A stretch of DNA of 63,330 nt, filler included, from Dirinaria sp. TL-2023a (GCA_051941275.1; 34 parts of 34 records of this genome joined end to end with filler, not necessarily neighbours in it); one strand, 5' to 3'. Positions 1 through 63,330 are shown, counted from the first letter of the whole stretch. The notes: a model not told the origin generated them from the sequence alone. Made by a program: numbers and translations.

Positions 1-625
1 GTTTATATGGCAACCATGCATAAGGTAAGGATGCGAGAGCGAGCGGAGCCCCCTTTTTTTTTAATATCTAATAATAAGTGGGACTTTGTGGTAGTGGTAG
101 TGGTATTGGTAGTGGTGGTGGGTGGGGGAAAAAACGGAGACTTTCTCTTTTTTCTGTCATTGGACCAGGGAGGTAGATCTTGGTTCTTTTCCTTATTTTT
201 CTTCCTTCAATAAAAGCGGGAGCACTATTGTAAGCACGACTTCCATTCTCTCCCTTATCACCTTAACTCAAATTATCTGATCTGAGATTCAGAACATTCG
301 GAGCGCTGGAAGTAATTTTTTACTTCTTCCTAAGTAATACACTCCGTACCCGTATTTCGATAACCATACCCGCGCAGCCGAAGAAACTCAGGATTTTTCG
401 CAGAGTTGTCGACTACCTAAGCACCAAACACCACCTCAGGAAAACTGCCTGCATGCACCTGCACCTAGATACCTAGATCAATCAATGTTATGTAAAATTG
501 AATCATCCCTTGAAAGAAAAGAAAAAAACCTGGGTACGAAGTACTGACTGAATATAATTGAGCGAATATCATGATATGAGGTCTTTTGTTTGCGGCTCTG
601 GCATGAACGCAGCCACATGAGTCTA

Positions 626-1804
626 TTACCCGGGCGGTTCTCGCTTCACAAAGGCCTCCAAGCTAGTCAGTTTCTCCCCTACTGATTCGACTTGCTTCAA
701 AGTCCATTCTAAATCTTTGGGGCCGTTTGGACCGGCTAGACCCCTGTTTATATGTTCGTTAGCATTTCCGTATTAAAATTGATACATTTGAAGTTTTGGC
801 TCTACTTCAAGACTATGCGTTCTCAATGAATCTTTTCCCATGTCCTGGGACAAGTCAAGGAAATCTATCGAACGAATATTGAAGACGAGAGAGGATAAAA
901 CAAAGACGAGAGAGGCAAAAGACGTACCATCCCCTCATCAGCCCAGCAGCATCCTTCATAACCCGCTTCACCTCCTCCGGCATTCCTTCGAACTTCTCAT
1001 CCTCCGGCTGCAACTCCAGATACCTCACCTTTTTCCCAGTGATTGTCGTCCACACATCGCAGATTTGCGCCTGAGTGTAGTAGCCACTCGCCGCCACGAA
1101 AGAAGCACCGTTGTAGGTATCCAAGGACGAAGAAAGCAGGATCGGAGCAAGATACTTGCCTGTGTCAGTGATATCGATTAGTGGGACGCCGGTGTCCTTG
1201 CCCCAAGAGTTGGAGAGCGTGAGAATGCCGTTCTCATCCTAAGACCCGATCGAATCGCTCTAGTCAGTGTGGCAAGTCACAGATAGAAGTGCCCTACAAT
1301 TAAGACACCAAGAAAGCAAAGTGAGAGATAGACAAATTTACCTGTTGCGGCTTGAACATCGTCTGGAAAAGCTGCATATACATATTCGGCACAAAGAAAG
1401 CAGCATTCACGCCTTTAGTCATGACATTTTCTCGGATATAATCTTCGACCTTGGCTTTCGAGTCGTAATGATGCATGCCGGTGATTTTCCCGTCAGTCAT
1501 TTTTGTCACGTTTGGTAGGGAGGACCAGATCAACAACGATACGCCTTGGGAGACGCATGCATCGGCTATGGATATTCCTTGCCGGGTTTCGAGGTCGGCG
1601 GAATGATGGTCCCAGTCTTGGAGACGTTAGTCTTTGGAGAAGGGGGCTGCATGGATGAGCGCAATTGAACAAAATGAAGAGCATCAATGAGAGGTAAGGC
1701 GGTACAATTTGTCATTGCAAACACAGCGTAGGAGCCTGCAACGGCTTTTTCCAAAGAGGACGGGTCGCTCATGTCCGCTTTTACAAGCTCAACCCCGCGC
1801 GCCT
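626..1804 (-). CDS. NmrA-like NAD(P)-binding protein, 5'-truncated, 3 introns visible
   Basis: Spliced reading ARGVELVKADMSDPSSLEKAVAGSYAVFAMTN|YWDHHSADLETRQGISIADAC...LIWSSLPNVTKMTDGKITGMHHYDSKAKVEDYIR...|DENGILTLSNSWGKDTGVPLIDITDTGKY...|...LEWTLKQVESVGEKLTSLEAFVKREPPG*. GT-AG introns; stop TAA at 626-628. Confidence 0.88.
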
Positions 1805-1904
1805 NNNNNNNNNNNNNNNNNNNNNNNNNNNNNNNNNNNNNNNNNNNNTTAATTAATTAANNNNNNNNNNNNNNNNNNNNNNNNNNNNNNNNNNNNNNNN
1901 NNNN
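1805..1904. other. Artificial contig linker (first of 33; last at 61496-61595)
   Basis: Invariant 44 N + TTAATTAATTAA (stops in all six frames) + 44 N about every 1.85 kb. Intervening contig lengths fall monotonically from 1804 to 1735 nt. Confidence 0.99.
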
Positions 1905-3808
1905 TGGGAACACGAAAGCATTGCCAATATGCAGACGTGGTCCTGCTATGAAGAGAGTGCAAGGAGAAAGGTTCAGGACATTCCCAGACCTTGCAAGATG
2001 TGGGAAGCCCCTTGCATGCGAGATTTCTCTATTAAGTGACTTCTAAAATGAATGCAGGTTGCCTTCTTGCATAAATTGATAGCATACATATGTCATCAGC
2101 AAGGGAGATTCTGATAGCCCTTCTATCCTGTTCCGCGGACATCTACCTTTATGAACATCACTTATCATGCTTCTCTTGTGACAAGCTCAACACAGAATGA
2201 TATCAGCTCCTGAGCAGCATTTTATACATGACAAAACGAGGGAAGCGCAACCAACACAAGAAGATTCAAGCACTTCCATCACGCGAGGTCGTTATACTAC
2301 CATCTCATCGTTGATTGGATCCGGATCTAGCAGTGATTGCAACAACTCGAAAAAGCTCAGTCAGAAGACGCATATGAGCGTTATTATGAACATCATTGAA
2401 AAGGTTGAAGGATGGGTAGCTAGTCTCATTGGCAGAAATATAAAAAAATGACGGGTACGATTGAAAGCCTATCAGTAAGGTCTTTTGTCACTTCTACTAA
2501 TAGATTAGGCTCGACTCACAGATTACCGTCAATTGAGATGATATCCCAGAACATCAATGCAATCGACGAACGAAGTCAGTATGTTGCTAATGTCATCTCT
2601 CATGATTTCTCGCCACGATTTAGCAAACAAGATGAGGTTGCTTTGGTGGCAATGTATGAGAAGAGAAATCAACGTACTGAGATGCGTCGAAGAATAGGTT
2701 GGGTAGACAAAGAGTAATAATGAAGCGGCAACAGCGACTTCAAAGAATAGACTAGATTCAACAAACAAACGGTGCTTTAAGAAAGAATACGTGTAGCAAT
2801 ATTTTGCAAAAAAAAATGCCTCGGAGCCGAAAAGTCCTTGTGAAGCTTCCCTCTTTCTTGCTCATCTCTCGACATACAAGAGACTTCGACTTTTCCGTAG
2901 TATAGTTCAATCCAATCTAATCATGTCCGTCACTTTGCTTGGAGCAGACACTTCCTTGTCGTCAACTAGCGAATTTCGTGAAAGCTCGACAAATAAAGTT
3001 TACTCAAGACACTGGTTTTATGTTCACGACGTACTCGTTTTTCTAGTTATTCCGAGCTGCTTGCTCAATTCAGAGCTCAACCTTTCTTTGCAACTTTTTG
3101 TGCATGCCCATACCGCATTTTTTAATAGCTTTCTCTAACTTCGATACAAGCAATGGAAACTCCTCCCTTGTTCTAGATTCGTCACCAGATTTAGTGCTGT
3201 CAGTTTCCGTGTTAGAGTTGGCAAGATTGAAATAAATGAAGACGCCTTCCTGCGCAATCAAAGAATATATCCGTCGAAGGCGTCGAAAAGTTTCTCAATT
3301 TCTCAACTGATACGAGGAAACATACTGAGTCATATTTGATCGTCTTCCGCAATGAAATCATATCCATAAACAAGAGCATTGAAGCACTGTTCATGAACTC
3401 AGTAGAACATGATCCTTCAGGTGTTAAAGAGAGAATGCCAATAGAAAAAGAGTGAGCGTAGCAGAGTTGCGTCACATTGCCACGTGATATCAGTGAGCCA
3501 ACAAGTTAGAAGCAAATCTGTTTGAGACCTACGATCCGCAACTGAAGGTCTCAGCTAACTCAGTTTTGATCTACAAAATACCAACAAATGTATTAACCTC
3601 ACTCCCTGTATGCCGAGAAGCATCTTCGATAGAGGCATCGCAAGACTCTTTCTTGCGAGATTATCAGGTAATGGTCAATGCGCTATCATTTCCGAGTTAT
3701 GTCTGTACNNNNNNNNNNNNNNNNNNNNNNNNNNNNNNNNNNNNNNNNNNNNTTAATTAATTAANNNNNNNNNNNNNNNNNNNNNNNNNNNNNNNNNNNN
3801 NNNNNNNN

Positions 3809-5609
3809 GAAAAGATGGACGGATGCTGGTCCGGAGCAGGCGTGGGGAGAGAAGAATAAGGGATGGTACTGCCTCCAAGGACAACACCACCGCTCTGCAA
3901 AACCGAGATTTTCGTGCCTGAAATCGTGGCCTGAGCACCTCGGCTCAAAGTTTGCGAGCCTATGATGATAGCCCCGTCAGCTGCTGTGGCTACCTGTTGG
4001 CCTGCCACTGTGGGTGTCTGAGGGATTGAAACTGTACTCTGTCCGTTCACCACGACTCCAGTCCCACTTGGCAAAACCGAGAAAGTGGATCCATCGATGG
4101 TGGCCGGAGCTCCGCCTGCTTCGAGAGTGCTACCGTGGATGATAATATTACCACCGGATTGTGTCTGAATTTGTTGACCAGCAAGTGTAGGAAGAGCAGC
4201 TGCAGATGGTATGGCAAGGGTGCTGCCGCCGACGACGATCCCATTGGAGGCGAGACTCAATGAAGTCCCTTTGACATTGACACCGGGTCCGCCGACTGAA
4301 AGAGTCTGTCCACTAACAACGAAAGAAGGTTCAGAGCCGCTCGTGGGATCTACACCATTGAGACTAGCAGGGGGAATGGTCTTAGAACCTATAACAAGGC
4401 CCCCAGAGCCCAGGCTAATCGTTGTGCTAGCAATCGTAGTACCAGATCCCCCTTTTGTAAGCACAGCGTTCCCAATTTGAATAGAGGAAGGATTGCCGAC
4501 GAATGTGCTGCCACCGACACTAAAGACGGGAGCTGGCACGAGGCTCAAGGGTTGGGCAGTCGGAGGTGGTATGGTACTCGAGCCTACCACTGCGCCTCCA
4601 CTTCGCGGTGCCGAAATGACTGTACCGGCGATGGTGGCCTTCGATCCTGGGGAAATCGTCGATTCTTTAATGCTTATACCACCCGAAGGGCCGACTACCA
4701 CGGGCTGCCCACCAACACTCGCGACAGTGGCAGGCACAGCTTGCGGAGTAGGCGGTGAGATTGTACTCGACCCCACCACCACGCCTCCATTCCGCTGAGC
4801 AGAAACAATGGTTCCTGCAATAGTAGCCTTAGACCCAGCAACAATGCTCGACCCTCCGACATTTATGCCGCCCGAAGGATGTATAACAATAGGCTGGCCG
4901 CCTACAGTGGCCACTGTTGTAGGCTGAGCTTGCGGCCGGTCTATAGGGAGGACACTTGAGCCCACCAGAAGCGCCGAGCTCCCCAAAGAAACCGGAGTGT
5001 TAGCGATTGTTTTGGGAGGGGCTCCTTGATTAACTGTGGTACCTCCAATTACCGCGTGCGATGGTCCCAACACAATTGGGTTCCCTCCTACGCTTGCCTG
5101 AGCGGGCGGAAGACCAGCTGCAACAGGTATCAATGTGTGGCCAGCCTGGACTTCTGGGGTGGTGGCAGGTTGAGCAATAGTAGAATCCAAACCGCCAACG
5201 TTAAAAGGTGCTTCTTTTCCATTGGAAGGTCTACTAAGGCCAGGATTCGAATTTACCACTGGGGTCAAAGTGACACCTGCCGCAACTATTGGTGTGCTCC
5301 CAGGTTGAGCCTGGTTGGGTGAGTGGATTGGAGCTGCTTGAGGGGTCATCGTAAGTCCACCTACGACAACAGGCTTTGGCGAGCTATTGTCTGGCGCTGC
5401 TGGTTCTGGGGAGGGTGCAGGAGCTGGAGCGATTGAAATTGCTCCAGGCGCCGCACCAGTCAGAGGAGCCGGAGATTGCCTGATTGGAGGGTTTCCCACG
5501 GCTTGAGTCGTCGGGCTGGAAGATGAAGCAGGTGTCAAGGTTAGCCCTCCGATGGTAATAGGGCTTGCTGCCGGTACAGGTGCTTGGGGGTCGGATGCTG
5601 GGTCTGACC
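3809..5609 (-). CDS. Internal fragment of a Gly/Ser/Thr/Pro-rich repetitive protein, probably secreted or cell-surface
   Basis: Open frame across the contig with recurring units such as VGGQPIVI.PSGGI.VGGSSI..GS.ATIAGT.IS and GG.TL..GG....I.GT.ISL.S.G.VVG. Both ends missing. Confidence 0.75.
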
Positions 5610-5709
5610 NNNNNNNNNNNNNNNNNNNNNNNNNNNNNNNNNNNNNNNNNNNNTTAATTAATTAANNNNNNNNNNNNNNNNNNNNNNNNNNNNNNNNNNN
5701 NNNNNNNNN

Positions 5710-5881
5710 AGGTCACATGATCAGGTCACATGATCAGGCCCAGCGTCCCCTCGGACCGATATTGCTCCGGGTCCCTATTTGAGTCTTCCTGTAGATAGAT
5801 TTCCTTTCCTTTTCTTCTTCATAGTTAGTGTCCTAGTCTACTAGCACCCAAATGCCATTGAGCGCTGTGCAGGCCCTGACA
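5710..5881 (+). mobile_element. LTR family B, truncated by contig start
   Basis: Reverse complement of most of 43230-43428; ends ...CCCTGACA; contains tandem GGTCACATGATCA. Strand is relative only. Confidence 0.8.
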
Positions 5882-6066
5882 ACATGAATATATATGTATT
5901 GACCATGATTCTGTCTTCAGAAAACGTGCTTTCGAGTGAATACGATTTGTCGAATATCGAGAGTGATTTGATTTTGAATTTGACTGTCTCAGAGTGTATA
6001 TTCGAGTAGCAAGCGTGCGCATAACGATGACGAGCATCTCTATCTAGAGATATACGTCTGTGATCA

Positions 6067-6454
6067 TATAAGGTCGTATGCGCCGATTACCCGTCGACGC
6101 AGTACTTGTGTGAAAGACGTGGCAGTGTAATAGATTATATGACTACCTGATACTGTAGTTTCTGCTAGAACTAATCACTAAGAATCTCTCTCGAAAGAGT
6201 GAGTGATTCTTTATACTTAACCGCGAGCGTTAACATTGTCTCATCGTGACGAGTCTCGCGCTGACGAGTCACGAGCGCTCGTAGACACAATACTCTATAA
6301 ACGTCAATCGCTCACTGACTCTTAATTAGTCTCGAGATTCAATCTTTCGACGCTGACTTTTAAACGACGTTAGTCATGCTTTAGACCTCGAAGAATTGTC
6401 TCTGAGCACTCTTGACTATCAAGCGACGCTAGTCTGCATTGATCAATATATATC
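6067..6454 (+). mobile_element. LTR family A, hypermutated copy lacking the last ~25 nt
   Basis: Colinear with the intact copy at 52903-53315, differing almost only by C->T/G->A. Confidence 0.92.
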
Positions 6455-6867
6455 TGTAACAGTGATATCTGATACATTGATATATATTAATCAATGCAGA
6501 CTAGCGTCGTTTGGCAGTCGAGAATACTCAGAGACAATTCTTCGAGATCTGAAACATGATTAACGTCGTCTAGAAATCAGCGTCGAAAGACTGAATCTCG
6601 AGACTGACTAAAAATCAGTGAGCAGTTGACGTTTATAAAGCATTGTGTCTACGAGCGCTCGTGACTCGTCAGCGCGAGACTCGTCATGATGAGGCAATAT
6701 TGACGCTCGCGATTAAGTATAGAGAATCATTCACTCTTTCGAGAGAGGGTCCTTAGTGATTAGTTCTAGCAGAAACTAGAGTATCAGATAGTCGTATAAT
6801 CTATTACACTGCCACGTCTTTCACATAAGTACTGCGTCGACGGATAACCGACGCATACGACCTTACA
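6455..6867 (-). mobile_element. LTR family A, full-length hypermutated copy, inverted
   Basis: TGTAACAG...CCTTACA, 413 nt, reverse complement of 52903-53315. Flanks ATATC/CACGA give no TSD. Confidence 0.92.
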
Positions 6868-6937
6868 CACGATAATATTTCTCGTTCGATGTTGATTCTG
6901 CGTTTTCTGTCGAGTTTGCATTATCGTAACAGTTATC

Positions 6938-7466
6938 TCAATCATCAAATAAATTTTTTCGTAACGTAACGTTTAATTGTTCTTTAGATATCGCGTTTCT
7001 AATTCGATAATTTTTTGCGAAATGATCTGATTTGTCACATGAATAACACGTTTTGTTAATTTTATCTTGTTTAGCTCTGAGATTTTTCTTTTTGCGTTCG
7101 ATAGAATTCAATTTTATAAACATAATCTCATAATAAGACTGTGATTTCTTTTTGTCGAAATTTTTTTTTTCGATCGTTTTTAACGCGTTTATATATAAAG
7201 CCATTAATTTTTTCTCGTGATTCGTTGTCGAAACGTTTTTTCATGACTCGTTCGTACAGTTTGTCGTCAAAATCGATGACAATCTCGATCAGTTTTTCAA
7301 GAGATTCGTATTCTCGTTTATCGCGCATAAATTCATTCTTGATCGTATTCTTGAGTTCGCGTTTAAACATAATTTGCAGTGTCACGTGATCTTATTTCGT
7401 GAGTTTCGCGTATTTCTAAAATCGCGTCGCATAATTCGAAGCTAATTTAGTTTGTTTGAGATGCCG
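6938..7466 (-). pseudogene. Ty3/gypsy gag remnant with zinc knuckle
   Basis: ASNYATRF*KYAKLTK*DHVTLQIMFKRELKNTIKNEFMR resembles retrotransposon gag. CYSCDKSDHFAKNY is a degraded CxxCGKPGHFxxxC knuckle. Stops and a frameshift present. Confidence 0.85.
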
Positions 7467-8002
7467 AGTAATACGGCATCTCAAACAAACTAAATTAGCT
7501 TCGAATTANNNNNNNNNNNNNNNNNNNNNNNNNNNNNNNNNNNNNNNNNNNNTTAATTAATTAANNNNNNNNNNNNNNNNNNNNNNNNNNNNNNNNNNNN
7601 NNNNNNNNGTAGGATTTTTTTTTTTTTTTTTTTTTTGTTGTTTTTGTTGAGGGTTTTCCCCTCCAGGATTCCCTTCATTTGATTGTGAGGCGGGGCAGCG
7701 GTATAAAGTATATATCTTATACAAAAGAAGACAGAAAACATTTATGCGATATTAATAATTTTTGGGGAGATTTGATCGATTGGTGAATAAGCTGGGGATT
7801 TCTATACTTTGCTATGCTAAGCGGTTCTATTTCTTGGGACTGACAGCTGATGATGCTAAGCGCTACACTCAATGAGCATGCCAGTTCCGCGGTTTTCTTA
7901 TCCATCGACCATTGCCAAAGCAAACGATGCCACCAACACCTTCCATTTCCACTCGTGCACGGGATTTCTGGTGAGATAGCCTCTTCCTTCCCTGTATCGA
8001 AA

Positions 8003-9404
8003 CTAAACAAGACAAATCGTATCCGGCTGCCAATCCCTCCCATCGGAACACAAGTACCGACTCGCCGGATCTTTCGAACACACGGTGGTGCCTTTGCCGT
8101 CGCAGGTCAACTTGCCGGGATCCTGTTTGTTTTGCTGCTTGAAGACGCAGCCGGTGGAGCCGCCGCCGTCGAACGGTCCGAAGCTCTGCGGATCGTTCTC
8201 CGGGTTCGTGTCGCCGCTCACAGGACCCGTGTATACCGGTTTCAGCCCTTGGCAGGCACTGAAGGACTTTGCCGGATACGCTGCAAAGATTTCGTATTGC
8301 GTTGTTGCGCCCCCCAACCTGGGAACCCCTCCGCTTGGTCGGTCGTCGATCCAGTAGCCGACGTAGTAGTTGGATGCCTGGATGGCCGATGCGGATGGGT
8401 TTGGCGGTTGTGGCTTGGACGATGACTTGGGTGGTGGAGGAGGTGGTGGCGATGACTTGGATGCTGGAGGCGGAGGTGGTTTTGAAGATGAAGTAGGTGA
8501 GGGCGATGGCTTTGGAGAGGATTTCGACGTCGTTTTCGGTTTCGGCTTTGGACTTGGACTTGGTCGCCGGGTTGTGGAAGTCGACGTCTTTTTCGGGCTT
8601 GGCTTTTGAGTCGGACTGGGAGCCGGCTTCGTGGATTTCGAGGTTTTCGAGGTTGGCCCGGGCGAGTTTTCCGTCGCGCTTGGATTACCGTCTTCGCCTT
8701 CATCTTCATCCGGTTCTATGGTTACCCTCGGGCAAGAGCTCCCTGATGTTGATGAAGCTGATGAGGTCCGGGTCTTACTTGGCGATGTTCGAGTTGCCGC
8801 TGAAGACTTCTTCTTGCTTGCAGTCAGTTTCACCGAATTCTTTGCAGGCTCGATCCTCGTATCAAGATTGATCAGACTTGTAAGGCTGCCGACGTAATTG
8901 GCCCCTCCAAGCAGTGCGATTGTAGCCGCAACGCCTCGGCGGTGAGCCCACAGATCGCTGATAGCGAGGTTGAGCCTGTCTCGCAAAGTGTGGACATTCC
9001 TGGCTATTTGCTGGATCTCGGGTTGGACAGATGTGCTGAAATCGGCCAGCTCGATCTCGTCAAGCGCCTGAGAGCAGCTTCCGATATCCTCAGACGCCAG
9101 TGTTAGCTGGTCCACTGCAGGCCGCAGGAGAGCGTCACTGGGGAAGTCATTGGATCCTTCAAGATGCAAAGAGTCTTCCAAACTTCGAAGAGCATTCAGG
9201 CCACCATCGAATTCACTCAGTGCCTGCTTGGCAGCAGGTTTGATCGCGTCGAATGCATTTGATCCACCATTGCGACTATAGCCTTGGATGGGCTTTGCAG
9301 AGCGAACGCTAGTAATACCAGGAAGGGTAATACCGTAGCCATCACCACCACCGTTTCCTTGACCGCCTCCTCCGCCCCCGCCGACCTCGTCGCGCGTGAC
9401 CTCC
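8003..9404 (-). CDS. C-terminal part of a protein with a Pro/Ser/Thr/Lys-rich linker and a small Cys-rich C-terminal domain
   Basis: Frame open from the contig end to the stop at 8003. Low-complexity linker followed by a ~110-aa domain with six Cys. Function not recognised. Confidence 0.7.
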
Positions 9405-9504
9405 NNNNNNNNNNNNNNNNNNNNNNNNNNNNNNNNNNNNNNNNNNNNTTAATTAATTAANNNNNNNNNNNNNNNNNNNNNNNNNNNNNNNNNNNNNNNN
9501 NNNN

Positions 9505-9806
9505 TTTGGAACTCGTACAATTGCAAAACGAGGTAAGGGGTTTGATGCTTTGTGTAATGTCAGGACCGGTGCAGAATGTATGATCTATGCAGGTGCTATC
9601 AACTAAATACACAAAGCATGAAGAAGAAAAGAAATCTATGAACTGGAACCGGACATAATATGGATGTGTGGGCGTTGAACCCTGATCGGCCGGACCGACC
9701 ACCACTCCGGATGCGCTAACCCCGATCAGGTCAAAACTCAATATCACACACAAAAACCTTATAGAAAATGACCCGGGTAACAACAGTGAGAGCCAGGCTC
9801 GTAACA
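9505..9806. mobile_element. LTR family D, largely unmutated, truncated at contig start
   Basis: Colinear with 53589-53901; ends ...CTCGTAACA; CC/GG retained. Confidence 0.82.
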
Positions 9807-11300
9807 AGAAAATGCAGTACTCACGTCAGAGAAAAAATACTATTTGATGAAGAATCTCACAATATTTTAACAAATTCTGAATAAGATCAGATCAGACACA
9901 GCATCTGTCTCGACTCAAAAGATTAACACGATTATCGAACGAGAGCGACAACAAAACTTCGACAGTAAATTCGAAAAAGATAATAACGTATTTCGAGAAT
10001 TGAAAAATCAAGAATTCGTTCAAACGAGAATTACGAACAAACTTGAAAAAGTTCTAAACAGCGATGCGACTCAGAAACGAGAAATTTCGAGACATAATAC
10101 ATTAGTATTGAATCGAGAAGATACAATCGTGCAGAAACGAACGATATGTTGCGAACATCACTGCTGAATGTATCAGCAGAAAAAATACAACAATACGATC
10201 AATGAATTAATGTATGACGCAATCGACGACATAAAATTGCTCACGAAACAGCGTTATGAGAATAAAGCATATTGATTAACATGTATAACGTGTGCATCAC
10301 AAGAGATATATCGTCAACAAGAATACGAAAATTGAGCGACTCGACACACGATAAACAAGTTACAACGCGCAGTATAGAAAGAACAATTCGAACATTTCGA
10401 CATCGCAGCAACAAGATATTACGATAGAGAATGTGTAACACGTCAACAAGAAAAAATGGAACACGCGAGTGTATATTGATCAGATTATTACGACGACGCA
10501 TGCATGACTTACTATAACGGAAAATACAAAGTCAACTGATTCTCGCGTGAGTCAAAACAAAAGAACTCGAGAAAAAACAAAACATCTCAGTAAAGAACGT
10601 ACTGAGAGAGTGCAATATAACAGTTCAGAAACAGAATAGTGCAACACAGTATATTTACACTTTAAAGACGTCAATATAAATTTAAAAAAAAACGATCAAC
10701 GACAATGATCGATTTAGACGCAACAGAGAACTTTATAACAGAACATCTGACAGAGCAGCACGAGTTCGCTACTCAGACAAAAAATGACGTCTACGATCTA
10801 ATAACAGTCGACGAATAGCTATTGATAAATAATAAAAAAAGAGTAAATAAAGAGATAAAATCACTCATGACAATTATTCAACAACATCGTGAGAAATTAA
10901 TCTTTGATCTTATGAGCATGATCAATCACGATATTGTATTGAGAATATTTTGATATTAAAGAAATATAATCTCAGCATCGATTAAGAGAAAAGAGTACTC
11001 AAATTCGAGCGATGTGAATGCGTAATCACAACTTAGTTTATGCATCGACAGAAAACGATAACAGATGAGAAAACTATTAAATGCGAGTTAACAACTTCGA
11101 ATAAGAATGACTCAAAGAGATTCGACTCGATAAATATCAACAAAAACTAGTAGAATCAACAGATTAGAGTTCAGAAAAAAAGTAACGCATTTTCGAAATA
11201 TCATAAAAATACGATTAAGAAAAATGAATCTTCACGCAGATGTTAGATATCTATCAGCAGTGAGAGCATCTGTTTTATGAAAAGAAAAACAGTAAAATTT
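9807..11300 (+). pseudogene. Ty3/gypsy gag-protease remnant
   Basis: From ~10702: TMIDLDATENFI (from AMIDSGATGNFI) ... HDIVLRIF* ... NLSID*EKRVLKFERCEC, a retropepsin pattern. Upstream HASVY*SDYYDDAC motif. Very few CC/GG. Confidence 0.85.
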
Positions 11301-11400
11301 NNNNNNNNNNNNNNNNNNNNNNNNNNNNNNNNNNNNNNNNNNNNTTAATTAATTAANNNNNNNNNNNNNNNNNNNNNNNNNNNNNNNNNNNNNNNNNNNN

Positions 11401-12145
11401 CAAACCCCCCATCCCCACTCTCCAACTCCTCAGCGATCCAATCCGCGCAATCCTCCAGAAAGGTATTATACCGGCCCGCATTCGCCAAGATTGTAACCAA
11501 CGGTCCCAAACCCGGGATCCAATCGACGCCCCACCCTGCAAACCCAGCCGGCGTATCCTTCTGCGCCAGGAGCGGATTACCCCTTTCCGGCACCTCTTCG
11601 GGGATGGATTTGTTTTTGGGGTTCATGACGCTGGGACAGAAGATGGACCATTCCAAGCCCGCTTCCTTGGAAGAAGAAGTAGGAGGAGGAGGGGGCAGAG
11701 AAGAAAGATACGAGAACGTCTGTTCATGTTCCACGAACAGCGGAAAATATCTCGCGATCCGTGTCCCGGGGAAGGAAGGGTAATCGAGCACGGTCATGCC
11801 GCCTAAAAACCAAGCTCGGATCCGCAACCCAGAGTCCAGACACCCCTGCGCCACGGCGCGGATGATGTGCTGCATTTTCGGGGCCTGGAAAGGTAGAACG
11901 GAGGCTTGGCCTGCGGCGTTGATGAGCGCGTTGCAGGCATATGTTTTCAGGGTCTCGGCGATCGTGGAAGAGGAGCTGGCGTCGCCTGTGACGATGGAGA
12001 CTTTTGAGAGGAGCGGTGAAGGGATCAGGGAGCGGAGTTTTGACTCTGAGCGGACAAGCACGGTGACGGTGTGGGAGTGGGCGAGGAGCGCGGGGAGAAG
12101 GCGCGAACCGACGTTTCCCGTCGCGCCGAGGAGGAGGACGCGCAT
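11401..12145 (-). CDS. NAD(P)-binding Rossmann protein (atypical SDR / flavin-reductase-like), 3'-truncated
   Basis: MRVLLLGATGNVGSRLL...VLVRS...GDA...INAAG; about 248 aa open to the contig edge. Confidence 0.85.
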
Positions 12146-13291
12146 TTTTGGGGCTTATTGCGGAGGAGAAGGAGAAGGAGGTGGTGATGCTGCTGTTTGG
12201 GGGTCAATTGGAGGTTTTTGGAGGTGGAGAGTAGTATGTGCGATACGGTAGAGCGAGTGGGTTGGTGGTATATATCCCCACCAAGATCCATAGTGCCCAG
12301 CGCCCGAGAGGCCCTCAATATCGAACCGGGTTTAGGATTGCGCCGCCGGCGCCGCGCGGTTCAGTGGTGTTTGCTGTATCCGTTGTCGTCGGTGATCACG
12401 AATCGGCGGCTCGGATGAATTCTTAGCTTCGATGACTAAAATCGGCGATATTTCGTGGTTCATGCGGCCGTAGCCCGTGACGCCAGAGGCGCTGCTAGGC
12501 GGATGACTAATAGACTCGTCAGCTAAGGTAGTTCTCAACGACAGCTCACGCAGATGCAGATCAGAATCCGATTGCAATATTGAAAAAGATTATCTCCGCC
12601 ACCCGACATTCAGAGAAATTCGAATATCCACAATTCAAATTCTCTGAGCAAGGCCGATACCCCTTTACTGCAATACCTGCCTGCTATATTACAGATCCAC
12701 ACCTACTAACATCCTTCACCTCGCTGTATTGTACATCTTGCCTGTCCTTTCATTTTTTTTTTTTTTTCTTCTTTTTTTAAAAACTCAGTACTCTGCTCTG
12801 CTCGCTCCTTGTTCTTCTTCCGTGTCGTGACATTATTGATGGATTTGGGCTTCCACTCTAGCTCTCCCATTCCATCGCGCTACAAAATTGAATGTCAAAG
12901 AACATGCTCAAGAGGAGAGTAGTATGTGTATTCGATATCAACGATTGAGAAACAAATCTTTCGCATCGTAAATCATTCAAGCTCCAACTGCACTCAGCGA
13001 AAACCAATTATTAATCAAATGCGTTCAATTTACCATGAGCATTACTCGGAAATCGAAATTATGCAAAGAGGGGAGGGAAGGAATCAGTCCACGCTCTCCA
13101 GTATATACCTCATCAAGAGCTGTTCCAGCAGAGAGGGAAAGTGGGGGGGGTGGGAAAAAAACATATATCCTCGATGAAAAGAAGTCCACTCNNNNNNNNN
13201 NNNNNNNNNNNNNNNNNNNNNNNNNNNNNNNNNNNTTAATTAATTAANNNNNNNNNNNNNNNNNNNNNNNNNNNNNNNNNNNNNNNNNNNN

Positions 13292-14751
13292 AGTTGATCT
13301 CAAGCGTCTTGCTGCAATTGCTTCTTAGTGACTTCAAATATGATGACATAGTTGACTTGGCGGTATTTCTGTCGAAGCTGACGTTCTTCGTCTTGGCTGA
13401 GTGCGTTAATCAGCTTATTCTTGAATTCTTTCATGATCTCTTTCTTCAGGTGCTTGATGATATCTGATTCGCATTTGACATATCTGCAGAGATGCTCTTT
13501 CAGCATTTTGAAAACAATGAAGACGAGGAGAGATGATTCTTTGTGAGAAGTTGAGGTTGCTTTGCTTGAGTCAGGTGGTGCTTCAATGATATCGACTTCC
13601 GTGACTTTAACGGGGCCTGAGCTCAGAAGTTTCAAGAAAAATCTTGCTATTCTCACTGCTACTGTTTTCTTCTTCATAATCGTTTGTGTCAAGTTGAATA
13701 TGACTATCTCTGTCTGCATCAGCTCGCGTCGTATTGCTTCTTCTGTAAGTGTGAGAGAGTCGATAAGAAGTCGTATCTGTCGACGATGTTCTTCGTCGAT
13801 TATCTGAGGTTTCGAAATTGTCATCAAAGCACTGATGATCGTGCTTCTTTCAACTGTCACTTTTGATTCGAGATCTTTTGTGGTTTTCAGGACAGTGTTA
13901 GCTCTATCAACCAAATTTGTAAGGAATTCTTTTATCTGTAACTTGTAGTATCCCTTTTTCTGATGAGGCTGATATCTTAATTGATTTGCTTCATCTAGTA
14001 ATTGTGGAAAGAGCTGCTGCTTCAAGCTCAAAGAGAGATCCTCAATTGTAGTCAAGTTCATGAAATGTGCTTCGTCGCTGAAGATAGAAATTTGTCGAAG
14101 TTTCTTTCTCATAGTGTTTCAAAAGATTTTTTGTGATAATTTGTCGTCCTTATCAAGTGTGATTTCGTAGATCTTTTCATCATCAGTGTTGATTATGTGA
14201 GATAGTGAAAGATGAAAAAAATCGACTTTCTTTTGTTTAAGATGAGACGTTGCGTAAATATAATTGAGTGTTGTTTCTGATTGAAAGTTCAACGATAGAC
14301 TTCTCTTGATCTCGCTTGACTTCTGCTTTTTTCTGAAAATTTTTGTAGATTTTTCTAGAGCGATTTCAGCTCTTCTTTTATTTTTGCTTGCAGTTGTTTC
14401 TGAGATGATCTTCTTCTTTGAAACACTGCTCTCTTTTTTGCTTCTCTCGCTTGCTTGCTCTTCTAACTTTTCGATCATAACTTTCTTTGAATTCTTTGCA
14501 GAAGTGATTGCTTCAACTGTAGAGATTGAGAATCTCGAAACAGTCTGACGATTTGATGCTTTGCTTTTCTCTTTTGCTTTTTCAGTAATTGACATCATGA
14601 GTGCTTCGAGTGTCTTGAAGAATTGAGAGATTGTCATCGCTGCAAAATTACTGTCTTCGTTTTCGATCGTCTCATCGATGCTTGAATCTGTTTTCATCTG
14701 AGCATTCAACAATGATGTGTAAATGAACTGCGATCTCTCGTCTGAAGACAT
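13292..14751 (-). pseudogene. Hypermutated long ORF of unknown function, probably from a mobile element
   Basis: ORFs 14119-14751 and 13300-14112 are in frame, separated by a single TGA (KIF*NTMRK). Gly, Pro and Trp are depleted except in patches. Confidence 0.6.
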
Positions 14752-15081
14752 GATTGTTCAAAAGTGAGTAATAAAGTGAGATTTTCGATTAAAATAAGTG
14801 AGTTTTGAGATGATTTTCTTCAACAAATTTGATGTAGTTGTTCTCACTAAAAAAGTGAGATATTAAGTGACTTCAATCTCACTAAACAAGTGAGACATTC
14901 AGTGTCTTTATCTCACTCTTTTAGTGAGGACAATTACATCAAATTTGTTGAAGAAGATCATTTCAAAACTCACTTGTTTTCATCGAAAACTTTACTTTAT
15001 TACTCACTTTTGAATAATCATGTCTTCAGACGAGAGATCGCAGTTCATTAACACATCATTGTTGAATGCTCAGATGAAAGC
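14690..15081. repeat. Imperfect inverted repeat centred at ~14886 with three CTCACT-N5-AGTGAG palindromes
   Basis: Both arms encode a divergent MSSDERSQFI start (ATG at 14751 minus, 15020 plus). Palindromes at 14843-14859, 14878-14894 and 14912-14928. Confidence 0.9.
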
Positions 15082-15181
15082 NNNNNNNNNNNNNNNNNNN
15101 NNNNNNNNNNNNNNNNNNNNNNNNNTTAATTAATTAANNNNNNNNNNNNNNNNNNNNNNNNNNNNNNNNNNNNNNNNNNNN

Positions 15182-16550
15182 ACGATGATGTTTTTGATAT
15201 CTCGTTCTCGTCATCGTTTTTTTCAGCATCTCGTTTCTACGCGTTTACATCGTCGACTTCAGTCTTTTTTAAATTCTTTTCTCAAACATCGTCGCTCAGC
15301 GAAATTGTTTCTGAAATCACGAATGAGAACATCGCGATATTCTCATCACTACACATTGCGCTGAGTTTATACTTTGAGAGATGCGAAGAATCGAGATCGA
15401 AATACGTTAAATTACAAGAGATCTTCGAATTGTTTTTGCAGAAAAGACGACAGACACAATTCTTCGCTCACTCTAAAGAGTCGAAAATGAATAACATAAA
15501 AACGTTTTCTTTGAAGCTGAACACTCTGAAACGTCAGATACGTCGTCACATATCTCTGCTTCAGTTGATGCGAAAGATTTTATCGATCACGATTGAGAAA
15601 CAGCTCTCTTTAGTCGCTCGAAAGAAGAGTGATCGACGACAGATTTTGAATCGATTTTTCTGACAATATTGATATGACTCTATGAATTTAATACGCACGA
15701 TTCTATCGATCATCAAATTACAAAAAAAGATACATTTCGAAATGACAATATACGTGAATCAATTTATCAAACTCTGACATTCGAGTATCTGAGATTTCTT
15801 CATTCGTATCATTTTCGAAAACGTATGCTATACTCGACAAAAGAAACTGATTGTTTTCGAGAATATTGTTCACGTCAGTACTAATTCTTTTAATTCTCAA
15901 ATTTATATCATAAGAAGAGTTACATTTATCGATCGAGATCATCGTCACGAGACGAATTCGATGAATGAGATTGTTATCACTGTTCAGACAGTAGTTGATG
16001 ATGAACACGCGATTTTTCGAAATCGCAATTTTATTCATGAATTTAACGAGCTCTTTGTGCTGAAAAACGTTCTTATAAAACTCTCTTTTTATGAATTGAA
16101 TCGTCGTTTTTATGTTTATTTTGATCGCAAATACAACGATGATGATACTGATGACGAGAATCACGAAGATCTCTTTGTTAAAAGAGTGATAAATTTCTCA
16201 GAAATCAAATCACTGCGTCAATTGCATTTTATCAGAGAAAAGCTGAAGATTGAGTGTTTTGATCGTCGTCACGTTGAAAAATTCTTTATTAAATCTCATA
16301 AATCGTTGTCGTATTTTTTATTTATCGACGATTTTGCGATACATCGTAATATGTATCGAGTCTTAAAGATCTTTTACTTAATTTCAGTCTGTTTGAGTTT
16401 TGAAAAACGACGCAAGATCGTTAACGTATTCACGTTGACGTTGAGATCGCATGAAACTGATATTCAAATCGTGATGAAAGTTTTTATCAAATCTATTCGA
16501 CAATTGAATCGCGACGTTGATGAGATGATCATTAATGAAAAGACGCTCGC
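15182..16550 (+). pseudogene. Hypermutated putative DNA-transposase remnant (CACTA/CMC-like)
   Basis: LSYFLFIDDFAIHRNMYRVLKIFYLISVCLSFEKRRKIVNVFTLTLRSH back-mutates towards LFIDGF...YLIP..LP.E.R....F.LTLGPH, resembling the first catalytic-Asp region of CACTA-type transposases. Interrupted by an LTR at 16551. Confidence 0.5.
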
Positions 16551-16971
16551 TGTTACGACCCTGGAACACCTAAGTAGTAAGATAGGCATCAAGTCCCTTG
16601 ACTTGGTTTAGTTAGTCTTTTGGCGCTGCCGGGACTTTTATCATTGGGAAACCTATCTAATCAAGGTTGGGTCTTTAACATTAAGTCAAGTCAACCCGGT
16701 CGCAAAGTTCTGAGTTCGATTCCGCTCGAACGCTTGAAGGGTTGTTTCGGCGAGGACTTGTGGCTGAGAGCTTGTCTAAGCTCGGGGCGACTACTTAACC
16801 TTTTCACTTAAGGCGAACCTTCTACCCACACTCTGAGTGCTGAGCTTCGGGACGAAGCTCAGAAAGGGACCCGGGTAGTGGTACGACCCTGGAACACCGA
16901 AGTAGTAAGATAGACACCAAGTCCCTTGACTTGGTTTAGTTAGTCTTTTGGCGCTGCCGGGACTTTTACCA
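16551..16971 (+). mobile_element. Miniature LTR element (TRIM-like), LTR family C
   Basis: 130-nt LTR TGTTA...TAACA (16551-16680), 198-nt non-coding interior ending AGAAAGGGACCCGGGTAG, second LTR from 16879 to the contig end. Confidence 0.8.
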
Positions 16972-17287
16972 NNNNNNNNNNNNNNNNNNNNNNNNNNNNN
17001 NNNNNNNNNNNNNNNTTAATTAATTAANNNNNNNNNNNNNNNNNNNNNNNNNNNNNNNNNNNNNNNNNNNNATTTTTAGTGCTTAGAGGCATCTGCTGCT
17101 CTTTTGGAAATAGCATGCTTACGAGACTCGAAGGAACTCCCAAGGATGGCACAAATGCCAAGAGATGAAGGGCCGCAAATCCTAAGATCTCGCACCTGGA
17201 TTAGGAGAAGGAACTGATCCTTATTAGAGAAGGTAGTTTATGCAATACAAATTTGGTGGGGAAAATTGGTCTAGCCCATGGTGTTGC

Positions 17288-18859
17288 CTATCCACCATAC
17301 CGTATCGTAAGGACAGCTATGCAAGCCATTAACAATAGAGATCCACTCGCAGATATGGTATTCGCAAAACCCGTGAAAGGCCGCGGCGCTCCTGCCGTCC
17401 CGACCACTGTGCCGTTCAAATCCTGCTTGATCAGATCGGCAGCTTTCTCTGCGATCGCGTAGGTCAAGCTGACTGTATTGCCCCTGACATGCAAGGGAAC
17501 GATACTTGCATCCACCACTCTCACGTTTTTCGTTCCATAAACCCTGAGTCTAGGATCGACTACACCACCTTGGTCCCGGGGCATCATAGCGCAACTACCG
17601 ACAACGTGCCACCCTGTTATAAATCCGGCGTTGATCAGCTTCCTCACGGTCGAGTCATTGAGCTCCTTAAGCGGCGGAACGAGAACAGTACCGTTTCCTT
17701 GAAGGTGATGTGACATTGGCGGCGTGGTTGAAATGTTGAGAGAGAAAAATTGCAAGTCTTTGAGAACTTCAAAGTCGAGGGGGTGGGAGAGATAGCGCGG
17801 ATCAAATTTTGGATCATCGGCCGCGTCCTTTGATTTGATGTGGATGTAGCCGCGGGAGAATGGGTGGGCAACAAAGCCACCGATGAAAGCACGTTTGTTC
17901 TCTTCCCTCGGTTTTGGCTTGCCTCCATTGCCAGCTGTACCACTGGTCTGGACCGCCTGCTCATTTGGATCTAGCAGCTTCTTGGCTGTAAGATCGAGTT
18001 GAGCTTTCAGGCCGGGGCGACCTTCAGAGCCATTGTAGAGTTTTGCAACCATCTCAGATGGTCGGTTCTTCTTCTCAGGCCCGAGTATTTGGGACCATGA
18101 CAGTTGGGCTGTTTGGCTTATCCCACCCGCAAGTATGCCAGTGTGGTTTTGGTCGTATACTTTTGTCCAATAAGCATTCCGTTCTGGGTCATATAACTCG
18201 TCAAATGTGAGTTCGCCGGTATTCGGCACGAACGGTACACCACACTGTGGGTGGTCCTGGAAGTTCTCTCCGACATTGGGATTATCTATCAGTGTCTTCA
18301 TTCCAAACGAGTTGAGCAACTCAGCACCACCAATGCCAGATAACTCTAGCATTTGGGGGGACTTCATTGTGCCGCCGGAGACGATAACCTCCTTGGTGGA
18401 TTTAGCTATATAGCTCTTACCATCTACACTGAAGTTCAAGCCCGTCGCAACCAGCTCCCCAGAACTGTTGCTCGAGAACACGACGTTCTGAACGACAGCT
18501 TTGGTAATAGTGTGAAGATTCGGCCTCTGCGCAAACGGCTTCCAGTATGAATTCCCTGCGAAACTTCGTTGCGCCTTGCCGATGGTCATGACCATTGGAT
18601 TGGTGTACCCACCTAATGATACACCATCTCTCGGATCACCATTGGGCGCCAGCCCGAGGTTTGCAAGTGTTGGAGCCCAAGCTTGCTGGACGGGAGTATA
18701 GAAAGGTGACAACGATGCATTGATAGGACCTCCATGCCCATGCACGGCCTCGTTAATGTATGCAGTGTTGATGCCAAGACGCTCGATCGATGGGCCGGGG
18801 GCCTGGAAATTCTCAAACTTCCTGTAATAAGGCGCCATAGACTCATAGTTCCAGCCGGT
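17288..18859 (-). CDS. GMC oxidoreductase (AA3-like), 5'-truncated, with hydrophobic C-terminal tail
   Basis: KEVIVSGGTMKSPQMLELSGIG, NPNVGENFQDH, HPFSRGYIHI, WHVVGSCAMMP, GGVVDPRLRVYGTKNVRVVDAS, GNT...YAIAEKAADLI. Confidence 0.95.
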   Translation of the reverse strand, partial: TGWNYESMAPYYRKFENFQAPGPSIERLGINTAYINEAVHGHGGPINASLSPFYTPVQQAWAPTLANLGLAPNGDPRDGVSLGGYTNPMVMTIGKAQRSFAGNSYWKPFAQRPNLHTITKAVVQNVVFSSNSSGELVATGLNFSVDGKSYIAKSTKEVIVSGGTMKSPQMLELSGIGGAELLNSFGMKTLIDNPNVGENFQDHPQCGVPFVPNTGELTFDELYDPERNAYWTKVYDQNHTGILAGGISQTAQLSWSQILGPEKKNRPSEMVAKLYNGSEGRPGLKAQLDLTAKKLLDPNEQAVQTSGTAGNGGKPKPREENKRAFIGGFVAHPFSRGYIHIKSKDAADDPKFDPRYLSHPLDFEVLKDLQFFSLNISTTPPMSHHLQGNGTVLVPPLKELNDSTVRKLINAGFITGWHVVGSCAMMPRDQGGVVDPRLRVYGTKNVRVVDASIVPLHVRGNTVSLTYAIAEKAADLIKQDLNGTVVGTAGAPRPFTGFANTISASGSLLLMACIAVLTIRYGG

Positions 18860-18959
18860 NNNNNNNNNNNNNNNNNNNNNNNNNNNNNNNNNNNNNNNNN
18901 NNNTTAATTAATTAANNNNNNNNNNNNNNNNNNNNNNNNNNNNNNNNNNNNNNNNNNNN

Positions 18960-19750
18960 TGAAACCTTGATTGGGTTAGTGTGATGTCTTGCAGCTCTTC
19001 CTTTTTGACTGACAATCGAATTTAGCTTGATCTGGGACTGTGGTTTTGGGTTGGAAAGTATTGTTTGTTTGATTATAATCCGACAGAGATCTAAGTGAAA
19101 TCTTGATTGAGGTTAGTGTCATGGATGTTTTGCAGTGCTGTTCTTTTCGACTGACAATCGAATTTAGTTTGATCTGAGACTGTGATTTTGGATTGAAAGT
19201 ATTATTTTCTTGATTACAACCCGACAGAGAGCTAAGTGAAACCTTGATTTGGTTAGTGTTGTAACTTGCAGCCGTTACTTTTGATTGACAATCGATTTTA
19301 GTTGATCTGAGACTGCGTTTTGGATTAAAAGTATTATTTTCTTGGTTATAAGCGGACAGAGATTTAAGTGAAACCTTGATTGGAGTTAGTGGTGTATCTT
19401 GCAGTGCTGTCCTTTCGGTTCCTTCTTGACTGACAATCTAGACTCTTGTGCTCATGTCGGTTTTACCCCAATGATGGCGATTATGAAGACTCTCACTGAG
19501 CAGAATGTCACTCAGCCCATCTCGTGGATCCATGGCACGAGGAACAGTAAAGTCCAAGCGTTATGGAAGGGCGTCTTGGATATAGCGGCACAGCACGTTT
19601 GAATCTGAAAATGATGATTTTTCCTGATTATTACATCTCGACAGAATCTCTCTATGTAACTTAGATTGGGTGAGTGTTATGTTTTACAGTCTTTTAGGTT
19701 CTTTTGATCTGGGACTGTCTTTTGACTCTGAAGGTATGGATTTTTTAATT
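18960..19750. repeat. Degenerate tandem repeat, unit about 135-140 nt
   Basis: Units start TGAAA(C/T)CTTGATT at 18960, 19096, 19237 and 19369, sharing GACAATCGA and TTGATCTG(G/A)GACTG. A more decayed unit follows after 19600. Confidence 0.85.
19447..19597 (+). pseudogene. About 50-codon fragment resembling the NAD-binding domain of flavohemoglobin / FNR-family reductases
   Basis: AHVGFTPMMAIMKTLTEQNVTQPISWIHGTRNSKVQAL resembles the AGVGxTPMxS...WxHGxRN pattern. No flanking gene sequence. Confidence 0.65.
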
Positions 19751-20106
19751 CCTGGTGAGGTCGGGGCCCAGGTTTCCTGTCTTCTGAAAACACACATACA
19801 CACTCGCAATTTGAGATATCCCCGCAACTTTTCCGAGGCTAAATCCTTTCATCTTCTGGATCCACTACTTTTGTCCTCTGATTTTATCCCGCACGAGAGT
19901 CTGGCGTCTCTACGCATTTCGTTCTGAGAATACATGGAATACATGGAATACCCTGCATGTGCGATTATAAGCTCATATTTCCAGGTTCTTTCATGGGCGT
20001 TTGACAAAAGCCTCTTTTTATCTTACACGAGGAAAGGACATATATTCTAAAAGATCGTTTTCAAAGAACGCTACTAACTGTGGTTACTATGTACATTTAC
20101 ATAATC

Positions 20107-20241
20107 TGTTACGACCCTAGAACACCAAGTAGTAAGATAGGCAACCAAGTCGCTGACTTGGTTTAGTTGGTCTTTTGGTAACGACCCTACCTGAGACTTT
20201 ATCCATGGGAAACCTATCTAACCAAGGTTAGATTCTTGACA
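20107..20241 (+). mobile_element. Diverged family-C LTR, probably solo
   Basis: TGTTACGACCCTAGAACACC...CTTGACA; flanks TAATC/TAAAC match at 4 of 5 positions. Confidence 0.75.
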
Positions 20242-22859
20242 TAAACTAGCTATTTGTAACCATTGGTATAACCATTCCGGATGGATCCCTTGATTTATCC
20301 ATTGCTTGTTCGTGTTGGAAGGACACCGATGTTTCGACTTCGACAATCAACAACTATACCTGACCGAATGAACGTGTTCTCGACTGACTAGGTAAGCTGT
20401 GCTGCCGCCTCACACAAATACCTGACATCCAAAAAGGAGAGTAAACAGTTCAGTCCAGTACAACATTTCTTTCAGAACGCCAGTCCTAACTTTAAACTCA
20501 TCAATGCAGTAGTGAACGAGGTACATTCTACTTATTTTCATCCACAAGAACTTTATATAATTATTAGTTCCACCCCTCGAAAGAGTGACATGTATAAAGA
20601 TCTCCAGTCAATCGCGAACTTCAATCGGTCTATTAATTCAAAGAAGAGATAATCGAAACAAAAGAAAAAAAAAAAGAAAAAAAAAAAAAACAGATTCTTT
20701 AGAATTTCAAGCTTGACAGACGAGAACTTGAGGAANNNNNNNNNNNNNNNNNNNNNNNNNNNNNNNNNNNNNNNNNNNNTTAATTAATTAANNNNNNNNN
20801 NNNNNNNNNNNNNNNNNNNNNNNNNNNNNNNNNNNTCTTTCTTTCTTTCTTTTTTTTTTCTTTTCTTTCTCACGATCGTACTAATGCGCGCTACTGGAGA
20901 GGGATCGCAATTTTCCGAGAAAATAAATGAATTCGGAATCGGAGTCTGTCTGTTCACGCAAGCAGCGATGAAAGTATGTAAAGTAGACCAATCGGTATTG
21001 ATGCTAAGTGGCTGGAATGCTGATTTGGCAGGTAACATGCGGAGCAATACTTTCTAACGCTCCTAGACCGGGTATTGAGCATTTAACTAGTCTGATAGGG
21101 TCTTTTATGTGTATCAGTGCAACGATCATGAAACTCGAAGTCAATCACTAAAACTTCATCCCTCTCAACCCCCCTCTGAACATCCCTTGTATGCCACACT
21201 TTAGTTCTGGACATTCGAAATCCACTATGAACGTGTGCAGTGCAAATCTGCGGATTTTGCAAGGTATGCGCAGGCAACTAATTGGGATGTATCCCCTTAA
21301 CCTACCTTACCTTAGCCAAGCCTTCCAGCGAAGATGAAGACAGGTCCTGCATATACATGCGTCGCAAGTAAATTTTTTTTTTTTTGCCCTCTCAAGCTTC
21401 GAAAAGAGAGATGAGAAAGTTAAAATTTCTCTCGAAGATATATAACCTGCTTACCGGGACGTAAAATCGACGCTATTAAATCTCAGTGCAGCAGAGATAC
21501 GACGAAAGAGCTCTGAAAGCAACAGAATACGGTTCTTGGATCTTTGAAATTGGGATTTAGATTTCAGATCCTCAGATTCGGAGGACAATTCGTGAGATGT
21601 GAATATAGTATCTATCTTACGAATTAGGGATAAGAAAGTCGGGGGAAGGGGGGGTCTATAGTACTATGAGCTATGTATGTTTAATCCTTTTTTTACTCTT
21701 TCTTGTCTGTTCGCCCGTAAATGCTTTGCCCCCTTTCCCTCCCTCCCTCTTTAGCCCATTATCATATCACATCGAACGAATCCCTTCACCTACCCCTCAA
21801 ACATACCATCTATCCATCCCTGTCCTATCCTATCAAACAATTCTTAATTCCTCAAATCATTACCATTCCTTGAATACAAAGCCCCATCCCATCAAAACTC
21901 AAACTGTTCTTACCTTTACCTTTATAAAAGCATTTTGATTCAGTCATGTACGGCAAGTCTAATTCAGATTCCACTTATCGGTGGGGGTTGGATAGATGTA
22001 TGTATGTGTTTTTATGGGTAGAATGGGGATGTGTGGAGTAGAATGCGTGTATTACAGGTGGGATGGAGATCCACTTTTCTTCTCCTTTTTTTCCTTGAAA
22101 ACTCGAGGTTAAGTTTAGATCGTACATATGTATCCATATGACTGCATCTACATACAATTTATAATTTATCGAATTAGATCTGATCTCAAACCCCCCTTCC
22201 CTTCCCACACACACAAAAAAAAAAAAGGATATTCCAACGCATGAGATGCCAAAAAACCCCCGCACTTTAGAGTTTTTCCTCGCGTATGCATAAGATATAT
22301 AAGGATTTGGTTGGTTTGTCATTTCCTGGGATGAAGAGATGGATTGATGGATTGAGTATTAGATTTTCTGAGATGGAATATCCCATCTTAGGACTTTGAG
22401 ATTTGGGGAAGAGAGGATTTTTGGCGGGGACGCGATAAAAATATTTAGAGACTGGGGTAGGAGTTGTAGGGGTTGAAAGACCGGAGAGAAGAGGAACTCC
22501 GTGTTGGGGGGTCCAAGAAGATTATACATTTTCGAATGGATGTAGGGGGAAGAGTGGGAGGGATTGCGAGGATGGCCCAGGCGGTTGAGTTGCAAAGGGC
22601 CTGGTGTTTGNNNNNNNNNNNNNNNNNNNNNNNNNNNNNNNNNNNNNNNNNNNNTTAATTAATTAANNNNNNNNNNNNNNNNNNNNNNNNNNNNNNNNNN
22701 NNNNNNNNNNCGCGCGTTCTCTCGATCTTAAAACAGAGATCTAAAATAAGTGTCTTTCAAAACAGAAGCTTCATCTCTGTCTGTCTCTTGAAGATGCAAC
22801 GGTCGCAAAGTGACGCTGCTCGTGCTTTGAATGGCAGGTTTGCAGTTTCGACCTCACTC

Positions 22860-23830
22860 TCTCCGGAAACGAAACGAGGAGCAGATTTTGCTGATTGAAG
22901 GAACGAGCGGGACTTCTTCGAGGCTATCATTTTTGACTGCTTTATTTGGCTTTGAAGCTTTGATGAGAAATGAAAAGAGAAGCAGTCTTTGCAGATTGAA
23001 GGAATGAGCGAGGCTTCTTCGAGACAATTAAAGAGAGATGTTATTGTTTCGTCATTTTTTGCTTCATTACCTGGCGTTGAAGCTTTGAAGTGTGATCTTT
23101 CAATGTGCAGAGACAAGGCTTCTTCGAGATTGCTCAGGAGAGAGATGGATGTCTCGCAGCTTCTTGCTCCTTGATTTGATGTTGAAGCTGTGAACGTGAC
23201 TCTAAGTGTACAACGGCGAGACTTCTTCGGAACTGCCCAAGAGAAATACTGAGGTTCGGCAATTTTCTTGGTTCTTTTTTGGCGTTGGAACTAGGAACTT
23301 TCCAAGCGCAATAATGACAATTCGAATTCTCTTGCTTCTTTGTTTAGCGTTGAAGCTTTGAATATGACTCTTGGAGACTTCTTCGAAACTGCACGAGAGA
23401 AATATAGACGTTCCACAATTTCTTGTTCTTTTGTTTGGCGTGGAAACTTTGAATATGACTCTCGATGTGTGCAAAGATAAGGCTGCTTAGAAATAGCTCA
23501 AGTGAGATATTGACGATTCGCATTTTCTTGCTTCTTTATTTAGCATTGAAACTTTGATCGAAAAGAGAACGAGCAGCTGATTTTCCGAATTGAAGAAATA
23601 GGCTAGGTGTTCCTTGGGGACCGCTTAAGCTGTGAAATATTGACGTTTCGTCATTTCTCGGTCCTTGGCTTGTAATTAAGATTTGATTGAAAATGAAACG
23701 AGAAGCTGACTCTGCAGATTGAACAACCGGCCAAGATTTTCTCGGAACTGCCCAAGATGAATGTTGACGTTCCGCCAATTTTTGCTTTTTGATTTGGCGT
23801 TGAAGCCTTAAAAGTGTCTCTTAACGTAGA
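22860..23830. repeat. Highly degenerate tandem repeat, unit about 105 nt
   Basis: Recurring (G/A)CTTCTTCG and GGCGTTGAAGCTTTGA blocks near 23011, 23116, 23219, 23375 and 23480. No continuous ORF. Confidence 0.7.
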
Positions 23831-24919
23831 CAAACCTCAAGAAAGAGTTCTGGTATATTCCCTCTCTAGGTCTCTGTTAGTCTTTGGAAGATATCGGATC
23901 CCCATGAGAGTGAGCTTACCTGGAATGACACATGGAAAGTCATCGCAAGGGTTTGTATCTACCCCTGCATACGACTGAATTGACCGTAGAGGAAAGGTGC
24001 GTCGGTATATATATCTGGTGAAAAGATCTGACTAGCGGGTCGAACCGTAGAGATCGAGTGGAAGATTATTTCTATGAGACGGGATTCTACCTCGAGACTC
24101 TTGAGATCCTAAGACTTATTTCCGACAATCGATTTTTTGAGCCATGCTTTCCCTTATTGAAAATGGTGGATGATCAGAGCACGCATTTCTTGAAGGAGGA
24201 CTTCATTGTGTCGCAAGTGCAAATTATCGACGGAGTGGCCACTAAGACTGATCAGGCTCCATCATGACCTATGACTGACTCCTCAAATAGGACTTGCGCA
24301 GCGTGAGAAGACTTCAAAAAACATGAGCGCGCAAACTGACACTGAACCATGAGCCACCGAATACTCGCACCACGGGTAGGAAAATGCGCCTGCGAAGTTG
24401 TTCATATTATCGATCATCTGAGGGGCAATGAGCAATTATATCGAGTCAAAAGAATGTTGGACCTTTGTTTGGTATAGTGTGNNNNNNNNNNNNNNNNNNN
24501 NNNNNNNNNNNNNNNNNNNNNNNNNTTAATTAATTAANNNNNNNNNNNNNNNNNNNNNNNNNNNNNNNNNNNNNNNNNNNNCCGCAATTCAGAGACCGTT
24601 ATGGGATTGAGGAAACACCGCAGCACATTCAGTGAGCTTGTTGCCTTTGAGACGCAGAGATGGCACATCGCAGTAGGCATCTACTTCAAACATAGATTAA
24701 CAGTACAACTAAGCCACACGAGCTCTCCAATACACAGATGCCTACAGCCATTCGACAAGATCCTCGTGAGGCTCGTACGCTGTCACCTTGCTGCGACGGC
24801 GCGATACCGTACTCAATTGGGAAATACCCTTTGAGACGCAATTGGGAAGATCTCTCAATGTGGATAATAATGGACACCGAACCGGGCCACATCAGTCAAG
24901 CCGGGATCAACGCACTTGA

Positions 24920-25660
24920 GCAGATGAGGTATATCAGACAAGCTGCCAGGCCCGATGGCAGACATTTGGACATCTACGCCCTCAGGGCATTCGGACGTTG
25001 CGCAGACACGATCTTCTTTCGATCGTGCCTATCAGCTCGGATAGATATAGTCTGGGAGCGATTGAAGCAGGACGGTCTATTGGGTCAAACGATTTTCACA
25101 CAGCAATGGCCCCTCCCCAAGAAAATACATGGTTCCCGTATTGAAATCGAAAACAAGAGGCAAGACGACACGAGACCTTCTTTTACGAGGTGAAGCCAAA
25201 GTTGGAATTCTATATGAAGGATTATCTTATCTTGCGCAACAGATGAGATCCATAAGACGTACGGTCGAGTTCTGCGCCGGGCTCCATCGGTCAAGCTAGA
25301 CTGAATGCTCTTGAGCACGAGCAAGTCAACGACGCCAAAGCAGAAGCGAGACGGTACGAAACGTTGCTCTACGAAATGGAGTCAAAGTTGAATTACCATA
25401 TAAACAACAGCCTCATGTTGCACAGCAGATGAGGTTCATAAGACGTACGGTCGAGTCTTGCGCCGGAGAATTGGATATACATATCCTGAGAGTATTCGGA
25501 CGTTGCGCAGACACGGTCTTCTTTAGATCGTGTCTATCGACTCGGATCGTCATATTCTGGAAGCGATTGAGACAGTACGGTCTGTTGGGTCAAAAGATTT
25601 TCACACATCAATGTCCCATCCACAGGCAAACACGTGATGACCGTATTGATATCGATCCCC
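24920..25660 (+). repeat. Local duplication of a ~65-codon module in a broken gene of unknown function
   Basis: LDIYALRAFGRCADTIFFRSCLSARIDIVWERLKQDGLLGQ versus LDIHILRVFGRCADTVFFRSCLSTRIVIFWKRLRQYGLLGQ. A partial third copy lies near 25240. Confidence 0.7.
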
Positions 25661-26454
25661 ACCAACGGGCTTAAGAGCGTACGATGATACCACATTAATA
25701 TCAATCAATTTCCCACTATGACAGGAATAATGCCGGACAAAATAAACGAACATATATACAGCAATAATCACCTACCAACATGAGGGTCCCTGTTTGGCGC
25801 AAACGTTTGCTGCTCGACAGTTAAGAGCCCGGACTTCGCCATGGCGTGGATTCGATTCCAGCCTCACGTCACCGCTTTTCCATATGTCCACCACCACAAA
25901 ATCGTTACATTTGTCGTTGATTGGCAAGCACTTCAAGATAAGTATGATTCAATTGATAAACGCATATGCGGCTATCTTCGTACCTGGATTATTCCAGAAA
26001 AAGAAAAGTGGTGTCAAATTGGACGAATCGGCATTTGCACTTCAATAATCATACTACTTCTCGAAAAAAGCAAGAGGTGAAGCAAGAGGTGAAGCAACAA
26101 CAGAGAATGCAGAATACGATGCTATCATGACTGAGTTCGATAGAATCGATTGCGAGATGCAATTCAGAAGAATCGAAAAGGAGAGTTTGACTCTGCTATC
26201 GATGAGGGAGTAGCCGATGAGGCCTGCGAGGTTCTAGGCATAGCACCAATACCTCTTTCTAGACCGCGTCCGGTCAAAGGTTTTAACGGGGAGCTCTCCG
26301 TTTCTACAATCCGAAAGCTTCCGTGTGCAAGGCGGCAGCCGTCTCAAAANNNNNNNNNNNNNNNNNNNNNNNNNNNNNNNNNNNNNNNNNNNNTTAATTA
26401 ATTAANNNNNNNNNNNNNNNNNNNNNNNNNNNNNNNNNNNNNNNNNNNNGTAGC

Positions 26455-27747
26455 ATGATGAGCTTCTCAGTATGCAGGCTCTTACAAGCTTTCGAATCGC
26501 AAATAGCTTTCCGGTTCAAGAGGAAAGACCTTTCTCCGAAGTAGCAAGAACTTGCGGCCTAGAAGAATCCGTGATGCGTCGCTTGCTGCGCCACGCAATG
26601 ACTAAGAACATCTTTCGAGAACCTCGACAAGGCGTAGTATCTCACACGGCTGTATCCAGGCTTCTCGCAGAAGACTCGCAGCTGCATGACTGGGTCGGCG
26701 CGAACACAGATGAACTATGGCAAGCAGCTGCCCAGGCCGTCAATGCCTTGGTTAAGTACCCAGCGTCACAAGAACCAAATCAGACGGGGTTTGCTTTGGC
26801 CAACAATGTCGAGAAATCCATTTACGAGGTTTTCGCTATGCATCCAGATCGTGCTAAGCGCTTCGGTAACGCGATGGCATCTTTCACCGCGGGCGCGGGA
26901 TACGAGCTCGAACACTTATTCAATGGTTTCGACTGAAGCTCGATCGGAAATGGGCTTGTTGTTGATGTACGTGCTCCCTGCTATCCGTGACAACAAGCGA
27001 TATTAACTATCAAGGTCGGTGGATCCAATGGATTCATAAGTGTTGGACTCGCTTCCGCTTTTCCTCAACTACATTTCATAGTACAAGACTTCGACGAAGT
27101 CGTAGCAGGCGCAAACGTTTCATCCGATGTCAAAGGTCGTATTCAGTTCATGGCGCACAATTTTATATTCGAACAGTCGATCAAGAATGCAGATGTTTAT
27201 CTGTTCCGTTGGATCTTTCATAATTGGTCGGATATGTACTGCATGCGGATTCTTCGAAATCTCATACCTGCGCTGAAAAAAGGAGCTATTATCCTCATCA
27301 ATGATAATTTCTTGCCAGAGCCTGGCACCATGGATTTGTGGCACGAGGAGCGACTTCGGTATGTGAAGTTCTTTGATTGCTGGTATCGTTGATGTCTTTG
27401 AACGTAATCCATCATTATCAACCTGACTGTTCTCTGCGCTTGGTATATATGTACATAAGCATGGGAAAGACGCTAGAGACATATGGTTCGGTGCACTGGC
27501 TGAAGGTTTAAGAATCTTCTTTCAACGCTTATTATGCAAGATGAAACGCAACATGTCGAATTGACTAACAATCATGTTCGACAGATCGATGGATCTCACG
27601 ATGCTAGAAATTCAGAATTCGCGGGAGCGAGAACTTGATGAATGAGCGCTCTTGTTCAGAAAGGCTGATAGTCGATTTGAATTTCTGAGAGGCAGTCAGT
27701 CAGCAGGATCGCGTCTGTGGATCCTCCGGGCGAGATGGAATGCTTAA
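26455..27747 (+). pseudogene. SAM-dependent O-methyltransferase (fungal secondary-metabolism type) with two in-frame TGA
   Basis: RRLLRHAM..IFREP...VSHTAVSRLL; VVD|VGGSNG (intron 26967-27014); FIVQD; MAHNF; DVYLFRWIFHNWSD; SMDLTML...NSRER. TGA at 26934 (GFD*) and 27643 (LDE*). 5' exon missing. Confidence 0.9.
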
Positions 27748-28941
27748 GAGATGTCACTTGCCCTAAAATGAAGAATTTTATTTGCCGTTAGTGTCTGATT
27801 CATAGTAAAGAGAGAGAGAGTCAACAAAATCTAGCTCGGATGATAAATAGTGAGTCGCCAGCGTTATCAAAAACAAATGTTCCTTCTATATTACAGCAGC
27901 TCATAACCGTTGCATTTAATGATCATCAAAAGTTACTTTCAAAGTCTGTAGTTGTGCTTGATCTATACACGCATTTAATAGCATTCGTCATTGACCCTCT
28001 TCCACTCTTTGAGTAATCTGGAGCGACATTTCTGGGTTCAAACAATCGATCTATATTTCAAACCATCTAGTAAGTTACTCGCACATCTAATACTCTTGAA
28101 TAACGCTGGCCTTGTGGTCCTGTGCAAGTAAATGATGCTTTTTTACTCATGACTTCCATGCCGAATATCTCGCAAGCATCATTGCTCACTCAACATGTAA
28201 CTTAGTATACAAGNNNNNNNNNNNNNNNNNNNNNNNNNNNNNNNNNNNNNNNNNNNNTTAATTAATTAANNNNNNNNNNNNNNNNNNNNNNNNNNNNNNN
28301 NNNNNNNNNNNNNAATGGCGGTTCCTAGATCAGAAGCTTTCAAGAAAGCTGTAGCCGAGTACCCTTCTGTCTTCTCGGACCTACATAAGAGAGAAGTACA
28401 TCGAGTATGTCATCACCAAGCACCGTTCTAGAGGCCTTTCGTCCGTGTCCTCTACGTTTCATTTCTTCACTACCGAGATGGATGAAAAGGTCAAGAAGTC
28501 TTCTGGCGCTAACGATTCAACTTTAGCTAGATGCCTTGTACACTCAAAGTACGAATCCCACAGATCTTGTAAATCATAGCGCCAAGCAACCGAAGGGGCA
28601 TGACGGTGTCTTGGTGGGTGTTCTTCCGTTCTGGTCGTCGCATGAAGTACATAAGCTCACCACGTCCAGGCGCATGAGTATGAGCATCTTTACCGCATCA
28701 TATACAGATATCCCACGGCAGATTTAGCGCAGGCTGAGTACGCTAGATATCTGGGAGAGCTGAAGAGGAAGCAAGCTGGTAGGGGCATAGCCAAAAATAA
28801 TATAACCCATTCTCAAGGTCTTATGGGTCATAGTATCCTTGCTAAAGTTCTTATATTAACGTTATTTTATCAGGGCTCCCAGGTACATCGACTATCTCAA
28901 CGCTTGTTGATCCTGTCCATTCCAGCTCGCACCTACCTCCA

Positions 28942-30018
28942 ATGACCTCCATGAAGCCTTCCTCTGACGAAGCCTCGCTGAAAGACGACCACCAATACTC
29001 GATTCCAACCCCTCTACCAGACGCTACATCTTTAGCTCAGGACGGAGGCCAGCTGAGAGACGATTCCCGGTTTGTCGCAACAAAGCCTGCACAGATCGTC
29101 ACAATTACAGAAAAAGTCAAGTCTATCGATCTTGAAAAAGAACAAGAAAGCGAGTCGGCATTGAAAGGCTCTCTGGGGGCAAGCTATCACTACAACGCCT
29201 GTCTCCAGCGCTGCGAGAGTTGTGGACTCGTTCTCATCGATTATGTATGCCCCAGGGGACATATCCAGCACCCTCCTATGAAGATGAGCAAACGACTTCT
29301 GGGCAATGATTCCGATGCACACTTGACTCCTTCTAAAAAACCGAAGTATTCAGCTGCTGCGAATGCCGAGGAAAGAGAACTCGACAATCCCAATGACCAG
29401 CTTTTGTCTGTACAGCCACAAAAGCCCTTGGAAGACAGAACCACTGTTGCAGACGCATCTAAACCCTCATTATGTTCGGAGGCTATGAAAAATACTTCGC
29501 AGGACGTCATCAACGAGAGTGCCGCTGGCGGTCCTTCAGTCATCAACTCGCATGGCGGCACAGATGTCCCTATCGCCGACCAAGCATATCATGACACCTT
29601 AGATGACATTTGGCGCTGCAAAATCTGTCATTGGGAGATCGTATCCAAAAATGCCAACGACAAGTACGGCCACTGCTTCCAGGGCCACAGAATCGAGTTA
29701 TTCAAGATCCAGAACTGGAAGCCGGCGGATCTGTGCAGCGAGGATGAAATTTCCGCGGATGAGGACCCGGACAGTGACGATGAGGACGCGATCGACGACA
29801 GTGAGGTCACGGCATGGATCTTCAATGTGCCGGCCGAGATGGACTACGAGACTGATATTATCGAGGAAGAAGGTACCAGTGACGACAATAAAGAAAAAAG
29901 CTCGGAGAAAAGCGACGAGGAGGATGAATTCGAGGAAAGGGAAAACGAGTCCTTGTATTCGTCCTCTGTGCGCGATTCCAAGGTGTACAAGATCCTCCAG
30001 TTCTTTCATTTAGTCTAG
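28942..30018 (+). CDS. Hypothetical protein with two CxxC...CxxGH motifs and an acidic tail
   Basis: 358-aa ORF; CESCGLVLIDYVCPRGH and CKICHWEI...GHCFQGH; D/E-rich C-terminus. Exon boundaries uncertain. Confidence 0.6.
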   Translation: MTSMKPSSDEASLKDDHQYSIPTPLPDATSLAQDGGQLRDDSRFVATKPAQIVTITEKVKSIDLEKEQESESALKGSLGASYHYNACLQRCESCGLVLIDYVCPRGHIQHPPMKMSKRLLGNDSDAHLTPSKKPKYSAAANAEERELDNPNDQLLSVQPQKPLEDRTTVADASKPSLCSEAMKNTSQDVINESAAGGPSVINSHGGTDVPIADQAYHDTLDDIWRCKICHWEIVSKNANDKYGHCFQGHRIELFKIQNWKPADLCSEDEISADEDPDSDDEDAIDDSEVTAWIFNVPAEMDYETDIIEEEGTSDDNKEKSSEKSDEEDEFEERENESLYSSSVRDSKVYKILQFFHLV

Positions 30019-31434
30019 CACAGACCTTGCAAACACCTCATTCCACCGGCAGATATGCTTGTACAGTATTCGATAGTNNNNNNNNNNNNNNNNNNNNNNN
30101 NNNNNNNNNNNNNNNNNNNNNTTAATTAATTAANNNNNNNNNNNNNNNNNNNNNNNNNNNNNNNNNNNNNNNNNNNNCAGCGGACGATGGATCATCTACG
30201 TTTAAATGAAGTCGAAGAAAAGGTTCGGGGGGTGGGAAAGGGGGAGGGATCTATTCTCAATATTCGCTAGTTGAGAAAACGGGCCGATGTAATGCCAAGC
30301 CTCGGTCAAATACCTCTCTGCCCCCTACTAGGCGTCCCCACAACATGGGACATAAGCTGATGTGTGCACTACGGCAATGAACGATGACCCACATGCCTCT
30401 ATGCACAGCAATGGCATCAATGGCTTCAAATGCACACAGTACGGAGGACGACACCATAATTCCTGGCTAGCGTCATGTACGCCAAGACCAGTCGTCCAGG
30501 TGACTACAGGTAGATTTTGCAGAGCCTAGATAACAAATTGGAAGGCTCGGGTGATAATATTAGTTAGTCCTCCAGGCGACTTTCAGTTGACCCCCCCTGT
30601 AGCATTGACCGCGCTAGCCAGGACTTATGGTGTCGACCTCCGTAAGTGGCACCAGTGACTTTGTTAAATTAGGCTCATGCATGCACACACTCTCTTCTAG
30701 TCAAATGAAGAATTATGGAATTGCACACAAAGTCCGGGCTGGATTTATCTCCAACCAAGCGGTGGGTGTTTATTCGCCACATGACGATGTGGCCGCGCAC
30801 AACTCGACAAATTATTTTCTTTCAACGGCTTTTGAAAGTTAGATACTTGATCCCTCGGCTGCACTAAAATATTGGTGCGCATATTTCGTCGCAGCTCATC
30901 AGATGGTGCCTGGAGACCGCTTGAGAATGCCGCGAAACGCCTGCTTTGCAGATGGCGGTATTATTAGCGAACAACGCTTGGACGCCGCGAGCAAATTCCA
31001 CTCATATCAAGAAATGTATGTGCAATTGATGCATGCGAAAAGTAGGGAGTCGAGCGAGACCTAGCGCTTGATATTGGTGTGGAACTTCATTGAGCCTGCC
31101 GACGAGACGCCCAGTGCGCCCGGAAGTGGGTCATAGAATCCTCTCCCTCACTCAAATTCCTCATTCAAAGCCGTGCCGATGAAGAGTATCGTTAACCCTA
31201 AGACGAGTTATTGCTTAATGCTCGCGACAAGAACGACATGAAGATGAATTCTCTTGTGTCTGATAGGAAATTGTCACTCGCCAGTGAGTCCTAAGGCAAA
31301 TATCGTACCTTAGAAGATCCCCGACAATGTTGATTATTGGAGGAATGTCTCAAGTTTCTTAAATATTCACATCAGAAAATTTCACGTCGCTGTCCAGCCA
31401 CGAACTCATCCCGCTGTCCGCTATCAACACCACA

Positions 31435-31941
31435 TCGTTAAAGATCACGTGGAGGTCTTGAAGCCATTCTAAATCAGCGTACAAGCGAGCGTTGGATTGA
31501 GTACTTCTACAAGGAGCTCGACGATCGTCAGATCCGCAACAAAGTTTCTTTGGCGCTGACTTTGACGAGAGAACGTTGTGCCAAAGCTTGTCACCATGTG
31601 CGGATTGTCATTGCTCACCGGTGAGTGTGTATGATGGTATGTTGTCACGGCATTACAGTTGACTGATCGAGGCTCGTCATTCGCTCGGCCCACCTTTTTA
31701 AATAGTGTGCACATATTTGACGCATTTAGCAGTGCTTCAAGTAGTTTACATGGCGATGGATATATATAGTACTTTATCGGCACCCGTTCGGCTTTCACAA
31801 ACGCTTAATTTATCTCTTGCTCCAGCACCGCCGTTGATATCGCATTAGGCTTTCTTTGCTCATTCACAAACTCCAGATATCGGCCGCGCTGCAGCGGCAC
31901 CAGTTTGCGCTGGAGGCAGCATTTGCAGATAATGTTTGTCT
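31435..31941 (-). repeat. 507-nt sequence shared, inverted, with 38880-39386
   Basis: About 96% identical by eye; both copies run to a contig end. Confidence 0.92.
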
Positions 31942-32202
31942 NNNNNNNNNNNNNNNNNNNNNNNNNNNNNNNNNNNNNNNNNNNNTTAATTAATTAANNN
32001 NNNNNNNNNNNNNNNNNNNNNNNNNNNNNNNNNNNNNNNNNCAGATAATAAACGTCGATCATTGTCTCGACGTATGTTTTAAATTCATATAAATCGATGA
32101 TCGCGATTTTCGATAAAAAGACAAATAAGTCAATGAAAAAAACGCGTCGTGCGCGCAATTTTAATCAAAATTCAAAATGCAACGACATGTTTAATCTGAT
32201 TC

Positions 32203-32436
32203 TGTCATGATGCTAAGTTGCACAGTTCTTTAGTCAAGCTTGTCAAGTCTTCTACGGGTCGCGTATGCGACTATAGGGGTTGCTAATGTTATATTTCAGG
32301 ACAACTTCATTCCTCTTTTTCTTTTCTTGTCTTTCGTCTTGTATAGTACTCAGTACATAGATTTAAGTTCATTTAATAATAAAACCTCGTTAATCTCTAT
32401 CTATGAATAGATCTCAGCTCAGCTCTTGATATTACA
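32203..32436 (+). mobile_element. Putative 5' LTR of a gypsy-like element
   Basis: TGTCAT...ATTACA segment directly upstream of a gag remnant. No second copy in the window. Confidence 0.45.
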
Positions 32437-32519
32437 AAAGATTTATAATTCTCACAACGCTTTCACGCGTTGAAATTCTCGCTGTTCGTATTTATCACGC
32501 GTATATAGTCATTATACGA

Positions 32520-33567
32520 ATCTCCGACTCAATAAAGCATCTCGAGAATTTTCTCGAAATCGAGCTGAGCGTCGATGAATTTGCTCAGCAAATAGCTCAA
32601 GACTCAGTTAAAGTTCTTCGTCAATTCAGAGAGCTTCAAAATCAATTTAATCATGCTCGTTTCAATGTCGATATCACGTCGTTTTCGTTTATTTCGTTTT
32701 TTTCGTTTTCTTCGTTCGTGATCTCACTCGACTCGCGATCAATGAGTATGATAACTCAGATGATAACTCAAACTTTTCAAAATCAATTTTCGCTCACGTA
32801 TGTCTCGTCTGTTATTAATCTCTTTTTTACGTCGACTGTCGCTCAAATTATCTTTATCGTTTTCAAATTCGAGAAACTTTCGAATATATCTGAGTATGAG
32901 AGAGACAAGAATCATTTAAACGCGTGAGAGCAAAATTTAATACAGCGCATAAATGTAAATCACGATCGCTATCTTATTAATCGCTTCAAAATCGTTTATG
33001 CTGAGTCTCGACTCACGATAAAAAAGAAGACTCATAATTTAATGAGTCAATATCGAGTAAATAATCTCTGTACACTGATCAGTTTCGTCGAATGACGTCA
33101 AAATCTTCATCATTGTTGTGAAAATTCTTTCGGGATCGAAGATGCTCGAAACTATCTTCGCGACATTTTTAAACAAGGCTCAACGAGCTTGACGAAATAT
33201 TATAATCTTTTTTATCAAAAGAAAAAACGTTTTCAGATGAAGAACGCTATTTTGATTGACTGCATGAAAAAAAATGTCAGTTACTTTATTCAGTTAGTCG
33301 TCATGTTCTGACGAACTCTCGATGACAAAAAATCATTTATTTTTCAACAATATGTTCAAATCTTTCGTGAGACGAATAAAGAATTACAGCAGCTCAAACG
33401 TCGTCAATCTCGTATCGTCGCAGTCGTTACGACTGCATTTGTCAAGCTCAAAATCATCATCATCTCAAGCAGCAATATTTTGAGAACAAAAAGTATCATC
33501 GCGATTTCGATGATTTCAGTCATTTCTGTCGTTTTCGTTTCGACTGACGATCTCATGAATTTGAGCT
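32520..33567 (+). pseudogene. Hypermutated retrotransposon gag
   Basis: KFEKLSNISEYERDKNHLNA* (from .SEKLPDIPEY.GD...L.AW), KIVYAESRL, and terminal DDLMNLS (from GDPMDLS). Confidence 0.75.
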
Positions 33568-33778
33568 TGTTAGGACCGATGCAGAGCAAGTCAATGCAGG
33601 TATAGTTAACTAAGGATATTATCACTAAGGAAGGAAAGAAGAAGAGAAGCTAGATACAATGGGGGTCCCAGATATATACGCGTGTGGGTGTCGCGTATCC
33701 CGATCGAGTTAGCGCATTACCCCTGAGAACCCTGGGAGGTGTTGCCCCAGGTAGTATACCAGGTGCATGCTCGTAACA
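33568..33778. mobile_element. Unmutated 211-nt LTR-like insertion (family E)
   Basis: TGTTAG...GTAACA ends and an abrupt switch to CC/GG-rich sequence right after the gag remnant. Flanks GAGCT/ATCAC give no TSD. Confidence 0.65.
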
Positions 33779-33904
33779 ATCACAAAGAAATAAAAGACAA
33801 TGAANNNNNNNNNNNNNNNNNNNNNNNNNNNNNNNNNNNNNNNNNNNNTTAATTAATTAANNNNNNNNNNNNNNNNNNNNNNNNNNNNNNNNNNNNNNNN
33901 NNNN

Positions 33905-35354
33905 TTCGACGAAGAAGAGCTGAATGAACGGGACATGAGGAGGCGCACATCGATTGCAGAAGGGCAGATCAAGCACCAAAAGCTAGGATGGAGAAGATTG
34001 ACAGTGGGTCACTTACATCTCCAAGGCGCTTCTGCGTCATACTCCACGAATTGTCGTCGCGGCGGCTGCATTCAAGAGATATTTGCTGAGATCCTCCGCA
34101 ATCTAGATATGTCTTATCGTCGAAGCAATCGCCCTCGGCTCCCTGAGCATGCCGAGCGCATTCGCCAGCCTTGGAATGGTAGCTGGCGTCCTGGTGACAG
34201 TGGGGCTCGGACTCATCGCCATCTACACCAGCTATGTTGTCGGCCAAGTCAAGTTGAAATACCCCCACGTTGAGCACTACGCTGATGCGGTGGCTGTCAT
34301 GTGGGGCCGGTTCGGGTACGAACTTGCAAGTGTGATGTTCGTACTATTCTTGGTGCTTCTTACAGGCTCGCACGTTCTCACCGGCACCATCGCTTGGATC
34401 CGCATAGTTGACAAGCCTACCATTTGCGCCTTGGTGTGGGGTATCGTATCCATGATCATGCTCTATTGTCTCGCCCTCCCTCCTACCTTTCACGAATTTG
34501 CCATACTAGGCTACATCGACTTCGCTTCGATCTGTGTCGCCATCTTCATGACAATGGTCGCGACCGGCGTGTCTGCTTCGAATGCCCCAGGTGGTCTCTC
34601 GGGCGTACCCTGGTCTGCATGGCCGCCGCCAGATATTACGTTTCCGAAGGCTTTCCTTTCATTGACCAACATAGTCTTTGCTTATGCCTTCGCCGTCTGC
34701 CAGTACAGCTTTATGGCGGAAATGCACACACCCAAAGACTACGTCAAGTCCATCTGGGCGCTTGGGCTAGCTGAGATCTTCATCTATACCCTCACAGGAG
34801 CGATCATCTACTCCTTCGTTGGCAGCGACGTGGAAAGTCCCGCTATCCTCTCGGCCGGACATGTGATGTCCCGCGTCGCCTTCGGCATTGCCCTTCCGGT
34901 TATATTCATCTCTGGCAGCATCAACACCACCGTGGTTGCCAAGTACCTTATGTCTCGCGTCTTCCCCCACTCGGAGGTTCGCTACGTTCACACGCGGAAA
35001 GGCTGGGCTATCTGGTTGGTCCTGATCGCTGGGCTCATGATCATTGCGTGGGTAATCGCCGAAGCTATCCCGTTCTTCAATTCCCTTCTGGGTATCATTT
35101 CCAGTCTCTTCAGCGCCGGCTTCACATTCACCTTCCCTGCGCTTTTCTGGTTCAGTATCGTAAAAGAGGGGAAATGGAACGCGAACGCCAAGAACATTGC
35201 GCTCTCCGTTCTCAATGCTCTAGTGTTCTGTATCGGTATTTGCGTGCTGGTTTGCGGCACATATGCCAGTGTTGAGGATATCGTTGACAGCTACAAGACT
35301 GGCAGCGTCTCCGGATCTTTTACGTGTTCTTCAAGCGCGTACTCGGGCTCATGA
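33905..35354 (+). CDS. Amino-acid permease, Aa_trans/AAAP family (Neurospora Mtr-like), 5'-truncated
   Basis: KLGWRRLT|intron|ICLIVEAIALGSLSMPSAFASLGMVAG...; FAYAFAVCQYSFMAEMHTPKDYVKS; IAEAIPFFNSLLGIISSLF; about 11 hydrophobic segments. Confidence 0.93.
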
Positions 35355-36527
35355 ATAGCTCCTAAACCTTCTCTGTGTTTATAAACATATTCTTTTGCGT
35401 CCTGTGTCCGCCAGTTATCTTGCGCACGGTTGACTGATTCGATTTACTCACGCTGTTTTGGAGCATCATACTTGCTGCTGAGACATGACATCATTCGCAT
35501 TCAGATCAGGTTCACTGAGTGCTGACAGAATTGTAACCAACGCGCATACTTCATGACAATGCATGTCTTGTAGGACGCCTCTTCGCTACAGACGTTGGTG
35601 ACGCCAAGTGGCCAGTCAGAGCGTAGAGCATGTGCATCCTACTGAACCGGCAGCATTTGCTTAGCCNNNNNNNNNNNNNNNNNNNNNNNNNNNNNNNNNN
35701 NNNNNNNNNNTTAATTAATTAANNNNNNNNNNNNNNNNNNNNNNNNNNNNNNNNNNNNNNNNNNNNATCTCCGAGGATCATGATTCATGATCGCGTGGAC
35801 ACGCTTGTAGAATCAGCTAGTGATCGCTAGTATTTAAGGTAGGTATTGAGCACTCAAGCTGAAGCAAGGGCCATGGTACTTCGCGTACTCCGTACAGTAG
35901 TGGGAAAGGCTAAAACAAAACGCGGGTTGAATACTACCTATCAAACGGTGATCAGAAACATCAAATCAGGCGATCGCAGCATCATGACCGCCATCTTGTG
36001 ATATAGTAGTAAGGTAGTACTCGTACTGTACAGATCACCGGGACTCGCTTTCGGTTGGCTTGTCGTGGCGCGGTCAGGCACAACAAGGCAATTTGAGCGA
36101 ATCCTCTCCACGTGTAGCCCAACAACAATGCTGATTGGTTATCTTCCATCGTCACCCTAAGACGTCGTGTGCTCTCACTTCAAATGTTCCTACGTACCTT
36201 CCATTGTCAGTTCAGACATCTTTACAGAAAAGAGCCTCATCTTCTTCTATATTTCTAAAACAGCTGTTTCTTAAAGAGGACAAATTATTGTGGGCGAGGC
36301 GGGCACAAATTCATCATAACTTGCCGTCCTCCCGACAAGGTACCGCGTCAGCCTTACAGGGGCGACACATAATTATCAATTCCATACTGAATTCCTTGCT
36401 TGTAACTCCCTGCAGTCCCTCGGCGAGGATTGAGATGTACTACGTTCGCTTTAAACGATTGGAAGTCGACCGTCTCGTGTGAGAGCCTTCGGGCTCTCAG
36501 TGAGCTCGCTTTTCCTTTGCTGCCAAG

Positions 36528-37526
36528 ATGCTTGCCCAGATATTAGGCATCATTTGCTGCCTCGACGCCCTCACGCTTGTTAATTCCGCTCCTGCAGTGC
36601 AGCAACCATTGATCGAGCGACCCGCACATGGTAGCCAAACTGAAGAGCTTGTCAAGGCCGGCCATGGAAGGAAGCTACATGGCAGATTCTTGCAGATAAC
36701 AGGTATGAAGTCCAAGCAAAAATCCCCTCTGCGAATCTAGACTAATACTCCTTCGTCAAATGTAGACTTTCACCCAGATCCATTCTACGAGCCGTATTCT
36801 TCTACAGAATCCGACAAAGCTTGTCACCGAGGTGAGGGTCCTGCGGGAGCTTTTGGGGCGGAAACCACAGATTGCGACGCTCCAATAGCTCTTGTCAACG
36901 CCACGTTCAAATGGATCGATAAGCACGTGAAAGACTCTATCGACTTCATCGTATGGACTGGAGATTCGGCTCGCCATGATAACGACGAAGAGATACCTAG
37001 AACATCCGACCAAGTTAGTAAATTGAACGAGCTCATGGTTAATAAGTTTGCGGAGTCTTTTGGGACGGACGATGAGGATCCGACCAATGCTTTCACTGTT
37101 CCCATCATACCGACTTTCGGCAATAATGACATTCTACCCCATAACATTTTCTCAGACGGGCCCAATCAATGGACGAAGCACTACCTGCACATTTGGAGAA
37201 AGTTTATACCTGAGGAGCAAAGGCACGGTTTCGAAAGAGGAGGTTGGTTCTTCGTTGAGGCCATACCTAATAAGCTGGCCGTCTTTAGCTTAAACACCCT
37301 ATATTTCTTCGACTCCAATACAGCCGTGGATGGCTGTGCTGAGAACACCGAACCTGGCTATGCTCAGATGGAGTGGCTTCGGATTCAGTTACAATTTATA
37401 CGGCAGAGGGGAATGAAGGCGATCATAACCGGCCACGTAGCTCCTGCAAGAACCGAAAGTAAGATGAGCTGGGATGAGACCTGCTGGCAAAAGTATACAT
37501 TGTGGATGCAGCAATACCGGGATGTT
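36528..37526 (+). CDS. PPN1: Endopolyphosphatase (calcineurin-like metallophosphoesterase), 3'-truncated
   Basis: N-terminal hydrophobic segment; LHGRFLQIT|DFHPDPFY, TDCDAP, WTGDSARHDND, GNNDILPHN, ITGHVAP. Confidence 0.9.
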
Positions 37527-38879
37527 NNNNNNNNNNNNNNNNNNNNNNNNNNNNNNNNNNNNNNNNNNNNTTAATTAATTAANNNNNNNNNNNNNNNNNN
37601 NNNNNNNNNNNNNNNNNNNNNNNNNNTAGGCTTTGGGGAGTACAGCTAGTTCCGAGGTGGCAAGTGGGCCGGCTCGGGCGACGATTTGAGGCGGTCCTCA
37701 GGATGACGTTCAGTTGACTTCATCGGTAGAACTGACCGTATTAGCCATCATTGGTAGGACCAACCTCCGTAGATCGAGGTTGAAACGTGCACTGCTAGAT
37801 TCTAAATCGCAGATCTCGGGCACTATCGCCGGACCGTGTGAAGCTACTGCTGCACATCGAGCCTCCAAGCAGTAGCTTCACGCGCAGCAGAAGCTTCAGC
37901 TATTGGGCGGGCAAAATGCGACGGCAGATCGCGTTGCCGGGCGAGCCGGCCTCTCCAGATGAGGTTACAGAGACCGAAGAAATGAAAGAAAGCCTGGTAT
38001 GTGGAAGAAATTTGCAATGAACGAAGCCGGCACTTGCATTTCGCAGCCACGAAGTGTATAAAAAGCAAAGTTAAGAAGCTGTGCTCGTACGGAGATTGAT
38101 GTCGTAAGTCTGCAGACTACAAAGCAAGTGATCTGCCATCCGAACGAGGGCTGTTACAATGCGATACGACGGACGATTTCGATGCAGGTGATAGCGAAGC
38201 ATTTGCCCAAGCCACAGCAGGTGCTCGAGGTGCTCGATATGCTCATCGCATATGCATTGTGATATGCACTGCCAGTTCTGTCGGGGAAGCCGAGGGTGAC
38301 AGGTGGGTAGTACGGCCGAGATAAAGGTCGACAGAGTGACTGCGCCTCAGATGTCGCCGAGATTGACTCCTCACTTACTCTCATCCTAAACTTTTCCGCA
38401 CTTTCGCACGTCTTCCATTCGTATTGCTGTGACTCAGGTGTACTAACTCGCTCTATCTCTGCTTTACATCCCTTCAATTGCAATGTCCTCCCCCTTTCTA
38501 GTTTCACATTGAGCAGATCATGTGCTTCAGCTTTCTTCTAGCAACCGTTACGTTTGGCTGTTAGTGTGATATCGTGCCGTTGTTGTGCACATTCAAATGT
38601 ATCTATCGTCTCTTTTCGCCTTTCTGCAATCTCGCACTTTTCCGTGCGGTGTATTTATCCATCTTTTTACACCCTCTTTTTTTCTCATTAGAGATGTACT
38701 GACTCGTAATGTTTTCGTTCTAATTTACAAAGACAATATTTGAATTGTGTTCTTCGCACAGGAAGCTATCTTTCTTGCTCTTTCTCTGGAAGCGCTTTCG
38801 ATACCTCATGGACATGCAGGATCAAAAGTGCTATATTTGGTGGTTTGGGCCTCGTCGGCGACAGAGATGACTACATTAC

Positions 38880-39386
38880 AGACAAACATTATCTGCAAAT
38901 GCTGCCTCCAGCGCAAACTGGTGCCGCTGCAGCACGGCCGATATCTGGAGTTGGTGAATGAGCAAAGAAAGCCTAATGCGATATCAACGGCGGTGCTGGA
39001 GCAAGAGATAAATTAAGCGTTTGTGAAAGCCGAACGGGTGCCGATAAAGTACTATATATATCCGTCGCCATGTAAACTACTTGAAGCACTGCTAAATGCG
39101 TCAAATATGTGCACACTATTTAAAAAGGTGGGCCGAGCGAATGACGAGCCTCGATCAGTCAACTGTAATGCCATGACCACATACCAATACACACACTCAC
39201 CGGTAAGCAATGACAATCCGCACACGGTGACAAGCTTTGGCACAACGTTCTCTCGTCAAAGTCAGCGCTAAAGAAACTTTGTTGCGGATCTGACGAGCGT
39301 CGAGCTCCTTGTAGGAGTACTCAATCGGACGCTCGCTTGTACGCTGATTTAGAAGGGCTTCATGAGCTCCACGTGATCTTTAACGA
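38880..39386 (+). repeat. Second copy of the 507-nt sequence at 31435-31941
   Basis: Direct comparison of the two copies. Confidence 0.92.
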
Positions 39387-39486
39387 NNNNNNNNNNNNNN
39401 NNNNNNNNNNNNNNNNNNNNNNNNNNNNNNTTAATTAATTAANNNNNNNNNNNNNNNNNNNNNNNNNNNNNNNNNNNNNNNNNNNN

Positions 39487-41240
39487 GAGACTCATTTCAT
39501 AAACACGTTGTCGCGTTTTAATCACTGTTGCGTGATGAATGTTTTGAGATCGTGATTTCGTTTTTTTATGACATTCAAATCATTTTATACAGTCGTCATG
39601 CTGAGAACTCGTTGCGTTTTAAAAAATTATTGAGATTTTTTGTTTGACGTGTTGATAATCAAACGCTCTAAAACGTTGTTCTTTATTTGTTTGTAGTTCG
39701 TCAGTTTTTTCTAAGTCATGTGATAGTTGATTTGTACGTATTGAATTCGAGAAAAATATTTCTCGATGATACGAGCGAAATGAAAAAGAATTTTAAAGAC
39801 ATGCGTTCTGCGCAGCATGCAGTGAGAGTATATTCGTTTCAGATTTCGATCTTTAGTCACATTATTCATTTTGTCGATCGTAATTCAAGATTTAACGATC
39901 TTCATAATTAGAATCAACTTGACTTCGAAATGATTAGAAGACAGCTCAAAAAGATTAACATTCTCGTTTAATTTAATCTTTTTCAGATATTCAGATGTTT
40001 ATTAATTCTCGTTCGCTGAGTTCTGTAACAGACTCAGATATTCGAGTACATTTTTTACGTCGTTAGAAATGAGGATTTCTGTCATCAGTATATAATGATC
40101 GAGTCTCAGTCATTGAATAATTTTAGATATGTCTGCGCTTATATTTTTGACGAAATGAGTCTCATCTATAACAACATTTCTAAACAGATCGTTGAGATTT
40201 GTTTTTCAGATTTCGTCAAGAATGTTTCGATCTAAAATATGTCTTTTTCTCAGTTTTTTCGTTCGTCACGCTGTAAAACTCTTGAGATCGTGTCTCTCAT
40301 TTCAAATGTGAGAAATTGTGATGATCAGCACGATCGCATTTTTCTTTTTCTTTTTATCGAAAATCTCGTGATCGTTGTAAAACGTCTTTACGAGTTTTTT
40401 TTTCGACTTTATTCTCTTCGATTGCGATCTTTTATCGCCGTGATACAGTCAGAGATCAAATACATCGAGAAAAACTCGATCAATTGTTTTAATTCATTGA
40501 GTTATGAGATGAATGAGAAGAATTATGAGAGTGAGTTTCGTCATGAGTCGACAATTTTTCGAAAATCGTTTTCGATCGTTTAGCGACTGAAAAAAGATTG
40601 TCAGCGCGCACGAACATATGAAGATTTCAGCGTCACAGAATACATGAGAAATCTTTCACGAACATAATTGAGAGATACTCATCATTAAAAAATAAATTAA
40701 AATCTCTCAAATCTTTCTCAGACTCATATAATCGACGAGAATACATTCTCGTAAATAAGAGTGATTTTTCATATTGAGAAGAAAATTTACAGCGACAGAT
40801 TGTCAGAATTCGAGAGCTGTGAACAAGATCATTTTTGAAATTCGATAAACTGTTTTATCAATGTCGATTCAGAGAATGCTTAGACGTGTGCATGACTCTT
40901 TCAAATTCTCACGCTGAAAGTTGATGTTGTCAAAATACGACTCAATTTTGTCGAAATCGACGATCGTTTTCTAATCGAATGTTTAAAATATTATTGCATC
41001 TTGAGCGAAGAAGCTGTTGACATTCATCGATGCATGTCAGATTTTGACATCTTTTTTGATCGTGTTAGTCATTTTCTTTCGTTCTGAAATCATTTGCAAA
41101 ATAAATTTCACAGAACGATCTTTCGTCTGTCTAATCTGCTCAATCAGATAACATTTTCAATATCGAAATTGTAAATCTGAGATCTTGAAAATACATTTTA
41201 TAATCATTTTTTTTCGCATTTGTTGACGATCGTTTATTCG
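39487..41240 (-). pseudogene. Hypermutated SNF2-family helicase/ATPase gene fragment
   Basis: Motif I RECILVDYMSLRKI* (from RGCILADYMGLGKTW, ~40710-40750). Motif Ia KLTLIILLIHLITQ*IK (~40490-40540). Motif II VVIDETHFVKN (from DEAH, 40155-40166). Motif III ILMTEILISN (from LMTGTPI.N, ~40061-40090). Probable intron ending GCTGAC...CAG between I and Ia. Confidence 0.85.
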
Positions 41241-42377
41241 NNNNNNNNNNNNNNNNNNNNNNNNNNNNNNNNNNNNNNNNNNNNTTAATTAATTAANNNN
41301 NNNNNNNNNNNNNNNNNNNNNNNNNNNNNNNNNNNNNNNNTTCTAACAGGATGTGATATGAGACCACACGCTTCATCCAGTTGTAGACTATTAACCCTAA
41401 CCATTGAATAACTCACCCTTATGAAGCTTGATGTCTTCAGTTCGGAGGATACGACTAGGGGCATATTGACTCTTGCTAGAATAGACCACAACCACGGGCC
41501 GATACACTGGGATTCATCGCTATACCTAGCTGATCGCTGATTAGTTCAAGGACTGCGAATTTGCTCGACATATATACTTGCGCTACAAAATCATTTCTAG
41601 CATATCGTGAATATCATTCCAACCGAAGATCTTGATTGGTGTGAGCTCATCAAGGCTTGAAGCAGTTGGCGTTGCCCTTCATATTCATACAGATTATTTT
41701 TCTTCTTCTTCGACATAACTATTCGTACTCATTGCTGTTTCCGACGTCACCAATCCCTCAGGGAGTGAGTTCGTTTGCAGATGACGGCGAGTTGCGGATG
41801 CAAAGGATGCCGTTTTCTGCTGTGGGTTTAGATCGATGCACATAACCTCAATTTTGGGAGACCCCCCCCGGGGGTCACCCCCATTTATGGAGGAACCTCT
41901 ACGGCGTACTGCCTCAGCACGTACTCCCCATTCGTTCAGAATACACAGGGTTCGGTTACAAGGGGGCGGGGGAGGTTCTACTTTGAGGGCGACCTGAGAG
42001 TGCCCATGCCTGGTTTAGTCTCAATACGAATCTGAAAGATAGTGATTGATGGTGAAGATTCACTTCAGCCTTGAGATTGCACAGGGATGTGATGAGTAAA
42101 AGAGGGTGTGAATTATAATGGTCACTTTATTTGATGGCTGGATTTTATTTTCTGGTTTTTTGTGGTCAGAAGACGCCGGGTCGGCGACCACATTAGACTG
42201 TACATGATATAGGAGAAGGGAAAAGTGATGCACAGAGCGCTTGTGAAGAGAGCAGAACTTAGCTTTCAAATCGCTAGTTCATAGGTGTTATCAAAGCATC
42301 TATTCAGACCTACCAAAGCAAATGCTCACGAGGAGAGAGAATGACGCGGCAGTCAATAGAGGTAGCGTGCACCTTCT

Positions 42378-43089
42378 TCACTTGTGGAGATCCAACAGAC
42401 TACGCTGCAGATTCCCGTGCATATCCTTCAACTTCTTCCTCAAGGCAATGTTTTCGGAAGATTCCGCCGCAATATCATGCAGCTCATAATCATCCATAGC
42501 AGCGACCTCCTCAGGGCAGAAGATTTGTGGCAAAGGATTAAGAAGGTGACGCTCGACCACTTGTCGACAAAAGTTGTCGACGAATGTTTTCAATGCAACC
42601 TGAGACGGTCAGCGTAGTATCTAAGATATACTTAGTTGCATAATCACCTTGTAGTAAGCCGTGAGGCCTGCGAGTGCCTCTGTACACGCTTGGGCATCCA
42701 TATCTACGACGATGCGTTTCTGAAGCGATACCAGAAGCTTTTCGGCATCGACAGAGTTGTTGCTAACATGAAGCTTGCCATTCCAATCCTGGCTTGAAGC
42801 CTCATTCATCGCCTTCTTGACCAGCTTTCGAGTCGAATCCTGGCGGGCGTTCTGGACGTTATCCGTGTAGTAATGGTTGTAAGTAATTGGCTGCTGCTTC
42901 TCGTCCTCACAGAGCCTCGAGAGCTCTTCTTCTGCTCTATTCTTGTTTTTCAGTAGAGCATGCTCCAAGCGGTTCCAAAGTTTACCCCGGGTCTGGCTGT
43001 CTGGTGTGATATGGCCGAGAGCTGATTGGACGAAGTTCTCAATAATGTCGGAGAATACCTTTAGTTGCTTGCCGGCAATGGTTCCCCAT
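42378..43089 (-). CDS. C-terminus (stalk/GED) of a fungal Mx-like dynamin-family GTPase
   Basis: EELSRLCEDEKQQPITYNHYYTDNVQNAR...ACTEALAGLTAYYK|intron|VALKTFVDNFCRQVVERHLL...IAAES. Confidence 0.88.
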
Positions 43090-43229
43090 NNNNNNNNNNN
43101 NNNNNNNNNNNNNNNNNNNNNNNNNNNNNNNNNTTAATTAATTAANNNNNNNNNNNNNNNNNNNNNNNNNNNNNNNNNNNNNNNNNNNNACGTCGACGAG
43201 TGCAAAGATAAGAGTGATAATTAGTGTAA

Positions 43230-43428
43230 TGTCAGGGCCTGCACAGCGCTCAATAACATATGAGTGCTAGTAGACTAGAACACTAACTATGAAGAAGAAA
43301 AGGAAAGGAAATCTATCTACAGAAAGACTCAAATAGGAACCCGGAGCAATATCGGTCCGAGGGGACGCCAGACCTGATCATGTGACCTGATCATGTGACC
43401 TGACCTAAGGTGCTCCAGGTTCATGACA
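43230..43428 (-). mobile_element. LTR family B, full-length 199 nt, lightly mutated
   Basis: TGTCA...TGACA termini; reverse complement of 5710-5881; no TSD (TGTAA/GTCTT). Confidence 0.82.
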
Positions 43429-43636
43429 GTCTTCGAAACGACGCTGCAGCGTGAATCTAACGACATTGTATTTTTTAGCAGTAGTAGCAAGATTTGATAT
43501 CTTCTGCGATTTCAAATCATCAACTGCTACTAAGATAGCTTTATTATTGAACATTGTAGAGCTTTGCAAAGTTGAGAAGAACAAAATATTAGAAGTGCGC
43601 ATCAGGTGTCGATGCGTATAAGATGTCGAATTACGT
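43429..43636 (-). mobile_element. 5' end of a pogo/Fot1-like DNA transposon, truncated by the LTR
   Basis: TA|ACGTAATTCG... terminus, then from 43554 MFNNKAILVAVDDLKSQKISNLATTAKKYNVVRFTLQRRF, a psq-type HTH pattern. Confidence 0.7.
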
Positions 43637-43849
43637 TACTCATACGCTTTTCTTAATCCACAACTTTCGATCCTCAACGCCCAACACCCAACCCCCAACC
43701 AGAGAAATTTTTGCTCCTAAAACACTATTTTTAAAATAACTCAACAACGAAACGTGTAATTGACTTTATTGACGCGTCATTCGACTCGTCTAATTATTGC
43801 ATATTAGTCTGTGTGCGATAGTCACGATGACAAGATCTGATTGATCGTC

Positions 43850-44574
43850 AATGAGGCAAGACAAATCTGATATACGCGAGCATGACATAATGCTGCTTGT
43901 TAATACAAAAATTATACAGATCAGAGCAGAGCATAAAAACGTATCACAATCGACTATAAGAGCATGACTCAACGAGATAGTAGACTATCTGAAACGAGCA
44001 AAAGATTTTACAATGCAGTCAGAAGCAATGAAGATCATCAATCGATTGATTATTAAAATAGAACGCAGTCACGAAAGAATTGAGGAAAATACAACGATCA
44101 TACGCAGTCACATAGCAGAAATCGCAGCAACATCTGCTGCATTCTCATCGACGACTCTCATTGCTTTCAGAATCTGAGCAGCAGTGACAGCGAGCGCATC
44201 GTCATCGACGTCAAAATCTTTCATCAATAAAAATATCGAGATTATAGTTCGTCTAAACGATAGCAACGTCAAACAAAAGCTTAGAGATCAGAATGCAGAG
44301 CACATTGTAAACAGCGTCAACGAAATCATCGCGAAGAAGAATCTCACAGCGAAAAGCATCAGAGTAGTCAAGAAATTGCTCAACGAAGATATCGCTATAC
44401 ACACGATCAATAAAGAAGAAGCGAAAAAGTTTAAAAGCAATAACACATAAACTAAAGTGTTTGACAGCAAGATCAAAGCGATCATATAGACGTATGCGAT
44501 GATGATCATCGAGGTGAAGATCGATGAATGAAGCTTGAAAACGCCGAAATCGAGGACGATAGCAATGAAGAAGA
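43850..44574 (+). pseudogene. Hypermutated LINE (Tad-like) ORF1 remnant
   Basis: EIIVRLND...IRVVKKLLNEDIAIHTINKEEAKKF...*TKVF, from ..KLPSGDI......EA..L....W. Confidence 0.6.
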
Positions 44575-44937
44575 TATTACGACCCTGGAACACCTAAGTA
44601 GTAAAATAGGCATCAAGTCCCTTGACTTGATTTAGTTAGTCTTTTGACGCTGTCAGGACTTTTATCATTGAGAAATCTATCTAATCAAGGTTGGATCTTT
44701 GACATTAAACCAAGTCAACACGGTCGCAAAATTCTAAGTTCGATTTTCAGCTCGAACGCTTGAAGAGTTTTCGAGTTTCGACGAGAACTTGTGACTGAGA
44801 GCTTGTCTAAACTCAAAGCGACTACTGTTTTCTGTCAACAACACTTTAGACTCTCTCTAAAACCCCGCGCGTCATGACTCGCTCTGATTAGTCTTGCTCA
44901 TCGCAGAACGCGATTTCTCTAGAGAGAGGGGTAGTGT
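44575..44937 (+). mobile_element. Second family-C miniature LTR element, moderately mutated
   Basis: LTR 44575-44704. The interior shares ~115 nt with 16681 onward, then diverges, and ends AGAGAGAGGGGTAG|TGT at the contig end (polypurine tract plus probable 3' LTR start). Confidence 0.7.
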
Positions 44938-45221
44938 NNNNNNNNNNNNNNNNNNNNNNNNNNNNNNNNNNNNNNNNNNNNTTAATTAATTAANNNNNNN
45001 NNNNNNNNNNNNNNNNNNNNNNNNNNNNNNNNNNNNNTTTTTTTTTTTTTTTTCCATGATTACATGGCTCTGATAAACCGCTTAATAACGAGCGCCATCG
45101 CTATGCCATATGCCATTCAAATACGCCCTTGGTAAATATACCCAGCGTTCTGCTTTCCAATGCCAATCCCAAACCAAACTGAAAAAAGAAAAGAAGAAGA
45201 AAAAAAAAAGAACGATGTCCT

Positions 45222-46217
45222 TCAATCCGCCGCCGCATCAGCATCAGCAGCAGAAGCAGCATTCCCCACACCCCTCAACAGCACCACCGTATTCCCATTC
45301 CCAAGCACATCCCCCGCCAGCTCCCCAAACTCAAGCAACCTGCCCCCCTCGACATGAAAAACCCTCAACCGCGCCTCCTCCCCCCCACCGCGATTATTCA
45401 GGTTCTCGACCTGCAGGCCCCGCGCCGCCACGTCGAGCAAACGGCCTACACTCCACTCCTTCGAGAACCAGAACGCGCCGCTCGGCAACTTTGAAGAGGT
45501 GCTGCTCGCTTCGGCTTCGACGTGCAGATAGATTCTTTTTTCGGGGGGAACTTTGGCGTCGCCTTTTGCGGTCTTTTTGAGGTTGTTTAGAGCCAAGATC
45601 CGGTTTGCGGTGGTGGAGGAGGTGGAGGATGATGAGGAGAAAGGTTTCGGTTTCAGGTTCGGGGTCAGAGAGGCCTGCCGCTCTTTACTCCAGAGCTTCA
45701 AGCGGCCGAGCGCGGAGCGGGCTTTCTCGACGCTCTGAAGCTGCTGCCGCGGGGCTGGCTGCAAGGTCGCGCACGAATGGTCTTCTCGCAGCCGGTGTTT
45801 GAGGCAGTATTGCCGCATGCAGATATCGCACCCCACTCCGACTGAGTTATGTGTATTGATCACCGTTTTGCATTCCGGGAGCGAGCACTGCGATGGCGAT
45901 GGCTGTGGCGCCGGCGCTACTGAAGATATAGTCCTACCATTATTGCTGTTATTGCCGGTAGCTGAGGTTGAGGTTGTTGGTGGAGAAAGGTTTTTCTTTC
46001 GCCGCGCCCATTCCCCCTCGCGCACGCATCTGTGGGCGCTCTCGGTGCGGTGCTCGAGGCAGTAGGTGCCCCGGCAGGATTCGCATCGGAAGGGCAGGAA
46101 GTCGAGTTGGTTGCAGTAGCTGTATTGGCAGTGGGCGCCGATGGCTTCGAGGTCTTTGTCCATGGTGGTGAAGGATTGGGCGGTTTCTGAGGGAGCCGGG
46201 GGCGTTGGGGTCGCCAT
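45222..46217 (-). CDS. AN1-type zinc-finger protein (Cuz1/ZFAND1-like), complete
   Basis: IGAHCQYSYCNQLDFLPFRCESCRGTYCLEHRTESAHRC; second AN1 finger CDICMRQYCLKHRLREDHSC; C-terminal WSVGRLLDVAA ubiquitin-like region. Confidence 0.92.
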   Translation of the reverse strand: MATPTPPAPSETAQSFTTMDKDLEAIGAHCQYSYCNQLDFLPFRCESCRGTYCLEHRTESAHRCVREGEWARRKKNLSPPTTSTSATGNNSNNGRTISSVAPAPQPSPSQCSLPECKTVINTHNSVGVGCDICMRQYCLKHRLREDHSCATLQPAPRQQLQSVEKARSALGRLKLWSKERQASLTPNLKPKPFSSSSSTSSTTANRILALNNLKKTAKGDAKVPPEKRIYLHVEAEASSTSSKLPSGAFWFSKEWSVGRLLDVAARGLQVENLNNRGGGEEARLRVFHVEGGRLLEFGELAGDVLGNGNTVVLLRGVGNAASAADADAAAD

Positions 46218-47259
46218 CTTGGAAGCAGGGGGAGGCTTTCTTTTGAATGTGCAGATTACAGAGTGTATGCAGCTGCCGCGCAGGCAGCTGTGGCCTCGTC
46301 AGCTCCCTTGGATTCGGTATAGAGTGTTGTTTGTGGATTGCTAAGGTAATCAATCTTCTGCCTGAGACAGGAAGATGCTGGAACGTGGCGCGGGCCGGAG
46401 ATAAGCCGCTTGGAATCCGTTATCTTATCACATATTCGAAGATCGATTGTGTGGAGGTAGACATGCTTGGGCGGGAAAAGGAGATTAGTATCTTGAAGTC
46501 AATATTTCGTGCTTCTTATCTATTTCTACACGTAGGGCGATTTGTGGTTTTCATATGTGCATGGAGCTGATATTATTGGTCGAGTCCTCGGGGATGGGTA
46601 TTGTAAGATATCGAGGGAAAGGAGGGCGCACCATGGATAGGACGCAATGTAACAGGGTCACTGAAGGTTCACTTTCAGTGAGCATGGAAAGAGGACTCGG
46701 GATATTTTAGCTCTTTGAGAGTAGGGTATACTACCGAAGTGGAATGTTAGATAGAGAAGTAGATACATACGACTAGAAAAGCGNNNNNNNNNNNNNNNNN
46801 NNNNNNNNNNNNNNNNNNNNNNNNNNNTTAATTAATTAANNNNNNNNNNNNNNNNNNNNNNNNNNNNNNNNNNNNNNNNNNNNGCCCTGCATTGGGTGCT
46901 TCTGTCTCGTTTCCATCAGTCAATGCGTCTTAATATCGAGTGCTCCAAGTTAGCGTGATAGAAGCTATCCTTTCGTATTTTTATGAAATTTTAGAGTTCT
47001 ATGTTTAAGCACTAACGCTTTAACAGCGGTATAGTTCATCGCCAATTCGTTGTACCCTTTTGCTCGAAAATAGCATCCTGTCAGTCTAGAAGTCTTGGAT
47101 AAATTTGGCCGTGAGGTATTTATGAACAAGCGGCATTGATAACGATCGAGGAAAACAGCTGTACGATGCCGTTTTGAGACATCATAAATAACTCTGGTAA
47201 CAACTTCCCTGATAGTCCCCAAGCACGGCAGCAATTGTAGAAACTTTGAGAGGTCTTGG

Positions 47260-48627
47260 ATGATGGGACGTGAAGAAGTTAATGGAGCGCTTTCCAATGG
47301 AACTGCGCCAGAGAATGCCCAGACATGTAGTCCTGGTCCTGGGTTCCTAATTATTGGCGCTGGCTCTCGAGGCAATGCCTACGCTCACGCGGTAACGCAA
47401 TCTACAAATGGATCTATCACTGCCGTGGCGGAGCCTATAACCTTCAAACGCGAGTCACTGGGAAGGAAGTATATATGGGGCCAAAAAGTCCCCTCCAAAT
47501 GGCAAGCTTTCGAAGATTGGAAGGAATTTGTATCCTATGAGCAGGAACGGCGGAAGCGCATAGCAGAAGGCAAACCGGTCATGCCTGGCGTCGATGGCGT
47601 TTTCATTTGCGTTTTGGACGAACTCCATGCCGAAATTATCCGGGGCCTACGGGATCTCAATCTGCATATCATGTGCGAGAAACCGTTGGCTACGACGTTG
47701 GCTGACTGTTTGAAAATCTACCGTGCATTACAGCCTGCTCAGGGTGGGTCTCCGCAAAGGATATTCTCAATCGGCCATGTCCTGCACTACAGCCCACATA
47801 ATATGCTCTTGCGCAAGCTTCTCCTCCAGGATGAGGCGATCGGCGAGATCATGTCAATCGAGCATACTGAACCCGTAGGCTGGTGGCACTTCGCTCACAG
47901 TTATGTGCGCGGTAATTGGAGAAAAGAATCAATCACCGCGCCTAGCCTCCTTACGAAGTCGTGCCACGACATCGATCTGCTGCTCTGGCTGCTTTGCTCA
48001 CCACGCTCCTCCTCCTCACGAGATCCGCCTCACCTGCCTAGCTACGTCTCCTCCACTGGTTCATTGACGTACTTCAAGCGGTCCCGGAAGCCCGTCACAG
48101 CGGGGAAAGCAACGAATTGCCTTTCATGTCCAGCTGAGCCAGAGTGCATCTACAGTGCGAAGAAAATCTATGACGATGCTTGCCTCTCCAAGGGCAACAC
48201 TGGCTGGCCTGTCGCAATAGTGGATCCCGAGATTGAGGATTGCCTCGGTCAGTATGGCCAAGCTGCGGCTCGGTCAAAGCTTTTGGACAGGCTCCGGGAG
48301 GACTACGATGCCAACACACTACAGACAAAGATTGACAGTCGCCCATGGTTCGGTCGGTGTGTTTATGAGTCTGACAATGATGTCTGCGACGATCAATTTG
48401 TCACGATTACGTGGGAAGACGATCCTCAACCGCGAACCTCAAATGGTGCCAACCACATAACCAGTCCGCTTAAAGGTAGGGGTGCGAAGACAGCAACGTT
48501 CCATATGGTAGCCTTTACCGAAGCACAATGTCAGCGGAGAGGGCGGGTGTATGGCAGCAGAGGCGAGATCTCCTACAACGACAAGGAAATCCGAGTCTAC
48601 GACTTTGGGACGAGGAAAACTGAGGCT
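47260..48627 (+). CDS. Gfo/Idh/MocA-family oxidoreductase, 3'-truncated
   Basis: IIGAGSRGNAYA, MCEKPLA, IGHVLHYSP, HSYVRGNWR, LLTKSCHDIDL. Confidence 0.93.
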
Positions 48628-48727
48628 NNNNNNNNNNNNNNNNNNNNNNNNNNNNNNNNNNNNNNNNNNNNTTAATTAATTAANNNNNNNNNNNNNNNNN
48701 NNNNNNNNNNNNNNNNNNNNNNNNNNN

Positions 48728-48930
48728 GTATTGAGAGCAGGGAAGTACACATTTGAAGAAAGCGGTGAAAAGAAGCCTGCAAAAGAACCGGCTATGAGTA
48801 TCATCTTCTTTTGTCTAGTGGTGAAAATCGAATATTCCCCCTCGCTTCTTATAAACTGTGTAGCAGGAACCATCTTGGTGTCGCGGAAGTCAAGATCACT
48901 ATGCGACTCGTGAGAAATCTGTTCCTCCAT
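48728..48930 (-). CDS. N-terminus of a DHA1-family MFS transporter
   Basis: YSIFTTRQKKMILIAGSFAGFFSPLSSNVYFPALN is a typical first-TM motif of Qdr-like transporters. Confidence 0.82.
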
Positions 48931-49419
48931 TACCTTTAGACTAACGAATGAGACGTTGCGGCAATAAGTAAGAAGAAGAATGTTTGGAAGCTGTAAAAGA
49001 ATATCAGCACCATTGATAACCTCAGTGATATCCTGATCATCAATCAAGTGCACATAAGCTACCACCATACATACGTACCAAGGGAAACAGTGTTTTTATA
49101 TCCAGACCAACTATGGGACTTCGTGCCGTTGCCTTTGGAACCTCTGCCAAGACTCCTTGAAAGTCTTCCGACAACCTTCGGACATCTTGCCGTTTCTTAG
49201 ATATGTAAGCTATTCTGAAGTAGCTCACGTCTTTTCTTCTTACCAATCTCTCAATCCCAAGGATCATTCGATCTAATTCACTGGAAAAGCCAACGTTACA
49301 GACGCAGTAGATCTTTTATAAGCACATACAAATGCTTTAAAGAGCTCTGAGTAATCCGTTGATTTCGACAATGCGCCACAGTGTTTTGATCTATCTCCAA
49401 AACATCTTGACGCCCGATC

Positions 49420-50469
49420 CTACCATCCCACGGAGCTAAAGTCAAAATCATCGAAGCCAGGAATTCCGAGGCCGATATCACCAGGGAATATTAGTGGCGT
49501 CAAGCTGTTGTCCGTATCGTTGGTGGCCAAAGCCTCGCCAGCCATATTTGAGGAATCCGGCTCTTGGTAAGTTGTGCTGCCACCTCCATGTCCACTTTCA
49601 CTCATTTTCGTATGAGGTTGGCCTTGTATCGCGGCTTTCAAGCCACTCACAATGCTTGAAATTGGTTGAAAAGTTTGTGTGATAGCCGATGGACTGGAGC
49701 ACAATCTTATTAAACGATCCAGTTGCTGTAAAGCCCGCTCTTTGAGCGCTTCATCCAACATCTGCCAGGGCCCCTTTAAAAGAAACACCGACGCAAATGC
49801 TAGCATCGTGTAAAAGTAAGATGGCAGATTTGAACATTTTTGTACTTCGCTCCATTGACAAAAATCCTCAAGGATCCAGAGCGCACTCTGTGCAGCAGAA
49901 TGAGCAATTCTGTCAATAGTCTTCGACGGATGTTGCCGGTTTGAGAAGTCTTGGACAGAGCCTCTGAATAAGTGCGAGAATAAACATAACTTGGCTGAAT
50001 GGAAGTACATATTTAGGACCGTTTGAGCGCCTTGGTCAAGATCAACTCTGGGTCTCAGCGTCTCTATCCACTTATAGCGCCAGCTCTCGTAAATCTCACT
50101 AAATTCCTCAAGCTCAGCAAGCCTGCTGTGGACGAAAGCGCTGTCCGTAGCAGCGCCAAAGCTGTCGAAAACTTGGGTGCTGATTGACCAGAGTTCCATC
50201 TGGCTGACGAGATTAAGGTCTGATGGCAGAGAAAAGTCGCTATCAAGCAGCGCCCTTGGAGATTTCAAGGTCTTGGTGTCGCGAGTCAGGGGAGGCCTTC
50301 CGTGGCTGAGAGAACAATGATGATCACAGATATAAACAATAAAGTGCAGACGAGTACGCTCATAGCATGATTTGTCCGTATGCGGCATTTTCGTGATACA
50401 TCGATGAAGGTTCAATTCTCCAGCAATGCGGACCGCTTCTCGTAGAATCAGTGACCACTTTTTACAGTG
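49420..50469 (-). CDS. C-terminal part of a fungal Zn2Cys6-type transcription factor (middle homology region)
   Basis: EAVRIAGELNLHR...ERTRLHFIVYICDHHCSLSHGRPPL...DLNLVSQMELW. The zinc cluster itself is not on the contig. Confidence 0.75.
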   Translation of the reverse strand, partial: HCKKWSLILREAVRIAGELNLHRCITKMPHTDKSCYERTRLHFIVYICDHHCSLSHGRPPLTRDTKTLKSPRALLDSDFSLPSDLNLVSQMELWSISTQVFDSFGAATDSAFVHSRLAELEEFSEIYESWRYKWIETLRPRVDLDQGAQTVLNMYFHSAKLCLFSHLFRGSVQDFSNRQHPSKTIDRIAHSAAQSALWILEDFCQWSEVQKCSNLPSYFYTMLAFASVFLLKGPWQMLDEALKERALQQLDRLIRLCSSPSAITQTFQPISSIVSGLKAAIQGQPHTKMSESGHGGGSTTYQEPDSSNMAGEALATNDTDNSLTPLIFPGDIGLGIPGFDDFDFSSVGW

Positions 50470-50569
50470 NNNNNNNNNNNNNNNNNNNNNNNNNNNNNNN
50501 NNNNNNNNNNNNNTTAATTAATTAANNNNNNNNNNNNNNNNNNNNNNNNNNNNNNNNNNNNNNNNNNNN

Positions 50570-52309
50570 CAAGAACTGAAGAGTGCGACTATCGCTGAAC
50601 TCCAACAGATCTTGACAACGTGCCAGAACACGTGTTCGTGTGATCTCCTCAAGCTTGTCTACTACCTTTGCGTGCTTTGAAGAGACATTGTCATCTCTTA
50701 AATCGAATAATGTGTCTTCTTCCGCAAAGTGTGCGACGTCACGAGCATACAGGTCAGTGGTCATCGCCTGGAGCTGTATAATGTACAAGCGCGCTGCCTG
50801 TCTGCTATACACCCTGTCTGCTCGATCCAATATGCGTCTAAAGAACTCCTCTAATTCTGTAGATAGCTCCTGTAGCCGAGTTCGTAATTCTTCCAAGGTA
50901 CCAAGATTTATCATACCTCTAAGCAGTGATCTTACCACTAAGAATACCCAGAGAAATACCCCAGAAGATCGCTCAACTATTTCTTGCATTGCCAAGTACT
51001 CGTCTTCAGTTACTATATTTAAGCGATTATATATCTGTTGGGTAAGCTGCTGGTGAGCGAACAGCCATATGTCGTGTTGACTGAGATCTTGGAGAATGAT
51101 TCTCCTTCCTTCATTGGCTCCAAAGAAGGTTTCGAAAACGTTCCATGGTCGACTCGCCATACATAGCTTTATCGACCCCGAAGTCGTCACATCCTTGACA
51201 AGAGGCAGGATGTCGAGGATCTCGCCCTCATACTCGTCCACCCCATCAATGAAGATAGAAAATCTCGCAGAATCACATGAATCTACCTTCAGTGTCTTCA
51301 ATGATTCGAGAAGCTCACTTTTCGTCCATGGTTCCATCCGACCCAGGTTCGATTCTGGATTCCATCGGTTTGGACAAAGATAAGGAATCAGATCTGGACG
51401 CTGTTTCAGAACGCATATCAGAAGGGATTGTAGTAATCTTTGTTGACTCTTCTGCATACTTGTGCCTGCGCTTCAGAAGAAGGAACCAGCAACGACTAAA
51501 TCCTTCCCCGGCGCCCATTTCCTCAATGCTTCAATAGTCTTCGGATGGTTGTAAAGATATTTCATTAACACGGATTTCCCGGATCCTGCTTTGCCGCTTA
51601 CCCAAAATACGTCCTTGTCGGTCTGAAGCCAGTCAAAGACATTTGAACAACTCTGCATTTTGTTCGTGTCTGTGGAACCTTCATGTAGCCAGTCGTAAGT
51701 TCAAGGATGAGGGTCTTTAATGTTTCTTCCCCTCTTCGAAATTCTGGGGTAATGTAGACTCGAAATGATGTCAACCTGCTTCTGCAAAGACAAGCTCTCC
51801 CCGTGCAATCTGACCAGCCAACCACGTTGTTCCGATAGAAGCTCTGCCTCAATGCTACTACCTTTATGATGGTTATGATTCTTGACGTTTTAAGAAAGAT
51901 TTCTGCTGATGTCATTTCGGAGTCCAGAAATGTCCTCACGAACGTTAATCCCTAAGCGATGATGACTTTCTAAAAGTTCATCGAGGGCTGTTCCCAGCTT
52001 AGCTTGGGCTTGGGAGATACTCGACTGGCTTCATCTGAGAAATTGCTGTCGATCCCTGAAGAAAGCATTAGCGAGGCAGAACCGAATAGTTTTGATATCT
52101 CACAATAAAAGCGATAAAAGTCGACTTGCAAGCTGTGGCCTGTACAAGGCTAGCATGTCCATGTATCCCTTGACTTGATTTGCTTTCCAAGCATTTTTCA
52201 AAGCCTGCCGAGCACTCCTTCATGCCTTTCGTTGGCCTTGGACTTTTAAATCTTCCAACACAATCAAGAGCTCCTGACCCAACTCCTGCAGGATTCCAAT
52301 AAGGGCATT
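50570..52309 (-). pseudogene. NACHT-NTPase (fungal NLR-like) gene with in-frame stops
   Basis: Walker A WVSGKAGSGKS, Walker B IFIDGVDE, ASRPW, SSGVFLWVFLVV, and a helical N-terminal domain. TGA at 52220 (RKA*RS), 51701 (HP*TYDW) and 51473 (FF*SAGT). Confidence 0.88.
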
Positions 52310-52409
52310 NNNNNNNNNNNNNNNNNNNNNNNNNNNNNNNNNNNNNNNNNNNNTTAATTAATTAANNNNNNNNNNNNNNNNNNNNNNNNNNNNNNNNNNN
52401 NNNNNNNNN

Positions 52410-52653
52410 ACGATACGCATGATCTTATTAACTGATTTACTCAGTCAGTTTCAGACGACTGCTCTTTCTTCGAATTCTTAGACTCTTAGAGTTCTCGCAT
52501 GAAGGATTTTCTAGTATTTTGAATAGAGAAAACTGCACGTAACAAGAAAAGAGTCGACGCAGCGCTGACGCGCCGCCGATATAAGTATATAGATCTCGCA
52601 TAGGCCCCTTGTGGGTGTTGAATCGAGTAAGAATTAAAAAAAAAAAAAAAAAA
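52410..52653 (+). mobile_element. Possible 3' end of a LINE with poly(A) tail
   Basis: CC/GG-poor sequence ending GAATCGAGTAAGAATT followed by A18, abutting other repeat DNA. Confidence 0.4.
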
Positions 52654-52902
52654 TGACAATATTATTGATCTCGTCGCGTTTTTTAACTAACTCATTTCAA
52701 TCGTCGACGCAATAAAAATAGTGTGACGTTTCAGACGATTCATTTTCATCGAGTTTAGCATCTCAACAAAGCGTTTGTTTACTCAGAATTGTAACTGTGA
52801 GATCGTATGTATATTTTTCGAAATGTTTGCTTTTTCTGACTCTACGAGAGCAGTCTTTGACATCATCGATACGCGTCGTTTTTTTGTCTTTTTCAATAAT
52901 TA

Positions 52903-53315
52903 TGTAAGGTCGTATGCGCCGGTTACCCGCCGACGCAGTAGTTGTGTGAAAGACGTGGCAGTGTAATAGATTATATGGCTACCTGATACTGTAGTTCCTG
53001 CTAGAACTAATCACTAAGGACCCCCCTCCGAAAGGGTGGGTGGTCCCCTATACTTAACCGCGAGCGTTAACATTGTCCCACCATGACGAGCCCCGCGCTG
53101 GCGGGTCACGAGCGCTCGTAGGCACAATGCCCTATAAGCGTCAACCGCTCACTGGCTCCTAGTTAGCCTCGGGATACAACCTTCCGACGCTGGCTCCTAG
53201 GCGGCGCTAGCCATGCTTTAGACCCCGAAGGATTGCCCCTGGGCACCCCCGGCTGCCAAGCGGCGCTAGCCTGCATTGGTCAATATATATCAATATATCA
53301 GGTATCACTGTTACA
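52903..53315 (+). mobile_element. Intact solo LTR, family A, with 5-bp TSD
   Basis: TGTAA...TTACA, 413 nt, flanked by AATTA at 52898-52902 and 53316-53320. GC-rich within CC/GG-depleted DNA. Confidence 0.95.
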
Positions 53316-53588
53316 AATTAAGTCATGCGTTGCTGAGACGTCATTGTCAACTCATTTGAAAATTTTAATAACAGTTGTCGCGTCGACGTTTTTTCTTTTT
53401 TCTGTTTTTGAGTTTGAGCATGTGTTTGCGTTTGTTGCGTCTATGCTCTCTCGTTGACGTTTTTAGTCATTGCTGATATCATTAATCAAATCGTATTTCT
53501 TTTTTATTATCTCGCGAAACAACGAGAGCAAAGAATAAAATGGGTAAACAACAGTGTTCAGTTCAATTGTAAATGATAACACAGATGT

Positions 53589-53901
53589 TGTTGCGATTGT
53601 TTGAAACTCGTACAATTGCAAAACGAGATAAAAGATTTGATATTTTGTGTAATGTCAGAATCGATGCAGAAGATATAATTTATACAGATGTTATCAACTA
53701 AATATACAAAGCATGAAAAAGAAAAGAAATCTATGAACTAAAATCAGATATAATATGAATGTGTGAGCGTTGAACTCTGATCGATCGAATCGATCATCAC
53801 TTCGAATGCGATAGCCTCGATCAGGTCAAAACTCAACACCACACACAAAAATCTTGTAGAAAATGACCCGGGTAACAACAGTGAGAATCAGACTCGTAAC
53901 A
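53589..53901. mobile_element. LTR family D, hypermutated copy
   Basis: TGTTGCG...CGTAACA; colinear with 9505-9806, e.g. GGCCGGACCGACCACCACTCCGG -> GATCGAATCGATCATCACTTCGA. Confidence 0.85.
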
Positions 53902-55222
53902 TTAATTAAAAATTAACAACGTTTTCGTTTAAATATTTTTGAAAATGATGTAAATATTAATACAAATCTCATAATATTTGAATATCATATATCTTTTATT
54001 TTTAAAAATCATCGTTCTCGTGAAAACGAATATCAATCGCAGCGTTAATCAAATCGATTCTGTTATGGATTTTCACATGCTTCTTCCTGTGCTTCTGGGA
54101 CTAGCATTTTGGTACTAGCTTTTATCTTTTACTTCTATGGCTTTGCACNNNNNNNNNNNNNNNNNNNNNNNNNNNNNNNNNNNNNNNNNNNNTTAATTAA
54201 TTAANNNNNNNNNNNNNNNNNNNNNNNNNNNNNNNNNNNNNNNNNNNNGGACAGATCAGTGTGTATTTAGATTCAAACAGGGTACTTGTACATCAAATTT
54301 GCTTTACAGCTACTTTAGAGAAAAAACTTCTACAAATTTTCCGTCTCGGCTATTGGGCTGACACGTTGATACTCCTGCGAGCCGGGGAATGGGATTTTGA
54401 TACTGGGTTTCGCTATTGCGGATCTTCTGTTCTAGTGTGCATCTATATGATATCACAACAATTTAAGAATGCAGATAAGCCATGAGTTGGCTACGCGGCT
54501 CGGCCGTTTGCGCTCGCGTGGTCTTTGTCTGTCCTTAGCTAGGGCGAGGGCTTTTTAGGTTGGTGGGCGGAAAGGGGATTTTGATTGTAGGTTTCAAGAT
54601 ATCTGTCGCTGCAAGATGACGAGTACAGTTTTCCAAGTTGACGCTGTCTTGAGGATGAGGACTAGATGTGCCGTATGTTCTGATCTTCGCCTCGTTTGGT
54701 CGTGGGTTGGCGTTCAGAGGTATAGAATATCTATCTACTTAGTGCTCGGTGATCTTTGCTTTTGCGTCAAATCTCTAAGAGGGTGAAGGGATATCTTGAA
54801 GTTTATTTGCTTCGGGCGGCTTTAAAGTTTGTTTATGAATGACGTTTTCTTTTGGAGAGCCATCAAACTGAGCCTGCAATTTGGAGCCGGCTCTAGCAAC
54901 AAGTGAGGCACTCCTGTTGGAAATGCTGAACGGCCGCTGGTATCTCTTCCTGATAGAGCCACTGTCTCCACAAGCCATCATGTGCAGGACACCATTCGCC
55001 TGGTGAAGACATAGAGAGCGAAGTTGCAAGTTTCGCTGTGTGCATAGTTCTCTTAGCGAACCCCTCACGTTGTCTGGGCTACATCATGAATAGCCGCATT
55101 CAAGCTCCCTGCAGGTAGGATCATGATGCTGTCCGGTTGAGCCAGAGCCCGTAATCCCCACAGCGGAAAATCTTCCCTCCTTTGAGAGGGAGGAATTGAA
55201 GGACAGCGATAGAATTGACACT

Positions 55223-55866
55223 TTAACGTTTCGCCTCTGGCTGAGAGATTTCCTCTGACGGGCGAATAATCAGCCGCTGCTCCTCGCCGAGAATCACTGG
55301 TCATAATCAGCGATATTGCAATATATTATCTTATACCTCAACTAGGATTAGACGAAGGCAAACTCACAACGCTGGTACAGAACATAGCTGGTCACAATTG
55401 CGATTGGTAGGGCGACCATTATCGCGACCACTCTAGCGAAGACTTTAGTTCGCATTGAGAGGCACAGCGCATCGCAGACCCGGGAAGCCAAAGAGAAGCA
55501 ATAAATCATAGCAGAATGACGCCAAAAGAAGGTACAATCAAGCAGGGACAGATCCAAGAGGAATTCAAGTAAGTACCTTCGTTCTACCGGCTTGTAATTA
55601 GGCGGTAATTGTCCAGGTTTCCGCTCTATTTTTGCTGGAGGCGGAGGCTCAGCTACCCCCGCATCCGCGCGTGAGGATGGGATTTGAGGAGAGACCGGAC
55701 GAGTGGACGCTGCAGCGCGTTCCGTCGTTTTGTATGCGTTTGCTTTTGGCGGTATTGCATATCTTCGTGATCGTATTAGGAAGCCTTGTCGAGGGTTTGC
55801 GAGTACATATGAACTGAGTTGGGGCTTGAGAAATCTATGCAGTATCAATATCGGTGGATTCGACAT
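55223..55866 (-). CDS. Small single-TM fungal protein, 3 exons, possibly mitochondrial
   Basis: Basic N-terminus; ...PNYKPVERR|VVAIMVALPIAIVTSYVLYQRL|ILGEEQRLII...AKR*; GT-AG introns. Confidence 0.65.
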
Positions 55867-56205
55867 GATATCGACGGTCTTGGATGCTTCGCTGGGGTTT
55901 CATAGAGGGTGTTTGCAGGTCGAGGCCCTTGAAGCGACGCTGGCGGTTGAAACTTTCCAGAAGCAGTTTAGTTGTGCCAAGTCTACNNNNNNNNNNNNNN
56001 NNNNNNNNNNNNNNNNNNNNNNNNNNNNNNTTAATTAATTAANNNNNNNNNNNNNNNNNNNNNNNNNNNNNNNNNNNNNNNNNNNNCAGCTACAGCTACT
56101 GCTACAGCTGCACACTTGCTTTTTGATTCCCCATCATCCCAAAACTTCATCCACTAATCATCACCCACCTCAACTTGTTTTACTTGTAGAAAGAACATCG
56201 CAGCA

Positions 56206-57299
56206 ATGATCGACCCAATGGCTACTCTTAAGGAGTCTACACTCCCCTTCCCCTCCATCGTGCCAGTGGGCAAGGTCGTCTCGAATCAGGTAGCTGGCGA
56301 TGTCGGCACTCGAACGCTATGGTGAGCCCATTCCACCTCACTGCCAACCATACTCCTAGCTAAGCCGAGCAGGGTCGTCTTCGTTATCCAGCTGCTCTCC
56401 TCGATCGCTTTCTACGCCATGGCCTTCCGTGTCCCCGTCGTGAGTAGATCCAGGTACCTACCGAGGCCACTAAAATCCATACTCACGCTCTGCAGCAAAA
56501 ACGCATGTTCCACATCTTGACGGCTTTCATCACCACCTTCGCCGCAATCTCCTACTATGGCATGGCCATCAAGGATGGGATCGCCATCAACACAATCACG
56601 GTTGGCCACGAAATCGAGGCCGGCATCGAAATTCCATTGTACGCCAACCGCGAGGTTTACTGGGCACGTTACGTCGATTGGAGCGTCACCACCCCGCTCC
56701 TGCTCTTGGATCTCTCCTTGCTCGCCGGCTTGAGTGGGGCCAACATCCTCGTCGCCGTGGTCGCTGATGTCATCATGATTGTGACTGGTCTCTTTGCCGC
56801 CTTGACTGTCAAAGAAGCTCCCAAGTGGGGTTGGTATGCCATCGCTTGCCTTGCCTACTTGGTCGTCGTCTACCAGCTGGCTATCAACGGCCGTGGTGTT
56901 GCCTTGAACAAGGACAAGAAGACGGGCACTTTCTTCATTGCTATTGCCAGCTTCACCCTGGTTCTCTGGACCATCTATCCAATGTATGTCTTTCCCTTAA
57001 GGAAATAGTTTTGATGGCTAACACCGAGCAGTGTCTGGGGAATTGCTGATGGATCCCGTAATGTTGACGTCGACGGCGAGATCATCGCCTATGCCGTCCT
57101 CGATATCCTCGCCAAGCCAGTCTTTGGTTTCTGGCTCCTCTTCACCCACGACAACCTGTCCAAGTAAGTAGTTCCCTAGGAATCCGGTCTGAAACATTGC
57201 TGACGCCTTGCTAGCTCCGCCTCTATCGAAGGCTTCTGGGCCCACGGTATAAGCAAGGAAGGTGGCCTCCGTGTTGGTGAAGATGAGGACGGTGCATAA
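56206..57299 (+). CDS. Fungal type-1 rhodopsin (opsin), complete, 4 introns
   Basis: Helix C YWARYVDWSVTTPLLLLDL; helix G YAVLDILAKPVFGFWLL with the retinal Lys; C-terminal EGFWAHG. Confidence 0.95.
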
Positions 57300-59177
57300 A
57301 TCCAACACGCTCGCAAAAGCGGTCGAGAACGGATCCAACGCCTCGTTCCGGCAAGACAAAGTTCAAAAGTGGTACCAGATTGAACAGAAAGAAAAAAAGA
57401 AAAAGCAAAGGAAAAAAAAAAAGAGATGGAATGTGGGGCAGTGGCTGAAATAATCGGTGGAAGGTGAAAAAAAATAATCTGAACTGGCTCTCTTCTCTTC
57501 TACACAGTGTCTATTCCCCTCGTGCCCCCCCGACCCTTCAGCTTTCGAGGAGGGGAAAAAGGGCCTCGTTGATAGCATGCGCGCTCAGCTTCTGTATGTC
57601 CATAGCCCACATAGCATGTAAATCCAATATCAATTGATTGCCGCTTAGTCGTTACTTTACCCCTATTTCATTCCCTACATTTCACAATGCCTCGGAAAAA
57701 AATAAAATAAAAAAAAAATTCCCCACCCTATCTTTCCCTTCTGCCTCTCTCATTTTACATATATACCGTATCTTCTCCCCTTCCTTCCCTCAAGTACCCT
57801 CAAGTACTCAGCCCACCCCACCACNNNNNNNNNNNNNNNNNNNNNNNNNNNNNNNNNNNNNNNNNNNNTTAATTAATTAANNNNNNNNNNNNNNNNNNNN
57901 NNNNNNNNNNNNNNNNNNNNNNNNGTATTGCCGGTTATAAGCCTCTCCCTCGTCAAGATAGCCGTCTTACGCACCTTCATGGACTCTCAGGGACCATGGC
58001 AGGTCATCTCGAAACACTAGAATTTAATGATGGCTGAAGCTTTACTGCGAGCAATTCAGCCAATTTCTAGATCTGATCTAAAAAGTAGGATGGTAATCGC
58101 CACTGCTATTTTTAAATGATGACTCGTGTGCATTAACTAACACCATTTATCAATGACTAGAGCAACATAGGAATTCGACAATCTATCGTCTATGGAGCGG
58201 CAGGACAATTGAGCACTGCTCTGGATCCATGGTTTTTAAGACTCCTCTCTGTTCAGATCTAGCCACAACCGCTGCCGGGAAACTGCTATATTGTCTGAAT
58301 ATTCCCTCTTTCAACGGATTTTTCAGTTGCTGTTGATCGCGGGATCAATAGAATGTCGGTCAGGTTTCCTACAAGCCTGTATCATTGTCTGGTCAATGCC
58401 CTATTGACTTATTTGGTCTGACAGCGATAGCCTCGAGGCTTTGTGATACCCATCACATTGCTGGTCATTCGATCGACTGTATTCAGTCTAAAAATTGAGT
58501 CGAGGCCTCGCCTCGAACTGCTCTGGCTCATGCGTGAAGATGTAGCATCCACTTATCATACATGACTAAATGCTTTTGCTTGCCCTGGTATTGGCTATCA
58601 GCGTCAGTGATTTTCTTTTCAGCGGCTTCCTAAAACATTAATCTCCTCATTGATGACGTTCAAATCTGATACCCATGCAGCAAAATCTTGTACGGACTGA
58701 CTAAACATTTCAACGTTGGCGTGAAAGTTGAAAGGGTAGCTGGAACATGTCTCGGAGTAGGCAGAGTTAAAGTGACTCTTCTTCTCTCGCCTTGATCGTA
58801 GCCAACCTCGAGGGCAGATACATCATTGTAGGGAAGAGATCTTTGCACTTGGCTGACTCGGCTGGGCAGAGGGATGGAGAGACCTCGGACCGACCATCTT
58901 CCCGAGCATATCTCCGATGTTTATCCGGCTCACGGATCCTGTCAAGGGATGAATGAATCTTGTTTTGCCCTAACCTACTTAGTATTAGTCAGGTAAGTGG
59001 TCAGATACTATCTACATGTATTGGCGACCCGTTTTTAGGAGGTCAAAGATATATTCTAGTTATATAGGGGGTCAAGTAGACCCTGGAAAACATCATGGCG
59101 TTCAATGATTTCCAACAGGAAGTACGTGATGCCGCCATAAAGTAGTTCTGCTATTGTACCCTCAATATTCGTGCACA

Positions 59178-59660
59178 ATGGCCGACAGCGCGGACGTCAG
59201 ACCGGCCGCGAGACCTGGCGTCGAGATTCTGAATCTCCTCTTGCCGATGTTCTCTGGCCAAAAGGATGACTTTGGAAAAGAAAAAGTGCCTCCGTTACCG
59301 CTTTCCTTTGACCGCGTGAATGATGGACAACCTCCACGGTCAAGTGCGCCATTGTTCAAACTACCGGTCGAAATCCTAAGTGCAATACTACAGCATTTTG
59401 AGCCCGAATCTGTCGCTTCGCTTGCGCTGGTCAACCGTGACTGTCTTCAATTGGCGCGTTCACGTCGATTTGCGAGCGTCGAGCTAAATTACAGCTTTTC
59501 GAGTCGGAAGCTTCTCAAGAAGATCGCAGTGGAGGCCTCACCTCAGCATTTCAGTCCGAGTGAGATCTCAACTTTGCCAAAACTGGGACCCTGTATTCGA
59601 CGTATCACAGTCGCCACACATCCAGGCTGGATTGCGCATCTCCACGGCGTTAGCCTAGAT
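59178..59660 (+). CDS. F-box domain protein, 3'-truncated
   Basis: LFKLPVEILSAILQHFEPESVASLALVNRDCLQLAR. Confidence 0.8.
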
Positions 59661-59760
59661 NNNNNNNNNNNNNNNNNNNNNNNNNNNNNNNNNNNNNNNN
59701 NNNNTTAATTAATTAANNNNNNNNNNNNNNNNNNNNNNNNNNNNNNNNNNNNNNNNNNNN

Positions 59761-61495
59761 TAAACAGAGCATTTGAGACAACGTTAGATTTGTCGACTTT
59801 ATGTCTGATTTTGATGTCAAAGCTGAATAAATATTGAGACGCTCGAACGAGCCGCAAATTCAGCTTATCGATGCTGAACGTGCTCAAACTAGTTTGTCTG
59901 AATATCGATACTGCTGCTGAATGATCTATATAAATAACGATCGATGAACACTCGATTGTCTTTATCATGTGTCTGATCTTTCGTACAACTCAGACTATGT
60001 CTGCGACTTTCAATTTCGTTGATCAGTAGTTTCGCTTCGCTTCATTAAGACATCTATTTAGAAACATTATAAATTGAACTGATGTTCTCGAAAACGATTC
60101 TTTTCTCACGTCGTTTTTGATATGATAGATCATGATCGCGAAGTCTCATTTTTTGAAGACGTTCAAATCAATGTACAAGAGTCTGATTCTGTTGTAATGT
60201 GTTAGAAAAGTGAGCGTCTGAAACGCTGTTTTAATATCTTCAAATGCTTCTAACTCGTCAGAGATAAGATCATAATGAGTTCTAGCCGCGATCTTTTTTC
60301 TCTCTGTTTGTTTGCTCTTGAGCATGTTCTTGATCAATAATGTCTTTCTTTTCTGCAAAATTTGACAACGCTGCGCATAATAAGACATCGAGAAGCGTAA
60401 TCAGCCCGTGAGATTTAGAAAAATTTTCAGATCACGTAGCGTGTGAGGAAATTTTAGTGACGTTATCGCGGCAATTTTTTCAGCACTAGTGAACATTTTT
60501 AGACTGTCAACTTTTTGACTCAGAAGGCTGACGAATGAGTATTCTAGATACGATTTGATAGACGACAGACTCACTTTTCGCATTCGAAATAGTTGAAAAA
60601 TTAGTTTGAGATGTCGAAGATGTTTCTTGAATGTTTTACTAAAGATGATGATATCATCTATGTACGCTTTCGCGAAATGCTTGTAAGATCGTAGTAACTT
60701 GTCGATTTGTCTTTGAACGTAAAGCGAACTACTCTTGTAGCTCATTAAAGCAACGCTTGATTTCTCTTGCCCTCTGTGTGATATTATTGTAAATTTGAAT
60801 CTATCGAAACGTTTAACATTGAACTGATGAAATCAATCTATCGCATCGATAGTAAAGATGTATGAGTAATCAGTCATCGCGTCGATGATATCGATCTGAA
60901 GAGATAATGAGTATGTGTCAATCTCGATAATTTCGTTCAGGCTTCGTATATCTACGACTGCTCTTTTCTTTCGTTCTTCTGACGTATCTCTTCACACAAC
61001 AAATACAGAGTAATTAAACGATGTTGATTGTGTAGTGAACGTCATTTTGTCTTGCTCGTGAAGTTTGTCAAATGTTGTATCGACTATCTCTCTGTTCTTT
61101 GAGCTCAGTGAGTAAACTTTATTTGCCCTCGAGATAGCGCCAGACTTCAAATTTATCGACATTCACTCACTCTCAGACACATCGACGATTGTTCTCTTGT
61201 CTTCGAAAACGTCATTATACTCGCTGATCAGAGTTTGTATGTTCGATGCTATATTTGCAGTTTCATATATCGTGACTTCATTGAGCATAATGTGCTTCAT
61301 TTTGAGGTCGATTGCTGATATGATGAGGGCCGCAGAGAGTGAATTGAAGACTGACGCTGTTGTCTGAACGTGGCTCAACGCTGTTGTTTCAGACATCGAT
61401 CGATCTGACGTCATACTGACATACGCTGTCGTCATTGCTGCAGCTGTCTTTGCCAATTTCCCTTTTCATTTCGATAGAATAGATGTGAACTTGTC
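59761..61495 (-). pseudogene. Hypermutated Ty3/gypsy pol (RT + RNase H)
   Basis: MSYKSSSLYVQRQ (from MGYKGSPPYVQRQ), AYIDDIIIFS, LYIDLNVFKK*DFA (from DLDASK.WGFA), IYIDHSA, RHKVDKSNVVSNAL. Confidence 0.93.
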
Positions 61496-63330
61496 NNNNN
61501 NNNNNNNNNNNNNNNNNNNNNNNNNNNNNNNNNNNNNNNTTAATTAATTAANNNNNNNNNNNNNNNNNNNNNNNNNNNNNNNNNNNNNNNNNNNNTTACC
61601 GGTCTCATATCTCTCGCATCTGAACCATTAGCATGCTTACACTTTTCACTCCACTACTGGATCAATTCAGAGTCTATGCAAGCTGGGCATCATGCCTGTC
61701 ATAATTCTGTGCAGGAAAATGGACATTTATTCAAGACGGGTGGCAAAACACTCATCCAGGACGTCAATGCTTCTGTAATCGAAGCAATCACTACGTACAA
61801 GGATCTGACTTCACGGCAAGCACTGTTCCTAGGCTGTCAGAAAATGAGAAAACCCAAAGTATTCAGTTTTTGAGCAGGATCGTTTGCGCCTAAATCTCTT
61901 TGTGAGGCTTTCAACAAACAGCGGCCACTACCATTCTCTTTCAATCAACAATTTATCAATAGGAGATTGGTTGTCGTCAGTACAGAAACATTGGATATGC
62001 TCGAACATCGACTAGGCTTTTTTTGGATCTAGATCTTCTTGAAGCTCGAAGAAGGATGAATTTAATTTTTCGAGATGGTTGAATAACTAAATATCTTAAG
62101 CACGCTGAAACTTCGCGTTGTTATCATGTATCTTTCCTTGACTTTATCTCTTTTAGATCGAAGGTCTTCACAAATTCCCTCTATCACCGAAGCCTTCCGA
62201 CAAAGGTCGTTCCAAAGTTTGGCTGTTCGAAATTCGATCCTTCTAATAATATATCAGTTCTTCTAAAATCCATCGCTCATCCATTCCCCACTATCTCAAA
62301 ATCCATATCCTGTAAACCCGCCACTGGGCGGCTCTATCTCTACCATTTAATCCAGAGTTATGAAGAAAACCAGACCAAGACCTTCACAAGACAATTATGG
62401 AGCGTTTTCAACAGACTTACCAACTTATAAAACACTCTTCGTTCTTATTATGTGCTGAGCATAGGTCAGGACTAAGCTAACTTCGAAGACTTCTCTCTCT
62501 CCTGTTCTTCTCATAGTTGATAACTCTTGTCACCACCTCTTGTCTTCGACCATAAACTATATATCATCAATCATTACACGCAATCACTCAATTATCAAAA
62601 TGTCAGCAGGTGGTTTGCTTGCATTCGATTGACGCGAAGCGTCATTCACAAAGAAGAGAGTGGATCGCATAGGCAAGCTGTTCACGAGACTGGACCAAAG
62701 ATACGAGACAAGTCTGTGTCTCTCCCAAAGTACGGCTAAGGATGCAAATTGCTTGCAGATGGAGGACGAAGAATTAAGCTTGAATAGTTCGACGTATCGA
62801 AAAAGCTGTAAGTCTCTACTAAAATTGAGTTTTCGACGTTTTTTCATTTTCTCGATGATCTGATCGATGTCTTACTGCAAAGAAGCTTCGCGATTGAGAA
62901 CATCGTCACTACGATGAAATGCTGAAGCGGATCCGGAGGCGGATCTGGCCCGGCGCTCGAGGGTGCCTGAGCAGTTGACGAGAATCTGCTGCATGAGTTG
63001 TCTAAGTCACCTCGCGACGGACCCGTCGCACAAGGTAAGTGGACTGCTATTTGTGGAAGATTGCTAACTTTTCTAGTGCTCAAAGAGAAGGGACCTTCGG
63101 CGTCCCCGTTGCGCTTTATTGCGCAAGAAGGTTAGTTGCTTGCTGTGTTTTGATTTCGCTAACCCTTCGCAGTGCCGACTTCTGTCTCAGACTCGAATTC
63201 TCACCAATTAAGAAGAATGGAATTTTTTGTCCGACTCTTCTTGCTGTCTCTCGAGATGTGTTGATCAATTAGGGATTAACACATTCGAACTCTGGGAGTG
63301 TATTATCCAAAACCGGGGCTACATCTTGGC

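Follow-up and report, generated by a model that had tools for sequence, protein, structure and literature searches.

A probable RIP-type hypermutation with CpC preference in transposon relics of a lichen-forming ascomycete

Transposon relics in DNA of Dirinaria sp. TL-2023a, a lichen-forming ascomycete of the class Lecanoromycetes, have been stripped of CC and GG dinucleotides by C-to-T transitions that fall on the 5' C of CpC and affect both strands. Judged from the sequence, this footprint is probably that of a RIP-type hypermutation confined to transposable elements, in which CpC is by far the preferred target, CpT is hit at least as readily as CpA, and CpG is largely spared; the enzyme is putative. 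The analysis covered 63,330 nt, filler included, made up of 34 joined parts (GCA_051941275.1) and referred to below as the window.

One LTR family is represented in the window by an intact and two mutated copies:

52903..53315 (+), intact solo LTR, 413 bp, GC 0.55, CC+GG 70 against 63 expected
6067..6454 (+), LTR copy A, hypermutated, truncated at LTR position 389
6455..6867 (-), LTR copy B, hypermutated, full length, tail-to-tail with copy A

An earlier note on this DNA had called the first of these an intact solo LTR, and its TG...CA ends (TGTAAGG...GTTACA) and perfect 5-bp target duplication (AATTA at 52898-52902 and 53316-53320) bear this out; its insertion site lies inside an already purged region (block 7, below). 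Realignment of copy A to the intact LTR reproduced the earlier counts exactly: 55 of the 58 differences are C:G to T:A transitions (30 C>T and 25 G>A, confirming that both strands are affected), accompanied by two transversions (G>C, A>T) and a single reverse transition (A>G). When expressed per available site, the changes in copy A amount to 44/68 at CpC, 7/51 at CpT, 3/43 at CpA and 1/58 at CpG, and the 5' neighbours of the mutated cytosines are C (20), G (20), A (9) and T (6). Copy B, which had been absent from the earlier list, gives 48/70, 10/53, 4/47 and 1/58, respectively. Copies A and B have 39 CpC changes and three non-target changes in common, which makes them largely the product of a single event in a common ancestor rather than of two separate ones.

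The CpC preference claimed in the earlier note withstands per-site normalisation over five repeat pairs, in which CpC was mutated at 135/227 sites (59%), CpT at 27/191 (14%), CpA at 16/178 (9%) and CpG at 5/177 (3%). Independent pairs of repeats give CpC changes at 25/36 sites (53600-53901), 12/30 (44577-44826) and 6/25 (43230-43401). Fisher's test of CpC versus the other contexts gave an odds ratio of 15 (p = 3e-48) for the five pairs pooled, including the kindred copies A and B, whose kinship makes the pooled counts larger than the number of independent events warrants; chance is excluded as the cause of the bias. The mutated base is the 5' C of CpC: among 112 isolated CC dinucleotides the outcome was TC in 77 cases and CT in three. 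Moreover, C>T and G>A changes interleave at random along the heavily mutated copies (31 runs versus 28.3 expected).

The same loss of CC and GG defines eight purged blocks in the window:

5903..7464, block 1, CC+GG 19 against 113 expected, holding LTR copies A and B
6938-7240 (-), weak gag-like zinc knuckle within block 1
9796..11300, block 2, CC+GG 3 against 83 expected
13186..16559, block 3, with a Plavaka/Transposase_21-like relic inside; left part 13186-14147 partly purged (CC+GG 24 against 65 expected), core 14148-16559 with 2 against 133
31915..33573, block 4, CC+GG 13 against 96 expected
39369..41349, block 5, CC+GG 3 against 93 expected, with an SNF2-like relic inside
43418..44513, block 6, CC+GG 16 against 80 expected
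52304..54067, block 7, two arms with the intact solo LTR between them (52304-52902, CC+GG 10 against 32 expected; 53316-54067, 9 against 37)
59654..61306 (-), block 8, CC+GG 14 against 103 expected, Ty3-like pol relic

Together these blocks comprise 13,565 nt (13.6 kb, 22% of the window) and retain 113 CC+GG (56 CC and 57 GG) where 831 would be expected (O/E 0.14), whereas outside them 4954 are present and 5222 expected (O/E 0.95), in agreement with the earlier statement that most single-copy genes keep normal CC/GG. In the pooled blocks TC+GA (O/E 1.52) and CpG (O/E 1.77) are enriched, and CpA is not depleted (CpA+TpG O/E 1.07). The purge is near saturation over blocks of 1-3.4 kb, with 0-3 CC/GG per 1.5-2.4 kb in the most purged and a longest CC/GG-free run of 1631 nt, against an expectation of about one CC/GG per 17 nt. 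The purged relics have a GC content of ~0.32-0.39, and the block borders are sharp beside normal genes.

Some features of the block surroundings were also recorded. The purge reaches ~165 nt past the start of copy A (5903-6066), and the segment 7227-7463 of block 1 is similar to an AT-rich repeat in a metagenome locus, L007. A normal NAD(P)-binding gene at 11402-12154 (-) adjoins block 2, and the lightly mutated short repeats at 43230-43401 and 44577-44826 border block 6.

A transposable element relic or a repeat identity could be assigned, within the window, to six of the eight blocks; neither was found for blocks 4 and 6. Repeats elsewhere match blocks 1, 2, 3, 5 and 7, and block 2 shows similarity at the translated level to AT-rich repeats of the metagenome loci L001 and L007. 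In block 3, positions 15280-16518 (+) align to residues 80-488 of an intact 1012-aa Plavaka/Transposase_21-like ORF of locus L003. In both L003 and L001 the Plavaka-like ORF has an SNF2-like ORF as its companion, and a relic of the latter occupies 39789-40445 (-) in block 5. Block 8 carries an RVT_1 domain at 60401-60832. Retroelements (LTR, Ty3-like) and DNA transposons (Plavaka-like) have thus both been purged.

The coding sequence of these relics bears a distinct fingerprint. If only CC and GG are attacked, proline and glycine codons vanish and the only new stops arise from TGG>TGA, so that relics keep long frames; their GC content remains near 33-38%, and they are still rich in CpG. Indeed, the block 8 relic is 52% identical to an intact pol over 520 aa; all seven in-range TGA codons align with Trp of the intact protein, P is changed to S at 20/32 sites, G mostly to D, S, K or E, T to I at 11/32 and S to F at 8/38, and none of 22 Q sites has become a stop. 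The frame at 59705-61543 (-) runs without interruption over 612 codons once its eight TGA are taken as W. The block 3 relic contains nine TGA, two TAA and no TAG in-frame stops, and under the same reading the block has open frames of 493 aa (15130-16611, +) and 540 aa (13240-14862, -). Saturated blocks still align to intact proteins at 30-52% identity without loss of frame.

Not every repeat in the window is mutated:

9505..9806 (+), unmutated short repeat, 302 bp, at the left edge of block 2; its mutated copy is 53600-53901 in block 7
16553..16795 (+), unmutated short repeat, 243 bp, at the right edge of block 3
31435..31941 (+), arm of a 507-bp inverted repeat, partner at 38880-39386

The two 507-bp arms are 96.5% identical, yet the differences between them show no CpC bias (CpC 0/36 and 2/38), and a repeat copy at 5710-5881 is likewise unmutated. 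The existence of unmutated repeats of 172-507 bp means that a repeat-directed process needs a condition of length or timing, and it is assumed here that the escaped repeats and the 413-bp solo LTR lie below a length threshold or are of later origin. Further copies of the 16553-16795 repeat are found at 16879-16971, 20106-20245 and 44577-44826, the last of them mutated.

The footprint extends to other public data. Contigs of another public run contain more mutated copies, with 19 of 21 listed LTR changes at CpC, and homologous repeats in five metagenome loci have CC+GG O/E values of mostly 0-0.3. In these loci (L001, L002, L004, L006 and L007) CC exhaustion occurs together with positive canonical indices. 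When two such copies are compared, the CpC sites that are left differ most often (29/41), ahead of CpA (385/747), CpT (333/901) and CpG (280/812), and L001 differs from L002 by 1433 transitions and 45 transversions. Among the best 150 database representatives retrieved with an RT profile, which was built partly from purged sequences and so favours retrieval of purged relatives, Pro+Gly content is below 2% in 71, 2-6% in eight and at least 6% in 71.

In Neurospora crassa, RIP operates through RID-dependent and DIM-2/DIM-5-dependent pathways, and CpC is its least preferred context. The blocks resemble N. crassa RIP in that the changes are limited to C:G>T:A transitions and affect both strands of the duplex; in their apparent confinement to repeats and transposable elements with sharp gene borders and escape of young or short copies; and in that the 3' neighbour sets the preference and AT-enriched relics result. 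They differ in that CpC is preferred and CpA essentially spared, the indices are negative, GC falls only to ~0.32-0.39, CpG is relatively enriched, and stops arise only by TGG>TGA. The CpA preference and positive indices of RIP were not found here (CpA 16/178 against CpC 135/227), but these, though typical of RIP, are not among its defining features. Work by Hood in 2005 and by Horns in 2012 reportedly described TpCpG-targeted hypermutation of transposable elements in Microbotryum and other Pucciniomycotina, which likewise is repeat-associated fungal C>T mutation outside CpA. There, however, the target is the CpG of TCG and the phylum another; here CpG is better protected than any other context (5/177 pooled), TCG and CpG are changed at 0/10 and 1/58 sites of copy A, and CpG is over-represented in the blocks.

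Measured against the thresholds quoted in the accessible text of PMC3897900 (TpA/ApT >0.89; (CpA+TpG)/(ApC+GpT) <1.03), the blocks, with values of 0.49-0.82 and 0.87-1.49, are negative for the canonical RIP indices, and the earlier prediction that TpA/ApT-type indices would miss the signal holds. In lichen fungi, RIP is reported in Endocarpon pusillum in the same source, RID and DIM-2 homologues together with regions of 10-20% GC are described in the accessible text on Cladonia rangiformis (PMC12542154), and the LRARs of Xanthoria, detected with TheRIPper, are attributed to RIP in that of PMC13486527. These fungi belong to the same or a neighbouring class, and their TE-rich, low-GC, sharply bounded regions with nested younger elements of higher GC are like those seen here; by these accounts RIP there is defined by GC or CpA-based indices, which the present blocks would fail. 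The accessible text of PMC12542154 and PMC13486527 contains neither 'CpC' nor 'dinucleotide', and a search of the literature found no published report of a CpC preference.

The sequence-testable parts of the earlier proposal of a RIP-like defence with CpC specificity (context, 5' C, both strands, apparent restriction to relics of transposons and repeats, sharp edges) hold. On this view an enzyme would hypermutate C to T in transposon relics, targeting particular regions and acting on both strands. A RID or DIM-2 homologue is a candidate: a DNA-methyltransferase-like enzyme guided by the base 3' of the cytosine, which would convert cytosines of duplicated sequence beyond a certain length, probably during the sexual cycle. 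Among 36 ORFs scanned in the window none was DNMT-like.

An unlikely alternative is slow decay, in which a CpC-preferring methyltransferase, acting in maintenance or de novo on silenced elements, is followed by spontaneous deamination to TpC. The chemistry would fit equally well (C>T on both strands, 3'-neighbour preference), and the lightly mutated copies (CpC 6/25 and 12/30), the eight intermediate relatives among the best 150 and the clean young solo LTR are all compatible with a gradual course. However, copy A has 44/68 CpC sites converted against only three non-target changes in 388 nt, which implies a CpC rate more than 100 times the background; Pro+Gly content is strongly bimodal in the best 150 relatives (71, 8, 71); and the saturated blocks have kept frame and alignable protein sequence (30-52% identity).

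Also improbable is an enzyme of another class, that is, a double-stranded DNA cytosine deaminase or a guanine-directed lesion pathway at heterochromatin in place of RID or DIM-2. The order CpC>CpT>CpA>CpG (59/14/9/3%) is the reverse of that of N. crassa RIP and, with GG>GA at the 3' G, may resemble an O6-alkylguanine-type signature. A CpA/CpT/CpG component on top of CC exhaustion in the relatives would also fit two activities, and a 2025 kingdom-wide survey reports, in its accessible text, that RIP-like defences share a CpA preference (PMC12543289). Nonetheless, the window gives no sign of such an enzyme, sharp-edged kilobase blocks beside untouched genes are beyond what a diffuse chemical mutagen can produce, and a UV-like or TC-type signature is excluded by the LTR sites (TCA 0/9, TCG 0/10, TCT 0/4 mutated). 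For known deaminases, moreover, it is mostly the 5' neighbour that matters.

The substrate of APOBEC3G is single-stranded minus-strand cDNA, in which it deaminates the 3' C of CC and so leaves strand-pure GG>AG. That a deaminase of this kind edited retroelement cDNA before integration is very improbable here: the CC context and the LTR element of the first case are in its favour, but the changes hit the 5' C (77 against 3), 30 C>T and 25 G>A interleave on one strand (31 versus 28.3 runs), neither strand-pure G>A nor a 5'-neighbour preference is seen, and the purge extends to non-LTR flanks and to the Plavaka-like relic of a DNA transposon. Finally, a sequencing or assembly artefact, or a native low-CC composition of the elements, is a general possibility to which only the regular N masks of the window, hiding a few junctions, lend anything. 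It is extremely improbable: the window contains intact alongside mutated members of one and the same family, the substitutions fall on codons that specify Pro, Gly and Trp in intact relatives, and the pattern recurs in the contigs of another run, five metagenome loci and 71 public protein clusters of the best 150, so that it is not peculiar to this assembly.

Returning to the favoured reading of a RIP-type process, it is conceivable, though still doubtful, that Lecanoromycete defence includes a separable CpC-specific C-to-T pathway, in which a RIP methyltransferase-like enzyme, one of the two or a new one, has evolved a CpC preference. Such a pathway would act essentially alone in this species, be superimposed on CpA/CpT/CpG-type RIP in related lichen-associated genomes, and be widespread in public data while invisible to CpA-based indices. 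Its relics, with TGA as their only new stop, would pass as long Pro/Gly-free ORFs under TGA = Trp.

The CpC preference contradicts the working assumption of a shared CpA preference restated in the accessible text of PMC12543289; if CpA preference is not universal, index-based tools such as TheRIPper and the RIPCAL defaults would miss part of the RIP in at least some lichen fungi. Such a natural shift in context specificity also offers a handle on which protein sets the RIP target, and on whether RID or DIM-2 is the mutator. Loss of Pro, Gly and Trp codons with few stops inactivates transposable elements in a different manner from canonical RIP, and the long pseudo-ORFs that remain, free of Pro and Gly, give rise to annotation and genetic-code artefacts in metagenomic data. 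Indeed, the 71 Pro/Gly-poor RT-family 'proteins' among the best 150 reach 1458 aa with a normal Trp content; gene callers apparently translate their TGA as Trp.

CpC-biased mutation of this DNA is confirmed, and it reaches far past the LTR in which the earlier note had described it. Three copies of that LTR lie in the window:

52903-53315, plus strand: intact solo LTR
6067-6454, plus strand: copy A, mutated
6455-6867, minus strand: copy B, mutated, inverted and tail-to-tail with copy A

The first is a genuine solo LTR, as had been claimed, with TG...CA termini and a perfect AATTA target duplication. Its alignment with copy A gave 30 C>T and 25 G>A changes, so that both strands are affected, together with 2 transversions and 1 A>G change; this reproduces exactly the 55 changes, 2 transversions and 1 reverse transition counted by hand in the earlier note. 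The distribution by 3' neighbour was likewise identical and, per available site, amounts to CpC 44/68, CpT 7/51, CpA 3/43 and CpG 1/58. Copy B, which was absent from the earlier list, displayed the same pattern (CpC 48/70, CpT 10/53, CpA 4/47 and CpG 1/58). Thirty-nine CpC sites are mutated in both copies, 5 in A only, 8 in B only and 16 in neither, and the two copies have 3 non-target changes in common. These common hits and changes indicate that most of the mutations were inherited from one already mutated ancestor.

The bias recurs in other repeat pairs, for which the GC-richer copy was taken as the unmutated state. CpC changes were found at 25/36 sites between 9505-9806 and 53600-53901, at 12/30 between 16553-16795 and 44577-44826, and at 6/25 between 5710-5881 and 43230-43401, with 0-2 reverse-direction changes per context. 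When five pairs were pooled the CpC rate stayed highest after per-site normalisation (135/227, against 27/191 for CpT, 16/178 for CpA and 5/177 for CpG; odds ratio 15, p = 3e-48), a figure that is weakened because LTR copies A and B are non-independent. Among 112 isolated CC dinucleotides, 77 had become TC, 24 were unchanged, 5 were TT, 3 were CT and 3 were other, and the excess of TC over CT identifies the 5' C as the target, in agreement with the earlier note. A CC followed by a third C was mutated less (20/70), which is expected if mutation of the middle C removes the context of the first. Heavily mutated copies showed no strand clustering. Those with light mutation seem one-sided (8 C>T versus 0 G>A; 2 versus 17), a weak effect in copies whose site supply is skewed too (18 CC versus 7 GG; 10 versus 20).

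Two further repeats were observed. A short interspersed family of ~90-250 bp (16551-16643, 16879-16971, 20106-20245 and 44577-44826) has mostly unmutated copies, with 44577-44826 partly mutated. An inverted pair, 31435-31941 and 38880-39386, has 507-bp arms that lie 7 kb from each other and share 96.5% identity. The arms are distinguished by a mixture of 10 transitions and 8 transversions without CpC bias, and each arm adjoins a purged block and has one end under an N mask.

Eight blocks purged of CC and GG were delimited by sliding windows and CC/GG-free run lengths:

5903-7464: block 1, LTR copies A and B
9796-11300: block 2
13186-16559: block 3, aligning to residues 80-488 of a 1012-aa ORF of metagenome locus L003 (E = 2e-53)
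31915-33573: block 4
39369-41349: block 5, aligning to the SNF2-like ORF accompanying the 1012-aa ORF in L003
43418-44513: block 6
52304-54067: block 7
59654-61306: block 8, RVT_1 domain (Pfam)

The window carries N masks as 44-nt pairs with 12 nt between, one pair per ~1.85 kb, and the masked positions, among them 11301-11400, 15082-15181, 31942-32041 and 39387-39486, conceal several edges of blocks and ends of repeats. Together the blocks make up 13,565 nt (22% of the window once its N's are set aside) and hold 113 CC+GG where 831 are expected from their own base composition; in the core of block 3 (14148-16559) the count is 2 against 133. The rest of the window has 4954 against 5222 expected, which bears out the statement that genes keep normal CC/GG. 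The unmutated solo LTR is located within block 7 and so was inserted later.

Composition of the eight blocks (O/E, observed/expected)
GC: 0.31-0.39
TC+GA O/E: 1.52
CpG O/E: 1.77
CpA+TpG O/E: 1.07 (1.06 in the rest of the window)

Canonical indices for repeat-induced point mutation (RIP) are negative in all blocks: TpA/ApT is 0.49-0.82 and (CpA+TpG)/(ApC+GpT) is 0.87-1.49, where the thresholds quoted in a section of PMC3897900 are >0.89 and <1.03, respectively. Standard indices thus miss the signal, as had been predicted.

Blocks 1, 2, 3, 5 and 7 resemble repeats elsewhere at the translated or nucleotide level. Most purged-block ORFs had no Pfam match above noise, and for blocks 4 and 6 neither the Pfam scan nor the repeat-similarity comparison gave a TE identity. 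The 1012-aa ORF of L003 is intact, with a GC of 0.5; it had no Pfam match and lies near Plavaka/Transposase_21 clusters in the ESM Atlas, a lead to its nature and not a family assignment. The contents of the blocks indicate an effect on a retroelement and also on what is probably a DNA transposon.

Changes of CC>TC and GG>GA alone should eliminate the codons for Pro (CCN) and for Gly (GGN), convert NCC codons to NTC, and create stops solely via TGG>TGA. Read with the standard code, block 8 has no ORF longer than 143 aa. With TGA read as Trp, a reading used solely for tracing the origin of stops, 59705-61543 (minus strand) is open for 612 codons from mask to mask with 8 TGA, and aligns without frame breaks to the database protein P0149, an intact Ty3-like pol (52% identity over 520 aa). 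All 7 in-range TGA codons lie at Trp positions of P0149, and 0/22 Gln positions had turned to stop. At its 32 Pro positions the relic has Ser 20 times and Leu 4 times, and at its 26 Gly positions Asp 7, Ser 6, Lys 3, Glu 2, Arg 2 and Asn 2; Thr is replaced by Ile at 11/32 positions and Ser by Phe at 8/38. The in-frame stops of block 3 are 9 TGA, 2 TAA and 0 TAG, and its frames with TGA as Trp reach 493 aa (15130-16611, plus strand) and 540 aa (13240-14862, minus strand). A true TGA=Trp code in the organism is ruled out, as the normal genes of the window use TGG for Trp and the standard code.

Another public sequencing run, of which a small share (0.04) was covered as contigs only, contained more copies of the LTR family, both heavily changed (35 differences in 234 nt and 36 in 260 nt) and nearly intact (4 in 162). 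Among the LTR changes listed, 19/21 were at CpC, and over a purged flank the copies of this run have C or G at the T or A positions of the window. Each of the nine homologues found for the block 3 ORF contains at most one Pro and at most one Gly, and among 17 homologues of the RT ORF 11 have <=3 Pro+Gly and 6 are normal. An RT profile was searched exhaustively against 1.84 billion representatives, and in the best 150 the Pro+Gly content was <2% in 71, 2-6% in 8 and >=6% in 71, the profile being partly built from purged sequences and so favouring purged relatives. The purged set has 0.16% Pro, 0.17% Gly and 1.44% Trp (1.30% Trp in the intact set) and lengths of up to 1458 aa. Long relatives free of Pro and Gly with normal Trp, such as the database protein P0148, suggest that gene callers probably used a TGA=Trp table, so that public gene calls probably read TGA as Trp in purged relatives. 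Such calling on purged DNA would constitute an annotation and genetic-code artefact in metagenomes.

Proteins related to that of block 3 are encoded at seven metagenome loci. L003 and L005 are intact; L001, L002, L004, L006 and L007 are AT-rich (GC 0.13-0.35), with CC+GG O/E mostly 0-0.3, CpG O/E mostly 1.2-3 and mostly positive canonical RIP indices. Two 9-kb copies, L001 and L002, are separated by 1433 transitions and 45 transversions, with difference rates of 29/41 for CpC, 385/747 for CpA, 333/901 for CpT and 280/812 for CpG, which indicates that CC exhaustion there coexists with a broader, canonical-looking component, whereas in the organism of the window CpC is affected almost alone. The AT-rich loci include at least 3 copies of a repeat element of at least 9 kb with SNF2-like and Plavaka-like ORFs; L002 and L004, from different records, are 99.6% identical over 11.3 kb; and self-matches at L007 13207-17836, with offsets stepping ~145-155 bp, point to a tandem satellite array about 4.6 kb long within an AT-rich region.

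Taken together, the sequence comparisons show that double-stranded DNA underwent a C>T process whose specificity is set by the 3' neighbour. Its effect is near-saturating and appears limited to TE relics; insertions of later date and short copies, of 172-507 bp, are unaffected. The RIP-like reading of the earlier note finds support as a resemblance to RIP, with CpC as the preferred context. The process is probably a RIP-type pathway, in which a methyltransferase-like enzyme would target duplicated sequence longer than some threshold, probably during the sexual cycle. Slow decay of 5mC could instead have produced the changes, which is improbable given the very high ratio of target to background (44/68 CpC sites, and 3 non-target changes over 388 nt) and the bimodal Pro+Gly content of the relatives (71, 8 and 71). 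Chemistry of the O6-alkylguanine type is a minor alternative, with a signature that the order CpC>CpT>CpA>CpG seen here presumably resembles. A UV-type signature is rejected by the LTR (TCA 0/9, TCG 0/10 and TCT 0/4), and cDNA editing, artefact and native composition are each contradicted.

The literature lends the RIP-type pathway indirect support: RIP is reported in Xanthoria (PMC13486527), Cladonia (PMC12542154) and Endocarpon (PMC3897900), as well as in Gyalolechia, and homologues of RID and DIM-2 in Cladonia rangiformis (PMC12542154). The footprint in the window differs from that of Neurospora-type RIP, whose hallmark is CpA preference, and CpA preference is described as common to RIP-like defences in the accessible text of a 2025 kingdom-wide survey (PMC12543289). 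Full-text literature searches found no report of CpC-preferring RIP, paywalled work (e.g. Clutterbuck 2011) and supplementary figures, which could be relevant, lying outside this scope. Dinucleotide context goes unmentioned in the available portions of two lichen-genome papers treating RIP at length (PMC13486527, PMC12542154), and the OcculterCut paper mentions neither CpC nor Lecanoromycetes.

The window derives from the nuclear genome of a filamentous ascomycete. Its long ORFs include GMC oxidoreductase, Aa_trans, GFO/IDH/MocA, ZFAND1-like, metallophosphoesterase, NACHT-type (NPHP3_N) and Fungal_trans families. The amino-acid transporter exon at 34107-35354 (415 aa) shares 79-84% identity with proteins from named assemblies of lichen fungi, including Heterodermia, Gallowayella, Xanthomendoza and Xanthoria, versus ~70-73% for Dothideomycetes, which places the organism among the lichen-forming Lecanoromycetes. 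The region 49420-51472 (minus strand), with NACHT-type ORFs, a weak Fungal_trans match and a mildly low CC+GG O/E (0.68-0.79), resembles an NLR-like gene. Beside or within ORFs there are internal repeats, tandem or degenerate, at 18960-19415 (~140-nt offsets, weak CpC excess of 5/11) and at 22866-23817, where the units are 69-84% identical.
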